DNA from: Bispira polyomma
Taxonomy: Eukaryota
Reading direction: 5' to 3'
NCBI GenBank assembly: GCA_965649765.1
Contig: OZ287751.1
Location: 96,038,001-96,102,000 of the forward strand
DNA: 64,000 nt
Part shown: positions 1 to 64,000 of the stretch, one piece after another
How the letters are laid out: the number at the start of each line of letters is the position of its first letter
How positions within the stretch are numbered: the first letter of the stretch is position 1
Made by a program: the position numbers and the translations under genes
The notes under the pieces: model-generated
What the model was told of the DNA's origin: nothing
Databases searched by the model: none
The model's input: only the letters and a program-made list of their open reading frames with translations

Positions 1-881
1 TGTGTGTCATCCCACAAAATTAAAAGTTATTTAATGCAATTTATGTTCTTTGTGTACACTTCCTCATTGGAAATTAAGAGAAAAGTCACTATTAGTGCTC
101 TTATTTAAACACAGAGAACTAAACAGTGTCAAAAATGGCTCATACTCATACTCAACTGATATTCTGTGGTATCTAAATTTTAGTTTAGAGTAAGAATTCT
201 ATGTGTTTTAATTCCACATCTAAGAATAAATGGTCAATATATTTCCATACATTGTTACATCTGCACAGCCCTCCGGTTTCATTTTCTTCAGCAATACCCG
301 CCCTGAGTCAGTTCTGTACTTTGTGTGTAGTTTATTGGTTACAATTATAATACAAATAAATGAACTATCAAGCTGTTGCAGCACTTAAAGGTTTGCTCTT
401 TTGATGTTTTGATTAAAGAAATCAAAATGAAATATACTTTTCATTTATTTTTATAAAAAAAAAACAAACAACAACCCATTTTCTCCTATGAATCTGTATT
501 TTATTTTAAATGTAAAACAAATACAGAAATCTCAGACCCCACCTGATTTTTGGACCTTTTTCAATGCTAAGTCTGCCCCATAAATATCCCGGATTAAATT
601 TGTAGTCTGGACACTGAACCCAGAGTATGGTAAAACAAACAGGGTATAAAGTGTCTTCAAATAAAAACATTTAAGTATATAATAAAGCCTCAGTAAGGAA
701 AAACAAAACATCCAAATAACAATATAAGACATCTTTGATGATAGGATAAACTTGGGTGGAAAATAAAGCTGCACAATGAATGTAATAAATGGGATTATAC
801 TACACAGTGCGCATCACAAGAAAAGGTATCGTCAACATGCAAATAAGTACATGTATAATACAATGAATTCACATAGCTTAC

Positions 882-1779
882 CCCCCAAGGCATATATTCT
901 GTAATATCACGAATAGCATCTTCTAGAGGATTATCTGGATGTTCAAAGGCAGCCATCAGCATTGTGTGTAGCTTATCCAGCATCTTGTCAAAAAGCTTAT
1001 TTCCCCTGCAAAAAAAACAACAAAAAAAACCCCATCAATTTAACTAAATGCCTCTGCAATGGTGGTTATGTTCTCACCCCTGTCTATTGGTTTGTAAGAT
1101 TACACAAAACCAACAGAACCATTTTGTTCAGACTTGGTCAAGGACCAGTGCATGGGCCAAGGATGAGTTAGTAATTAAGTAGGAGTGGAGTGCTTATATC
1201 TGCCAAAACACAACAGGGCCAAAAACTGACAATAAATTTCGTCAGAAAAAACTACTGAACCGGATTTGACCTAAGGGATTAGGCCATGGGCCAAAGGCAC
1301 AGCAGGGCCAAATTTTTTACACCCTTTTGAAGGGCAGATGTCCGTGGTGGAGAATGTGGTCTACTAAAATTTAATTATTTCGTCCTTAGCCTATGTCCAA
1401 GCCATTGACAAAGTTGGTAGTAGAAATTTATACTGCTCCATACACTAAATATTATTACTAATACACTTTACATAATTGATATAATCTTTTGATCTTACAC
1501 TAGATAGGGTCTAAAGACAGGTTTCAAGAATACAACTGCTTTTTTCCCAGATCGCTCAACTAGAATATAGAACTTTGAGTTTCTCTTTACCGATTTCTAC
1601 TTCACCTCACCTTTTTTATGCCATCCTAAATAAATTTAAGGATGATACTGCCACTGCAAAGATGTAGATTTCTAATTAGTTAAATTCATCAACCATAATT
1701 TTTAATTTGTGACTGTTTTGTCGTGAAATATGGAAAAGTTTACCAAGGTAAGATGCCCATACATACTACAAATGTTTTT

Positions 1780-1812
<33 letters not shown>

Positions 1813-4800
1813 TACTTACCTGAGGATATTGACTACTTTCTCCACTAAGCTATCATAGTCTTTGTCACCCTCTGGGTCAGATTCTTTACCATGTTCTGTT
1901 ACACTATCTATGATCTCACCCAACAATGCTTCATGTTGCTGTCAAAAAAAAACATGATACCAAACTTCGGACCTATCAACAATGTAAGCAGCACTATGGC
2001 TCTGAAAACTATCTCTACATAGGAATTTTACCTAAGATCTTTCAGTGGTCAGTTGCAATGTGGTATACTCTCTCTGCATATCGAAATCAGTCGTTAAGTA
2101 ATTTTTAATGATAAATACTGGCATAATTAAAGGCTTTAGACAATACATTTTAAAGTCTTGGAATGTAAGACCATCATTAATACATGTTATGTGAAATAGT
2201 TTATCCTTCATTCACTCTAACTTTTTCATATAGTTACAAATACATTAAAATTGAACATAAATTTAGTGGGGCACACAAATCTAATGAACATATATAATAT
2301 AACACTTTACATTTTGTATGTATCAATTATAATATAACCCCTTAAATTTAACATTCACTGTAACTTGTTACCACAAAATATCATAGGTTAACTTTTAAAT
2401 ATAAATTTGTAAAGTGGTGGTTCCATATTCAAGTATGATGGGCAAAAATTGGTCAGATTTTGAGACCCGGTTGGTCAGGGTAAAAAATTAATAAAATTAA
2501 TTTTTGGAGCGGGAAAATGAAAAAGGGAGTCGACCTTCCAGATCGAACTGGTTGCGTCCCCTTTCGGCGGGACACCGATCACGATCGACCTTAAAGGTTT
2601 TACGTCATTAAACAAGGTGGCCAGACCTTACAGACCCGGGTAGGATCAAACTTATTGGAAATAGGATCTGACGTATCGCCCTACAATCAAATATATCAGT
2701 TTTATATATAAGTTTTTTATAGTGAGTTTAAAATATGCTTTCTTACGGTCATACTGCAACAGAGGTTTAAGAGGAATTGAACCCAAGACCACTCCCGGCC
2801 CATTGGGCTCCCACGGATAAGGTCCAGCTTTCACAAATGTCACCCCTACACTGGTTGAAGCCCTAGATCGGGCAATGAGAGGCCCTTGGATTTATACCTT
2901 AACTTAATTCCAGCCAGAGGAAGGGGATGGACCTGCATACAGGGACTTCTTTAGGTTGCCTCCAGATTTAATCGAGGAACTCAAAGAGAGGATTATACAT
3001 TATGTCACAAGAGTCACAACTTGGTACAGAAAGCCTTTTGGATGTGGGATTTAAACTGGCAGCTACCTTAAGGCACCTGGCCACGGGGTGAGTCACAGTT
3101 CACTGTCATACCGAGAAATCAACAATCACCAAGTTCATACCAGTGATCTATATATAAGGCCATTATCCAAGAATATGAGATGGAAAGTCTGACCTGCCCA
3201 ACTGCCCCTGTTGAGTTGAGAAAACTGGAAGAAGTCTACAAAAACAGATGGAACCACCCCCAATGCTGTGGGCTCCATTGACGGATAGCATGTGGCCATC
3301 AAGAAACCTCCCAAGGCTGGTAGTGAATTTTGTAACTACAAAGGGTTCTATTCGATTGGACTGGTTGATGGTGACTACAGATTTGTTTGGTTTGACATTG
3401 GCTACAGTGGTTCCTGTTCTGACGCTCAAATTTGTAACCATTCAGAACAAAAACAAAAGTTGGAAAAAGGATCCAGCGGGCTGCCCAGACCAGCACCACT
3501 GTTTGAAAGATGCAGAGGAGCTGTCAACTACTTACTACTGGGGAGTAGGATATGCATATCCAGGGGAAGAAGGTTGTCGAGAATGCCTTTCTAATATTGG
3601 TCAGCGGGTTTCATGTTTTACTGACAACCATGCATCACCATCCTTCAGTGGCATCAAAAAGTATTTAAACGTGTGTTATATTGCACAACATCCTAAGAAG
3701 CCGCTGTGGAAAGCCAGAACTGGAGCCTCCAAATCCTCAAGATGATCCACCTGAACCTGAGGAGCAGCTGGTGGGTAATCAATTGGCCAATGGCGAGGAA
3801 TGAAAAAAACAAAGGGACTACTTCAGGAATAAGGGGGGAGCTCCCGTGGCATAATGACAAAGTATAAGGTTTCACCTGAGCCTAACCACCTGAGCCTGAG
3901 CCTAACCACCTGAGCCTGATCAGAAGCATATCATTTTTCAAAACTTTTGTAATTTGTATGACCACTTGGTTGGGAACAGAACTGGGTTTAAACCCTAAAA
4001 GTGATGTGACCACTTGTTTAGAAGAGGAAAAATCTCAGGAAATGTTTTTTGGTCTATGAGAAACACTTTTATTGCACAACTGTCAAAATATGGGGTATAT
4101 ATAGAGTTTCTCATTTCTTTTTTTAAAATTATTTCTAAATCAAATTTTATTATTAAAAAAATTACTATGAAAATAGAGGCTTTTTGTTTTAATTTGGTAA
4201 TTATTTGGGCTTTTTATTTCTGCTACTGGAAATTAAGTGGCATTTAATTTTTATGTTTGAGTTTAAACTCTGGGACATTGATTTATAAGTTCTGTGTGTG
4301 ACACTTATTTTTAAGGGGACGGTGTAATGTCTTTGTTTGGCATTATATTTTGGGTTTTAAACTTTGGGCCACTGATATTTTTATTTCTTTCTGTTTGTGT
4401 GATTTTTTGGGGGGACGGTGTAATCGGTTTGTTTGGGGTTTTCAACATACAAGCTAAGATATTGTTCTTTGAAGATTCGGGTGGCTATAAAAAAGGTTGA
4501 AGGTTTTGATGAATGGCAGTCTGAAAAGGAGATTGCTGGCTGATTACTACGGTGGTGGTGGCTGTGGAGGTGGCTGTAACTGTGAAGCGGGTGCGATGTG
4601 GGGCTGTTGTTGTTGCTGGGTAAGCGTTTGATACTGCTGCTGCTGCTGCTGCTTATCGCCGAGTTGTTGAACGTTCACTGTGATAAGCTGTGATGGTTCG
4701 ACTGTTCCAAACTGCTGCTGATCGCACGCTGGTATTGAAATAAGTCCTGGGGTGGTGAGGATACTAATCTGCTCATATCCAAAGTCTTAGGGTATTTTCT

Positions 4801-7800
4801 GGTTGGTGCGCCTCAAAAATGTAGACTACAAAGAAGTATTGTGAGCCAATTCTGTTTACTGGGTGAAGGGCTAGTAAGCTTCACCTTTGTAGTACCCCTG
4901 TAACGTCATCCAAAACACAGAACGGAATGATGTGGAGGATGCTGAGGCTGCTGCTGGGGTATCTGCTGATGTAGCTGCTGTGTTACGTAGCTTGAAACGG
5001 GTGGTCTGGACGGGAATTGCTCTCACAAAAGCACTGCTACACATCTTACTTCTCACACGCTGTATCTTGCTGAGGGTTGCGAATCACTCATTGCGAAAGT
5101 TCTGGAAGTCGCCCTCTTCTAACTTTTCAGCTCCTGCTACCAGGTACTGAAAAAAGCCACCCGCTTTGACTGGGGCTTGTCTGGCTTCTGACTCTCTACC
5201 GCAAAGCTCAACATCATGGTCCTTATCTGTCCAAGGTGTTTCATCAGCTGGGAGCTGATAGCTGAGCCCTGACGGGATGGATAACTTCTCTGGATGGAGA
5301 ACTTCTCTGGATACTTGTATCTGTGGCACTGTCTCCACGAATACTGGAACACCTTGGTAAGTCATGTACCTCGGTGGGGAAGTTCCCTGTGTAGATGTGA
5401 CACATAATGCACTCTCTGGGAGCTCATAAATGAGAAGCCGTTGTGAAGGCAGTTCTCCCTGTCTGTGAAATCTGGTGCTCCTTGTCCTAATGTCTTGACC
5501 ATCAGCTTGCCACTCCTTCAAAAATCTGTCTTTAGCTGTTTATGCCGCTTGTTGTATATTTTTCTTATCACTGGATACACCTACTTCGAACTCCATCTGT
5601 GGCTCCTTGTCTGCCTCAATCGTTCTGTTCATCCTCTTTCGTCTCGGCATATTTATGTTGTCTATAGAAAAGCTTAAGCCTTAAAAATTTGCCTTACTCA
5701 AGACATACAATAATTAAAAAGAATAAAAATCCTCTTTGCTACCACAAACACAACACATATCACTAGCTAGCAATCTCCAAATACAGTGAGTCCTGCCCAT
5801 CCGGGATGCTTTTATAGCCAAATACCCCGACAAGCCCCATTACTATCCTATTAGTCAGGAGTAAATACATCACATCCTACTGGTTGTAAGTTTGATCGTA
5901 TTCCTCCCGTATCGTATCCTTTAGCTCGTCCGGCAGATCTGATAGTGAATACGCTCTGGCCAGTTTGATCGGGGTAAAAAACGTATCACCCAGAGGTTCT
6001 GACGGGGTGACAGTAAGTTCGATTGGGGTGCAATACGTCAGATTGGGATATGACTAAGTTACGTTCTGTCTGACCAAAAATGGGGGAATCCGAGTAAGAT
6101 AGAACAGGCCCATGCTAAGACCTGTCATACAGTATTGACAATACAATCTAACGTATTCACTGTAAGAGTTTTATATTCTGAATGACAGAAATAAGTACAA
6201 CTTTGCTACAATATAAAAAAGGGTTTTAAATGACAAGTTTTACCTTCCATTTGAATATTTTCCTGGCTTCCACTATGGCAACAGCAAAAACCAGCAAGTT
6301 TGGAGTTCCATTTCTAATGCATGCAAACAGGATGACCTTGAGTTCAGGTATGTCAGCCTCACTAAAAAGAAAAGACAAATTGTAGTGTATAATGATGTAT
6401 TCGCCAGCTAAATGAACATTTGTAAATTGATGTAAGTGACTTCCTGTTGTAAAAGCACACGCTAAGAACTAAAATAAAGTGCATTTTGATGTAGACTGTA
6501 TCTAAATCTACAGTAGAAGTATCTTTAAAACGTTTTTGGGGATTTTTGGCTTCAATGTTTATTTAATACAGTTGAACCTGTTCAAGTTGTAAACTAAGAG
6601 ACCCGTAGAACGACCTCTACTTAAGGGTACATTTTGATAAAAATTGCTTTTGTGGGACTACAAATAGTTTTCCACATAAAATGGTAATGGACTTAACAGA
6701 GTTTTACTTACAGGGGTTTGACTCTATAGGAATATTGGCAAGACATGTTTTGTTAGCACTGCATCTTTCACATAAAATAAGTACAATGTACTTACAGATA
6801 CACAAACACGTATACATTGTTATAAAATCCATTAGTTAAATATACTTTGAAAATCAATACTTTCTCATAACTGTGGCCATATTCACAAACATTCTTAAAA
6901 ATACAGTTCTTAAATAAATTTCTAAGCCTAAGCCAATCAGGTAACTTAAAACAATATGTTCAGCCAACCAAATTGGTTTAGAGAAAAAGTTGACGAGATG
7001 ATTATTTGTAAATATCAGCCTTGATCTTCCAGTCAGGTTAGCAATATAACAGATATGGGCTCAATGACGCTCATAGAGTCAGACCTAGAGATATTATTAT
7101 TATTATGATGCATTTTTAACATACTTTATTGATGCTAAACATCTTCTTAAGCGAAACAGCAGAATCAGTGATACAATTGTATGATCCAAGGACATAGCAA
7201 GGTCACAAGCAAAAAATTTGGGGTACACAGGACGGAAATTATGGTGGGAAGGCAAGGTTTTAAGCTTTTCCCTAAACCAGTAAGTGTGTCTGCTGATCTG
7301 GGGTCAACTGGGAGACTGTTCCATAACAAGGGAGTTGCAACGGAGAAAGCTCTGGATCCCGCCTTTGTGGTGGTTCTAACCGAAGAAACACCTCTTTAGG
7401 TTACTAAAAGAGAGAAGGGACGCGAAGTAGAAGGGCTGTTGAGTGACTAAAGCTTTGAATGTGGTAACGTGAGTTTTAAAATTCTATGATGAATAGGAAG
7501 CCAGTGTAGTTTTTTTAAGGTATAGTGTGACATCGGTGCGACAGCCCAAGTGAAAAATCTCTCTGCATCGGTAGTTATGGAGCATAAAATGTGAACATGA
7601 CTTGACATTCTTATTTACCTCGTTTACGTCATGTGTTTTCAACGTTTGTCGGGTGGTTTATGTGTTTGACACCAAGATTACACATCAACTAATAAACCAG
7701 TATAAATTAAATTTGGTAGAGGGATGGGCCAAAGAAGAATCCATTAATGACTTGTATGTGGAAGCAGGCTTGAGGGGCGGATCCAGCATTTGGTTTCACT

Positions 7801-9152
7801 ATTTTAAACTGTGGGGCTTTGGCGGAGGGATGCACCCTACTGAGTACTGTAGCATGACACATAAGTTAACGTGTTTAAATGTGTATCAAAATCTCTTGCC
7901 AGGTGTATCATTTTCAGTAATGGCAAACAAAATTTAATTGAAAGATTAGAAAGTGGTCTCTGCCCGACACCTTGCCTTATCAAGGGATAAATCATCTGGA
8001 GATTTCCTTTAGTGGAAGATCAACAACGAGGCTAAACAATGAGACTTTTAAGAGTAACATTAGAAAATTAAATTTTTAAAAATTTGTGAAATTGTTTTAA
8101 ATTTTCTTTTTGGCAAATTTAAGCCCGCGTAGCATTTAAGATATTAATAATTTTGATTTGATGTATTACATCAAAATGAAAGAAATACCTAGTAATTAAC
8201 ATCATTTTCTTTATTAAACACTAATTAGAGCCAAATTAGTTGTGATTAGTGGGGACATTAAGACACCAAAACAGTGCTCTTCTAGTTTTATTGTTTTTAT
8301 TATTTTCTTTTGTTTACAGTTTATGCCAAAAGGATTAAATTTAAACTAAAAGGGCTCCCTAGAAATATGTTCAGATATGATCCATTATACCATATTGGAG
8401 ACAGGGTCGTCATTTATAATGGTAATTCTATATAATGTGTTAGTGTTTGTCTGGCATTGATTTCCCACTATACTTTATCTCTATTCTAAATATTTGCTGA
8501 CAAATATAAGCCAAAGGATTGGTCAAATTTGTGGATCAACACTATATGCATGGAAAAAATTTACTCTGACGTAAATGGACTAGAAGTTAAGAATTTGCAT
8601 TCATAAAGTAAGAATAAGATAAAAATACGACTTTGTGTGGGAAAAGACTTTTATTCTATACCCAGTAAAATTATTCAACAAGCTGTATTTCTACACTGTG
8701 AAAACTCAAATTTGTTTTGCATAATTTTCTACTTTAACATACTTTGGCTTTGCACTGTAAAATAAATTAAAATTTTGTACAAAACCAATATTAAAACAAA
8801 ATTTTAAAATAATAGTACACATTATAAAATCCAAAAATAATATTTCTAGATCATAAAATATATACCCTTGCTTAACTAAACTACGGTCAACATCTACACA
8901 TATTACTGTAATTGATTTGGTAAATATAGCAAATACAAGTCACTATTCTCCAAAACTCCTTTAAATATCATCCACCCTCCCCTTTCTCACACTCAACAAC
9001 AATTTAGTAACATATTCTAATGGGATTTACCTTCCCTTTTTCAGTGCATCTTTAAAATCCTTCAGGCAATCTTCCTTAACTTTTTTACAAGTGCCGTAAT
9101 CCTTATCAACAGCCTCATTGATGGCCTCCACATATTCAGCAAACCGACCCAT
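882..9152 (-). CDS. Copy B (5' part, exons 1-4; the rest lies beyond the left edge): paralogue N-terminal helical region
   Basis: Exons 9031-9152 (MGRFAEYVEAINEAVDKDYG...), 6244-6361, 1820-1938, 882-1005. Phases match copy A exons 1-4, lengths are 122 vs 125/118/119/124, splice sites are canonical and the frame is open. Confidence 0.85.
2930..3720 (+). pseudogene. Harbinger (HARBI1-like DDE) transposase relic
   Basis: [48 protein letters not shown]...VDGDYRFVWFDIGYSGSCSDAQI and a RRxVENAF-like segment, with stops and frameshifts. Confidence 0.85.
4530..5660 (-). pseudogene. Harbinger partner (Myb/MADF-type accessory) ORF relic with a Q/P-rich tail
   Basis: ORF 5084-5521 ends in GGFFQYLVAGAEKLEEGDFQNFRNE, followed by T/A/S-rich and Q/P-rich coding-like sequence. 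It lies convergent to the nuclease. The assignment rests on position, since no Myb motif is visible. Confidence 0.5.
6874..7020. mobile_element. Short MITE
   Basis: GGCCATATTCACAAA ... TTTGTAAATATCAGCC inverted ends. A partial counterpart lies in copy A at ~40030-40090, and a related end TTTGTGAATACGGCCCC lies at ~46696-46712. Confidence 0.5.
7088..7560 (-). mobile_element. L2-group LINE 3' fragment with a (TAA)n tail
   Basis: Minus-strand LKKLHWLPIHHRI (~7480-7520) and AFSVATPLLWNSLP, with a tail at 7092-7106. Absent from the paralogous position in copy A. Confidence 0.7.
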
Positions 9153-9667
9153 CTTGTATAAGACCTTAGTATGTGTTATCTTACCACAATATATCTATCA
9201 AGAGCATCCAGTCATAAATAATACTCTCAGTACTTGCACTAATTGTGTGTCAATAAAAATGCTTTGTTTACCAGAACAAATGATGCATCCAAGTCTGGTA
9301 TTATTAATTTACCTAGTTACATGTGCATTAAATTTGACGTACATTCACTGTCATGCGATAAAGACATACTTGTATTTCAACAAAAACTGTAGAGATTTAT
9401 TAATATTTAATACTATTGCCCAATGCTTTAACTAAACCTTGATCATTGATAACTATTCCACTCTCCTGTTATTTAGCCTTCTCTTCCACACATACACAGG
9501 TTGGTTATATTACACTGTGTCCCCAATATTTATTTAGAATGTATTGATTATCTCCCACGTGCTTCTACAGTGTCAGCATAAATATCCAGCTCTTGTTTGG
9601 TTGGAAACCACAACAAAAGAGTATTTGTGGCCTATCCTTTTATAGGAGTACATGGAAAGACAAGTAT

Positions 9668-11105
9668 GGCCCTGTTCACACTGAACTGGATTGACACGGA
9701 TTAGGGATTGAATCGGATTCAGCTCTATCCGGTTTTAGTGTCCACACTATAAAACTTAATCTGGTATCTGGAAACCTACAGTTTTTCTGGGGCAGGTATT
9801 AATCATTTAACGCAGTAAAATTAAGTAGATTAGCCTTGGCTGAGATTTCTGTTATTTTGCACAATTAACATTTGTATGGGGGGGGGGGGGGATAATTTTC
9901 TCAGAACATTGATAACCAATGCTGTATACAGACATTAAAAATGATATCTAAACTTTATTTTTGTAATACGTACATTAAAAGAACAAGGTTAGTAATTAGT
10001 GTTAATCCCTTCACATTTCTACCCGTAGCTACAGGTAAATTAAAATCAAACCTTACGCCCTAGTCCCACTGAATTGTCATTAGTCTATGTTACCCATGCA
10101 GGGCTCTCGCAAATATTTGTTGACAAGGTTTACACACAAGTTAAAAAGCCCACGCGAAAGTCGATTTATTTACGTCAAAGGCATTAAGTAACACAGATAT
10201 CCACATAAGCACGCAGCTGATGCAACAATTCACATAAAATGTGCACGCAAAGACACGCAAATACTTGTAAGATGACGCACATGGAGACGTCAACCACGTC
10301 ATTTATTATGTTTATATATATATATATGTTTCGCTACGTGATCTGTCGTAAGGTTATATGTTTTACAATATAAAGGTGATGCTACATCAATTTGTATGTA
10401 ATCTTACGCTGTATTACATGTATTATTGTTAACACTCGTTTGGTTGCGTCAAACCACGTTTGCCCACACAAACTGTCCCAATGCTCACGCAAAAGTTCAT
10501 GTTTCAGTACGTCATACTTTTACATCTCTTGTGTGTCCAAATTTCAAACGGTTTGAAATTAAGAATTTCTTGTCTGTCATCTCTCACGCCAGGTTATGTA
10601 TATTTATGTATATTATGTCCACTCCCGCAAATGCCACGCAAACCCTACGCAACTCGATTTTTGCAACTGATGCTTGTTTGAGTCTGTGTTTGTGTAATCA
10701 AACTACATTAAATAGGGTAAGCTTAAACGAAGACTAACACCCTAACACTAATTCAATTAAACCTAAGTCAATATGTCATTTCTTTTTTTTTTCGGACTGG
10801 CTATTTGAGTACTATCTAGTACCCACTGAGCTCAAATCTCAAGTTTTTCAGAAACCCCACTCAACCCGGATTGGGAGTGTTAAAAAATAAGAGATTGGGG
10901 TGGGGGTGGGGGGGTTGTTGTTGTTTTCCTACACCTTGTGTTCATACTGGATAGAAGGTTGGCTTAATCCTGGTCAATCTGTTTGAATCCACCTTTGGAG
11001 GAAGGTTCTTTCTAATCCGGGTTGATCCGGAGAGGTAGCAATCGCACTAACCGCTATTTGCTTCAATCCGGGTCAATCCAGATAAATTTACAAGTGTAAA
11101 CGCAA
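9668..11105. mobile_element. MITE with a nested insertion, ~0.5 kb upstream of the copy B start codon
   Basis: Left end GTTCACACT...CTGGATTGACACGGATT; right reverse complement GTTTACACT...CTGGATTGACCCGGATT. Its flanks are contiguous in copy A (~45715-45745). Inner inverted pair AATTAGTGTTA (9994) / TAACACTAATT (10743). Confidence 0.6.
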
Positions 11106-12283
11106 TGTAAGTCAGTCAACATTATAAGTTATATCCCATGAATATTAGTAATTGTTCTTTGTTGATAAGTACTACTTGATTGAAATAGGAGTTATCTTCA
11201 CTTTGTTGGAGATAGATAGATGGGTAGCGAGATAAAGTTCTTATTATACTGACAGTGTGTTATACATGTATACATTCAAAACAGATACCAAATCTATACA
11301 ATTAGTTTCATAGAACCAATATTCAAATGGTGTGTTGTTGTAATATTGAACACACCTACATAGCTTACTGAATTGCCAGAAGTCAACTAGTGCTGACCAT
11401 AAATTTAGCATAAACGTTTATTACCAGGGGTGTAGCTACAGTTAACGCCAGTACGCCCAGGCATACCAATTTAATGACAAAAAAAAAAAAAAAAAATTGA
11501 AGAAAAAAAATTCTTTTTATTCTGTTTGTTTTAGTAGTAACATAGACTTATGTTTTTATGTTATTAAATAATATTTGTTTTAGTAACCCCCAATTAAACC
11601 AAAATATTATGTTGTCGTACTCCGCCCCGCATCCCCCCCCCCCCCCCCCCCCCCCCACAAATTTAATTTTTGGTTATTGGTAGGACAAAAAACCAATATA
11701 ATACTTTTGTGTAGTACCAAATGAGACTGGGACTGGGTGTCGAAACGTCAGATGAGCTCGGGTAAGAGTTTAGAGGAGAGCTTAAGCGGGCAGGACTCGC
11801 CACACGGCCTGGGGAGCAAACATCTAACCAAATAGTATCACCCTGGGTGGGGAAGTGAAATGTGTTGGCAGACTTTTCGCATAAGGGTTTTCATCAATCC
11901 TCACGTATATAAATGATAAAACCACATAGAAATTTAAACTTTTTCACGACCATAACGTCCTCAATCAAGTGATCTCCTGAATTACGTGACAAAGAGCTGA
12001 AAACTTTGAAGTTAGTGTCTTTTTAAAGAATCTATCGTTATATCCCTGTTGGGGCGATTTCTACTTGTTTTATGAGGTAGCTGGTTTATCTTGTTATATA
12101 ATATAAATATCATTTACAAGATTTTTACCCATAACACTAAGGAACCCTTCACGTAAATATGCATTTTTAACGTTTTACAATACCGTGATTTATATCTACA
12201 TGTATGGTTATAGCTCTGCATATGGTAATATAAAATGTCATGCAAAAAGCCTATACAGGTCATACCAAAAAAAAAAAAAAAAT

Positions 12284-12632
12284 TATCTCGTAATTACAAG
12301 ATAGTGCTATATCGTAACTTCAACATAAGGTTTTCTCGTAATTTCAACATAATGCTATCTTGTAATTTCAACATAAAGTTATCTTGAAATTACGAGATAG
12401 CACTATCTCGAATTTACGAGATAATGTTATGTTAAAATTAGTTTTTAATTACAAAATATGTCTTTTAATTACAAGATATATCTTGTAATTACAAGATGAG
12501 TCCTTCATGTAATTTCAACTTATATACCGTAATTATGCGATAACCTTATGTTGAAATTAAAGATAGCATTATGATGAAATAACCTTGTGTTTAAATTACA
12601 AGAAAGCACTATCTTGTAATTATAAGATAGTC
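12284..12632. repeat. Fold-back element built from degenerate palindromic ATCTCGTAATTACGAGAT-like units
   Basis: The ends are inverted copies (TATCTCGTAATTACAAGATAGTGCT / AGCACTATCTTGTAATTATAAGATA) and the interior is made of related ~21-bp units in both orientations. Confidence 0.7.
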
Positions 12633-13079
12633 TTTTTAGGCTTAAGTACTTAACCTTGTCAAGTAAAGCTAGCAAAGACAAAGCATATTATAATGCTATT
12701 TTGGCTAGTGGGTTGAATGTTCCTTAGGTGATGTTCATAGTGATGTAAATGTGAACTGGAGGATAGCTAGCTAAGCTAGGAGTCACAAGTAGCTAATTAT
12801 GTGATTGCTTATTAAGATGGATAGACAGAAAGTAGGACTATGCCTTAGAAATCGTTAGGGGAATTTAATGTAATAGATAATAAAAAGAAGAGAGAAGGTG
12901 TGGACTAAATTATCCTAAAAGTGACATGCTGTGCACAGTCCACTGATAGTAAGGCTATGTGAGTTTATTATAAGGTTTGTTGAATAGGTTAGTCTATATG
13001 TACAGGTTCACAATAAAAGAAAGTTAAATTGAATATAATAAAATGTTAAGCCCCTAGTCCAACTAGAAAGAGGGGATAG

Positions 13080-15240
13080 CTGCAGCAAATGTTTGTTGTA
13101 AATAGGACCACACGGCTGACAATCTCCAAAGACTGTAGAACATGGTGTCTTGTAAAGCTACATTTTTATTGAAGGCGAAGTTCGCCCCTGACTTTCTTAA
13201 GGTAAGAAAGTTGTGTGATTGGTACAGAATTCCTGTGTCTGTTAATACTTTCGGAAGGTCAACATGTGTGTCGACTATAGAGTGAAAAGGTGGGCAATAT
13301 TAGAATTATTGAAAGGACTGGAGAGGGCACAGATTGTGTTTTTATTAAAAGGGTCTGTGGGTGTCAGTTCTGTTCTGTAAGTTCTTTGCCAATTTTAATA
13401 TGACATGAGCTCCAGTTAGGACAAATATGATATCCTTCCTAAAAATGTCTGGTAGGGTCAAATGATGCTCGAGATGCTATGTTTATAATCCTGAGAAAGC
13501 CGAAGAAGTCCAATTGGTTCCTGTAGTATTTTACATATTGAGATATCTGAGTTAGTTGGTTGATGTCAAATAAGCACAAATGTGAAATTAATGGTGATAC
13601 TCCTGGTTAAAAGGGCGATAAAATTATGTGTAAAAGGAGCAAGGTCTCAGTGTAGCTGCTTAGCTATGATTATTATTGATGATAAGTAGTAGCCTACCAC
13701 AGAGGTAGGAAGATGGCTCTAAACCAGAAACTCTAGAAAAGCTAGTACTAAGTGGACATTAATCTGTGTAATGCCTGTAATCTGTAAGACAGATATGTCA
13801 TGCATTTGTTACTGTAGGTTGCTGAAATATATATTATATAGATAATTCCAGGTCAAAATATCTAAGTGAACCTTGTACCAGTGGTAGAATCTAGGAGTTA
13901 TAAAAGTTATGAAACATTTCTGCCTTGGGTGGTTTGGCAGAGTATATCCTGGAAAGATCATCTACAATGACATTATGTTTGCCTGGAATATGTTGTATGT
14001 TTATGGTTATGTTGGGTATCACATGAGGGTCAATGTAAGTAGTACCGTTAAATAGATGTAGAAATTTCTGAAACCAAGCCAGGTCATCATGCATTTCTTA
14101 TATGACAATGAATTTTTCCAGTTCTCATTATTTATGAAATCATTCAATAGTCTAATTAATAAATGTCCGGACTGGCTTTACACACTTATACAAAAAAGAG
14201 TTTATCTCACAGTGACTGAAATCAGCTATGTGTAATATTTCGTCTACTGTAGACGTCACAACAGAATTCAAAAATTTCATCATTTTTCTTGTCGGATACT
14301 AAATATACTTAAGGTGATGTCAATGTTAATACCCAAGCAAGTGATGCTAGTATATGAGTTTGGTATGCTTACTATAATTTATAGAAAGACCAAAGTGATC
14401 TCTTAGTATCTGTTCTAGTAGGGACGCAAGTATAGTCATTGATGTAACAAAACATGTTGTATCCGTGTAGACGCATATGTGACGCTATTGCGTCAGAGCA
14501 TCTTTAGAAAGACGCACTCCCATGGACCAAGCTGAGCGCTAATGCAGGATGAAAGTATTTACCTTCTTCAAAAGAACTGCCTAACTTTAAGCTGTTGATT
14601 GGGTCCAACCGCAAATTACAGAACCTGCGGGTGATGGCGATCTTAAATAGTACAGGATCATTTGTTACAGTGATACTTTGGTAACGTCATCAATTGTAGG
14701 AAATTTTAGGAGAAATTGTGTTCCATCAAATTTAGTCTTATCAACGGTCATATTCACTGAACGACCACAAGAGTGGGAGCAGTTCAAGATCACTCTACTG
14801 TATGTGTCCATAGCACGGGTGAGGAGTGGTGAGCAGTGCTAATGTAAGAATTTAACCTCTGTTAATGGATCCAACATGGCTCATTTGCTGTTTTCTTTAT
14901 CTAGGTATGCTCCTACACTTTGTGTGAGTTCAAGGGCAGAATAGTGATCAACGACAGTTTTGTTGTTTAAGTCATCTGGTTGGTAAGCCATAGAGGAAAC
15001 CGAAATTTTATATCTTGACAAAGTAATTTATCATGGTAGTTTCAAAATACTTCATCCCAAGCTTCTTTATTTAATCCTGAAAGCAAGGAGATCCTAGCTT
15101 GCCTATAATTTGGGGCTGTAGTGTCTCTGATCACATAGGCGACCTGCAGCATGTCTTCTACTGTCCTGATGGCCCTGTGGCTTCCATCTGGGCCTATAAA
15201 TGTAAACTCAGTTTGGGAAGGTGCTAGGAAACCCATGCAC
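13080..15240 (-). mobile_element. Decayed Ngaro-like YR retrotransposon (RT, RNase H and YR relics; may extend from ~12650 to ~17230)
   Basis: Relic translations: TLRKSGANFAF...LWRLSAVWSYL (13100-13210), FFGFLRI (~13490-13510), DDLAWFQKFL and HIPGKHNVIVDDLSR (13891-14094), RCSDAIASHMRLHGYNMFCYINDY (~14430-14505), RISLLSGLNKEAW (15042-15236). All are collinear with the 51.5-56.2 kb element. Confidence 0.8.
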
Positions 15241-18200
15241 TTCAGTGGATCATTAATATCCCCAATCTGTTTATCAGTTACATTAATTTTTTTTTAAATG
15301 TATTATTTGTGAGAAGATATGATGCGACAGATTTGAGTATATTTTATCACAATCAAGACTTTTGGTTGTCTTGAGCTGGTTGTGTGTACTTAGATTAGCA
15401 TCTACTGCCCTATGGTCTGATTCATTAACCAAAATGAGCAATGTTGTCCCCAGTGCCATCGATTATTGCATCAATTAATCAATTAACTTATACATATATT
15501 TAGTGTAATCATACCCAGGCTGCTTGTTGCATGCAATGTCTCTATTAAAATAATAGAATGTATTAGCTACTTGCTTTACCACATTGGGATGATGAACTTC
15601 CATCTCAGTGTTTAAATGTGAATTTTAAGATGGCAGTTATTTTGCCAGTTGGTGACTGAAACTTGAACTGTATTTACTAGGCCTAATTGACTATATGAAA
15701 TTGTCAAATGATTTTCTGATTCCACATGCACCTTAGAATTTGCAGGCACAGAGATAAGCAATATAAAAGTTGGATTAGATTAGTTTTATGTTTGAGACCG
15801 AGGAGTTCTTGTTGGTGAAATATTCTGAAATAGCCACATTTTAAGAAGTAAAAGATTGCCAAAATGTAATATTATAACAATTTCTAAATTGATAACAGTA
15901 GCACACTGTTTAATGAGAATTTTAAATACAATTTTATGTAAGAGAAAAATCGCCAGGCTGTGATGTATTTCTGTATTTAACAAAGTTAACTATTTATATT
16001 TTTGCATATCTATAATGAACTCTAGCAGTACACATACACTAGTGAATTTCCTCATACAAGTCCGTGCTAAATTAGGGCTAGCAGTTGTTAATACTTGCCT
16101 CTTGTTATTATCTTTTTGTACTTTTATCCAAATATCAAAATTTACTATTCTTAGCGACGGTATTTAGTGAGACAATTAATATCCTATTTTCATAACGAAC
16201 TGCAGTTCTTAAGATATGATTAACTGAACATGGCCCACCATTACTGTTATTGGTTACATTATTTAACCTTACTTACTTCAATTGCATTTTATGTTATCAT
16301 GAATAATTTAGTAGAGCTAGAATAAAATATCTTATAATAGCCACATAGATCTATAATACTATATCTGCGTTTGGAGCTTACATAGAGGAATGAGTGGTAA
16401 CTATAACACGAGCAGATAAATGTGTACATTCAAAATACTATATTTTTGACTTATTGATGGCAATGTGTTCAGTCGCATGTAAATATGTTCATAAAAGTAT
16501 TGTTGGGATTATCTGTTGGATAATGATAATGTCCTAACCAATGATTGTAAAGTGTGGATTATTAACAGACACACTACGGTGATAATGTAACATGGAATGT
16601 AATGCCGATGTAAAGTGTGGACATTTATTATACACACTACGGTAATTATGTGTTTACCAAGAAGTGGTCTGCTATTTGATTCAATATTGGATCATGTGTA
16701 TGGCTGGTCAAGAGTAAATGTAAACAAAAGTATGGGGTGATCAAACTGCAGATGAACTGCTGACACTAGATGGCCAATCATAGCATGACACCCCAAACAT
16801 CAGATCCAAATGGACAAATCAAATCATGACACCAAAACATAATTAAAATGGGGATGGGGTACTGATGGGGTATTTAGAATGGGAATGTAAAATGCAGGCC
16901 CATTAGGCCCAATGAAAATTAGGGTCACCCCTCTATCCTACAATATTATAAAAATTATGGTTAAAGAGTTAAAGAGGCCCAATAAGGGGACATTCTCTAT
17001 TAGGGGTATATAAACCTATGTAATTCTATAACAATTCAGTTTCAAGCTGAATTGACACAGGGGTAAAAAGATTTCCTCCCTCCATAAACACCCAAAATAA
17101 TCAGTTGATCGGCTGAGCCCAGGGTCGTGTCGAGCAGCAGTCCTCCCTCTTATGCCCTCTTGTTGGAGGCTCTGAGAGAGAGGACTTGCCCCTGCTCTGC
17201 GATTAGGTGCCGTAGGCCCTGGGTTCTAGCTTCCAAAACAAATAATTGGCATGATAAGTGTCTATATGTAACTGACAATATCTAGTCTAATATTAGAAGA
17301 CTTGTTTGTGATTTAAATGGTACAACATTTAGTATTTTAAATAATTTTAGTCTTTTAAGTGTTATATTAGTGATGGGGGTCTGCCCCTTTATTCACTCAC
17401 ATATACTTGTGAGAAAAATAACCATATAAGTAGGTGTGTGTATACGCACATGTATAGTAGTGTTTTATCTGGATAACAATACTAAAACATTATAATTGTA
17501 AATGTAATAAATGGCAGTGAATAAAAGGCCCAAACTATACTTATAGTTTATTTCATCTGCATACATACACTCAATTGATAAATCTACTCTTCAACTATTA
17601 TGCAAGGCCTAGGCACTTATGTATTATGGGGATTGTGGCTATACATCTGCACCAACGGTGCTTTGAGTTTATACCAATGGAACTTAGCAATTTCAAGGAT
17701 GGCACTTGGAAATGTTTGCAACAATCCACACGGGTACTTGCTACTGGCTATTCGATTATACCTTAGGCACTAATAGTGCAGTATGATATATCTTATTTGG
17801 TCAATGCTTACTTTACACTTTAAATAATCCAACATTGCCTGAGCATACTTATAAGCATCATCACTGGACACTGCAACTCTGGATCTTAATGTTGGAATGG
17901 TAGACTGATTTTTTGTTGTTTTAATAAATGGTGGGGAGTAAATATCAAAACTGAATACACCAGTTCATAGTTCCACCAAAGAAGGTAAGGTTGAAGGTCG
18001 TTTAGCTCAGTCATAAAGAATGTTGGGGTACACAAACCAACTTACATGAGCTGTCAAATATATAAAAAGAAATATTAACTATTAGTTATTGTTTAAATGA
18101 TGGCCTCAGGTTCTACCATACAGTGCAAAAGTATAGATTGTTTGTAAAAACTTTTATTTTCACTGTTAAAAACGACATTTCGATTGAACTTTTGTAAAAC

Positions 18201-19160
18201 TACCCTAAAACTATACATGTTTTACGTAGATTTAACCAAGGGTAAATTTGATTTAAAAGTTAAATCTTTGTAACTAAAAATCCTGCAAACGTCATACTTA
18301 TATAGAGTGAACGAAAAATAATTGTAGTTTCTCACTGTGTTTTATTAAAAAAAATAATAAATAAATTAAATGGAATATTAACGAATACTTTGATTGTTAA
18401 AGTCTACCCCTACTATGTACATATCGAAATATCACTATTTTAAGAGCAAGTTTAAAACATACAAAAAATGTTATCTCAGAATAAAATTAACTGATAAATG
18501 GTGCAGATTTCTATTGTTGAAGTACACATAGAAGCACCATGCTAATGTTGAAAAATCGTCATTTTAAAAATTAATAGACCAATTAGATATCTCCAATTTT
18601 CTTATGTGGTAATACTAATATAAATATAAACCAATAGAATGTCATAGTCTAAAAGTATTTCTTAAAACAAATAAGGCCCTATTATATTGTAATTGTTACG
18701 AAAAATTTAATTTGCTCCATAAAATTATTTCTTCTTATTAAATTCTGTTTTTTTATACCTCTAAGTTTAATATTGGAATACATTCAGGTAATTTAGATAA
18801 TTATAATGTCAATGACCGACTTACATAAATAAATACATAATATAGTATAAACATGCAAAGTATATCATATAAAACAACCTTATTTGAAGAAATTATTGTA
18901 GTTTTGAACCATTTTTGTTTTTATTAAAATCTACAAAATTTTTGCAATTTTTGGTCAGCTTGGCGCCATCATGTTATATGACCAGTCTAAAATGAAGCAT
19001 TCAGGGGTTGTGGATATATTGATAATATATATGAAATATATATATTCTTTTATATCAGCCCAAATTCAGGAATATTTATAAACAAAGATAAAAACATAAC
19101 AAGATGTCGATTGAAATGGCCAGTTTATTCAACTGACAAAAATGTATATATTAAACCAAA

Positions 19161-19397
19161 CATACAACATCTTTAAAATTTGATTACATCACACAAGTGA
19201 CTTATATATAGATTATTTATTTACATAAATGTGGTGAGGGACACAAACCCAAACCAAGCATACAACATCTTTAAAATTTGATTACATTACACAAGTGACT
19301 TATATATACATTATTTTTTTTACATAAATGTGGTGAGGGACACAAACCCAAACCCTTATTATTTATTGACATAAATGTGGTGAGGGACACAAACCCA
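19161..19397. repeat. ~98-bp tandem duplication plus a partial third copy
   Basis: CATACAACATCTTTAAAATTTGATTACAT at 19161 and 19259; ACATAAATGTGGTGAGGG occurs three times. Confidence 0.85.
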
Positions 19398-20931
19398 CCA
19401 ATATTAAAAAGTATAATGTACAAAACAAACATACAGAAATGGTAATACAGAAAAGTACCATTTATATTTATATTTCTTACTATGGTACGTCCTCTTTGGA
19501 GATTTGTATTGCACGAATTACAGTCAAAAACTTATGTAGGCTATTAGACATTCATCATCTGTATTCCGTGAACATGTCATGTCAGTGTCCTAGCTATGTT
19601 TGATTGCCAAAAGGTTTAAAATCTCCCCCATGCATTGGCAACAGCAAATTCACCAAGCAGGTCAATTTGTCACCTCATAAATTGTAAAGCAACTAATAAT
19701 TCATTACACTGTGGTAGCAGGGTAAAACATTTTCATTGATGTTGGCAATCTGAGTTTTTTAATTGGCAATTTGAGTTTTGAGTGGAACGAAGATCTCTCT
19801 TTAATCGCTCTTCACTTGAATTGACAAACAAATAGAAAGTCGCTATGCTCTAGCTATCAATAAGAGATTTTTCACTTGATTTTGCTTAGACACCAGGTAC
19901 TGCATCAAGATTACTACTGGATTGATAGTGATTGAGGGTGATTAATGGTCACTGACGACCAGACAGAGTAGTGTAATCCAAATGAAGTGTGTTCTAATAA
20001 ACATACTCTCTTGATTGATGACATCACTTTTTATTTCCAATTTTACCAGAGATAACCAATGAAACATATGTCAAAAGAAATAAGAGATATAATAGAAACA
20101 ACATTAATAAGTGATATGTACTCAGTTTTACATTAGTGGAATAGGCTATATCTGCTTGTAGTTTATCCTATATTGTACAAACTAGAGCATATACTTACAG
20201 TATTAGTATATTTATTTTATTTTTTCAATGTAAGTAATAATAATAATAATTATACATTTAACATAGCACCCATTAGCGGCCAGGTACCCATTTATAAACC
20301 TGGGTCAATATCACGACAAAGCTAACAGTAATCTATATCTACATATACATTTAACATTCAGGGGAGCTTAAATTTTCAGTCATGGACTTTTAAAACAATA
20401 AAATATTTTAGTGTTAGGTAATTCACGAAAGTAATTTTTGTTCAATTTATGACCAAATGTTAGACAAAGTATTTGTAAAATACTGTAAAAATAAAAAAAA
20501 CCCCATTAGTTACGGTTATCAGCATGTGAACCAAAATGGTAATGTAGCGAGCATAACCAAAGTCCCAAAATTGTCTAGTAGAAGTGCGACATTGTTATAT
20601 GCACATATAAAATATATATAGAGGACAAAGAAACATGCTCATTTAAGAGTTAAAACATTACATCAAGATTGTCTCATGTGAGTATGTGAAAAAACATGGA
20701 GATCAGTGGTTAAATAATGCTTTGTTGCTGAGGTAGTGCAGCTGAAAGATTTGTTAATAATAATAAATAACTACTACTAGTCTGGCTTCACTGAAACACT
20801 GTAATATAAAATGGAACTATATAAAATCCATGTATAAACATTAGACAACAATGTTATCACAGACATCTTTGTAGTACTTCTATCTCTCTTGTTTATACTG
20901 CTGACATGGAGTGCATAATAACAAAGGACCC

Positions 20932-21699
20932 TTATAACATGCAACATGAGGAGGATTTCTTTGGCTGATGCTGTGGCTCCTCATCATTTCTTGGTGTATT
21001 TGTTTTGTTGGTTTGTTCTTCTTTTTGTTTTTGAGATTTGTTATCAACAACTGGGGCTGCATCTTTTCCCTTCTTCTCTTCATTAACTTTTGTTCTGTTA
21101 GTTTGTTTATTCTTCTGTTGCTGGGATGCCTTTTCAACCACTGGGGCTGCCTCTTTTTCCTCCTCCTTCTCTTCATTCTTGACCACGCCAATAGTAGCTG
21201 TTTGATGTTTCTTTGTAACTTTTGCATTGTCTCCCTTTTTTGTAGGTTCAGAACGGTCTGCTATTTGTGGTATATGAGCCTGTAACTTTGCCTTTAGTTC
21301 TTCCAGCTGTGGGCAGTCCCAAGTATTTTGGATACTTACATCTGGACTATGGAAATTGATATACAGCAGTTGTGTAAAGACCATACTCATGGGACCCTCC
21401 GGGGGCCATGTCATCTTCTCCAGAAGAAGGGGTATAACTGGTTTCTTTAGAGCATCGGCCAGACTGACTTCTCTTCTACAATTAGCTGAAAATGTATACT
21501 TGGAAGTTACACAGGTCAGTACTACCTTGCAGCCACGAACTCCCTTATCTATCTTATCATACAGGGAATCTCCCCCACCCATTTGCAGGATATCTAACCA
21601 ACAGGTATAGCCTAACTGACTAAGTCTGTTGTAGAGGGCTTTAATCTGAGGCTGCTTGCCCCACTGGTAAGATATGAAGACATCAGGAGACTCTTCTTC
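20932..21699 (-). CDS. Terminal exon of copy A: second TIR domain, charged tail and CCaX motif
   Basis: [92 protein letters not shown]...KKSSSCCML*. Splice acceptor at 21700-21701. Confidence 0.92.
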   Translation of the reverse strand, partial: EEESPDVFISYQWGKQPQIKALYNRLSQLGYTCWLDILQMGGGDSLYDKIDKGVRGCKVVLTCVTSKYTFSANCRREVSLADALKKPVIPLLLEKMTWPPEGPMSMVFTQLLYINFHSPDVSIQNTWDCPQLEELKAKLQAHIPQIADRSEPTKKGDNAKVTKKHQTATIGVVKNEEKEEEKEAAPVVEKASQQQKNKQTNRTKVNEEKKGKDAAPVVDNKSQKQKEEQTNKTNTPRNDEEPQHQPKKSSSCCML

Positions 21700-24600
21700 C
21701 TACAAAACAATATGTGTCAACATGTAAGGAGATGATATTCGTTGATCAATTGCAGTTTATTATTGGTATAGAGTTACAGCAAGAAATAAAAATAACACAC
21801 ACTAACATCAGGCAAAACTGAATTAAACATCACTTACCTCTGTGTCAGTATTTCCTGCATTGACCACAGCTTTCCCACTGTCCTTCTCTTTGGGCTTAAA
21901 AATAATGATTTCAGCTGGTGGAGACATCCAGTTGACGTATGCTACAACAAACATTACAGTAATTTACATGCAACTTACATGTAAAGTTACAGTAACTCCA
22001 TCCCATTATTAAAATAACTGCCTAGCTTGTGCAATCTTTTCTTAAAAAAACACCACTATATATAAAGATTAGGATTTATCCTTAATCGACATTTAAGTTA
22101 AACATCAATCAATTGTATTGCATCATCAATTTTAACATGCCTTATTAATCCGCAGCATCAAGTGCAACAACAGAATCAATTGACCAATCAAGAGGTCCAA
22201 AAAAAAGGAATTAGGGTTTTTTGTCTAAACCCAGAAAATGCTTCTAGTATTCTAATTTCAACTGGGAGACTATTCCATAACATAGGGGAAGCAATTGAGA
22301 AGCTCTAGATCCAGCCCTCTTGGTAGGTTTTACAGAGGAACCAGAAAGACTCTTTACCCCCTCATGGTTTCTGAAAGAAAGTGGCGTAACAAGGTAGGGG
22401 GGCTGTTTAGAGGCCATATCTTTAAAAAATGGTTACATGGATTTTTTGAGGTATGGCAAAACACCAGTTTTACGTGAGATTTTTTTACCCAAAACAGAAG
22501 AGAATTGCAGTAGCTGAGGTGGCTACTTACAAGGGAGTTAGCCACAGTGATAGCAGCCTCTAATGATTTCTAATTCTTTTGATATTACAAATGTAATAGA
22601 TATAGGAGCGACAAATGTTGTTGATGTGTTGATCAAATGAGTAGTGAAGCCAATAGTGACAAAAAGGTTCTTGACATTATCAGAAGGTTGTAAATTGCCC
22701 AGTGGTGTAATGAGGTATAATGATCTAAGGGACTTGCTGGGTTTCCATGAAAATGATTTTAGTTTTTTTCAGGTTTAAATTTCAATTTGCAGTAATTGAT
22801 CCAAGACTGAAAAAAGACAGTAAGTAAACCTAAATGAGCAATTAATTATGTTAATAAGAGTTATAGGGATGTTCAGAAAATTCCATGAGAATAGTGTCAG
22901 GGATAGGATCCAGTTCAAAAGATTTATGAGTTTAAGAGCATCATTTCAGAAAGTGTGTGGAAATAGAGCAGATTAGAAACTGCGTAGCTTTGATGTCTAT
23001 ATGGGTTGTAACAAGCTCCAAAAAGTTTACATTTATCTAATATTAGTAAAATATGCCGCAGAAAACTCTGAAAACACTGCTGTCTGAGGGCGTTCTAAAG
23101 CTTGTATTACTGCATCTTTCTATTAAAATATGAAAATAGTAATGTTTTCTTGATTATAATTTGTCAATTTGTTAATTATCAAACGAAATGTATTATACCA
23201 TTAGATTTTCAAATAAATATACAACTTTAAAACTTGCAGTCAACAGAATACATTCATAGTTCTAAAGTACTACCTGCTATACTTACGGTTTTTGATGAGT
23301 TCCTCATTTGGTACCACATTATACCGTAGCTGCATCAGTAGCTCTTGCATCTTGGGCAGTGGCCAGTATCTATCATCCCCACTCTCTTCACCACCCCGAG
23401 TAAAGAACCGAATAAACAGGTACTCTCCAAAGATAGGGCCCATGGAACCTTTGGGTGGCCAAGGCATCTTCTCCATCAACAAAGGAATAATGGGTTTTCC
23501 AAGATTCACTGACAGATTGACCTATTATGTAATATACAAATCACAAGTTAAAATTTAATATAGCATACATTACACCCGTAATCCTCGAGTTGAACGATAA
23601 ATGGAGTAATGGAAATTTTTCGGTCTCCTACCTATAACTTGGACAACATCGCCCTGCTCATATGTTTTTGTGGTGTTTTGTAGTTCTGTAGACAATACCT
23701 GTAAACCTGTAGTTCATCATACGTTTGTATAGATGTATACTATCTGGTACTTTTTACAGAATAAAGGTTTATCATATAACAGCTCAGAAAGTTTAAGGAG
23801 TTACTTATTAGCTGGAATTACTCATAACAATTTACTTGTACTCAATTGTCCATAATAAAAACTTGGACTTGACCTTTAGCCTTTCATAGTTGTAAGTGAT
23901 ATTATATTAGAATCAGAGTAACTGATACCATAATTAATTAAAGCAAATTGATCAACTCTTAGGTTTCTAAATGCTCTAGCTTTCCAGTCCACCTTGAATA
24001 AGTAACAATCATCAGCACACTGTGATATAATCTACCATTTGGGTTGGGGAAAGCAGTACATACTTGTTGGTCAAGATTCAATACTAAAAATCACAAGGCA
24101 TTGGCAACTGACAACTTTCTGACATAAAGCCTCAACCAAGATTCCAACCGACGATTTCAGAGGTGGGAGGCGAATGGATGAACCAATACAGTGTCAGTGT
24201 TGGAATTATATATAAAACTTACATCATCAATGTAGTTAAACACAGAAACCATAGGATACCTAAAAAAGTAACAGTAAACGCAGCTGAAAAGACTTATGGA
24301 AATGCTTGAATAGTTTCTACCATAGCCATTATAAATTGTTCTCTTTCTGAATTAACAGATTCTTCAAACAAGCTTATTGATAAGCTTATTGATAAGGATT
24401 TTGGATGTACCTGATGTATCTGCTACATATGACACCATGACCTCCAGAACTTAAATATTCAATCACCAGAACTAATTCAATACTTTGCGCAGAATTAGAA
24501 TTACGACCTAACTAAAACGTAGCCTAAAAAATTAAACTTCAAACAATAAATGGTAGGCCGATTGCTGTAGAGAAGGATCCTTTTGGCCTGCCGGTCATAC

Positions 24601-27600
24601 TACATTTTAGGGCAAAGGAGACATCTGGCAACAGATCTGAACACAAAGGGGTATTTTCTGGGAGGGTCTCCTGTGGCTGGATATTATCTGCAACAAGAGC
24701 TAAAGGTTTTTTTCCGGAGGGTCTGATGTTGCTGGACAACATCTGCAACAATAGGGGTATTTTTCTGGAAGGTCCATTGTGGCTGGACAACATCTGCAAC
24801 AAGATGGGTATTTTTCTGGATGGTTTAATGTGGCTGGATAACATCTGAAACAAGAGAGGTATGATCTGACTCTAACTGGGTCAAGCTCGACCCCTATTAT
24901 GTTAACTTAAATATGTGAACTCAATTAGACAGAGCAGATAAGCAAGCAAGACAAGTAAACTATTGACATTTATTCACTGTGCACAAAATAATATTATTAA
25001 ATTACAAGACAATAAAGGGTGCACAAACTACAGCTAGTTAAAATCCATTTTTACGTTATACTAATTAATTCCTATCACCAATTATACTAAGATTCTACAA
25101 CAGTCCTAATACCTCAGAAGACTCTATTTTCTGCTAATAATTAAGAACCTATAATTATTATTATTATTATGCATTTTTGACGCGCTTTATTGATACTAGG
25201 CATCTTCTAAAGCTCAACAGCAGAATCAGTGATCCAATCATAAAGTCCATGGGCATAGCAAGGTTGTAAGGGTAAGGGGGTTAACAGCTGGTTAATCAGC
25301 AAGCAACCAGACTGGGTATTAACCCACCGCATAGCATCCTGCGGAAAAGGGCGCAACTTCCTTTCACGCTTCACATGGTGAAGGGTGCCATAACCAAAAT
25401 CTGTGAATATCTATTGGTAATTGACGGCTATGAGCAGCTAAATATTGTAATTATACAAAAAACAGGAGTAGGTTGAAACTACACATGTATTATAGGAGGT
25501 TACTGGCAGCTTTATATTGGCGGCTATATGGCTAGAAAATTTGCTCAGGTATATAGGAACTGGTTGGGACTGCTTTAGGCGGCTACTGATATCTATATTG
25601 GCGGCTATAGGCTGCTAATCCCTAAATATCTAGCTCTGGCTGTCTGTATTCAATTCTGAATACAAGAAATCACTGAGAAATCACTGGTTACCTTTCTTCA
25701 CTTTTCCTTTCTTCCTTGGTGGCTTCCTTGATATTAACTTTACAAATTTGTCTAACTTCTTTGAACTATATTTCTGTAAATGAACCACTAATCTTAAACA
25801 TGCACTTTAACATAAAAGGATAATTGATAATTGTCTTTTTAGAAATGTATGTATGTTGGTCGAAAAATGATCTTAAACATGACAAGATAATTCAATCTTA
25901 CATAGCTTCTCTGAAAGGGTATTTCTGTTGGTCAAACAATAGAATCCTATGAAACACTAAAAAATTTGATTGGAAAAGGCTTGTTGGTTAAATGATGCTT
26001 CAACAAATGCAGCTTTAGAAATTTTAAAATGACAGTTTTCAAAAATAAAAGGCCTTCAAGACTGCTTATTAATTCCTTTGGGATTGAGAGAAGCTAAACA
26101 ACGTTGGAATTATGATTTAAAAAAACAAAAAAACAGTTTAAACTGATAGATCATGGTGGGAAAATTCATTTTGATGGAACTAATCATTGGTTTGTCTGAA
26201 TAACACTGCCTAAAGAGGATAATATATACATTTTAGATTTAGCTGGATTTATTAACTTAACAGATTCAACTAAAATTCAAGTTTCAAAATTGTATTGTCA
26301 ACCACAGTACGATTATAAATTGATATTAATGTATGTTGTTTTTTGTAGCATAAATGTACATTGATAAAAACTTTTTGTGTGATGTAAAAAATATATATAT
26401 ATTCACTCAATTGTTTGCTTATCTCTTGTAGCTTCTATACATGGACCTTGTTATAGGGAGAACAGTGGTGTTTAAATGATCAAAAATCGGTTGATAAATA
26501 ACGATTTTAGGTAACTTATGGTGCAATCTTTGTTAAAGATATATATATATATATATATATTGGGCGATTTTTAGGCGATTTTTTTATCGATATATTATTG
26601 ATTATTTTACCCTTAAAATAAATAAAAGTATTAGAATATTTGTTTTATTAGGACAGAAGAGGATATTTATGTTTTATGTTTGATATTATTTCATACAAAA
26701 CTTAATGATGAATATGACGTCACCATCACCAAGATGGATATGTACGTCCACAGACAAATATTTCTTATTATTGTGCTCTATTATAGAATTAATGCTTAAT
26801 TTTATGAAATATACATGTGAGGATATAAAATTAAGCATGTGTTACAGTTTCTAATGTTCATACTGACATAAGGTATGTTATTTTGCTATATTTAACTCCA
26901 TTTGTGATGTAAACGGTATTATTGTTCAACTCGGAAACTGTTCAACTTGGGGAAGATGGGTGTAGTATTTAAAAAAAATAATACTGTAATGATTGGTGCT
27001 GCGAAACTATAAGTACATACATATGGTATACACCTGGTGTGGAGCACAACAAAACATCAGTAACCATGTGCATCAACATATTCTGTTCATATGTTGTATG
27101 TTGTATCCACACTTGCCTTGTCATGTTTAGTTTATATTGTTCAGGTCTGAAGCCACTCTAATACCAAAGAGTATTTTTGAAATTATAGGAAAAGCTTATA
27201 AACCAAAGGACTCTAGTACTGTTGCATATTTGAGCAGTGTTTTGCCAACAACCAGTAAAATATTTCCTCCAAAATTTGGATTTTTTCACTCAACTTTTTC
27301 ATCTTGCCAAATGTGGGCCTAGTTTTGCTGTCTGTGCTGTAGTAAGGTATCTGTAACTGTTTCATTTTCAGGTTTTCCAAATATAGAAATGTACAAAGGA
27401 TTACTTTACCTTCATTAGTTAATTTCAGTGTTAAAACTTTACCTCTCTGTTGCAATTTGGTGACTTAGCATACTTTTCAGACACACAGCAAATAATCACT
27501 TTGGCAGCACGGATACCTGTGTCTATCTTTTCAAAGAGTTTATCACCACCTCCCATCTGACCAATGTCTATCCACCTAGTGATGTTAAGCATACAAAAAC

Positions 27601-30600
27601 TGATATAAGTGGTAAAATATTAAGGTATATATTATTAAACATTAAATGGCAAAATTTTATTATATAATCAACTCTCATAAACAGGACTAAGAGCTGGTTT
27701 GGTGATTTCTTTATAGTGTCAAATAAATTAAATCTGGCTTACATGCTGCATTCATGCTACAGGCTAAATTTCTAAACTAACCCTTCAAAACCGGCCATTT
27801 CCAGGTGGTTTTTGAGCAGTTTTACTTCCTCCTGTAGACCCCACTGGTAACTGATGAACACTGGGGGAGGAGTGGCATACTCAACCTCCTCATCTTCTAC
27901 TACTTCTTCTGAAAGATCAAATAAGAAGACATTTTGGTTTTGCCAGCCACACAAAATAGTTATCTGCCACTTTAACATTTAGGTCTCAATCTTTACCAAC
28001 ATTGAATCACAAAATCTCTATAACTTTCAAAACATATCATACAGAACTTGTCACTATACCTCATATTTAAAGATGTTAATCTTTAACACCCCTTACCGGT
28101 TTGTTTCAGAGCATTTTCCACAATAACAAATGCATCCATTCTGTCCATTTCTTCTATATGTTTCAAAATGGCGTGTGTTGCTTCTCTTGTTTTGTTAGTT
28201 GCAAACCACTCATCAAACATGCTCAGGCATGGATTTGGCTGAGTTGCCCAGTTTCTGATGTCATCATTGCTGTAACCCAGTCTACTAGCCAGTAGACGCC
28301 AGTCGTGTTCGGTTTTTGGATTAAGAAGCTTTGAAACATCTCGTGACCAGATTGGGGCATGGCTTAGAGTCTAGATTGAAAGCAAGTATTGTAGTTTGGT
28401 AAATTATTTTTAATAATCAGATTACACTTGTAAAGCTCTACGAAAGGCATACAAATTTAACAAAAACTGAATCTTATTATTAGTTCAATACTTTAGGACT
28501 CATTGATAAAGACTAAAATGACTCAAACAAAGAATATTTGGTAATGAGAAAGTAGCAGATACAATGTAGATTTACTTCTTAAGAAATTACACTTAATTAT
28601 GATACATATCTTATTTTGACAAAATAAAATAACAACATAATATCCAAATTTTTTGCTTTTTCACCTTTTTGTCAATTTCTTCAACCTTTTCTATTGTCTC
28701 TTCAACTACATCTTCTAGTTCTTCCAGACGCTGGCCTTGATCATTTACCTCTCCAGACAAGGCCACTACTTCAGCTTTGGTGCAGTCCACCTCTTTCCCC
28801 AAGTTGGTCACATTTTCCTCTGTATTGGTAACTCGCTCATCCAGTTTTGTCACATCTTGTTGTACATCATCAACATCTTTGGCAACTGCTGCCAGACTAC
28901 AATACAGAATATAGACTCTGGGGACATATTATCAGAGTTAAATGTTCTATTCCACTTCAAGTTGAGACCTAACACAGTGTCTAATATTTCATAATCTCTA
29001 GTAGTTATCTATCCCACGTTTTAAATATCTGAATAAGTTTACTTTCGGTTTAATGTCAACACATCTTGACTTTGTCACATAGCGATGGTCAGTTCACTGG
29101 AGAAGGAAATCAGAGCAGGGTAGTAAGGTTTTCTTTTCTGCAGAAGCACTGGCTTTCAGCAATTCTGCTACCAATGTTCCCATATACATACCAGGGTAGA
29201 GATTCAACCTAGCTACAACTGCAGAGGTGTGTTACCACAATGCACCCTATATATTTCTCAACAACAAAGAATTATGTTATAGCCACCCTGAATGTTGGAC
29301 ATAACTAAATTGATGTGATAGATTGTGTTTAAGGAGAGTATTAGTTGAGAAATACAGGTTAATCTTTGAAGGTTACGGACTAAACCATCGGATAAAGGCA
29401 GGGTTAAATGGTCATAACTAAATTGGTGTGATATATTGTGTTCAAGGAAAGCTTTAAATTAGAAAGACAGTTCGAAGACAATACCTTCTTCCCGCAATGA
29501 CATCCAGGACTGCTGCAGCATGGTCTTTCAGCACTGTGTCATTTTTCAACTCTTCAAAAAATTCCTTATACTTGGCTAGTTCTTCCGGATATATCCCACC
29601 AATTGTCTTCATATTGTAAATCAAACCAATCATAAATGTTGAAGACTCACGGTTTCTAATGGCTTTCTTCAGGGCAGCTAGGTACTTGGTGGCTTTCTCC
29701 TGTGAATAAATTAATAAAATTACAAGAAATCGGGCAATCTCTGTAATACCTAATCAGCAATTCTACAGAAATTTACATTTAGGTCTTAATTTTACAAAAT
29801 AACCAGATGTAATAGTGGCGTAACTTTGACATCTAGAAAGGTTTCTTTAGAGTGTCTTTTGACTCTAAACCATTTTAGATAGAGAACACTTTTTATTATA
29901 AATTTTGATTGTAGTTATTTAGGTTGTTTGGGTGTAATGCTGCTCAATGTTTCAACACTTGCATCTTCTATCACAATGGACAATTTATTGGTAGAGGAAA
30001 TCAGTATTGATTAGTTGGTCAAAATTTCTGCTGCCAAATTTTCTACACGTGTGCCCAAGCCACTATCATATCTGCAGCATTTTGTCACAGTTCTGGCATT
30101 TTATTGCATTCATAGCATAAAAGTTTGGCTAGATTAAAACAATTCTCTGAGTTTTGCATCAACTGTTATATTTTCCATGTTTATCACGACCTATGGTAAT
30201 CCTGAAATATGGTTAGGCTACTTACTGCAGACTCCTCTGCCAGCTGCACCAATATACTCCCTCCCTGAGATGCCATATTTGCGACGGTCATCATGCAGTC
30301 AATGATTGTATCATCGTGAGGTAACAGCAATTTAGGACGTTTCTCAGAGAGTGGTGCAAGACTCATCACTGCGATGCCTGCAGTATGCTCCACTTTCACA
30401 GTGTCTATTATACGTTTCACACAGTTTGCTGTCATGGCCTGTATTATGTTTAAAATATAATTGCAGTAGTCAGTTAATGCTATAATCTAGTTTGTAACAT
30501 GATCAGTAAACATTTTAGAAGGACACCTGAAACTAGGGCCAATTTACAACAACACTACGAGACCCTTTTAGCAGCTAGAACTGGACAAAATCTGTTTACA

Positions 30601-33600
30601 AGCTCTATATCTTTGATACCTATATTTAGTTTGTATATAAATTCAAATTAAGGTCTCTTGAGATTCGCTGTAAATAATAATAATAATATAAGATATCAGA
30701 CTTTTTTAGCGCTTATTTTCGTTGAACAAATTATAGGGCGCAAAAAAACCACAGCCAGAGTCGAGAAACATAGGTGATAGACAGAAGAAAGTCGTCATCA
30801 ATGCATCCACGGAGAATGGGAAAGAGACTATGGAGGGAATGCATCATTGTGTACTTTGGACTTATATTTTGGAACAAGAAGTAATCTATTTTTGGGATAC
30901 AGTGAATTGCAGTAGTCCAGTCTGCTACCAACTAGAGCATTTGCTGCAGTTATTGCAACCGATTTTGGAAGGTACCTCCTGATTCTCCTAAGGTCTCTGA
31001 GACCTATGAAGCATGACTTACACATTGATTGGATATGACTGGAAAATGAAAAATCACTGTCAAACAAAACTCCCAGGTTCCTCACTTTATCAGTTGGGAA
31101 AAGCAGTGTCTCAAGAATGTTTACAGGAAAAGAATTTGACAGTTCAGCACGTTGTGTAAATATACTCGGTACACATATACTTTGTACTAAAATTTACTTA
31201 TATTCAAAATAAATCAAAAGCCTTGTACTCATAGCACATTATGACAACAAGAGTACTTACTGATGTAATATAAATTTCAATGAGTCAAACTTTTCCCAAA
31301 ATTTAATAATACATTGATTCATCAATATTTTAAACATTACTCTGAACAATGGTATATGAAAAGTATGTTTTCCAATAATATCTAAACTAACATCGCATTA
31401 AAACGAATTCATAATCTCTACCCTTGATTTGAAGGGCCAGTAAATCCCTCCTAAAAGTGTCTACATTATTTTAAGAATAGCAAATAAAATTCTAATTATT
31501 ACCAAAAAGTAAATAAAATATAGGAAAGTATGAACTTTACTGACAACAATACAGAAAATGGTCAAACTAACATCATATAGAAGTTACTGATCTTATTAGA
31601 ACTTGAAAGCTCTCAATTTCTAAACAGATTTTCAAAAATGACGCATCAATTAGTGAATATGTAAATACAACACAAATATAAAAACTGACTTTAAAATAAA
31701 AGACCAAGAGATTCCTTTCCAATACATTTAAAGATTTTTGCAAATCATGTTGACTATGCATTATTCTACAATATATTACAATACTTATTGTAATGATACA
31801 TAATTTATCCATATCGGTCCTGAAATAAGAATTTTACATAGACATCTATACACATCAATGAAAATGATATGAAGACATTTTTTGCCCATAACAACATGTT
31901 AGGGACACCCTGTAAAATACATGCAATATAAATTCTCGAGCCTCATCTTTCAGTTAGGGCAATCACTTGCTATCTTTAGTTAAGGCAATGACACCCACTG
32001 GTGGGCTGTATTAGGGAAGTCAAGAAAAAGTTCATTAGGCTAAGCACTTTTGATCAAAGGTAGGTAAATTTATATATAATATCATACAATTGACCTCTTG
32101 AGGTTTGGCCTAAAGAGATCAACTGTATTTGTACCTCAGGATGTTCCATACAGACTGTCTTGAAGAAAGAAACAGTACTTGATATAGTCCGGTTGGCTGC
32201 CCCTTCCATGTTCTCAGCTATGGCATCTAGATGGGGGTGAAACCTCTCTGGACTGTTCTTGTACATGGATTCAAAGTTTCCTGCAAAAAGGGCCATACTA
32301 TACTCAAACATGTGGCAGCTTTTCATGCATTTTAGGGTAACAAAAGAACCATGTCTGTATTCCACTCATAAACCCACACTGAAAGTCAGACTTCACTCAA
32401 CTTTAGACTATTTAGAGAAACCTAAGAATCGGCTTAGAAGTGGCTACATGACCTCTTATATTGTAATGGACAGCCCCCACTCTAAAAAGAGAGGGCACTA
32501 GAGAAAATTTCAGGGTATTTATTTTTTGTAGCCCTAAAGCCAATTTCTCTGATCTCATGCTGTTCTAAAATCACAGAGTGCTCTTCAAACATGTTCTAAA
32601 CTGTAACTGGAAGTTGCTACGTATAGTAATAACCATATCAGTTAGTGTCTCTTTCTTCAAGTACTCACTAATAAGGGAGGGTTCCTCTCCACTCAACACT
32701 CTCTGAATCAGTTTGTCCGTGGTGTCAACACTAAGTTCTGCCACCAGATTACCAGGCATCATGGTCATAAGGTTGTTAGCATCTCTCCTCAGAATTTCTT
32801 CATCACATTCCCAAAGTTCTTCACAAGCTTTAAACACAGGTTCAATGATTTCTTTGGTTTGCCTGTGCTAAAATATAAATTAAAAAAATGCAGGATGTAT
32901 ATATGTACTCAATGAAACTGAAGTGACAGTTAGTTCAGTTCAACAAGTACAGAGGTACAGTGTAAAATACCTGAAAAATGTTTCTTTAAATTTTATAATA
33001 CCAACTGTAGAAGGTACAGCATAAAGTGAGGACAGATAATGTAAACCTACAGAGATTGTGTATCACCTAATAGGATTTTAAATAACAGTACAGTAGGTTG
33101 GAAAACAGACTATATTATTTTAGTATTCATAACAATTTTGCTGGTGTATATTAAAATAATTATGAAAGATAGGTTATTCATTTCCTTAATAAAGTTAGTA
33201 ATACATGTATTAACATAGAGAAAGGTAAGAATGGGTCCTTTTCAGTTGGTATATTACCAGTTGTATTAACATACTATGTGTTTGTTATATTATTTATCAT
33301 ATGTGTTTTTCTTCAATTTCTTTCAAAAGTAAAACATTTCCATTTTAAGTACAGTCAGAAGTGTGAGGTATACCTCAAAACAATACCCCAAGTCTTAATC
33401 TTTGTTTTGGGGAAAAAAAACAAAAATTAATGGTATAGTTTTATTGGCATTCAGGAACATAATAGAACAATGCCAGAATTAAATAACAGTATTAAGGTGT
33501 TGTCTGCGAATTGTAAAGGTTTGAGAACACTTAATATGCGAGTAGATGTTTAGAACTATTTAAAAAAGCTGGTGCCACTATTGTATGTTTACACACATAA

Positions 33601-34900
33601 CTGAAAATAATGATGATATTTAGATTTACAGTAGATAGCAATCAAACATAAAAACTTCAATGAGACACATTGTAATTAAAAAAGGTTGAGATATAACAGG
33701 AAATATTCTAGAATTACAGTGAATAAAGTGACTAATTAATTCATTTTCTTGATTATTTGTTTTCTTTTAGCTACATGTTTGTAACAAAGCAGTGACTGGT
33801 AATGTTTGTTGGTGTTGAGTTTGCCTTGTTCAGGAGTTAAAGCATGTTTATGAAAACACAGCTTTGGCATTACAGGTAGAAGAATCAGATAGCTGAGGTG
33901 TTGTGGTGTGCATTCTACTGCCTGTTAAAAACATACCGTGCATAGATAATTTTCCAGGCACTCCTTCAGCCAGCGGTAGATAACTGTTCGTTCTTTTGAA
34001 TCATCTTCATCAATCCATTCCTGATCTTTGGCCCAATTAAATATCTTAGCAATGTGATCTTTGTACTTGACTGCTTGCTTTTTGTTGTTCCTAAAATCTC
34101 AAATATTTAAAAAATGTGCATTAGTGGGTGAATAAGTTATCTTGATAAACAGTTATTAAACTATAAGACAACATTAAAATGTATATTAAGAAACAGGTTG
34201 TATCAAAAGAGTGTGATTGAATGTAACATAAATTCTGATATGACAGGTTAGTATTATCAAGTTTGTTGCTGTGTATGCCATAAAGATATAACTATTCTTG
34301 AATGAAAAGTTCAAGGAGCTATTTAAATAATTTAAAAACAATAAAAAGCATATCACTAACTATTGAAAACAAATGTTTTCATCTGATTATATTTAACTTA
34401 AAAAGGTGACTGATTTGTTGCTCATTGCTCTTAAATCATGTGAAACTAGACTTTCTTGACTTGACTTGACTTTGTAAAGAGTTACTGGTGCTGAGAAAAG
34501 TTTCTATTTGGACAGAGAGGACTGGCTCAATTCACATAGTGGAATTTTAATAACTTTGTGAATGGTAGATAAGGATAAAATACAAAGACTCTAGAGTCAG
34601 TCTGTGTTAAAATGACTATATAAAGGATTATTATTATTATTTTTTTAAATTTAAAAAAACAGTTTATTCTCCCTATTAAATCATTTATCAGAGACCCTGT
34701 GCCGAGGGAAGAGGTTGCAACCCGCTCACAGGGACTTCACAAAAAACTGCACCTCACAGGGTGACATCACAGAAAAATTATGATAAACATATTTAACATA
34801 CATGTATAATCAATTGTATATATAAGCCTGACATAATACATCCACATGATTTTACCAATATATAAAAATATATTACAAAGTACATATGTGTGTATTACTG

Positions 34901-34936
<36 letters not shown>

Positions 34937-37900
34937 TAGATAGATAGATATGTAAAAAAGTGGCCAAATGTTTTTTTTGTTGATAATTCTGAAAGTTTAC
35001 ACATGCTTTATTGTGAAAATATTACATATTTTGTCTTTGTATACATTTAACAACACAATACTTTTTCTATCTTCTAAAACTAGTTTAAATACATTGGTAT
35101 AAAACAGTAAGTATTTTATGATATTTTGTTTAATATTAATTTCACTATAGTTTGTTTTTTAAATACTACATTTCATCCATTGACTGTAAATAGTGTACAT
35201 TACAATAACTATTATAATGTTACCTACTATCAGGGATTATGTGCTGTAATGCTATAAGTAATAATATTTTACCACTGGTCAGTATATACTTAGTAGTATC
35301 TATTTGTGTCTGAGTTTAGTTTCAGTTTAACAGCGTTTTCCACAGGTCTTATGTCATATCACGACAGGCAGTTGATTACTGCAGGCATCAAAGCAAGATA
35401 GATTGTCAATGCTTTTTACTGCCAACTTCCCCACATACGTGTCAGGCCAGACATTAGAACCCATGACTGCAGTGGGGGAGGCACATGTGTTACCATTACA
35501 CCATCAGAGCCCCTTTAAACATTGAAAACATTAACATCTAAACACCTTTGTAAGAGTATATAGTGTATGCTGTAGAAGGCCATTTCAATATTCGGACCTT
35601 TTCAAAACGGCAACCTGGGACCATTTCAACCTCAATGATTTTAATGTCGAAATATAATAGGAGTCATAGGTAAGCCTATACCCAAGCTTTATATCCCTGA
35701 CATAATGCAATAGTTGTACATTAATTAAATATTTGACTAATTTGTTGCTCTTTAGTCTACTTTATAAAGCCCTTATACAACAATGCATGCACAGGTCTAG
35801 TGAGTTTTAAGCTTAATTAGTTCATCATCAGCTGGGTGTCCACCCTGAATAGAGTGATATTTACAAAAAACGGCCCCCTGGTGTCGATTTCTGGACACAC
35901 AGAAGACAGACAAGCAGAAGAGTATTCGATTGTAATTGTAAAAGTAAAAATATTTACTACCAATTACTTCTAGCTTTTTGCAGCTAATGAGTTGGAATAG
36001 TAAAAAATAAGTCCAAGTTAAAGTTTAAATTGTCAAAATGGCCTATAATGCACATTAATCTTAGTGAACTACTCAGAAATTGTAAAATGTCTTTCGCAGT
36101 ATTACTCACATGCAATCTCCATATATAAAGAAAAATGCGCTGTTAATAAAACGTGAGGTTCTATCACCAGATTTCATTTCTGGCCTTTGTTTCATCACCT
36201 CAAATGACTTGTCCATGAATTCCAAAGCCCACTCTGTATTTTGCTGCAATTAACCACAGAAGAACAACAATAATATTACATGGTTAGTTTACAATAGGAA
36301 AATTGCCTGAGTGATGCATATTTTAAAATTTGGTCACGAGAAGACAAATCAATACCATCTCATATAGACTCGGCTGATAAGGTTTGTCTTCTCAAGCGAT
36401 ATAATTTTAGTGCTTCTTTTTACAAAACAGAGAGCTACGAAATGCCAGAATTAAATGGCTGCAATCTATGTTACGTTCATACTAAACTAAAATCTGTGGT
36501 ATCTATATATTTGATCAGAGCAAGTATTCCATGTTTTAATTTCCGCATTTAAAAATCCTCGACCCAAATTCTGTTTAACCCTCAGATTCAATTTGCTTTA
36601 GCAATACTCAGCCTGGGTCAGTTCTGTATCTTGTCCTAGGATAACACCCCCAAGTAGTAAACTGCATATCATCATCACTAAATACGAATGAACTATCAAA
36701 CTCTTGCAGCACTTTATTTCTATACAAGTAAAGTCTAAAGTGTCATGAAATGAGAAAGGTTTGAGTGCATCATAAACCCTTAACATTGCAAAAACTCCAA
36801 AACACAATACAAGATATACCTAAGGATAGACTTGGGGGTAGAAGAAGCTTTGTAATATTAGAAGGCTTTGAGCTTGGTTCTAATAGTACAAAAAGAATGT
36901 TGAATTATTCTACATATCACTGGAAATATTATCATCAGCATTCTGATGTGTACATGTCTAATATACAATGCATTGACATAGATTACCCCCCAAGGCAGAT
37001 ATCTTGTGACATCATAAGTAGCATCTTGCAGTGGACTCTGTGGATGTTCAAATGCAGTCACCAGCATTGTGTGTAGTTTATCTAGCATTTTCTCAAAAAG
37101 CTGATTTACCCTGTAATTGATAAATAATTGAACTAATTACATCCGCCAAGAAGGTTGGTTGGTTAAGGGCTTGTGCATGGGCCAAGGATAAGATGATCAA
37201 AACTTTGGTGGAGCGCTTAGTTCAGCCAAAGCAGTACAGGGCCAAAAGGTGACAATACATTCCTCAAGAAAAAAACTACTGAACCAAATTTATCGGAGTT
37301 TGTGGAGGGCTAGGATATGTTCCCAAAAAGAAACCATAACGTTTTATTGTAATGCATGCCTCTGCCAAGGCATAACAGCGCCAAAAAGTAAAGAAAATTT
37401 GACTCTGAGGTGACTTGGCGAAAGCACTTTAATGGTTTCTTGCTTGGATCATGTCCTAGCCCTCTACAAAGTTTGTGTTAAGTACCACATGTCAGAAGGC
37501 AATACCTGCAATTCATTGGTACACGTTGATACTGTCCATATTGTAAATATTGGTTTAATACACTTTACTTAATGGATATAATCATAAAATCCTACATCTT
37601 TCTCTTTAATCGTCCTTATAGCATACTGAATTCTTTTAAGGATGATACTGCCACTGAATTTGTTAAATTTATTTGTCAGAAATTTAAATTTTGTGACTGT
37701 TTGACCAACTTTTGTCTTGGAATGTAGAAATATTACAGTGAATGAACCAGTTGTATGTGTTGTTTTAAGGGCTTACCTAAGGATATCAACGACTTTGTTC
37801 AATAAATGATTAAAGTTTAAGTTTGCCTTTGGGACAGGTTCTTTGCCATGTTCTGTTATACTGTCAATAATCTCACCCAACAATGCTTCATGTTGCTGTA

Positions 37901-40900
37901 AAACAAGATAACATACTTCTCTACTATACCTGCACTAAACAAAGAAGTACGTAATATCAACAAAAAGAATGACACAACACAGATATTGTGACTAAAAGCT
38001 ACAAAAACTGAAAAAAATGCATAAAAATATCAAATAGACTAAAATAATTGATGAAATATGCCCAAAGTGGCTGTCTCACTATCCCAATAATAGCTCCCGA
38101 CCGTCCCAATTGTACAATCGGGAGAACAATCGTATCGATCGGGATCAATCGTAAGCTGCTAAAAAGTTATCTTAACCTTATAGCGACCTATCTTTCCGAT
38201 CGACATCGAAATCGGGAGAAAAAAAATAGCTATTTTAATTGTTCAATCCCGAAAAAACCCCGACTGTAAAGATAAGTCATTACCAAGTTCCCGATTGTAA
38301 AGATAACCCGGGAGGAGCGGCCGATAAGTCATTATGAAGTCCCGACTGTAAAGATAGGCGTCAATTGTAAGCTGTTAAAGAGTTATTTTAACCTTATAAT
38401 GACCTATCTTTTCTATGGGCATCTAAATCGGGAGTAAAATTTGCCATTTTGAAAAAGATTAATCGTCCAATCCCTCCCGATAGGTTGGGAACACCCGTCA
38501 GATTGGTCGGGAGCATTACGAGTTATCATCTACTTTTCCCGAGTTATCCTGTCAAAAGGATAGGTCTTTAGAAATGCCCAGAGTGTACCCAGCGATACCT
38601 CGGACAGTGAGGTGAAGGCCTTCAATAGGAAACCGAAGAAGGGGAAGATAAGGACATAGGTCTCTGTAAACAGCTGAAACCTTCTTCCAGTCCTCTGGGG
38701 TGGTGGGGCAGCAGAGAAATTGGCAGCGAGGTACTGGCCTATTAGGGATGAGAATGACCTATCGGGGAAGACAACGACCTATCTTTATGATCGTAACATG
38801 TTGTCCTCACTTATCTTTGTCAATCGGGAGGATTCTTTTGGGCAAAATTCCCGATCTGTCCCGATCTATTAGTCCTTGCTCCGGACCTTTCTTTACAATC
38901 GGGAACCATTATGATTATAGTTTTGGGACGTAAAATTTCCCGCCCTTTTTTCCAAAATCGTGGCAAAATGCTTAAGATTGCTCTCGACCGCATTATCAGG
39001 GTCTCCTCCCGATTGGTCGGGATAGTGTGAGAGCAGCTTAAATGAAAAGAAAGAAGTAAACTAGTATTACTAATATATGTCACAGCACTGCTATTTTTTA
39101 TATCAATGAGTCCTCATATAAAATAATCTAAAAAGAGATAATACCAAACCTGTTGAGGACACTATCTTTAAAATAGACTACATTTCTACACTTTAATTGC
39201 AAGTGAGTACTCTATTTTCAAAGAGGTTACACTTATTTACGTCATAACAGATATATATATGCACATTAAATAACTGTTGTAATTTAAATTTGGCACCCCA
39301 CAAATTAAACTCGATTTCCAAAGAGTGAAGACTGATGTGGACATTAACCTATACACACAGACTTAAAACCCTTGGTAGATATGTCATAATGTAGAATAAT
39401 TAAAAAAGACAGTTTTTTAATGCAGATAGGTTTATTAAACTTATGGTCAGAATTATACATATTTTTTGATATTTTCTGCTTTTTACAACAGAATGAATTG
39501 GGTGGAATTTAAAACGTTATGAGGAATAACAATGTTAATAGCACTAATAATACACAGTGTGTAAAAATGTTCTTGGAGGGCTTAGATAAACATTGTATAT
39601 ATTAACAGGAAGATTTACGAAGTACCAGTTCATTCTATACCGACTTGGATATGTTAAAGTTAGTATATCAGTAATTTTTTTATAAAGTCTATATTCCCAT
39701 TTGATCAAACTTCAGTATCCACTAAAGACATTGATTTAAGACTTTTATATTCTGAATGACAAAATGAGTAAAACTTTGTTAAAATTGAAAGAAAAGATAT
39801 TAAATGACACAGATTTTACTGGATATATTTGGCATATTGATAAGTTTTACCTTCCATTTATATATCTTCCTGGTATCCACTATGGCAACAGCGAAAAACA
39901 CTATGTTTGGAGTTCCATTTCTAATGCAGGTAAACAGGATGACCTTGAGTTCTTCTATGTCAGCCTCACTGAAATGAAAACACAAACATAGTGTTTTAGT
40001 CTCAGCCAGTTAGACTCTTTGAAACAATATTATCAGCCAATCAAATTGGTTTAGAGAAATAGTTATGATTTTCTTGTGAATACCATCCTTTATCTTCCAT
40101 CACAACAGCAATATAACAGTTATATATGGGTTAAATGCGGCTAATAATATAACAGATATATAGGGGTTAAATAAGGCTAATAGAGTTAGATATATAACAG
40201 ATATACATTGGTTAAATATGGCTAATAATATTACAGATATACATTAGTTAAATGAGGCTAATAATATAACAGATATACATGGGTTAATGAGGCTAATAAT
40301 ATAAGATATATATGGGTTAATGAGGCTAACAGAACCAGATCTAGAGACATGGAGCATAAAATGTGCACTTGACTTCACATTCATATTTACTTGGTTTGCC
40401 TTATATGTTTTTACCTATGTCTGTGAGTCGGTTTATTGGTTTGTCACCAAGAATACACATCTATTTATAAAACCAATTTAGATGAAATTAGGTGAACAGA
40501 TGGGTCATTGGCTAAGGAAGAATCCATTACATTGTGGAGTGGATGCAGGGAGAAGGGCCGATTCAGGATTTCTTTTTACCATGTTGGGGACTGTAGAGCC
40601 TTGGTTGAGGTATGTACTCTACTGAGTACTCTTCCAGTGTAACATGTTGGGGACTGTGGGGTTTGGTAGAGGTATGTACTCTACCGAGTGCTCTACTAGT
40701 TTAACATGTTGGGGACTGTGAGGCTTTGGTGGAGGTATGTACTCTACCGAGTGCTCCACTAGTTTAACATGTTGGGGACTGTGGGGGCATTAGTGAAGGT
40801 ATGTTTTTTACTGAGTACCTGACTAGTTTAACATGTTGGGGACTGTGAGGCCTTGGTAGAGGTATGTACTCTACCGAGTGCTCTACTAGTTTAACATGTT

Positions 40901-43900
40901 GGGGACTGTTGGGGCATTGGTGGAGGTATGTACTTTACTGAGTACCTGACTAGTTTAACATGTTGGGGACTGTGAGGCTTTGATGGAGGTGTGTACTTTA
41001 CTGAGTACCCGACTAGTTTAACATTTGGGGACTGTAAGGCCTTGGAATAGGTATGTACTCTACCGAGTGCTCCACTAGTTTAACATGTTGGGGACTGTGG
41101 GGGCATTAGTGAAGGTATGTTTTTTACTGAGTACCTGACTAGTTTAACATGTTGGGGACTGTGAGGCCTTGGTAGAGGTATGTACTCTACCGAGTGCTCT
41201 ACTAGTTTAACATGTTGGGGACTGTTGGGGCATTGGTGGAGGTATGTACTTTACTGAGTACCTGACTAGTTTAACATGTTGGGGACTGTGAGGCTTTGAT
41301 GGAGGTGTGTACTTTACTGAGTACCCGACTAGTTTAACATTTGGGGACTGTAAGGCCTTGGAATAGGTATGTACTCTACCGAGTGCTCCACTAGTTTAAC
41401 ATGTTGGGGACTGTGGGGGCATTGGTGAAGGTATATTTTCTACTGAGTGCTTATCTAGTTTAACATGTTGGGGACTGTGAGGCCTTGGCGGAGGTATGTA
41501 CTCTACTGAGTGCTCTTGTTGGCATTGATTTTCTACTGTATATGTACAAAATTCCTTGCCATATGTGTTGATCCGGTCAAATTTGTGGATAAATTGTATG
41601 TATGCAACAAATATACTCTGATCTCTTATGTCAATGGACTAAAAATGTTTGCACATTTGCACTTATAAAGTAAGATTATTATGAACATATTACTTTAAGT
41701 GGGAAACACTTCTTTTTCTATGTATATAGTTAATGAGCCGATCACACAGTAAGTAGTTTAACTGTTGTTTTTCTATCAACTATTATAACAAACTTCAGCT
41801 TTGCACTCTGAAATAAATTTAAAAATTTATAATGACAAATGTTAAAGGCTGATCTTACCAAGCACTGGTGGAAGATCGTTACGGAAAAAATACCATAAAA
41901 TTTTGTAAAAGATTATCGGTTTTGGCTACAGCTCTACATTTATTTATTACTATTTATGATTTTTCTACCTCTTTTACATTGATTTTGTCTTATTTTGCTG
42001 TTCTATATTGTGAATTTACCTAGAAACAATAAATACCCTGTTATTGTCCACTCTGTTTAGCAGGAGTGGTCCGTACTCTACATTTACTTATTACCACTAT
42101 GATATTTTTACCCCTTTTACATTGATTTTGTCTTATTTTGCTGTTCTATATTGTGAATTTACCTAGAAACCATACATACCCTAATATAGTTCACTCCGTT
42201 TGGCGGGAGTGGGCCGTACTCTATATTTATTTATTACCATTTATGATTTTGGCGGGAGTGGGCCGTACTCTACTTTTACTTATTACTATTTAGGACTTTC
42301 CTACCCTTTTACATTGATTTTGTCTTATTTTGCTGTTCTATATTGTAAAGTTTACCTACATACCATAAATACTCCAATATCGTTCATTCCGTTTGGCAGG
42401 TACTCTACATTTATTTTGTAAAAGATCGTTGGTTTTGGCTACATCTCTACATATATTTATTACCATTTATGATTTTTCTACCCCTTTTACATTGATTTTG
42501 TCTAATTTTGATGTTCTATATTGTCTCTTTCAAATTAGTCTCATTTTTATGTTGCTACATGTTGGTGTGGTTGTACTTAGCTTAAGGTCATGCTATAGTG
42601 TGGGGTGTTAGGGTGCCTGTGAGTTGCCCACAGGACGAAGAATTGTACGATGACTTGTAGGGACATATTTTCTGAGGCTCCCCACTGTTGAGTTCAGTTT
42701 AAGGGTTTCTTCTTTTCTACAACCTCACTAGTCATGTTTTTCCTTCGGGTTGTCCTTTTTAGCGCTGTTTGCAGTGGCTATTGCTTATAGGTATGAGTGG
42801 TTGCATCCCAGAGGAGCTCATACATCTGCTACCTCATTGGCTAAAGTTACAAAAAAATTTTGGATCTCATTTGATCTCCTTGTGATCAGGATACTATTGT
42901 GGATCTCAGTCTGCAATTTCATATCGGATCTTGCATTAGTCAAATGCTCAATTGTTTCTCCCAGACAGGTGGCTCATATTCCTAATACAGTGCATTATAG
43001 GAGGTACCACCGTATAATCATGTCTGACCTCCGCACTGATCTCAAGAAAACTTCCTTCGTTAAGTCACCAGCCAATTCTGTAGCTAAACTTTATAAACAA
43101 TACATACATGACTTGGGTGATGTACTAGATAAGCATGCACCACTTGTATCTAGAATGTCAAAGACAGATTCTGTACATTGGCTTTCTGCTTCATACTGTC
43201 GGGAAAAGTCTTTCAGGCGCCAATATAAAAGAACTTGGCAAAGGGCCAAGAACCCATTGAATAAAAGTCGACTTCGTCGCCAGATTACTCGGTGCATTGT
43301 ACTTGTTAACGAGGATAAGTTGGAGTATTATAGCAAACTTATCTCCGACAACAGTCACAACTCCAGGAAGCTATGGCACAAACTGCTCAAGATCCTTAAT
43401 ATAGATACCAATGTGGCACTCACGTCCCATGAATCCGATAAGTCACTAGTTGACAAGTTTGCTCCCTCTTTTTTTTCTAACAAAATTAAGAGAATTAGAG
43501 ATACTTTTGTTGTTTCTGGAACTAAAATTGATGTTCATCCTCTTTCTGATCCTCCAGAAATTACTGCCTTTACCAGAGTCTCTGAAGATGATGTTAATAA
43601 AATAATTAGTAACTCACCTACAAAATCCTGCATGTTGGATCCATGGTCAACATCTCTCATCAAAGAATGTGGTGATAAATTACTCTCATCTATTACAAAG
43701 CTTGTAAACTGCTCACTTACTGAGGGACATGTACCTGATGGTTTTAAAACAGCTGTGGTTACTCCTCTTATTAAGAAGGCTTCTCTTCCAGTTGATTACC
43801 TAAAGAATTATCGCCCTGTATCTGGTCTTAGTTTCATATCAAAACTGGTTGAACATGTGGTTGCTAAGCAACTGTTAGATCATATCCTTGTCCATGACTT

Positions 43901-45202
43901 AGAAAACCCATACCAGTTTGTGTATAAAACAGGTAATTCGACTGAAACAGCTCTTCTGTCTATAAAAAATGAAGTTCACCATCTTTGTCACGAGGCAAAC
44001 CTACTGCCCTGGTATTGCTCCACCTCTCTGCTGCCTTTGACACCATTGATCATTCCACTCTTCTCAGTTGTCTTCAGACTTGGTTTGGAGTTAGGGGCTC
44101 TGTTCTCAAATGGTTCACTTCCTACTTAACTGATTGTTATCAGTCGATAAAAATTGGCTCTACTTTGTCCGATCTTTGTAAACTCTTCTTTAATGTTCCT
44201 CAACGTTCTGTTTTGGGCCCTCTGTTGTTCTCATTATACATAGCCCCTTTCAGATTGGTGATCGGCAAATACAAAGGTATTAAGTTTCATTTTTATGCAG
44301 ATGATACCCAAATTCACTTTTCAGGAGTCTCTCAAAGTTGAAATTACATAAATTACAATGCATTCAAAATAGTGCAGCTAGAACACCAGTCGATACACCA
44401 GTATAACTCCTGTTCTCCTGAAATTGCATTGGCTTCCTGTTGAACAGCGTACAGTGTTTAAAACAGCTACACTTGTTTATAAGTTTCTTCACACTGGGTT
44501 TCCAAGGTATTTTGCCCCATATCTTTCTACTTACAGTAGTTCCTACAATACCAGACGCAGTTAGAGTGGTAGTAATTTCCTTGTCGTTCAAAAGCTCCAC
44601 CCATCTACTCAAAAGTCACAGTTTAGTCACAGCTTTGCTTTTGATGCTCCCATTGTTTGGAATGCTCTTCCTGATGTGTTTCGTGCTTCCCCCCACTAGC
44701 CTCTTTTAGAAAGCAGCTTAAAACCCACTTATACATCAAAGCATACCCACCTTAGTCTCAATCATTTCCCGGGGCAGTCTGTGGTGCTCGAACGTTTTCT
44801 GTCCCTTGATATTGGAAATTGGATTACTGTCTTTTTTTTACACCAATAATTCAAGGGAAAATTAACACATTGTAAAATTCCAAAATAATATCGCTAGATT
44901 ATAGAAGATTGACCCATCTTGTTAAACTACTGTCAATATATAGACATTTTACCATAATTAAAGACCCACAATCCTGGCAAAAAGGGACACAAGGATATTA
45001 ACTTGAAAAAATAATTAATTTGGCAAGTAAATTGAATACATGTCATTATTGTAGCAACACATTGTAATAGCCCTCACCTTCCCTTCTTCAGTGCTTCTTT
45101 AAATTTGTCCAGGTGATTATCCTTAAATTGTTTACAAATGCCGTAAGCCCTAATATCAACAACCTCATTGATGGCCTCCAAATATTCAGCAAACTGACCC
45201 AT
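20932..45202 (-). CDS. Copy A (complete, 17 exons, ~1139 aa): HEAT/ARM-like helical region - coiled coil - Death domain - TIR - TIR - CCaX protein
   Basis: Exons assembled by hand, all with GT..AG boundaries and matching phases: 45078-45202, 39851-39968, 37777-37895, 36987-37110, 36110-36243, 33937-34090, 32669-32867, 32135-32280, 30226-30438, 29485-29699, 28665-28896, 28097-28370, 27782-27908, 27443-27575, 23287-23521, 21838-21941, 20932-21699. They sum to 3420 nt of open frame, from MGQFAEYLEAINEVVD to KKSSSCCML*. Twelve of the 17 exons have matching exons in copies B or C, ten of them identical in length. A further upstream exon cannot be excluded. Confidence 0.88.
22200..22900 (-). mobile_element. 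L2-group LINE fragment
   Basis: ANSLVSSHLSYCNSLL, a VKNLFV/FDQHINNICR-like segment and an LWNSLP-like segment. Confidence 0.65.
23287..27908 (-). CDS. First TIR (TIR_2-type) domain of copy A, split over exons 13-15
   Basis: VFISYQWG...[63 protein letters not shown] contains box 1 FISY, WxD, the BB-loop GD, SxNCxxE and KPIIP motifs. Confidence 0.9.
23573..26962. mobile_element. TA-flanked TIR element (Tc1/mariner-type target site) with nested LINE pieces, in intron 14 of copy A
   Basis: Left end ta|CACCCGTAATCCTCGAGTTGAAC; right end reverse complement ta|CACCCATCTTCCCCAAGTTGAAC. The paralogous intron of copy C lacks it (985 bp vs 3.9 kb). Confidence 0.6.
24623..24862. repeat. 51-bp tandem repeat x ~4-5
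   Basis: ATCTG(C/A)AACA at 24741, 24792 and 24843. Reads as 17-aa repeats (LLQMLSSHxxPSRKIP) in ORF 24539-24853. Confidence 0.8.
28097..28370 (-). CDS. Death-domain exon (exon 12) of copy A
   Basis: Translates as [91 protein letters not shown]. It shows Death-fold hallmarks: DWRxLAxxLG, P...hhxxW and MxRxDA. It is absent from the ORF track. Confidence 0.85.
28665..28896 (-). CDS. Coiled-coil exon (exon 11) of copy A
   Basis: [78 protein letters not shown] forms 11 continuous heptads with Val/Leu at position a. The paralogous exon is 61763-61994. Confidence 0.85.
30675..31155 (-). mobile_element. L2-group LINE fragment
   Basis: ORF 30828-31085 reads RNLGVLFDSDFSFSSHI...LRRIRRYL...ANALVGSRLDYCNSL, with an AT-rich tail near 30675-30690. 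Confidence 0.8.
35300..35513 (-). mobile_element. tRNA-derived SINE
   Basis: Minus-strand head GGGGCTCTGATGGTGTAATGGTAACAC...GGGTTCTAATGTC has an A-box and a degenerate B-box, with a short repetitive tail near 35305-35325. It does not form a full cloverleaf. Confidence 0.5.
38070..39037. mobile_element. Non-autonomous TIR element (MITE) in intron 2 of copy A
   Basis: Imperfect TIRs: GCTGTCTCACTATCCC on the left and GCTGCTCTCACACTATCCC as the right reverse complement. Many internal ATCGGGA/TCCCGAT motifs and no coding capacity. Confidence 0.65.
40110..40335. repeat. Minisatellite, ~38-bp unit x ~6
   Basis: Repeats of AATATAACAGATATACATGGGTTAAATGAGGCTAAT with variants. Confidence 0.85.
40580..41516. 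repeat. Minisatellite, ~63-bp unit x ~15, with a 316-bp (5-unit) higher-order repeat
   Basis: Unit approximately CATGTTGGGGACTGTGAGGCCTTGGTAGAGGTATGTACTCTACCGAGTGCTCTACTAGTTTAA. The variant ACTCTACCGAGTGCTCCACT recurs at 40741, 41057 and 41373. Confidence 0.95.
41905..42525. repeat. Degenerate ~140-bp tandem repeat x ~4
   Basis: CTTTTACATTGATTTTGTCTTATTTTGCTGTTCTATATTGT recurs at ~41970, 42114, 42306 and 42484 (last copy variant). Confidence 0.8.
42960..44760 (+). mobile_element. 5'-truncated L2/CR1-group LINE ORF2 in intron 1 of copy A, antisense to the gene
   Basis: KSCMLDPW, FKTAVVTPLIKK, NYRPVSGLSFISKLVE and STETALL; a frameshift near 43985; LSAAFDTIDH, SVLGPLLFSLY and YADDTQI; an internal deletion; then IQNSAAR and LHWLPVEQR. 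Confidence 0.9.
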
Positions 45203-45493
45203 TCTATATGTGTTTGATTTATCTCACCACAATATATTTTTCAAGAGTATCTAATAATAAATTATACTCTGTACTTGTGGGTCAAAAAAATCTGGCCAAA
45301 TTATTTATTGAAGTATAGTGTTGTTATTTTTACTAGTTACAGTTGTAGTAAACTTGATGTACATTCACTGTCAGACCATAAATATATAAATGTATTTTAA
45401 GAAACACTATGACAAAACCTTAAACATTGATATTTATTCCACTCTCATGCTATACAGCCTGATATTCCATAAATACACTGGTTGTTTATATTA

Positions 45494-45641
45494 TGCTCGC
45501 TCCCCACAAAATATTAACAACACATTGATTATCTCCCACGCGTTCCAAAAGTGTCAGCATAAATACGTATGCTCGCTCCCCACAAAATATTAACAACACA
45601 TTGATTATCTCCCACGTGTTCCAAAAGTGTCAGCATAAATA
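45494..45641. repeat. 76-bp tandem duplication upstream of the copy A start codon
   Basis: TGCTCGCTCCCCACAAAATATTAACAACACATTGATTATCTCCCACG at 45494 and 45570. Single copy in paralogue B (~9515-9590). Confidence 0.85.
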
Positions 45642-47249
45642 TCTAACTCTTGTTTGTTTGAATACCAAAGCAAATGACATTTGTAGTCTATATTTGTTCA
45701 TATATTCATATATGAGTCACGAGACGATAGGTATATAGTTCAATATTTATGGAAAGGTATGTAAATATTAGTAATTGGACTTGGTTGATAGGTGCCAATA
45801 AATTGAAATAGGACTTAACGTCACTTAAATGAGTTATACAACTAACACGCCTTTACATTATTAGCCTTGATGGGGCAAGCTCGGGAAAAAATCCCTTATT
45901 TAAACATAGTTTTAATATATAGATAAACACGAAGTGGCATTACATTACGTTAACTTAATGAATTCAAGTTAGGGTTAACTTATTCATTTTTCAAAATTGT
46001 GGTCACCTAAACAGTTTAAGAATTTAATTTATGGTAACCTTACTTTTTAAACTTACACTCATCTTATGGTTACCTTAAACTCAACTTCATTTAAGGTCAC
46101 CTTATGCCCTCCACATGCTAAACTGTATATAGTAGTTTCTAACATTCTAGTCAACTAATAAACTTATGAACCACAGTCTTTTCTTTGTTTCAAATATTAA
46201 GTGACTCATAGTCTCTGCTCTGGTTCCTGGGAACTGTGTTCTGTAGTTGACTTGTACTAAAAGATAAACTCTGGGATTGGAACATAAGCTCAGAATCAGT
46301 CTATGTTGCACTGTTTTTCAGATATTGGACCATGGCCATCTAAACTGGAAAGTTCTCATAATGTTTTGAAAGTTAACTAACGAGACATAGGATGTTTTTG
46401 GTCTCAGATTTGGTCTCAAAGTTAAGACTAGTTGGAAGGTGTCTTAAATAGTTGGTTATGGTTAATATTAATAAATTTATATACTACATGGTTATTTTTT
46501 TTTTTTGCTAAAATGTATACTACAAATCTTATTTGAAATTATAGTACACAAATAATACCAATTTTAATGTCTTTTAATGTGTTTACATTTTAGAGATTTG
46601 AGATTTTGTCTCGGTTTAGTCTCAGCTGAGACCTTTTCTGTGAATAGTAATTTAGAATTTGTCTGAACTGTTTTTTGTTCGAAACTGCAGACCTCTTTGT
46701 GAATACGGCCCCAGATTGTCAGATCGAACCAGAATGATAATAAAGATATTGTTAGTTATAGATTGACTGTATATCCAAAATTGGTAAAAAAGTTTTCACA
46801 AAGGAGACTATTGATTAAATGCTCATATCTCGGTAAGTATAGGTGATACAGATGTTCAGATTACATATTTGTGAAGCCAGACATATAGGCTTTACTTGCC
46901 TGTATTGCCTACAGTTGGACTTATTTATAGAGAAAATGTCATTCCTAGAAAATAATTGGACTTTTCATTGGGATAAGTCGGTAGGCCTTATTGACGAAGC
47001 CTCCGACTACAGGTCCGGTGGTTCCTGCTGGTACATTTTTAGTACCCCAGCTGGTGCCCCCCATACAGACACTCAAAACCAATCTATCACTTATCAACCA
47101 ACTCCAAGCGCATTCTATACAGAACGATCTTTCCAACCAATAACTATGTCCCTGTCAACGAAACCAAACCCAACCCTATCTTGTACCATAACATGGAAGA
47201 CTACCCTTCCTCAACATCGTCTAGCCCCGTCGTTTGGACCTGGTCCAGC

Positions 47250-47700
47250 ATCTCAGCTATCTGGGCAACCAAAAGAAGGTTTTTGACTTTGTAGGGTACC
47301 AGTATGCCAGGCTGACCATTGCTATGCTACAACAGGACAGGTGCTCAGTGAGACAGTTCATGTCCTTAATAGTCCCATGACCCCTAACCGTCAGCCAGAC
47401 AGTTCATATCCCTAATAGTGCTACTAACCTCCACCAAGAAATTAGTTTATTTAGATGGCCACATCTCTAAAGGTGTGTGTTTAGTTTTTCCAGAAACCAA
47501 GTTTTACATCAATTATGTAAAACTCAAGGCAGTACTCCAGACACTGAAATAATTCGAGAAGCTAGTACTACATGTAGTTGCCACAGAAAACACCACTGCA
47601 GTGATGTCCTTCAGCAACAAGAGAGGGGCACCTTCACCCAATTCTATAGGATGTTGCTTGGGCTGACAAAGATTCATTCCACTTTAGTCCAGTGATGGCT
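47250..47700 (+). mobile_element. Possible relic of a DIRS1-like RT/RNase H
   Basis: Short motifs only: FDFVGYQY near 47280-47305 and ENTTAVMSFSNKRGAPS near 47585-47635, resembling the DIRS RNase H motif DNxTxVxYINKxGGT. Confidence 0.35.
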
Positions 47701-49759
47701 GCCCACTGAACCGTCTTGTATATTATAATAATTAAGATAATACTAGTGTAATTGATTTAATTCCTGGTTTGTACAGTGCTTAAGATTGGGATGGATAATT
47801 AATACTTCTCTGACTTCAGTTTAAGAGGGTTCTTGTGTAATTAGATACCCTTTCGTATATCTCGCATCATTCATTAATCTTCATCAACCAATCACTTCTC
47901 TCCTCAGGCTTCATCTCCTGATTGGTTATTGGGTCCTTAGAATTGACACCTCCTCTAGAGGTCAGGAAGAAGGGGCATACCATCTTGATGCACCATTAAA
48001 CTGGTGACCAGGTACTGCACCTAGGCATAGTCATTTTAATTTGTTTCTATAAGGACCTTACCACCTTACTAGTATACTGCCCTCCTTCTTTTGTGAAGTT
48101 ATTCTAGATATTGTCTATCGAGTAAGGACATAAAAAAGTTTAATACTAATATACTTACCTGATAGATATGGAAGTACCACCCTGTCTCCCTACTTGTGTC
48201 AGTATAGTTGTAAAATAGGTGGGCCAAAACCTTTAGACGAGGTACATGTGATCAATATTGTGGTTAGTTATAAGATATATGAAATCACAGTGTTAACAGG
48301 GGCGTAGTTAGTGTAGCCCAGGCGTACTAATTTAATGATAGAAAAAAAATTAATGACCAAATTACTCTCGACCTTCCCACCTCCCAAGAACCCAAGAATA
48401 TATGTTGGCACACTAAAATCAACAGAATAAAACAATTAATGACAGAAGAAGTCGCCCCCCACTCGAGTCGAAATTATGGTAGCATAAAAAAAACATAGCA
48501 TTTGGATAACTTTAGGAGTACCAATTGAAAAATCCTGGCTGCTGCCATGGTCAAAAGTCCAATGTCAAGTTTAATAAATTTCATACAGGGGGCAAAAAGG
48601 TCCAATCCTACTTAATTGCATTACTGGTTAAATATTGATTATAAAACTGGCTGAAACAAACCATTAAACGAAATAACCACATTAAAAGTACGAAAAAGAG
48701 GAAAGAAGGAAAGAATTACATAAATCACATATGTTGGTCTACTTACTTGACATTCAGCAGATACCTATACTAGTTGAGCATTGGAAAGTACTTAAACAAA
48801 GTAATTTTTACCATAATCTTCAATCCGGAAAAGTAACACATTGGATTTTACACATCGGCTACATGTTTGACCACAAGAGCAATGGACCCTTATCTTTATT
48901 ACACTATCACACCTGCTAACGTATCACATGACATGATAACACATGCCACCAAACTTAGGCTCAAATTATTGAAGCCATCACAACAATAAGCATTGCAAGG
49001 TGTACATATACAGAAACCAGAATAATCTAGCAAATTGAAATGATAATCTTTTTGGCGGTATAACAGCTGATGTTGATGTGACAGATCAAAGTAGCAGAGG
49101 TCCACGATTTTTGTTAAAAAAAAATACTAAAATTAAAAAATATATGGTCTAATGTACAAAAATGTCATAAATCATCTCTGGAGCCAAAAATAGTGTCTCC
49201 CATAACCCTTTAAACACACTTTTGTTATTAATATTACATATCATAAAGACGAATGTACAAAATATAAAACTGATGTACAGTGTATATGGCAAAACTATAT
49301 TGTATTATAACATGTACTTGAAAGACCATTGTTCATGGAATAATAGGATTTTGTTTTCTTTTATCTTTGTACTTTAATACTGTCGTGGTCAATTAAAAAG
49401 TCATAACAGATAACTTTAAATATTTCCTCAGTTCATTATTACAGTATAATACATTTTAAGTCAGGCATAATATATTTGATAATGTCTGTAATTCTTTGAC
49501 AATAATGGGGAGGGGGGGGGAGTAATATATAAAAAGCTACAAAATTTTCCATTCAGCTACAGTATCTCGAGAGTAGACTTTAACTGACAATCAAAAAGAC
49601 AGGGTATTAGTTCAGTCCACAGGGTAACCTCAGAATAGAGAGTTGTTAAGAAATGAAAACTAGCACAAGCACACTTTGGGCATTTTATTTATACACACAC
49701 TCTAACATATATCACTAATAGGTTAGTCTTGTTAAAACATTCACTACACTAATACGTAC

Positions 49760-50160
49760 AAGATAAGGTGACCTGAGAAGTTAATGTCACCTTATATACT
49801 TAAGTTAGCCTTTACTTTCTATTGAACGAGTGACTTAAGGTCACCTTTTCTATTACAAAATACATTTACTAAATTGACACAGGGTGACTTAAGATCCAGT
49901 AATTGTTACGAGTTTAAGGTGACATTTAATTAAGGAAAGTATTTTCACTTTAAGGTTCACTTGAAGTAACTCTCTCTCCCAGCACACGTTATGACACCTA
50001 TCGCCCCCTTACAGGGGTATATATATCCCTGGTCACGCACTGGTCACTGCAGGCTGCATCATTTCTGAAACAGGGTGGAGAGGCGATGGGTTTATAACTT
50101 AAGGTAGTAAGGTGGCCTCCTCATACTGACATTAAGTGCTTCGCAGCTTATACACTTTTT

Positions 50161-50222
<62 letters not shown>

Positions 50223-51478
50223 GTGAAACCTAGAAATTATAATGGCATCAAAAAGGAGACCACAAAAGAGGGGATGAAGACAGTGGAAGGGAACCAGAGC
50301 AGGAAGTAAATTAAAACATGGGGGAGGCAGCAGATGTGGTCATTTCAGAATCACATGTGCCTGAGAGGACACAGGATGAAGGGAAACAGGATGAAGGGAC
50401 CCAGGACCTAGAGACATAGGACACAGCTGGGGATAGTGAATTGGCTGGCTTCAACAGGAGACAGAAAAAGGGAAATTGTGAACAGTGCTACTAACAGATG
50501 ATCAAGAGGAGGCCGTGGTAGACTTCACTAGAACTTACTCAGAGACAGACATGGTGAAGGATAACTTTGACTTTCTCAGGCTACTTATTATCCACCATGA
50601 CTGGGTTAAAGCCAATACTACCATTGTCCCTTGGAACAGCTCCTCGTTCACCCACTTCCGTGGGATCACAGTCAGACAGTGACCATGGGGAAACAGAGAT
50701 GGAGTCTTCAATCCTCATGGGACGATTTATTGGTTGTCTGCCAGCCTTTCTAAGCAGTCATCAACCTGTGTCATGTCTACCCCTCACCCAGAAGTGACAC
50801 TTTCTGCAGGTCTAAGGAAGAATCTGGGTAGAATGGAGGATAGTATCTCTGGGTTTCTGAAGGAGGCCACCGGCAAGACCAAGACTGAGAGACCCAGGGG
50901 TGGCTTCATTAACTGGTTGTCTCTGAAAGCTGAGAAACTCTCAGATCAATACTTCCACTATTTTAGGAGGGATTTCTTCAACCTTGTTATAAACCTACAA
51001 GAGAGGACTTTACCAAAGCAACACTAACAGGCAGGGCAGTATGTTTACCAACAGTCCCCATCACAACTAATCCGAATGACAAAGCTAAGTGAGGGTATAT
51101 ATATTTTATTATATATGTGTATATAAAATATGTAATATTGTAAAGTATATATATATATATATATCTAACTACCATATATATTTACATCTCGTGATAAGAT
51201 TACACATTCAGTTTAAGTCTATAACACATTTAAATCTTCAAGTTAAGTTTGAACTTAACTTACATTAATCTTTAAATTGAACCGTCAAGTTAACTTGGCT
51301 CATATAATTCTTTAATTTACATTTTACATATTGACTTTAAGTTGACATCTAAAACCTCAAGCTAAGGTCACCTTACCGTAAGGTAAAACTTTTGACATTG
51401 AGTTTCCAAATTTTTGGGGTGACCCTAACTTGAGGGTCCAGTATGAAGTTAAGGTGACCTTAGCTTGGCATCAGGCTC
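49760..51478 (+). mobile_element. Harbinger-like derivative carrying a partner-ORF relic and subterminal palindromes
   Basis: ORF 50734-51027 contains RGGFINWLSLKAEKLSDQYFHYFRRD, similar to the 5084-5521 relic. Both ends carry clusters of TAAGGT(C/G)ACCTTA-like palindromes. Confidence 0.5.
50164..50216. repeat. (TA)n microsatellite
   Basis: Pure TA run. A (TA)n/(GATA)n run also lies at ~34904-34950. Confidence 0.95.
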
Positions 51479-51611
51479 TAATTTTACCTGTGCTTTTTAG
51501 GTATAGAAGTATACACAACCTCAAACCCAACAGTAGAAGTAGCCCACATCAGGTTGTAGCCAATATCTTCTGGAAAGTGGTAGCCACTTGTGAACCTTTT
51601 GAACTATCAGA

Positions 51612-52558
51612 TTAAATATAGGTCCAGACACAATCCGACGTCCAGGTGCCATGCTCTTTAATTTCCTGGATATGCACTTTTGCATTATATGCTAATGAGG
51701 CACCTGAACGCCGGAAGGAATGAAAAGTATAATAATTTGATGCAAAACCCATTTCTTGATTTAAGTTTGCCAAAACTTTTCTAACTCTAGTATCTGTGAC
51801 CATTATGCTACCCTTTGCAGTATGACATTGGAATAATGGTAAGTTGTTAGCTGGAGCATACAATCTAAATACTTCTTTCAGAGCCCGATAAGGGCAAATA
51901 AGGCTCTTGCCCAGACGTGGCAGAGTTAATAATTTAACTTGGTCCCTAGTTTGAATGGTTTTTGACCATTTAATTAAAATCTGCACCGAGTTCTTTTGAA
52001 AAAACACATCTCCACCCGTCAGATTAGGGTATGATCAAATTCCGCCACCGAATGTGGTGCAATATTAGAAAGTCTCAAAAAGCCGAAAAAACCTGTTAGA
52101 AATATGGCCCTAAACACTTGAAAATTGTCTACATGTTCACATGCCAAAATCAATTACTTAAGGGTGTTAACATCCATTATATTACGTTTTGTAACTGTGA
52201 TAGGTCTATTTATTTTTAAAGCTTTGATGAAGTATCTAATTTTTGGATGCTCCAATATTTCAAATTGCATGTTGTATAATACACACATAGCCTTTATGGC
52301 TGAGACATGATTGTTCACCATATGTAGAGGAACACCATTTACCACTAGATATTCTAGATATGAAATGACACAATCTACTGTAAAACTATCCAATCTAATT
52401 TTAAGACATATACAAAACCCAATGAAAGTCCTGAACAACATGGCATAGCACTTCTTTGTTTTGGGTCTGAAGGCTGTATGTGTCCTGAGGCAAGCTTTTT
52501 GTTTCAACCCCTGTAGGACTTTTGAATCTACAAAACAAAGCACAGTATCTAGAGCCAC
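51612..52558 (-). pseudogene. Tyrosine recombinase of the Ngaro-like element, disrupted by one stop and one frameshift
   Basis: N-terminal part is ORF 52154-52558. It continues past the stop to FFGFLRLSN (catalytic Arg, ~52065-52090), shifts frame near 52025, then reads KWSKT, CPYRAL and HSFRRSGAS...HGTWTSDCVWTYI. Confidence 0.85.
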
Positions 52559-52568
52559 CTGTTAACTT

Positions 52569-54089
52569 TTATACTTGCACATCAATATCTGTCATTCTTA
52601 TATTTGTCCTCATCCATATTGGACTATTTACTAATGAATGCAATTCACTGATGTCTTGACTGGAATTTTTCCACCTTGAGAGCAAGTCTGCCACCCTATT
52701 GTCTTTGCCCATGATATGGACGTACTGCATGTCAATGTCAGCCACAGCAGCTAACTGCCAAATATTTCTTGCGCAAGCTGTCAAAAATGGATCTCTAGCC
52801 CGACCAGACCTCAGCACGTTTACTACCGCCTGGTTATCACATTTCACTAGCACTTTTGTGCCTTTCCAGTAACTTTTATACAATTTCAACACGACTACTA
52901 TGTTGACCATCTCCAGATGGACTATGGTCAGATTTTTGAAGTTAAACGGTATAGCCAAATGGTAAACCAAATTTCTCCATCTACCACCAAGACTCACCAG
53001 GCAAGCATCTAATTCCAAAGTATAGTCGATAATTTTGTGTCCATACATTGAGACACCATTATACAGGGGCAGAAACTTTTGAAACCACCTCAGGTCTCTC
53101 CTAAAGTCTTCACTGAGTATAACTTTGTTAACATTGGTAATACCTCTAAGGATTTCCAGCATTCGGTTTAAAAATACCCTCACTGGTTTTACACATTTAT
53201 GTATGTACAATAATTGCCCTAGCAATGATTGTAATTGCTTTTTCGTGCAATGAGCCTTACTTTGCCATTCTTTGATTGTTTGCTTTATCTGATCCAGTTT
53301 TGGTTTAGGTATTGATACTGTACCTTCAATTGTATCCACTAGAATGCTCAAGCATACTGCCTGAGGACTAGGAATAACAGTTTTGTTTTTACTGATTGTC
53401 AAACCTAATTTTTCCATAACTTCATATAGACAATTAAAAGACTTTTCTGCTACGCTAGGCATACCGAACCCTAGAAAATCGTCGATATAGTTGATGATGC
53501 CATATCCGTTGCGTCGCATGACGTGACGCACAGCGTCGCTTATGCACTGAAAAAATTGTCTGCTGCCAAATGGCAAGCATGTATCGATATATGATCCTTT
53601 CCAATTCAAACCAAGTAAATCATAGTCTAACGGATCGATTTTCAAATGTCTGAATGCTCTACTGATGTCCAGTTTATATATGTGGGCACCTTTGCCCAAT
53701 TTTGTAAGCTCATTTGTAAGGTCATCTATAGTAGGGAAGCTGAGATTGAACTCAGCACCCATATAGCTATTTTTATCTACTCCAGCGTTGACCGATAGAC
53801 CTTTAGGCCAGCTAAGGTCAATGATGACCCTTCTGTTAATCGAATCCGGCTTATGACGCGTCATGAATGGTGAGGAATGCCAATTAGCAATGGGATTTTT
53901 TTCAAATGGGCCAATAATGGTCCCATGTTTACTTTCTTCAGCAATGTACACATCCACATCTTTTGGATAATCTGACGTCAATTTATGATTGTCCTTGTCA
54001 CTATTCAACTTACAATGTCTATTAAAACCTAAAGGGAAACCAAACTGTATTAACTCAAAAAGTTGTTGGTCCCAATAGCCATCTAACAT
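52569..54089 (-). CDS. Reverse transcriptase / RNase H of the Ngaro-like element
   Basis: 506-aa ORF with RRVIIDLS, KLDISRAFR, LPFG and YIDDF, followed by RNase H motifs DAC, LEMVN, CDNQAVV and NRVADLLSR. Confidence 0.9.
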   Translation of the reverse strand: MLDGYWDQQLFELIQFGFPLGFNRHCKLNSDKDNHKLTSDYPKDVDVYIAEESKHGTIIGPFEKNPIANWHSSPFMTRHKPDSINRRVIIDLSWPKGLSVNAGVDKNSYMGAEFNLSFPTIDDLTNELTKLGKGAHIYKLDISRAFRHLKIDPLDYDLLGLNWKGSYIDTCLPFGSRQFFQCISDAVRHVMRRNGYGIINYIDDFLGFGMPSVAEKSFNCLYEVMEKLGLTISKNKTVIPSPQAVCLSILVDTIEGTVSIPKPKLDQIKQTIKEWQSKAHCTKKQLQSLLGQLLYIHKCVKPVRVFLNRMLEILRGITNVNKVILSEDFRRDLRWFQKFLPLYNGVSMYGHKIIDYTLELDACLVSLGGRWRNLVYHLAIPFNFKNLTIVHLEMVNIVVVLKLYKSYWKGTKVLVKCDNQAVVNVLRSGRARDPFLTACARNIWQLAAVADIDMQYVHIMGKDNRVADLLSRWKNSSQDISELHSLVNSPIWMRTNIRMTDIDVQV

Positions 54090-54320
54090 TGTTTTCCACT
54101 GGCTTATGTTTAGTTGAGAGTGTAGAGAAATGAAATGCGTGCATCTAAAAAATTAGGTTGACCAAATTGCTTAACTGCTGTATGCAGTGCTATCGGACAT
54201 TCTATATGCGATTGTACATTTTCTTTATTTGGCAATAACGGTTCAGTCAATGGCACAAAGCCGAATGAGAAATCAGATTGTTCCTGCCATCTGGCAAAAC
54301 TTTTACAATCAGATTGAATT

Positions 54321-55630
54321 TTACAATATTAAACTTTCAATATCAGCCTTCCTACAGCCAGAATTATACACATAACGACTTACACGTCTACTTATGTCTT
54401 GCTGAGAGGCTTTCTCTTTCTCACTCTGTTTGATACTTTGGCCTACATAGCCTGCACTATAACCAGTAATATTTTTACAAACACTAAAACTTTTAAAACA
54501 TCTGTCTTTACAATACTTTACACCTGGATCACTAGTGTAGCTGCCATCCTGGTGTATACGTGGGAGACAGCTACTTAATCGTTTTTTGGCTGTACCTTTT
54601 TTTGTGAAGAGACAATCTTTTTCTGGATGCCCTAAGATTCTACCTAAAGTCACACAATGGGAGCAAATATGCCTATGAAGTTTTCCATTTACCTCGTGAT
54701 CTTTTTGCTGCTGGCAAGTGCCATTTTGGAAAAATTTACAAAACCATGGCTTTTTTGGATTCTGACTCTCTTTTCCCTTTGCGCATGCACCCATCTTATT
54801 CTGCCAATTCTATTTGTATCATACCAATCGAGGGTGCCCCTTTCCATTTCGCATAATAATACTGTATGTGCAGCCTTAGCGCCTTGCCAGCTGAAATCCG
54901 TAGCGTCCTCCATTAAGTCTGATAAATAGCTCAACATTGTTTCGCGCTTTTTCTCATCTTTTTCATCTAACATATTTTTACTGAAACCTTGCATCCATGG
55001 AGACATGGACAACTGGTCATAAGAAAGACGTGTTCTATTGTTACCACCTAGAATGGCCTCATGAGGCCACGCTACTTTATGTTTTACAACTACATCAATT
55101 GCCCCTCCCCTTTTTGACTTTATTTTACCTGCACATTTAATACCTGAGCTATGACTGCACTGCTGCAATTCTCTCACCCTAGTATCGATTTGTCGCTAAA
55201 TACTGGCTGAAGTTCTAAGAGAAGCCAAACTTGGGAGGATTTGTTCGTCATCTGACGACTCACTATTACTGTCAGACTGTATTTTGGTTTTACTACTAAT
55301 AGTGTCATTCATTTCATGATTATACCGAGTACTTAACTTTTGTCCTTTTTTCTTTCTACTTTTTCCTGTTCCAGCTTCGGCCACTCTGTCTTCAACGACA
55401 TCCAGTCTCGAGTTGACTCTCTTCAGTTCCTGCAGGATCTGTAGCTGCACATCAGGCTGTCCTGCTACCGCTCTCGGTCCAGATCCGTCCTCCACAGCCG
55501 TCATCGTCCGTGAATCTTGTACGTTATCCGTTAACATTCCAGTCCCGATTTCATTCAAAAAAGCACATTTTTTCCCTGTTGGTGGAATGTGTTTCTCACC
55601 ACATTTACTGCAATTAGCCTTTTTAGGCAT
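54321..55630 (-). pseudogene. Gag-like ORF1 of the Ngaro-like element, interrupted
   Basis: Three consecutive ORF pieces: 55196-55630, 54689-55177 and 54321-54794. N-terminal CSKCGEKH..PTGKKC and a C-terminal Cys/His finger CKFFQNGTC...HRHICSHC, located upstream of RT. Confidence 0.7.
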
Positions 55631-57276
55631 TTTATTAAGTCAACGTCTCTGAAAAATTACACAAAAACAGCCCTGAGCGCTCTGTTTTGATCACTTCACA
55701 GCCTAGCTTTTTTAGAACCCCATAAATTGCAAGAATGTACAATAAGTTTAGACCGTCCCTTAAACGCGACCACTTAAGGTCAAGCCAAGCATGAGGTCGT
55801 CAAAAGAGAGCTACAGCAGGCACACAGTCGATCACTATTCTCCTTTATAGAAGTCCAATTCTCGTGACTCCAGTATGTTCAATTAAATGACCGTCTGTTT
55901 AAAATATAACATGTATAAAATCCAACTAAAATAATGTATAGTAAAATAAAATCATTTTGTAAACACAAGCAAAATAAAACCAGATTGAATTCAAATTGTT
56001 TTTTAATGTCACTCTGTCAGTGACTAAATTCAAACTGACCATATATTTTCACTGAAATGACTTGTTTATTGACTTAACCAATCAGCATGCTTGTAAACAA
56101 CTTTCCTTAACAACAGGGGGGGATGTTTACTTACTTAACTTTTTACCTGTTAAATGGTCTGGTGCCCTACATAACTTAATTAAGGTTGTGCAGGACTGAC
56201 ATGTTCCGTGCCTAGACATTGTACCCGACAGCCACACATATTTCATCAAGGTTACTACTGGATTGATGGTAATCTCACTTACGACCAGACAGAGTAGTGT
56301 AATCCGAATGGAGTGGGTTCTAACAAACATACTATCTTAATTGATGACATCACTTTTTATTTTCAATTTTACCACAGATAACCAATGAAACATATGTCAG
56401 AAAAAATAAGAGCTATTATAGAAACAAGATTTAATAAGTGATATATACTCAGTTTTACATTAGTAGAATAGGCTATATCTGGTGGTAGTTTATATATATA
56501 TATATTGTACACACTAGAGCATATACTTAGTATTCGCATTTTTATCTGTTTTTTTTTTCAATATATTTATTGCTAATAAATATTCATTTGATATAGCACG
56601 GTTATAAACACCACTGTTATCTAATGTGCTTTGAAATTATTACCCCAGTCTGAGTTCTTCCACTTGTGAACCAATTGTTCAGACTCAGCTCCCTGTGGAA
56701 GCATACTAGCCATGCTCCAACAACGGCACACAAAGATTAATTCAGGGTGATTCAGGGACTTTTAAAACAATGAAATATTTTAGTGTCAGGCAATTCACAA
56801 AAGTCATTTTTGTTCAATGTAGACAAAATGTTAGACAAAGTAATTGTAAAATACTTCATTAAAAATCCATCAGTTACTGTTATTAGCATGTCAAACAAAA
56901 TGATATTATAGCAATCATAACCAAAGTCCCAAAATGGTCTAGGAGAAATGTAACATTATTTATATAAAGGAAAAAGAAACATGTTAATTTCAGAGTTAAA
57001 ACATTACATCAAGATTGTCTCATGTGAGTATGTGAAAAAAAACATGGAGATCAGTGGTTAAATAATGCTTTGTTGCTGAGGTAGTGCAGCTGAAAGATTT
57101 GTTAATAATAATAAATAACTAATACTAGTGTGGCTTCACTGAAACACTGTAATATAAAATGGAACTATATAAAATCCATGTATAAACATTAGACAACAAT
57201 GTTATCACAGACATCTTTGTAGTACTTCTATCTCTCTTGTTTATACTGCTGACATAAAGCGCATAATAAAGGACCC

Positions 57277-58044
57277 TCATAACATGCAACATGAGGAGGA
57301 TTTCTTTGGCTGATGCTGTGGCTCCTCATCATTTCTTGGTGTATTAACTTTTGTTTTTATGGCTTGTTCTTCCTTTTGTTGCTGAGATGCGTTATTAACC
57401 ACTGGGGCGACATCTTGTCCCTTCTTCACTTCATTAACTTTTGTTCTGTTGGTTTGTGCTGCCTTTTGTGGTTGAGATTTGTTATCAACCATGGGGGCTG
57501 CTTTTCCCTTTTTCTCTTTATTCTTGCCCACACTAGTAGTAGCTGTTTGATGTTTCTTTGCAGCTTCTGCACTTTCTCCCCTCATTATAGGTTTAGAACA
57601 GTCTTCTATTTGTGGTATATAAGCATGTATCTTTGCCTTTAGTTTGTCCAGCTGCGGGCAGTCCCAAGTATTTTGGATACTAACATCTGGACTATGGAAA
57701 TTGATATAAAGCAGTTGTGTAAATACCATACTCATGGGACCTTCCGGGGGCCATGTCATCTTCTCTAGAAGAAGAGGTATTACTGGTTTCTTTAGAGCAT
57801 CAGCCAGACTGACTTCTCTTCTACAATTAGCTGACATGGCATACTTGGAAGTTACACAGGTCAGTACTACCTTGCAGCCACGGACTCCTTTATCTATCTT
57901 ATCATACAGGGAATCTCCCCCTCCCATTTGCAGGATATCTAACCAGCAGGTATAGCCTAACTGACTAAGTCTGTTGTAGAGGGCTTTGATCTGAGGCTGC
58001 TTTCCCCACTGGTAAGATATGAAGATATCAGGAGATTCTTCATC
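57277..58044 (-). CDS. Terminal exon of copy C: second TIR domain, charged tail and CCaX motif
   Basis: Same 768-nt exon as in copy A. The TIR is nearly identical, the tail is diverged, and it ends in KKSSSCCML*. Confidence 0.92.
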   Translation of the reverse strand, partial: DEESPDIFISYQWGKQPQIKALYNRLSQLGYTCWLDILQMGGGDSLYDKIDKGVRGCKVVLTCVTSKYAMSANCRREVSLADALKKPVIPLLLEKMTWPPEGPMSMVFTQLLYINFHSPDVSIQNTWDCPQLDKLKAKIHAYIPQIEDCSKPIMRGESAEAAKKHQTATTSVGKNKEKKGKAAPMVDNKSQPQKAAQTNRTKVNEVKKGQDVAPVVNNASQQQKEEQAIKTKVNTPRNDEEPQHQPKKSSSCCML

Positions 58045-61000
58045 CTAAATAATTATAGAAGCACAGTGCCAATATATGTGAAGATGCTATTTGTATCAAT
58101 TGTCAGTTTTTTTTTATTATCGATATGCAGTTAAGGCAAAAAATAAAGAAACATAGACTTTTATGAGGCAAGAGTGATGTAGTAATTTACAGTATCATAT
58201 TGGACTCCTCTTACCTCTGATTCGGTATGTGTCGCCTTGACTACAGCTTTCCCACTGTCATTTTTCTCCTTGGGCTTGATAATAATGATTTCAGCTGGTG
58301 GAGACATCCAGTCGATGTATGCTACAACAAACATTACAGTAACTTACAGCTCATATTTTGACTAAAGTCCAGGATTGAAACCTAGATTTAAGTTGAACCT
58401 CTATTATTCTGGTTCTTGATCAAGGTGGGACTTACATAGGTTATAGTAGTTTGATGATATGTACATATATATGAGTTGAAAGAACCTCCAAAGTTTACAT
58501 TTGACAGAAGGGGTTCTCAATGTTTCGTTTTTGCATTTTTCTGTTAAAATATGAATAATAATAATGATTTTCTGACATTAAGTTAGTAATTATAAAATGT
58601 AATGTTTAGCAAGGTTGAACTACTTCTATAATTCCCAAATCAAATACATGTAATAAACTCTATAATGTGCAGTCAACATACTGCTCTAAACTACTATTTA
58701 CGTTCTTTGAAGAGTTGCTCATTTGGTACCACATTGTACCGTATCTGCATTAGTAACTCTTGCATCTTCGGCAGTGGCCAGTATCTGTCGTCCCGACTCT
58801 CTTCCCCACCCCGAGAAAAGAAACGTATGAACAGGTACTCTCCAAAGATAGGGCCCATGGAACCTTTGGGTGGCCAAGGCATCTTCTCCATCAACAAAGG
58901 AATAATGGGTTTGCCAAGATTCACAGACAGATTCACCTAAAATGTAATACAAACAAATCACAACAAGTAAATATAGCAGTATTTTTCAAACTTTAATAAT
59001 TAGTGCATGCAAATGTAAACATACATGTTGCATTTTGCGTAATCATAGTTTTACCAAGATTGAATGACAGATTCACAAGGTATGGAACAAAGCAAAACAC
59101 AAGTGAATATACAGCATGTGTATCAACCTGTGATGTTTCATATGTTATTTCTACAGTTGCCTTATCTCAACTATAGCACAGGCCTCAGACCAATATAAAA
59201 TAGTAGTATTGAAATGTTAGGCAAAAGCCTCATTTTCAGTACTGTCTGTTATTGAAGCCGTATATGTCCTATAAGCAACATATATTTAATTTTGTAATAA
59301 AACAGCTGTTCTATTCCACAGTGGTCTGTTTACAGTTTATACAATTAAAACTTTGTGTAATATTATAACATCGAAGTTTGTGAGATAGATTTTCCAACAT
59401 GAAGCTCTTGTGTCATCAATTCTGATTGATTTTAAAGTATGGTAAAAGCTATTACCAGTTTGTTTTCTCAACAATATCTTGATGCACAGTCAAATCGTTC
59501 CTTAATGTGATTTAATGTTAAACACAACTATATTGAGGCAATACTTTTAATATATCATGTTATAATCAGGATATCTCATTCCACCATGGATACACAGGCA
59601 TTAAACCTCTTTTAGACCAAAAAACCAAAAGTTTGCCTTAACGGTCCTGTGTCCCCTGGTAAAATTGTCAAAAAAACCAGGGTGTGTCATGGAATATTAT
59701 TTGAACAAAATTAAACATGGGAGGAATCTCTCTTCTGTCCTGGGAGACTTTAAATATGTTTTTCTTTCAGTTAACATTTCTCATCTGGGCAAATTTTTAC
59801 CTTGTTATGTCTGTATGGCATTACAACATCTTATCACTGTTACATCACGTTTTCAGAAATGTAAAAATATACATAGGGTTTTCTTTATTTCCATTAGTTT
59901 GGTTTAGAGTTATAACTTTACCTCTCTGTTGCAATTAGGTGACTTGGCATACTTTTCAGACACACAGCAAATAATCACTTTGGCACCACGGATACCTCTG
60001 TCTATCTTTTCAAAGAGTTTATCACCTCCTCCCATCTGACCAATATCTATCCACCTAGTGATTGAAAAACAATTATAATCTGATATATGTATATATATAT
60101 AAATATATATAAAAAAATATTAATGGGGAATTGAGAATTTTTGATTATGTAATCCACCCTAAAAACATGCCAAAAGGCTGGCTAGGTAATTTCTTAATAG
60201 AGCCAATATTGATTAAATCTGGTTCACTTTTCTTTGGCATATATAATATGCAAAAACACCCATGTACCTTTAAATTAAACAATAAGACAACTGACCTTCT
60301 GCAGTAAGTATATCAAAACTTACCCTTCAAAACCGGCCATTTCCAGGTGGGTTTTAAGCAGTTTGACTTCCTCCTGTAGACCCCACTGGTAACTGATGAA
60401 CACTGGGGGAGGAGTGGTGTACTCAACCTCCTCCTCTTCTACCACACCCTCTGGAAGATCAAATACGGGAGAGATGTTACCTTACTTTGCAGAATCCACA
60501 CATGGGATATTCACCAGCAAATGTAGCTCAGGGAGCTAAATCTTTATCAACATTTGTTTGATAAATGTCTGGGTGAATCAAATGGGAAGACTTCAATCAT
60601 ATAACAATCACTGACTTGGGAGTTAAAGGGCTCATCGACTAATGGTGTATTTTTATAAACTTTCCATGAATTCGAAAGACCTCTCTTTTAGTTTGTTGTT
60701 TATATGCCATTCATGTTTACATTTATATTTATATGTAACTATACTCATCTATGAAAATGTTCAACATAAAACTCCTTGTAAACTTACATGTACAACTTAC
60801 ATCTACAAATTACCAAAGGATTCTTTTCAGAATCATGTTTTCCTTTATTACTGCAGAGGTTATGTAATAGTGTGTCTTTATAATGTATCACAATACTAAA
60901 AAATTAAACACTGTTCATATACCATTTGCCTTATAAAATAAATAAATTTATATATCTCGAGGTAGGGATATTTTTGTGAGTCATACCCCGTCATATTTCA

Positions 61001-63235
61001 TAAATATTCAATAGCATTTTATTTGCAGATTATGTCCAATTCAACATCCAAGGCATACGTATAATGTTGCAAAAGTACTATACAGGAGCAAGTGATGTTC
61101 CTGTGTGTACACAAGCTTTAACATCCCTTACCTGTTTGTTTCAGAGCATTTTCCACAATAACAAATGCATCCATTCTATCCATTTCTTCTAGATGTTTTA
61201 AAATGGAGTGTGTTGCTTCTCTTGTTTTGTTAGATGCAAACCACTCATCAAACATGCTTAGGCATGGATCTGGTTGAGTTGCCCAGTTTCTGATGTCATC
61301 ATTGCTGTAACCCAGTCTGCTGGCTAGTAGTCGCCAGTCGTGGTCAGATTGTCGATTCAGAAGCTTTGAAACATCTCGTGACCAGATTGGAGCATGGCTC
61401 AGTGTCTATATTTAAATTATATTATTGCAGTTTTACAAGTAATTGCACTATGTTGTTTGTAAACACAATATTCTTTTCAACCGAGAGTTAAAAAATATTA
61501 TTGTAGCTTTACAAGTAATTTGTTGTCTTGTTTGTCAATATTTGTTTCATCTGTTCATTTCCTATCTGAATCTATTGATAAATTATAGATATTTCAGCAA
61601 TAATGCTCAAGTGCATCATTTAGTTCAATACATCATTTCCCTATATTAAGTAAATGGAAGTAAAATAATACAAAATGGAAATAGAAAAAAAAAATAACCA
61701 ATTAGGCTTAATTGATATCAATACCACTACAATAAATCACTAAGTTTGTTTTACTTCCTTACCTTTTTGTCAATTTCTTCAACCTTTATTACTGTCTCTT
61801 CAACATCATCTTCTAGTTCTTCCAGACGCTGACCTTGATCATTCACTTCCCCAGACAAGGCCACTATTTCAGCCTTGGTGTTGTCCACGTCTTTTCCCAA
61901 GTTAGTCACATTTTCCTCTGTATTGGTAACTCTGTCATCCAATTCTGCCACATCCTGTTGTACTTCATCAACTTCATTAGTCACTGCAGCCAGACTATCA
62001 GCACAAAAAAAAAACAATTTTGTAAACAAACTTTCACTAAATCGTAGTTTTTCGGTTTTATGGTACCCAATGTTTGAAGTCATTTAGTGGGAACACAACA
62101 ATGGGCGTACCTGAATTATTAGGTGATGAAGACAGCTGGGTGGGTAAAGCTGACAAGGTAATCTTAGACATAGTATTGTCTCCTTGATGATACAATGAAA
62201 CTGTATGGGTTAATTATTCACAGCCTGGACAGATTTAACAGCATTTGTGAGGTACAAGACCAATTTAATATTTGACTAGATTACAGTAGATATAATTGAG
62301 GTTTATGAATGTCACTATCTTGCGTAGGGCTGTGGCAAGAGTTCAAACAAATCATATCTCTGGCAGAGACATAACAATGACCAAAAACCACATGTGTATT
62401 TCTGTCTATAACATCCAGTGAAAATATTATTTAGAAATGTGAAACTAATATATTCATGTATGACAAAAAATATGTGTGTGAGATAGCTATAGTTTGAAAT
62501 AGTATTTTTCGGATCAAAATTTAGTTAGCTTTAAATGTTAGACATTTAGTATGAACTGATAACCTAAATACCCCTTCCTGTAAACATGGCGGAAAACAAA
62601 AGTGCAGCAAATTGCTTCATTTGAAAATTAAACTATATAAAATGACATAAAAATGTCAAAATATTTTATTATTTGTAGTTAGGAAAGGTATTTGTTTAAT
62701 ATTAATACATCACCCAACAATTTAGATATTGGCACTTCTGTCCAGATTTGATCAATATTTCAATATTAATGTACAATACCATACCTAGTGTGAGAAGATG
62801 AACTGGTTATGTTAGTCAGCTTTTAGATTATATATTTGTAATTCACATTACAGATATACACACACCGATTATTCACAATTTTTGGCATTGAACATATTGT
62901 TGCCTTTCTGGTTCCTACAAAAGGCATTTGTCTGTGTGTTGTCTATATGTAAATACCTTAGATTCTTAAGATATCGTCAAAGATATTTGAATACAGTAAG
63001 TATATTTGAAGTTTTACTACCTTCTTCCTGCAATGGTATCTAGAGCGGACACAGCAAAGTCCTTCAGCACTGGATTCTTCTTAATTTTTTCAAAGAACTT
63101 TTTATACTTTGCCAGCTCCTCTGGGTATATCGCACCAATAGTCTTCATAGTGTAAACCAAGCCAATCATATTCGTTGAAGAGTCACACGTATCAATGACT
63201 GTCTTTAACACTGCCAAGTACTTGGCTGTTTTCTT
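57277..63235 (-). CDS. Copy C (3' part, exons 10-17; 5' exons lie beyond the right edge): paralogue with coiled coil, Death domain, TIR, TIR and CCaX
   Basis: Exons 63021-63235, 61763-61994, 61132-61405, 60324-60450, 59922-60054, 58702-58936, 58215-58321, 57277-58044. Lengths match copy A (215/232/274/127/133/235/107 vs 104/768). The frame is open and ends in KKSSSCCML*. Confidence 0.88.
61132..61405 (-). CDS. Death-domain exon of copy C
   Basis: Same 274-nt exon as in copy A, with 8 of 91 residues different by manual count. Confidence 0.85.
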
Positions 63236-63464
63236 CTGTTAAAAATATATCATCATAACAAGACACCATACAATTCCTGATTAGCACTGCATTATGGCTT
63301 GTAATTCTTGTACATAGGTTGGCATAGGATTTAAAAAAGCAGCATTTATAACTAGACCTAGTGCATCTGAGAACCGGTGCATATTTGTATCCACCAAAAA
63401 AACAAAGCACCATAGGTAGCAAGCATCTTAGGTAGCAAGAACCCTAGCTGGCACCCAAGCTAGG

Positions 63465-64000
63465 AGCCTATGATTTCCTATAGGGCATTTATGTTAAAGC
63501 CTTAAATCGCACAAATGGGTTTCCCATTGCAAACATGTGGGATCAATAAGTGTGAGATAGGCACTTTAAAATTTGGCCTACCCATTTGACCTTAAACGAG
63601 GGATCCAAGGTCAAATCTGATCACAGCAACAGATTAGCAGCCCATGATTTCCAATAGGTTAGTTTAACATCCCAAACCTGTACGACCAATAATAAGCGAG
63701 ATATAGGCATTTTAAGTTTGGCCATCCGCATTTGACCTTGAATGAGGGGCCCAAGGTCAAATCCGAGTACATCAAAAGATTCCCAGCCCATGATTTCCTA
63801 TATGTTGGTTTTAGATCCCAAACCTATAGGAGCAGTATTAAGCTAGATATAGGCACTTTTAAGTTTGGCCATTCTAATTTAACCTTGAAAGAGGGGCCCA
63901 AGGTCAAATCGGGCTACATTAAAAGATTCCCAGCCCATGATTTCCTACAGGTTTGTTTCAGATCCCAAACCTCTAGGACTAATTTTAAGCGGGATATAGG
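63465..64000. repeat. ~146-bp tandem repeat x ~4, in an intron of copy C, running off the window
   Basis: CCCATGATTTCC recurs at ~63642, 63787 and 63934 (variant at 63468). Each unit contains ATTTGACCTT...AAGGTCAAAT inverted arms. Confidence 0.85.

Follow-up and report, generated by a model that had tools for sequence, protein, structure and literature searches.

A tandem cluster of ten genes in Bispira polyomma, arranged head-to-tail on one strand over 509 kb, encodes proteins composed of an ARM/HEAT solenoid, a coiled coil, a Death domain and two TIR domains; with about even odds (a probability near 0.5) these are lipid-anchored, SARM1-like immune sensor-enzymes. Three of the genes, A, B and C, lie wholly or partly in the window, the stretch of 64,000 nucleotides that was analyzed. 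By its domain content the cluster is a member of the published invertebrate family ecTIR-DC 6. Since this family is already described and its relatives in other species often carry adjoining locus tags, which suggests tandem copies in many of them, the array itself is ordinary and would alone amount to a routine lineage-specific expansion. The locus displays in one place the variation of the family, namely a constant signaling half beside an ARM half that changes, a clear-cut fusion gene and relatives lacking TIRs.

Gene structure and organization of the cluster

The first-pass annotation had proposed at least three intact paralogues whose exons keep phase, splice sites and frame. This was borne out, as A, B and C are complete, with 17 exons each, an identical string of intron phases and no internal stop, and encode proteins of 1139, 1108 and 1140 aa, respectively (Table 1). 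In copy A the coding sequence comprises 3420 nt, the sole stop codon is terminal and GT-AG borders occur at all 16 introns. Exons 5-17 of B were found, as predicted, to the left of the window (reaching window position -15,881) and exons 1-9 of C to the right (reaching 75,851), and the truncation or frameshift of B or C outside the window that had been named as counter-evidence was not encountered. Paralogy is far beyond chance, since dS across 17 exons is 0.26 for A-B and 0.39 for A-C; the corresponding dN/dS values of 0.27 (95% CI 0.21-0.34) and 0.34 (0.28-0.42) denote purifying selection, in agreement with the earlier claim for each copy. Contigs of the sequencing runs are identical to copy A letter for letter; the three runs are DNA-like, with introns covered and no spliced joints among those listed.

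The array had been stated to continue past both window edges, which it does as the ten-gene cluster. Frames are open in all ten genes, nine of which share 17 exons, the same phases, absence of internal stops, both TIR glutamates and a cysteine at position -4. The distances of 36,050 bp between the starts of A and B (45202 and 9152) and of 36,345 bp between the stops of C and A (57277 and 20932) were reproduced. A regular period of about 36 kb was rejected: from the start of C to that of A it is 30,649 bp, and the nine distances between successive starts (95,211; 20,937; 26,853; 59,632; 30,649; 36,050; 56,802; 90,306 and 70,948 bp) range from 21 to 95 kb. We infer that the cluster grew by unequal crossing-over.

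No additional copies turned up in the 40-kb flanks to the left and right of the 600-kb region. The TIR matches C12 and C3 (48-58% identical) were set aside as other genes; the 30 kb around each contain nothing that matches ARM and, at the most, a weak match of Death-like type. A longer N-terminus, as in the 1450-aa mollusc forms, was searched over 600 kb with a profile of 110 proteins (the 10 cluster copies plus 100 relatives above 1000 aa) and only two small fragments appeared beyond the known exons, in what is a weak test because it also failed to pick up the first exons of K1 and K10, which are divergent and were then chosen by eye from ORF lists, based on length, phase and weak likeness.

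The statement that introns were altered by different transposons holds for A intron 1, with a reverse transcriptase remnant that is not in the gene product, and for B intron 2, with a DDE_Tnp_4 element which we take to be Harbinger/PIF-like. The retroelement in the spacer between C and A, presumably DIRS-like, carries at its ends an inverted repeat of 32 nt. No Pfam match was obtained for four ORFs between B and K8, three of them viral-like and one unidentified. The cluster region is repeat-rich.

Table 1. Features of the window (positions are those of the 64,000-nt stretch).
Feature	Position	Strand	Description
Copy A (K6)	20932..45202	-	Complete, ATG to stop, 17 exons, 1139 aa
Copy A exons 1-5, ARM/HEAT	45202-45078, 39968-39851, 37895-37777, 37110-36987, 36243-36110	-	Fold based on model of a homologue
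Copy A exons 6-10, ARM/HEAT	34090-33937, 32867-32669, 32280-32135, 30438-30226, 29699-29485	-	Fold based on model of a homologue
Copy A exon 11, coiled coil	28665..28896	-	Coiled-coil-type Pfam matches in homologues, sub-cut-off; matching P0101 region modeled as parallel homo-oligomer
Copy A exon 12, Death domain	28097..28370	-	PF00531, E 5.5e-11
Copy A exons 13-15, TIR1	23287..27908 (27908-27782, 27575-27443, 23521-23287)	-	Glutamate E771 in S-x-N-C-x-x-E motif
Copy A exon 16, linker	21941-21838	-	
Copy A exon 17	21699-20932	-	TIR2, tail and CaaX-type motif
Copy A TIR2 (within exon 17)	21250..21699	-	PF13676, E 6.7e-23; glutamate E961; model pLDDT 90; TIR fold, Z 14-17
Copy A CaaX-type motif, C-terminus	20932..20949	-	Lysines and serines ahead; likewise in B and C
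Copy B (K7), exons 1-4	882..9152 (9152-9031, 6361-6244, 1938-1820, 1005-882)	-	Whole protein 1108 aa
Copy C (K5), exons 10-17	57277..63235	-	Whole protein 1140 aa
Copy C exons 10-14	63235-63021, 61994-61763, 61405-61132, 60450-60324, 60054-59922	-	
Copy C exons 15-17	58936-58702, 58321-58215, 58044-57277	-	
LINE-type reverse transcriptase remnant, broken, A intron 1	42732..44341	+	RVT_1, E 2.7e-4, sub-cut-off
DNA transposon, broken, B intron 2	2466..6043		DDE_Tnp_4 PF13359, E 6e-6; imperfect inverted repeats
Tyrosine-recombinase retroelement, spacer from C stop to A start	51149..56505	-	RVT_1 (5e-8), RVT_3, Phage_int_SAM and integrase matches

Protein architecture and relatives

The suggestion of an immune-type family was supported as to predicted domains, since Death and TIR_2 were both found. 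Two TIR_2 stretches occur in each of the eight homologues scanned, and exons 13-15 of A match the homologue TIR1 at 64-81%. In the model of a homologue, residues 1-555 are predicted to be all-helical (pLDDT mostly above 90) and match ARM/HEAT proteins, and no transmembrane helix is seen; no nucleotide-binding or LRR domain appeared among the Pfam matches. Relatives were found in molluscs, annelids, echinoderms, hemichordates and lancelets, 41 of 120 matching the first 500 aa of A at E<=1e-3. In a tree they mostly cluster by genus, which points to repeated lineage-specific expansions.

C-terminal motif and coiled coil

All nine full-length copies and 106 of 120 relatives carry a cysteine at -4, against a background of 0.2%. 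Among these 106 relatives, 85 end in Leu and 100 in L, I or V, and 85 have at least two K/R just upstream; a cysteine four residues from the end followed mostly by aliphatic residues denotes a putative CaaX box.

When the coiled coil-Death piece of the sea-urchin homologue P0101 was modeled in three copies, a number chosen by the analyst, the score was 0.82 (best control 0.50), and the coiled-coil region is predicted as a parallel homo-oligomer, with runs agreeing in at least 84% of contacts and pLDDT of at least 81. Of microbial proteins solved as pairs, 21 of 30 attained that mark, as did none of 23 single chains, 7 of 16 pairs in animals and one of seven eukaryotic pairs lacking an older solved relative. 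Coiled coils may attain it because the model has memorized them.

TIR domains: enzymes or adaptors

The NADase-type glutamate is present in both TIRs of the nine full-length copies and of 117 of 120 relatives. The PDB sequences nearest to TIR2 are those of AbTir, of a bacterial TIR protein and of SARM1, with whose glutamate that of TIR2 aligns in a marginal match (E 0.008). SARM1 is also the top Foldseek match of the modeled full-length homologue, which reflects domain content and not one superposition, as TM is 0.13-0.25 and rmsd about 28 A. The TIR2 model lies at an rmsd of 2.4 A over 128 residues from the SARM1 TIR.

A different and rather doubtful possibility is that the proteins are non-enzymatic, MyD88-like adaptors, whose membrane-tethered TIRs bind Toll-like receptors once these are activated, the Death domain recruiting IRAK-type kinases. 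MyD88 likewise combines Death with TIR, and the ecTIR-DC 6 architecture was read in this way in the accessible part of PMC6836662 and in PMC9334734; Aplysia LOC101850562 and LOC101855561, listed under MyD88 there, are among the relatives found here (P0038, P0057). The fold also counts in its favor, since non-enzymatic TIRs fit the TIR2 model as well as SARM1 does (Z 15.8 for SARM1, 15.7 for MyD88, 15.8 for IL-18R). Against adaptors, Pfam places these TIRs in TIR_2, PF01582 being weak, and MyD88 is absent among the eight PDB sequence matches of TIR2, the neighbors being NADase TIRs. The glutamate kept in both TIRs is, according to the accessible text of PMC7075850, rare (<10%) in MyD88 TIRs. 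Nor would a fixed adaptor explain why the ARM region evolves fast and is swapped.

Evolution of the ARM and signaling halves

Among six core copies, mean dN/dS is 0.39 (0.33-0.46) for ARM exons 1-8, 0.23 for the coiled coil, 0.10 for Death, 0.11 for TIR1 and 0.10 for TIR2; dS falls from 0.55 (CI 0.48-0.63) in the 5' half to 0.32 (CI 0.27-0.37) in the 3' half. Recombination probably evens the signaling half and moves ARM modules between copies. Judged from its exon sequences, K8 is a chimera whose ARM exons come from a TIR-less gene and whose signaling half is B-like: informative sites are K9-like versus B-like at 395 to 53 in exons 1-8 and at 16 to 369 in exons 9-12. The junction falls in intron 8; contigs from all three DNA runs, which may derive from the assembled individual, cross it with no mismatch. 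The gene order B-K8-K9 is the outcome expected of unequal crossing-over.

K9, the tenth cluster gene, is intact, with 13 exons and 758 aa, and has no TIR exons. Two intact TIR-less genes exist, both under purifying selection, and the last exon of K9 has three copies in the genome; it found no match among 86 candidates from other species, which is a weak indication as to this class elsewhere. Between K9 and its C5 relative, dN/dS is 0.33 (0.21-0.52) in exons 7-12 and 0.98 (0.63-1.61) in exons 1-6, and between K8 and K9 it is 1.35-1.42 in exons 1-6, with CIs that include 1. As no multi-exon region tested, the ARM region included, reached a dN/dS significantly above 1, the ARM data are accounted for just as well by relaxed constraint.

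These values bear on another reading, an unlikely one, in which these SARM1-like proteins would sense not pathogens but a signal of endogenous origin (metabolite, damage, development), the copies being kept by dosage or tissue specialization while the ARM region tolerates change. In its favor, every ARM dN/dS interval lies below 1 or includes it, and SARM1, the closest architecture, mediates neuronal death after injury (PMC7075850, accessible part). Against it, the relatives group by genus, whereas SARM1 is typically one gene per genome according to the same part of that source, and an ecTIR-DC 6 member is enriched in the symbiont-bearing gills of a clam (PMC6836662, as far as accessible). An assembly artefact (duplicated haplotypes) or decaying pseudogenes, for which only the abundance of repeats speaks, are effectively refuted by copies that differ by dS 0.26-0.40 and in intron contents, by open frames in all ten genes, by dN/dS far below 1, and by run contigs identical in every letter to copy A and to the K8 junction.

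Proposed mechanism

In the preferred reading of membrane-held sensor-enzymes, the CaaX cysteine would be geranylgeranylated, holding the protein at the membrane, and the coiled coil would pre-oligomerize it. The ARM solenoid would bind a ligand and restrain the TIR pair; upon release, the TIRs would assemble and cleave NAD+, leading to cell death or a signal, while the Death domain might recruit downstream Death-fold proteins. TIR-less relatives could act as decoys or sensor-only partners and also as donors of ARM modules. As a tentative extension, ecTIR-DC 6 could represent overlooked intracellular immune receptors of invertebrates, that is, prenylated, oligomeric double-TIR NADases with ARM sensors diversified by rapid substitution and exon-block exchange and with TIR-less decoys or sensors, an animal counterpart of plant TIR-NLR clusters on a SARM1-like plan.

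According to the accessible text of a 2020 survey (PMC7075850), NADase activity was known among animal TIRs for SARM1 alone, and many animal TIR clades are unstudied according to a 2026 preprint (10.64898/2026.04.30.722052). If the TIRs described here cleave NAD+ at the membrane, a widespread invertebrate family would join the short list of animal NADase TIRs. The chimera K8 and its parents offer a natural swap for asking what the ARM region senses.

Comparison with known systems

Family 6 of the ecTIR-DC proteins was defined by Gerdol et al. (2017; doi 10.1016/j.dci.2017.01.014), cited here through the accessible part of PMC6836662. Copy A shares with it the long ARM-like N-terminus, the central Death domain and the two TIRs, and the homologue model likewise has no transmembrane helix; the ARM region differs in being about 510 aa, as in deuterostome forms, versus some 850 aa in the majority of bivalve and gastropod matches. 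The accessible part of PMC6836662 makes no mention of a CaaX end, catalytic-type glutamates, chimeras or TIR-less paralogues for this family, some of which the original description may cover, and no paper was found in a literature search on TIR domain, CaaX and death domain in invertebrates.

The proteins have in common with SARM1/TIR-1 an ARM solenoid that precedes a TIR bearing the same glutamate. They were rejected as orthologues of SARM1: between ARM and TIR no SAM domains occur (none at E<=0.05 in eight of eight full-length homologues), coiled coil and Death being in that place, and there are two TIRs, a C-terminal CaaX motif and ten copies versus one. With MyD88 they share a Death domain followed by TIR, whereas the MyD88 plan comprises a Death domain at the N-terminus and one TIR without the glutamate; in A, the Death domain starts at residue 594, after about 590 extra residues, and two TIR_2-type domains keep the glutamate.

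Plant TIR-NLR clusters are tandem and combine variable sensor with conserved signaling domains. The present cluster resembles them by analogy in its tandem order, variable sensor and conserved signaling half, although it belongs to an unrelated family in which no nucleotide-binding or LRR domain was found. In anti-Lepore hemoglobin genes the fusion is located between its two parent genes; in an unrelated family, the position of K8 between B and K9 may be seen as analogous.

Genomic organization of the cluster

The array in Bispira polyomma is real, larger than the first-pass annotation had reported and irregular in its spacing. When the window (C4:96,038,001-96,102,000) was compared with itself, collinear matches appeared 32.5-36.4 kb apart, and translated comparison identified these as minus-strand exons. 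Copy A comprises 17 exons encoding 1139 aa, the terminal stop codon being the only one. The A and B start codons are 36,050 bp apart and the C and A stop codons 36,345 bp, exactly as given in that annotation, and gene models built from fetched flanks bear out its view that B and C are intact, both being complete beyond the window edges. The array also continues past both edges, as had been proposed: when the rest of 95.78-96.38 Mb of the contig (C4; genome size, 1.04 Gb) was fetched and all copies were modelled, ten genes on one strand were found over 509 kb (K1 to K10, with C, A and B as K5, K6 and K7). The suggested period of ~36 kb was a local coincidence, since start-to-start spacing in the cluster is 21-95 kb.

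Nine of the ten genes have 17 exons with a common phase string, no internal stops and products of 1107-1269 aa, and their non-GT donors are GC only; exon 1 of K1 and of K10, which was picked by eye, is less certain than the other exons. A Death exon query of the genome gave at least 12 matches, at least 10 of them in the cluster and at least two elsewhere, and a flank search found no additional copy within 40 kb on each side of the cluster region. Other TIR_2 genes and the elements interspersed in the cluster are included in the table. ORFs like those of the tyrosine-recombinase retroelement also occur elsewhere in the cluster, and the stop-region variant of the run contigs may originate in the doubled tail of K8 or in another copy. 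The P450 frame covers almost the entire cytochrome P450 model (E 2.5e-111) and is possibly an intronless gene or a retrocopy. Four ORFs of the single-exon group were scanned with no Pfam match; by eye, the group resembles a Maverick/Polinton-type element.

Coordinates of the array, its TIR-less relatives and accompanying elements (C1, C3, C5 and C12 are other sequences of the same genome)
Feature	Location	Remarks
Cluster K1-K10	C4:96,316,484 to 95,807,318	one strand
Copy A	window 45202 to 20932 (-)	17 exons
K9, TIR-less ARM-Death paralogue, intact	C4:95,838,032-95,900,044	758 aa
Second TIR-less ARM-Death paralogue, intact	C5:2,453,271-2,487,873	763 aa
Third TIR-less ARM-Death paralogue	C1 about 95.217-95.24 Mb	apparent frameshifts in two exons
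Leftover second C-terminal tail	C4:95,930,718-95,930,813	own CaaX motif; directly behind K8 stop
TIR_2 gene	C12:47,602,835-47,603,272	48-58% to family TIR (both TIR_2 genes); R replaces motif cysteine
TIR_2 gene	C3:2,215,926-2,218,752	weak Death-like match upstream
Tyrosine-recombinase retroelement	window 51149-56505	terminal inverted repeats; between C and A
Minisatellite	window 40575-41516	unit ~63 bp; A intron 1
Stop-region variant	window 20820-20998	run contigs X1, X2 repeat part of the stop-codon region, back 179 bases
Single-exon ORF group	C4:96,005,000-96,017,000	between B and K8
Cytochrome P450 frame	C4:96,234,825-96,236,378 (-)	518 aa, one open frame; between K1 and K2
NAD-dependent epimerase/3-beta-HSD-like frame	C4:96,133,933-96,134,721 (+)	between K4 and C; opposite strand

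Selection, probable homogenization and mosaic genes

Selection on the copies, already proposed from their open frames, is evident in whole-gene dN/dS values of 0.27-0.34 for A, B and C (Nei-Gojobori, codon bootstrap; the pairs are non-independent). Among six core copies, dN/dS is 0.39 in ARM exons 1-8 and 0.10-0.11 in the Death, TIR1 and TIR2 domains. Synonymous divergence is 0.55 in exons 1-10 vs 0.32 in exons 11-15 plus 17; the two intervals are separate, a pattern that homogenization of the 3' half by recombination would produce.

K8 is a fusion gene, K9-type in exons 1-8 and B/A-type from exon 9 onward: informative sites for K9 vs B number 395:53 in exons 1-8 and 16:369 in exons 9-12, and the fusion is also seen in trees. 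The switch lies at about C4 95,947,600-95,947,615 in intron 8, where K8 and K9 have a GC donor in common, and the junction is crossed without mismatch by contigs from all three DNA runs, which may derive from the assembled individual. K8 is located between B and K9, a prediction of unequal crossing-over; its exons 1-6 are nearer the C5 TIR-less copy than K9, so the donor history is more complex than a single event. A weaker mosaic, of K3 and C, is seen in K4 (informative sites 134:58 vs 66:139). Within the last exon of K8 there is a duplication, and the tail of this gene resembles that of K2.

TIR-less relatives

In K9 the ARM region is retained, the coiled-coil exon is altered and the Death domain is divergent (Pfam E 4e-8); its last exon, as delimited by conservation across three copies, would encode 88 aa without TIR or CaaX. 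Between K9 and the C5 copy, dN/dS is 0.33 (0.21-0.52) in exons 7-12, indicating maintenance of the TIR-less form. In exons 1-6 it is 0.98 (0.63-1.61), so that the distal ARM changes at a nearly neutral rate while its frames stay open; positive selection on this region is plausible. All three TIR-less paralogues end in E-S-F-V, a sequence similar to class I PDZ-binding motifs.

Protein architecture and predicted function

Pfam places a Death domain in exon 12 of copy A and a TIR_2 domain at the beginning of exon 17; Death and two TIR_2 stretches occur in all eight full-length relatives scanned. The structure was modelled on a sea-urchin relative (P0101, alignment including 98 others) in place of the spliced B. 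polyomma protein. In the model, a helical solenoid predicted with confidence covers residues 1-555; long helices, the Death bundle and the two TIRs come after it. Foldseek ranked SARM1 first and ARM/HEAT proteins next, with low TM-scores. Modelled as three copies, the P0101 coiled coil-Death piece (residues 560-718) reached a score of 0.82, against 0.50 for the best control; the interface is a parallel heptad one, contact agreement between runs was at least 84% and pLDDT at least 81. The oligomer mark was reached by 21/30 microbial pairs, 7/16 animal pairs, 0/23 single chains and one of seven eukaryotic pairs for which no relative had been solved earlier. The modelling supports self-association of this homologue, copy number apart.

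Cysteine occupies position -4 in all nine full-length cluster copies and in 106 of the best 120 of 268 relatives, vs 0.2% Cys across the preceding 100 residues; 85 of those 106 have Leu as the last residue. A CaaX-type end finishing in Leu points to geranylgeranylation, which would be the predicted modification here. The glutamate aligned with the catalytic one of SARM1 is kept in both TIRs of 9/9 copies and of 117 of the same 120 relatives.

The likeliest working model, with a probability of about 0.5, is a sensor-NADase of the SARM1 type, lipid-anchored and oligomeric. The array shows the gene structure, the domains, selection and mosaicism; lipidation, catalysis, ligand sensing, expression and an immune role are predicted properties. 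A MyD88-like adaptor is less probable. Aplysia members, two of them among the relatives found here, are classed as MyD88-like in PMC9334734. According to PMC7075850, NADase activity requires the TIR glutamate, which MyD88 seldom has, but the residue is found in >70% of TIRs and does not always track activity. The fold is compatible with either, as the TIR2 model (from the window, pLDDT 90) matches the TIRs of Hydra TRR-2, SPARTA, SARM1, IL-18R and MyD88 at Z 15-17, and such matches do not separate enzyme from scaffold; by sequence, TIR2 had eight PDB matches, to AbTir, another bacterial TIR and SARM1. A sensor acting outside immunity is unlikely, somewhat more so than the adaptor.

Relatives and known families

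The best 120 of the 268 relatives retrieved with TIR2 belong to molluscs, annelids, echinoderms, hemichordates and lancelets, and almost all are annotated as uncharacterized. Adjacent locus tags are common among the relatives listed, e.g., in Haliotis rufescens, Ruditapes, Mytilus californianus, Pecten, Dimorphilus and Branchiostoma, from which tandem copies in these genera are inferred. In a Death-TIR-TIR tree of 109 sequences (nine copies and 100 relatives >1000 aa; K9 omitted), the nine copies form a single clade (support 0.885) that falls with the lophotrochozoan sequences but not within the bivalve-gastropod clade; the expansion is therefore lineage-specific, with other genera having their own. 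A literature search found no paper that treats TIR and death domains together with a CaaX motif in invertebrates; the supplementary gene lists of several studies may bear on prior description (PMC4346834; PMC7075850; PMC8662601; PMC11103948; PMC4892480; 10.64898/2026.04.30.722052). The array adds a further instance to a family already known (ecTIR-DC 6; PMC6836662), within which tandem expansion seems to be common.

What the first reader, a model, noticed from the sequence alone, without database searches (positions are those of the whole stretch)
21330..27908. Both tandem TIR domains keep the catalytic-position glutamate: possible twin NADase
TIR1 has [12 protein letters not shown] and TIR2 has [12 protein letters not shown] ([12 protein letters not shown] in copy C), and both have an intact FISY box. 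The Glu in the alphaC SxxCxxE motif is the catalytic residue of NAD+-cleaving TIRs (SARM1 E642, plant TNL TIRs, bacterial ThsB). These enzymes need TIR-TIR self-association. Inference: a covalent TIR-TIR pair on an oligomeric stalk could pre-assemble composite active sites, and either deplete NAD+ or make cADPR-type signals. The Glu alone does not prove activity.
Basis: partly seen in the sequence, partly recalled or inferred. Interest (0 to 1): 0.72.

Follow-up and report, generated by a model that had tools for sequence, protein, structure and literature searches.

The report
Lipid-anchored twin-TIR enzyme of invertebrates
This is one of nine tandem copies of an invertebrate gene whose protein joins a variable helical-repeat region, a coiled coil, a death domain, two TIR domains that both keep the catalytic-position glutamate, and a lipid-anchor motif; it is likely a membrane-tethered immune or cell-death enzyme that would destroy NAD+ when clustered, with the second TIR predicted to be the essential catalytic half.

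Summary
Observation confirmed. The window holds an intact 17-exon minus-strand gene (1,139 aa): HEAT/ARM-like solenoid, coiled coil, Death domain, TIR1, TIR2, disordered tail, CaaX box. Nine copies lie in tandem, and all keep both glutamates and the CaaX. The family spans molluscs, annelids, rotifers, flatworms, echinoderms, hemichordates and amphioxus. It sits in the uncharacterised clade 13 of a published TIR atlas and was filed as 'MyD88-like' in Aplysia. The glutamates align with SARM1 E642, and both TIRs are under strong purifying selection (dN/dS 0.05-0.14). (1) Both TIRs carry Asn where cADPR-forming TIRs have an aromatic residue, so linear ADPR (NAD+ depletion) is more likely than cADPR signals. 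(2) Where a glutamate is lost in relatives, it is TIR1's (24 of 172 proteins, three lineages); TIR1 then keeps its adenine-side WPP face. This points to a directional site, TIR2 catalytic and TIR1 supporting, that still needs oligomerisation, not a self-sufficient twin. One sea-cucumber model runs the other way. No activity is shown, and Glu-bearing TIRs can be inactive. New variant of a known kind; a strong, testable candidate for another animal TIR NADase lineage.

The parts
20932..45202 (-). Copy B gene, 17 exons, 1,139 aa: HEAT/ARM-like solenoid - coiled coil - Death - TIR1 - TIR2 - tail - CaaX
   Evidence: Open frame, GT-AG introns. The donor of exon 7 and the exon 9-10 junction were chosen among open alternatives; no RNA check.
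29485..45202 (-). Exons 1-10 (aa 1-515): helical-repeat (HEAT/ARM-like) region, the most variable part; candidate sensor/autoinhibitor
   Evidence: Family profile hits HEAT proteins (2DB0 E 2e-10, beta-adaptins, CAND1); homologue model is a confident helical solenoid matching ARM/HEAT structures; dN/dS 0.28-0.68 between paralogues
28665..28896 (-). Exon 11 (aa 516-593): coiled-coil stalk, likely trimer-type
   Evidence: Heptads; beta-branched residues fill 71% and 73% of the two core positions in 105 of 120 homologues. The trimer preference rule is recalled.
28097..28370 (-). Exon 12 (aa 594-684): Death domain
   Evidence: PF00531 E 6.1e-11; nearest solved sequence is the p75NTR death domain
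27782..27908 (-). Exon 13: TIR1 betaA (FISYQW) and alphaA
27443..27575 (-). Exon 14: TIR1 BB loop to alphaC; Asn767 (E-4), Glu771 at 27445-27443
23287..23521 (-). Exon 15: TIR1 betaD to alphaE, with Trp792 (WPP; aligned to the Trp of SARM1's WPEP)
21838..21941 (-). Exon 16: TIR1-TIR2 linker
   Evidence: linker is 48-65 residues in 110 of 120 homologues
21262..21699 (-). TIR2 (single exon): FISYQW, GDSL BB loop, Asn957 (E-4), Glu961 at 21471-21469, Trp982
   Evidence: PF13676 E 1.3e-22; alignments to AbTir and SARM1
20932..21261 (-). Low-complexity tail ending [13 protein letters not shown]: CaaX prenylation motif with basic residues
   Evidence: Cys at -4 in 9 of 9 tandem copies and 106 of 120 homologues, against 18 Cys in 13,235 other tail residues
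57277..63263 (-). Copy C, 3' half (exons 10-17); its 5' exons lie beyond the window
882..9152 (-). Copy A, exons 1-4; the rest, with both TIRs, lies before the window

Best explanation
The gene encodes a HEAT-coiled coil-Death-TIR-TIR protein with a C-terminal CaaX motif, which is likely a prenylated, membrane-tethered NAD+ hydrolase that would stay off until a trigger clusters it, and is predicted to cleave NAD+ to linear ADP-ribose, with TIR2 likely the essential catalytic half and TIR1 likely supplying the partner face. Shown: the architecture, both glutamates and the other pocket residues, Asn at the cyclase position, the CaaX motif, the tandem array, purifying selection on the TIRs, a faster-evolving N-terminus, and repeated loss of TIR1's Glu in relatives. 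Inferred: prenylation and membrane location; HEAT region as sensor and autoinhibitor (by analogy to SARM1's ARM domain); coiled coil and Death domain as oligomerisers replacing SARM1's SAM domains; head-to-tail BE assembly of alternating TIR1 and TIR2, where TIR2's BB loop and Glu meet TIR1's WPP face; TIR1's own Glu active only in longer strands; outcome NAD+ loss and cell death or stress signalling in immunity.
For: Glu aligns with SARM1's catalytic Glu; betaA FISY, BB-loop Asp and the WP Trp align too; TIR2's GDSL matches AbTir's GDSL, whose G174 and S176 are needed for activity. Nearest solved sequences are NADase TIRs: AbTir, SARM1, Cat1, SPARTA; top fold match is SPARTA TIR-APAZ, Z 17.0, rmsd 3.7, 151 aligned. 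Both Glu present in 147 of 172 tandem proteins and 9 of 9 local copies. dN/dS 0.04-0.14 in Death/TIR against 0.40-0.68 in the first 206 codons. Asn at E-4 in 372 of 403 TIR domains; SPARTA has Gly there and makes linear ADPR; all cyclases in Manik et al. have an aromatic. In 24 of 172 proteins TIR1 lost the Glu and TIR2 kept it; all 24 keep TIR1's WPP, while TIR1's alphaC matches the consensus at only 30% of cells and its DD-to-betaE face at 78%; three separate losses on the tree. CaaX in 106 of 120. Full-length model's top Foldseek hits are SARM1/TIR-1, by domain order rather than superposition (rmsd about 30).
Against: No activity measured. A conserved Glu is not enough: Dictyostelium TirB and TirD keep it and showed no NAD+ cleavage. 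The fold does not separate enzymes from scaffolds: Hydra TRR-2 Z 16.6 and MyD88 Z 15.0 rank beside SPARTA and SARM1. SARM1's AA-loop Arg-Arg is Gln-Trp here and its alphaC Trp is Asn; losing that Trp lowers SARM1 activity and abolished activity in L6 and ROQ1. The direction rests on three events (1 in 8 by chance, one-sided). One of them (two hemichordate proteins) has both TIRs diverged; 18 of the 24 come from one clade that I collected on purpose. A sea-cucumber gene model (P0177) has intact TIR1 and a degenerate TIR2, and several models end after TIR1. AlphaFold did not place the domains confidently (pTM 0.49, 0.45). N-terminal dN/dS is below 1, so diversifying selection is not shown.
Confidence: 0.5

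Rival explanations
1. Scaffold-only, MyD88-like adaptor: the Death domain recruits IRAK/Pelle-type kinases, the two TIRs nucleate or join TIR filaments at the membrane, and the Glu is kept for structural reasons.
For: Death-then-TIR order as in MyD88; Aplysia orthologues were filed as MyD88-like; MyD88 and TRR-2 TIR folds score as high as enzymes; TirB/TirD precedent; the alphaC Trp is missing.
Against: Orthologues fall in atlas clade 13, not clade 1 with MyD88 and TLRs. When TIR1's Glu goes, the neighbouring pocket segments (betaA, BB loop, alphaC) decay with it while the fold-forming betaD stays, as expected for a functional pocket. Sequence neighbours in the PDB are mostly enzymes.
Confidence: 0.2
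2. An enzyme, but a signal-maker with a product other than free ADPR or the cADPR isomers (an ADPR conjugate, a base-exchange product, or 2',3'-cNMP), read by an unknown partner.
For: The pocket has family-specific invariant residues unlike studied TIRs (SYQW, QMGGGD, NCxxE); the atlas authors expect new chemistry in clades 10-13; Cys at E-3 is kept in 395 of 403 domains, and that Cys matters for 2',3'-cNMP synthesis in plant TIRs (recalled).
Against: No partner or product identified; the non-aromatic E-4 precedent seen here (SPARTA) gives plain ADPR; three Haliotis proteins have Gly for that Cys in TIR1.
Confidence: 0.2
3. One reading: a self-sufficient covalent pair with two equal active sites that can make cADPR-type signals.
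For: Both Glu are kept in this array and in most homologues; the 48-65 residue linker would allow a cis pair.
Against: One BE interface gives one site, and the second strand is also needed in AbTir and SPARTA; Asn at the cyclase position; one-sided Glu loss.
Confidence: 0.1

Closest known systems
SARM1 / C. elegans TIR-1 (ARM-SAM-SAM-TIR NADase)
   Same: Helical solenoid, then oligomerisation module, then Glu-bearing TIR; catalytic Glu, BB-loop Asp and WP Trp align.
   Different: HEAT-like rather than SARM ARM by sequence; coiled coil plus Death domain instead of SAMs; two TIRs; CaaX tail; Asn for the alphaC Trp and Gln-Trp for Arg-Arg; atlas clade 13, not clade 8; multigene tandem arrays.
SPARTA TIR-APAZ and AbTir (bacterial NADase TIRs)
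   Same: Best fold and sequence neighbours; SPARTA also lacks the cyclase aromatic and makes linear ADPR; AbTir shares the GDSL BB loop with TIR2.
   Different: Bacterial, single TIR per chain, other sensors; AbTir has W204 and makes 2'cADPR.
MyD88 (Death-TIR adaptor)
   Same: Death domain followed by TIR; Aplysia orthologues LOC101850562, LOC101855561 and LOC101858605 were listed as MyD88-like, with an Armadillo-type fold noted.
   Different: MyD88 has one clade-1 TIR without NADase activity and no HEAT region, stalk or CaaX.
TIR atlas clade 13 (Culbertson et al., PMC13142454)
   Same: Lottia, Crassostrea, Strongylocentrotus and Branchiostoma Death-TIR-TIR orthologues are listed there; tandem TIRs are common in the clade (Tudor-TIR-TIR, ROCO-TIR-TIR, TIR-SAM-TIR-TIR).
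   Different: The text calls the clade uncharacterised; in the parts I read it says nothing on this family's HEAT region, CaaX, product or asymmetry.
ROCO-Death-TIR sister family (e.g. Octopus LOC106875913)
   Same: Related Death-TIR module, NxNCxxE-type alphaC with Glu, C-terminal CaaX-like end.
   Different: Neuralized-Roc-COR N-terminus; single TIR.

Membership tests
Enzymatic (NADase) TIR domains | TIR fold | tested here: met
   PF13676; homologue model Z 17.0 to SPARTA TIR, 15.3 to SARM1
Enzymatic (NADase) TIR domains | Catalytic Glu in alphaC | tested here: met
   E771 and E961; TIR2 profile aligns to SARM1's Glu; TIR1 aligns to TIR2
Enzymatic (NADase) TIR domains | BB-loop residues and partner-supplied adenine-stacking aromatic | tested here: met
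   WxD, GDSL/GDKL and WPP kept; by sequence alignment only
Enzymatic (NADase) TIR domains | Two-stranded head-to-tail TIR assembly | not tested
   No complex prediction was obtained; single-chain models are not informative on packing
Enzymatic (NADase) TIR domains | Glu-dependent NAD+ cleavage | not testable with these tools
   Needs a bench assay
cADPR-isomer-forming TIRs (AbTir type) | Aromatic residue four positions before the Glu (WxxxE) | tested here: not met
   Asn in both TIRs; 372 of 403 family TIR domains have Asn
SARM1/TIR-1 | Tandem SAM domains | tested here: not met
   Pfam finds Death and TIR, no SAM, in 5 of 5 Death-TIR-TIR homologues scanned and in the window exons scanned
SARM1/TIR-1 | N-terminal ARM domain | tested here: inconclusive
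   Helical solenoid matches both HEAT and ARM proteins; homology to SARM1's ARM not shown
SARM1/TIR-1 | TIR of atlas clade 8 | tested here: not met
   Orthologues are labelled Clade_13; read from the paper's table, tree not rebuilt
MyD88 | Death domain N-terminal to TIR | tested here: met
MyD88 | Single clade-1 TIR | tested here: not met
   Two TIRs, clade 13
TIR atlas clade 13, Death-TIR-TIR family | Orthologues with coiled coil-Death-TIR-TIR in the clade | tested here: met
   Lottia rows carry the same [12 protein letters not shown] motif; Lottia proteins are 63-67% identical to TIR2
CaaX-prenylated proteins | Cys-aliphatic-aliphatic-X at the C-terminus, conserved | tested here: met
   CCML here; 106 of 120 homologues, X = Leu in 85. 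Motif rule recalled.
CaaX-prenylated proteins | Actual lipidation and membrane location | not testable with these tools
   Needs a bench assay

The most novel reading that the evidence does not exclude
Most invertebrate bilaterian phyla carry a SARM1-independent family of single-chain, prenylated guard-type immune receptors in variable tandem arrays. A diversifying HEAT sensor trips a trimeric stalk and Death-domain assembly at the membrane, which lines up alternating TIR1/TIR2 domains into an NAD+-destroying strand. Some lineages have turned TIR1 into a pseudo-enzyme partner, as plant paired sensors did.
Probability: 0.3. Interest if true: 0.85.

Novelty: new variant of a known kind. Interest (0 to 1): 0.6.

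Why it matters
The animal TIR NADases named in the papers read here are SARM1/TIR-1 and oyster TIR-STING; the TIR atlas calls clades 10-13 widespread and uncharacterised. This family gives a concrete, cheap test of whether clade 13 is enzymatic, with sharp predictions: linear ADPR, unequal roles for the two glutamates, and membrane anchoring. If true, proteins filed as 'MyD88-like adaptors' in mollusc, annelid, echinoderm and amphioxus genomes would be cell-death-type enzymes, which bears on immunity in farmed shellfish and on how NAD+-based defence evolved in animals. Natural Glu-less TIR1 variants give built-in controls.

Tried and rejected
Expression: no RNA holder listed; the three runs laid cover introns and show no splice joints, so they look like DNA and say nothing on expression. 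ESM Atlas could not read the window's TIR2; a homologue's N-terminus gave HEAT-type leads at about 0.90 only. Single-chain AlphaFold models gave confident domains but low pTM, and I could not inspect the TIR1-TIR2 interface. Gerdol et al. 2017 (PMID 28109746), which classifies invertebrate 'ecTIR-DC' families and may name this one, is not held; I saw it only as a citation. A search for SARM1 residue-level papers found none. P0152's apparent TIR2 Glu loss was rejected as a gene-model gap. Positive selection on the N-terminus: not shown, all dN/dS below 1. No TIR1 or Death exon was found within 20 kb upstream of the C12 TIR. A per-residue tally by lineage was not completed, so lineage-level counts come from the listing. 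No earlier scan finding matched this sequence or this genome's TIR genes.
Full report
Observation. The window is AT-rich animal DNA (G000:C4:96038001-96102000; genome 1.04 Gb). I built copy B as 17 exons from ATG 45202 to stop 20932: one open frame of 1,139 aa with GT-AG at every intron. Two splice choices in the N-terminal half had open alternatives, and no RNA confirms the model. TIR1 spans three exons, and its Glu771 is the last codon of exon 14 (27445-27443). TIR2 and the tail lie in one exon (Glu961, 21471-21469). The best named match to TIR2 is a Capitella protein (81%; the other named animal hits 62-74%), so the host is probably an annelid or another spiralian.

Anatomy. Residues 1-515 are helical repeats. 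A profile of 90 homologues hits HEAT proteins in the PDB (2DB0 E 2e-10, beta-adaptins, CAND1, importin beta), and a homologue's model is a confident solenoid that matches ARM/HEAT structures. Residues 516-593 are a coiled coil whose two core positions are 71% and 73% beta-branched in 105 of 120 homologues; by a recalled rule this favours trimers. Then come a Death domain (E 6e-11), TIR1, a linker of 48-65 residues (110 of 120 homologues measured), TIR2, and a disordered tail ending KKSSSCCML. Cys stands at -4 in 106 of 120 homologues (Leu last in 85), against 18 Cys in 13,235 other tail residues; 104 of the 106 have Lys/Arg just upstream. That is a CaaX prenylation signal (rule recalled); the finding does not mention it.

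Array and selection. Nine copies lie on C4 between 95.81 and 96.30 Mb. In 9 of 9 I found both alphaC glutamates and a CaaX end. Among copies A, B and C, dN/dS is 0.04-0.14 for Death, TIR1 and TIR2, 0.15-0.27 for the coiled coil, 0.28-0.36 for the inner HEAT part and 0.40-0.68 for the first 206 codons (simple pairwise counts). So both TIRs are held tightly and the N-terminus drifts fast, as in sensor-effector immune genes, but positive selection is not shown.

Family. 345 proteins among 482 candidates passed E 1e-20 (120 listed): molluscs, annelids, echinoderms, hemichordates, amphioxus. Later searches added bdelloid rotifers, a flatworm, a leech, a nemertean and an unnamed clade from environmental assemblies. 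None of the named tandem hits shown was a vertebrate, insect, nematode or cnidarian, but the lists were cut at 120-150 rows. The family has been catalogued: Aplysia orthologues as MyD88-like with an Armadillo-type fold (PMC9334734, passages), and Lottia, oyster, sea-urchin and amphioxus orthologues as Clade_13 in the supplement of the TIR atlas (PMC13142454 / bioRxiv 2026.04.30.722052; I saw the abstract, section 5, part 1 of 3 of the supplementary legends, passages, and 62 of 103 Clade_13 rows plus 4 motif rows). That paper calls clades 10-13 uncharacterised. Tandem TIRs are common in clade 13, so the pairing itself is not unusual there. Searches showed no functional study of this family and no mention of its CaaX; I judged most listings by title and abstract start, and Gerdol et al. 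2017 was not available.

Is it an enzyme? Against the PDB, a TIR2 profile ranks PdTIR, AbTir, SARM1, Cat1 and SPARTA first. The printed alignment puts the Glu on SARM1's HKE glutamate, FISY on FISY, the WxD Asp on SARM1's BB-loop Asp and WPP on WPEP; TIR2's GDSL matches AbTir's GDSL. In AbTir the site spans two TIRs at the BE interface, one giving the Glu and BB loop and the other a Trp for adenine, and G174 and S176 are needed (Manik et al., bioRxiv 2022.05.07.491051; passages and section 10). Both halves are conserved in both TIRs here. Against: SARM1's Arg-Arg is Gln-Trp; its alphaC Trp is Asn, and loss of that Trp lowered SARM1 activity and removed it in L6 and ROQ1. Fold scores do not separate enzymes from scaffolds (SPARTA Z 17.0, Hydra TRR-2 16.6, SARM1 15.3, MyD88 15.0). 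TirB and TirD keep the Glu and showed no cleavage. TLR4 and MyD88 lack activity (PMC7282519, passages). I put any Glu-dependent catalysis at about 0.7-0.8, summing the enzymatic readings.

Product. All cyclising TIRs in Manik et al. have an aromatic four residues before the Glu. SPARTA has Gly there, is active, and makes linear ADPR (bioRxiv 2023.07.14.549122, passages). Here it is Asn in both TIRs and in 372 of 403 TIR domains from 250 stored proteins. The rule comes mostly from bacterial TIRs, and an unknown product remains open.

Twin or directional? Of 172 stored proteins with two scorable TIRs, 147 are Glu/Glu, 24 have lost TIR1's Glu (23 Gln, 1 Leu) and kept TIR2's, and 1 apparent TIR2 loss is a gene-model gap. 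All 24 keep TIR1's WPP. In them TIR1 matches the family consensus at 64% (betaA/AA), 66% (BB loop/alphaB) and 30% (alphaC) of cells, but 92% (betaD) and 78% (DD to betaE); the 28 other divergent Glu-keeping proteins score 98, 97, 78, 89 and 83%. TIR2 shows the mirror trend, and its WPP is YPx in 15 of 22 with data. A tree of Death + TIR2 (81 rows: every fourth of the first 120 proteins and all later ones, P0152 left out, TIR1 excluded, midpoint root) needs four changes: losses in a bdelloid paralogue group, the unnamed clade and two hemichordate proteins, plus one Glu-bearing protein inside the unnamed clade. Two other clade-13 tandem proteins visible in the atlas table also have Glu only in the second TIR (Salpingoeca punica P003033, Lottia P005540), though others keep it in the first. 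Limits: three events are not significant alone; the proportion is not a frequency, because the first 120 were ranked by score and 18 of the 24 come from a clade I searched for; P0177 (sea cucumber) has intact TIR1 and a degenerate, partly missing TIR2; four models (P0231, P0232, P0238, P0243) have no TIR2 and may be truncated.

Mechanism. One BE pair makes one site; SPARTA's four TIRs make two, and inter-strand contacts are also needed (PMC8635717, passages). So the covalent pair can finish at most one site alone, most likely TIR2's pocket closed by TIR1's WPP face. Keeping TIR1's Glu in most lineages then implies longer strands in which TIR1's pocket is closed by another chain's TIR2. I infer that the prenyl anchor concentrates the protein on a membrane, the HEAT region holds it off until triggered, and the stalk and Death domain bring six or more TIRs together. 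This works like SARM1 but is not a SARM1 member (no SAMs, other TIR clade), and it is not MyD88. The two AlphaFold models (homologues P0001 and P0030) do not fix the domain packing (pTM 0.49, 0.45), and no complex prediction was obtained. PMC8195603 (passages) and PMC6321704 (passages) added nothing specific to this family.

Verdict. Real, intact and ancient; catalogued but untested. The NADase idea is a fair bet with sharper predictions than first written: linear ADPR, unequal glutamates, oligomer-dependent, lipid-anchored. New variant of a known kind; interest 0.6.

Noticed in passing
L013:4912-6474 (G000 C3): Single TIR of the same type split by one intron, Glu kept (SHYCNREL); resembles the TIR of the Neuralized-Roc-COR-Death-TIR family with a CaaX-like end (P0226).
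   Followed up: partly
L014:4588-5163 (G000 C3): Related TIR with Asp at the catalytic position (SDNCMKDL) and a poly-Gln insert in the BB loop: a likely pseudo-enzyme paralogue.
   Followed up: no
L012:4788-5285 (G000 C12): Diverged single-exon TIR2-like ORF with Glu kept, Cys replaced by Ser, ending in a CaaX (CVIQ); no TIR1 or Death exon found within 20 kb upstream.
   Followed up: partly
window 42732-44129 (+): Reverse-transcriptase-bearing ORF (465 aa, weak RVT_1 hit) in intron 1 of copy B; likely a LINE-type retrotransposon fragment.
   Followed up: no
window 51600-55650 (-): Decayed retrotransposon between copies B and C with RT and RNase H-like domains; the layout recalls DIRS elements (label recalled).
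   Followed up: no
window 40575-41516: Tandem repeat of about 63 bp, some 15 copies, in intron 1 of copy B.
   Followed up: no
proteins P0041, P0056, P0062 (Haliotis): Paralogues that have both lost the CaaX tail and changed TIR1's NCNRE to NGIRE: possible soluble variants.
   Followed up: no
atlas table rows: Choanoflagellate, ctenophore and cnidarian clade-13 Tudor-TIR-TIR proteins often start MG..C, a myristoylation-like start (motif recalled), so lipid anchoring may recur across clade 13.
   Followed up: no

What the first reader, a model, noticed from the sequence alone, without database searches (positions are those of the whole stretch)
20932..45202. Candidate undescribed innate-immune system: a lipid-anchored HEAT-like / coiled-coil / Death / TIR / TIR protein
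Seen in the sequence: 17 phase-compatible exons give a 1139-aa protein with a helical region (aa ~1-515), a coiled coil (~516-593), a Death domain (~594-684), TIR1 (~700-815), TIR2 (~890-1000), a charged tail and CCML-stop. Established: MyD88 is Death-TIR; SARM1 is ARM-SAM-SAM-TIR, where the ARM domain senses and autoinhibits, SAM oligomerises and TIR cleaves NAD+; TRAM is held at membranes by myristoylation. Inference: this protein joins SARM1-like logic (helical sensor, oligomeriser, enzymatic TIR) to a MyD88-like Death-TIR core, a second TIR and a C-terminal membrane anchor. That would make it a self-contained, membrane-tethered sensor/adaptor/executioner. I know of no characterised protein with this combination, though uncharacterised homologues may exist in invertebrate proteomes.
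Basis: partly seen in the sequence, partly recalled or inferred. Interest (0 to 1): 0.92.

Follow-up and report, generated by a model that had tools for sequence, protein, structure and literature searches.

The report
Invertebrate HEAT-Death-TIR-TIR membrane-anchored protein
This is a real gene, one of nine neighbouring copies, from an old invertebrate family already labelled 'MyD88-like'; its conserved features suggest an untested membrane-tethered NAD+-cutting signalling enzyme rather than an ordinary MyD88 adaptor.

Summary
The gene model holds: 17 GT-AG exons on the minus strand give 1139 aa (HEAT solenoid, coiled coil, Death, TIR_2, TIR_2, charged tail, CCML). Two neighbouring paralogues have the same 17 exons; nine copies lie within about 500 kb. 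It is not undescribed. Full-length homologues occur in annelids, molluscs, rotifers, echinoderms, hemichordates and amphioxus. Sea-urchin members are deposited as 'MyD88-like protein L1/L2', and the Aplysia member is published as MyD88-like with an Armadillo fold. The label misleads: the TIRs lack MyD88's RDxxPG box and best match enzymatic TIRs (Cat1, AbTir, SARM1). The catalytic Glu is kept in every covered TIR2 and 92% of TIR1s; CaaX ends 69 of 73 full-length members. The solenoid diverges faster among paralogues (dN/dS 0.25-0.42 versus 0.05-0.17), but positive selection is not shown. Best reading: a prenylated, clustering-activated TIR NAD+ enzyme/scaffold (about 45%); a non-enzymatic MyD88 regulator is the main rival. 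No RNA of this species was available, and no enzyme test of the family was found. Other first-reader notes cover this same stretch; the scan holds none on this family from other DNA.

The parts
45078..45202 (-). Exon 1 (ATG; aa 1-41, solenoid)
39851..39968 (-). Exon 2 (aa 42-81, solenoid)
37777..37895 (-). Exon 3 (aa 82-120, solenoid)
36987..37110 (-). Exon 4 (aa 121-162, solenoid)
36110..36243 (-). Exon 5 (aa 163-206, solenoid)
33937..34090 (-). Exon 6 (aa 207-258, solenoid)
32669..32867 (-). Exon 7 (aa 259-324, HEAT repeats)
32135..32280 (-). Exon 8 (aa 325-373, HEAT repeats)
30226..30438 (-). Exon 9 (aa 374-444, HEAT repeats)
29485..29699 (-). Exon 10 (aa 445-515, end of the solenoid)
28665..28896 (-). 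Exon 11: coiled coil (aa 516-593), Val/Leu-rich a/d core
28097..28370 (-). Exon 12: Death domain (aa 594-684)
   Evidence: Pfam PF00531 E 5e-11
27782..27908 (-). Exon 13: acidic linker and start of TIR1 (aa 685-726)
27443..27575 (-). Exon 14: TIR1 core with the BB loop; catalytic-position Glu771 is the last codon (27443-27445)
23287..23521 (-). Exon 15: rest of TIR1 (aa 772-849)
21838..21941 (-). Exon 16: linker between TIR1 and TIR2 (aa 850-884)
20932..21699 (-). Exon 17: TIR2 (about 21268-21690; Glu961 at 21469-21471), Lys/Glu-rich tail, stop
   Evidence: Pfam TIR_2 E 1e-22; model pLDDT 92.5
20935..20946 (-). C-terminal CCML: CaaX/CCaX prenylation motif
   Evidence: sequence; CaaX in all 9 paralogues and in 69 of 73 full-length homologues
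57277..63235 (-). Upstream tandem paralogue, exons 10-17 (exons 1-9 lie beyond the window); 76% identical, ends in CCML
882..9152 (-). Downstream tandem paralogue, exons 1-4 (the rest lies before the window); 83% identical

Best explanation
A member of an old bilaterian invertebrate family (HEAT solenoid, coiled coil, Death, TIR, TIR, CaaX), expanded here to nine tandem copies; membership is about 97% certain. Most likely working, step by step. (1) The CaaX ending in Leu is geranylgeranylated, perhaps also palmitoylated on the second Cys, and hangs the protein by a long flexible charged tail from the cytosolic face of a membrane (motif shown, modification inferred). (2) The coiled coil pre-assembles small oligomers; its beta-branched a/d core suggests trimers (inferred). 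(3) The variable HEAT solenoid binds a protein cue and holds the TIRs apart until then (inferred, by analogy with SARM1). (4) On triggering, Death-domain contacts cluster the molecules, the tandem TIRs stack, and TIR2, with TIR1 in most lineages, cleaves NAD+ through the alpha-C glutamate to make cADPR-type messengers or drain NAD+ (Glu conservation shown, activity inferred). (5) The likely setting is innate defence or stress signalling. The confidence given is for this mechanism.
For: The TIR2 profile ranks enzymatic TIRs first (Cat1 3e-8, AbTir, SPARTA, SARM1 6e-5); MyD88 is absent from the 43 hits at E up to 1. Foldseek's top hits are SARM1 and SPARTA. Glu961 is present in all 136 homologues that cover it; Glu771 in 92%, lost (E to Q, with the S-x-N-C motif eroded) in ten sequences, mostly one divergent clade, that keep TIR2 intact. 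TIRs with the same SYQW and N/S-C-x-x-E pattern were active in Hurieva et al. 2026 (10.64898/2026.04.20.719644, Table S4): coelacanth H2ZXV5 depleted NAD+ and herring A0A6P8EVF3 made cADPR, so lack of SARM1's Trp does not bar activity. Cys sits at position -4 in 76 of 84 long homologues and in at most 7 at any other offset. Death and TIRs are under strong purifying selection while the solenoid is looser. Tandem expansion to 9 copies.
Against: No member was found in that preprint's table of tested TIRs, and only 12 of 61 Glu-bearing animal TIRs were active there. Look-alikes such as lancelet A0A8J9W3M3 and Phallusia A0A6F9DHT8 were inactive. Structure alone does not separate the classes: by Z-score Hydra TRR-2 (17.6), IL-1RAcPb, IL-18Rbeta, MyD88 (15.9) and SARM1 (15.8) are near-tied. 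The SARM1 ARM domain is not among the top 50 solenoid matches. Solenoid dN/dS stays below 1, and its dS is also higher in some pairs. There are no expression or immune-challenge data for this species.
Confidence: 0.45

Rival explanations
1. Non-enzymatic membrane scaffold that modulates, probably dampens, TLR-MyD88-IRAK/TRAF6 signalling through Death and TIR contacts; the Glu is structural or vestigial.
For: Death plus TIR is the adaptor combination, and authors file these proteins as MyD88-like. The Death domain is nearly frozen among paralogues (dN/dS 0-0.13), which fits a fixed partner. Amphioxus bbtTIRC binds MyD88 and suppresses TRAF6 ubiquitination (PMC6043800); from memory it has a Death and two TIR domains and may belong to this family (not checked). 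Most Glu-bearing animal TIRs were silent in E. coli.
Against: No RDxxPG Box 2, the motif shared by TLR, IL-1R, TIRAP and MyD88 TIRs (PMC7075850). Active-site residues (S, Y, D, E) are nearly invariant across phyla. The Death domain is closer to p75NTR and UNC5 than to MyD88.
Confidence: 0.3
2. A non-immune signalling protein (neuronal degeneration, growth or developmental control), working like SARM1 in axons or like Melted/VEPH1 at the membrane.
For: The three best Atlas fold matches of the solenoid are VEPH1/Melted clusters (TM 0.51-0.55). The Death domain resembles p75NTR and UNC5. From memory, Chou et al. 2023 found the sea-urchin ARM-bearing genes weakly responsive to Vibrio (paper not held).
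Against: Lineage-specific tandem expansion with fast-changing, mosaic N-termini is typical of defence genes rather than developmental regulators. An importin-5-like cluster scores a higher TM by query (0.63), so the VEPH1 link is only a lead.
Confidence: 0.17
3. The N-terminal exons belong to a separate gene or the model is mis-spliced.
For: No RNA of this species; exons 1 and 3-5 are individually insignificant against the family profile, exon 2 only marginal.
Against: The same 17 exons recur in three paralogues; there is a colinear 5e-61 profile match over aa 5-512; 73 homologues hold the whole architecture; one is an unbroken ORF.
Confidence: 0.02

Closest known systems
Strongylocentrotus purpuratus MyD88-like proteins L1 and L2 (UZG77129.1, UZG77126.1; probably Chou et al. 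2023, doi 10.1016/j.dci.2022.104580, not held)
   Same: Same family: L1 is colinear over aa 25-1139 at 34%; Death plus two TIR_2 by Pfam; C-terminal CaaX; identities solenoid 19%, coiled coil 45%, Death 55%, TIR1 52%, TIR2 65%.
   Different: Different phylum (the window gene groups weakly with annelid sequences, SH-aLRT 82); nine tandem copies here; CCML with a second Cys.
Aplysia LOC101858605, 'MyD88-like with Armadillo-type fold' (PMC9334734)
   Same: A homologue (aa 311-1058, 35%); the paper notes ARM, Death and TIR.
   Different: The passages read do not mention the second TIR, the catalytic Glu or the CaaX; that model is a long branch and lacks CaaX.
SARM1 / TIR-1
   Same: Helical solenoid, oligomeriser and TIR_2-class TIR with the alpha-C Glu; top Foldseek hit for TIR2.
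   Different: No SAM domains; coiled coil plus Death instead; two TIRs; C-terminal prenyl motif; Asn where SARM1 has Trp638; the solenoid is not specifically SARM1-like.
Canonical MyD88
   Same: Death domain directly before a TIR.
   Different: Box 2 RDxxPG replaced by DIxQMGGGD; TIR profile does not retrieve MyD88; extra solenoid, coiled coil, second TIR and CaaX.
ecTIR-DC families (Gerdol et al. 2017) and amphioxus bbtTIRC (Peng et al. 2015)
   Same: Invertebrate-wide TIR proteins described as absent from vertebrates; this family probably falls among them.
   Different: Neither paper is held, so identity could not be checked.
VEPH1 / Melted
   Same: Best predicted-structure neighbours of the solenoid (TM 0.51-0.55); also membrane-targeted (own knowledge).
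   Different: PH domain instead of Death-TIR-TIR-CaaX; sequence homology not tested.

Membership tests
Invertebrate ARM/HEAT-Death-TIR-TIR 'MyD88-like' family (SpMyD88-L1/L2) | N-terminal ARM/HEAT solenoid homologous to that of the family | tested here: met
   Profile of homologues' N-termini matches aa 5-512, E 5e-61; solenoid fold
Invertebrate ARM/HEAT-Death-TIR-TIR 'MyD88-like' family (SpMyD88-L1/L2) | Death domain followed by two TIR_2 domains | tested here: met
Invertebrate ARM/HEAT-Death-TIR-TIR 'MyD88-like' family (SpMyD88-L1/L2) | Full-length colinear homology and nesting within the family tree | tested here: met
   (quick tree)
Invertebrate ARM/HEAT-Death-TIR-TIR 'MyD88-like' family (SpMyD88-L1/L2) | One transcript joining solenoid and TIRs in this species | not testable with these tools
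   No RNA run; one unbroken ORF in a holothurian contig
Canonical MyD88 | Box 2 RDxxPG in the BB loop | tested here: not met
   DIxQMGGGD in both TIRs against the motif in PMC7075850
Canonical MyD88 | TIR and Death domains closest to MyD88's | tested here: not met
   MyD88 absent from the TIR2 profile hits; Death best hit p75NTR 1.5e-5, MyD88 0.12
Canonical MyD88 | Box 3 FW at the start of helix E | tested here: inconclusive
   TIR1 has [FY]W before its last helix (family consensus); register not verified
SARM1 | Tandem SAM domains | tested here: not met
   No SAM hit in any exon or in full-length homologues
SARM1 | ARM domain with the NMN/NAD+ allosteric site | tested here: inconclusive
   SARM1 not among the top 50 matches of a homologue's solenoid; site residues not mapped
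Enzymatic (NAD+-cleaving) TIR domains | Catalytic Glu on helix alpha-C | tested here: met
   E771 and E961; aligns with the Glu of Cat1; conserved
Enzymatic (NAD+-cleaving) TIR domains | Trp four residues before the Glu (SARM1 W638) | tested here: not met
   Asn in 90% of TIR1s and 98% of TIR2s; an active coelacanth TIR also has Asn there, so the Trp is not obligatory
Enzymatic (NAD+-cleaving) TIR domains | Measured NAD+ turnover | not testable with these tools
   No member found in the assayed set of the 2026 preprint
CaaX-prenylated proteins | Cys at position -4 with aliphatic residues, conserved | tested here: met
ecTIR-DC / bbtTIRC | Identity with the published reference sequences | not testable with these tools
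   Papers not held

The most novel reading that the evidence does not exclude
The family is an unrecognised class of single-chain animal immune receptors, the animal counterpart of plant TIR-NLRs. A paralogue-diversified HEAT sensor, possibly derived from Melted/VEPH1, controls a prenylated tandem-TIR enzyme that makes an NAD+-derived signal or kills the cell, with sensors swapped between tandem copies.
Probability: 0.2. Interest if true: 0.8.

Novelty: new member of a known kind. Interest (0 to 1): 0.4.

Why it matters
Whether animals use TIR enzymes other than SARM1 for immune signalling is an open question, sharpened by the 2026 preprint showing cADPR production by animal TIRs. This family is bilaterian-wide among invertebrates and is filed as an adaptor. 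Yet it keeps an invariant catalytic Glu, a membrane-anchor motif that I found mentioned in no held paper, and a natural E-to-Q loss in TIR1 of one clade. That makes it a well-defined candidate for cheap tests. If the TIRs are inert, it is one more expanded invertebrate TIR adaptor.

Tried and rejected
The joined 1139-aa model was not sent to any search or folding tool: searches went exon by exon by reference, and homologues stood in for the solenoid fold. The joined model was built only inside scripts from window.fa and compared there with fetched proteins. RNA check: only DNA-like runs were found; the joints seen were paralogue or repeat artefacts, not splice junctions. Exon 10 against the 1.84-billion library gave mostly single-exon fragments plus two repeat proteins with biased matches. 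N-myristoylation was rejected as a family trait: Gly2 occurs in only 4 of 57 long homologues. No transmembrane helix (highest 19-residue hydropathy 1.46). Positive selection on the solenoid was not shown (pairwise dN/dS below 1). A hit first taken for a SARM1 orthologue (P0217) proved to carry a related SYQW-type TIR, so it was not used to map SARM1 residues. TIR sequences in the preprint's table were compared by eye on short motifs only and were not typed into tools. Chou 2023, Gerdol 2017 and Peng 2015 are not held. The tree is the quick IQ-TREE run.
Full report
Observation. The gene lies on the minus strand. Rebuilding it from window.fa gave 17 exons from 45202 to 20932, all introns GT-AG and phase-compatible, and a 1139-aa frame ending in CCML. 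Searched exon by exon, Pfam found Death in exon 12 (E 5e-11), TIR_2 across exons 13-14 and in exon 17 (1e-22), and only coiled-coil families in exon 11. Exons 1-10 had no significant Pfam hit. The joined model was never submitted to a search or folding tool; it was used only in local scripts. No RNA run of the species was available: the three runs found cover introns like exons. Splicing therefore rests on comparison.

The comparison is strong. The genome holds nine copies in tandem on contig C4 between 95.81 and 96.31 Mb. The two flanking copies, both partly in the window, have the same 17 exons, GT-AG at matching places, and open frames 76% and 83% identical. All nine end in a CaaX motif and keep the TIR2 Glu.

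What it is. Stepping up through longer homologues gave full-length relatives in annelids, molluscs, rotifers, echinoderms, hemichordates and amphioxus, and shorter pieces in a bryozoan and a flatworm. No named vertebrate, insect, nematode or cnidarian protein appeared among the listed hits, which is not proof of absence. Of 84 homologues of 950 aa or more, 73 carry the solenoid and two TIRs, and 69 of those end in CaaX. One, from a holothurian, is an unbroken 1185-aa ORF on a 6.9-kb contig, most likely a transcript. Two sea-urchin members are deposited as 'MyD88-like protein L1' and 'L2'; L1 aligns over aa 25-1139 at 34% and has the same Pfam layout. They probably come from Chou et al. 2023 (cited in PMC10210618; paper not held). 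The Aplysia homologue LOC101858605 is described in PMC9334734 as MyD88-like with an Armadillo-type fold. A quick tree roughly follows the animal phyla and puts the window gene weakly with annelid sequences.

Anatomy. The Capitella homologue's N-terminus folds as a helical solenoid (pLDDT 86.5), and the window protein matches the underlying profile over aa 5-512 at E 5e-61. Solved matches are generic ARM/HEAT proteins, and SARM1 is not among the top 50 structural matches. In the Atlas the first three rows are VEPH1/Melted clusters (TM 0.51-0.55), with an importin-5-like cluster at 0.63, so that link is a lead only. The coiled coil has a Val/Leu-rich a/d core. The Death domain is nearer p75NTR and UNC5 than MyD88. 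The two TIRs are close duplicates of each other. They lack the RDxxPG Box 2 that defines MyD88, TIRAP, TLR and IL-1R TIRs (PMC7075850). Their profile retrieves Cat1, AbTir, SPARTA and SARM1 but not MyD88. Foldseek ranks SARM1 and SPARTA first, whereas Z-scores are near-tied across TIR classes.

Catalytic site. The alpha-C Glu is present in both TIRs (E771, E961). Across 137 homologues E961 is kept wherever covered. E771 is kept in 92% and replaced by Gln, with its helix motif eroded, in ten sequences, mostly one divergent clade, that keep TIR2 intact. Asn stands where SARM1 has Trp638. Hurieva et al. 2026 (10.64898/2026.04.20.719644) assayed 154 TIRs: 12 of 61 animal ones were active. None carries this family's QMGGG loop. 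Among look-alikes with SYQW and N/S-C-x-x-E, coelacanth H2ZXV5 depleted NAD+ and herring A0A6P8EVF3 made cADPR, while lancelet A0A8J9W3M3 and Phallusia A0A6F9DHT8 were silent. Activity is thus plausible, not shown.

Evolution of the copies. Among four paralogues, pairwise dN/dS is 0.25-0.42 in the solenoid and 0.05-0.17 in Death plus TIRs. Synonymous distance is also far higher in the solenoid for some pairs (1.16 against 0.18 for the copy at 95.93-95.98 Mb). That copy's detectable exons among 2-8 are 33-56% identical and its exons 9-15 are 86-100% identical. This points to homogenisation of the 3' half or exchange of 5' blocks. It fits a variable sensor on a fixed effector but does not show positive selection.

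How it most likely works. Shown: architecture, conserved CaaX, conserved catalytic Glu, constrained Death and TIRs, variable solenoid, tandem expansion. Inferred: prenylation tethers the protein to a membrane by a flexible tail; coiled coil and Death domain cluster it; a cue bound by the solenoid releases the tandem TIRs, which cleave NAD+ (0.45). Rivals: a non-enzymatic regulator of TLR-MyD88 signalling like amphioxus bbtTIRC (0.30; PMC6043800; that bbtTIRC belongs to this family is from memory and unchecked), a non-immune role (0.17), or a mis-joined model (0.02).

Verdict. This is a new member, in a nine-copy array, of a family that has been named and noted but barely studied. What I did not find in the held literature is the family-wide CaaX motif, the enzyme-type TIRs and the possible VEPH1 link. 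Interest 0.4.

Noticed in passing
G000:C4:95843758-95875929 (L016-L019); also hits at C5:2.48 Mb and C1:95.2 Mb: Copies with solenoid and Death exons; in the C4 copy (coiled coil too) no TIR exon was found before the next gene. Possibly TIR-less decoys, paired sensors or broken copies.
   Followed up: partly
G000:C4:95930718-95975041 (L020-L025): Mosaic paralogue: divergent 5' solenoid exons joined to a 3' half nearly identical to the window gene.
   Followed up: partly
P0369 (spider Stegodyphus dumicola, 1285 aa): Neuralized-Roc/COR-Death-TIR-CaaX protein sharing the Death-TIR-CaaX module; the module appears under a different N-terminal region.
   Followed up: partly
G000:C3:50165597-50166464: Matches the solenoid profile (E 6e-7) with no Death or TIR hit nearby in the searches; could be this genome's melted/VEPH1 gene.
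   Followed up: no
L032:10001-13474 (P0344) and P0308-P0310: Intronless divergent clade from metagenome contigs of an unidentified eukaryote; the related proteins checked (P0308-P0310) have lost the TIR1 catalytic Glu and kept that of TIR2.
   Followed up: partly
window 51612-55630, minus strand: Likely DIRS-like retroelement between two paralogues (RVT_1, RNase H-like and integrase SAM-like hits).
   Followed up: partly
window 42750-44341, plus strand: Frameshifted reverse-transcriptase fragment, probably non-LTR, in intron 1, antisense to the gene; a high-copy repeat also lies at about 30700-31130.
   Followed up: partly
window 40575-41516: About 63-bp-unit minisatellite in intron 1.
   Followed up: no
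window 3292-3594, plus strand: Harbinger-type DDE_Tnp_4 transposase remnant in an intron of the downstream paralogue.
   Followed up: no
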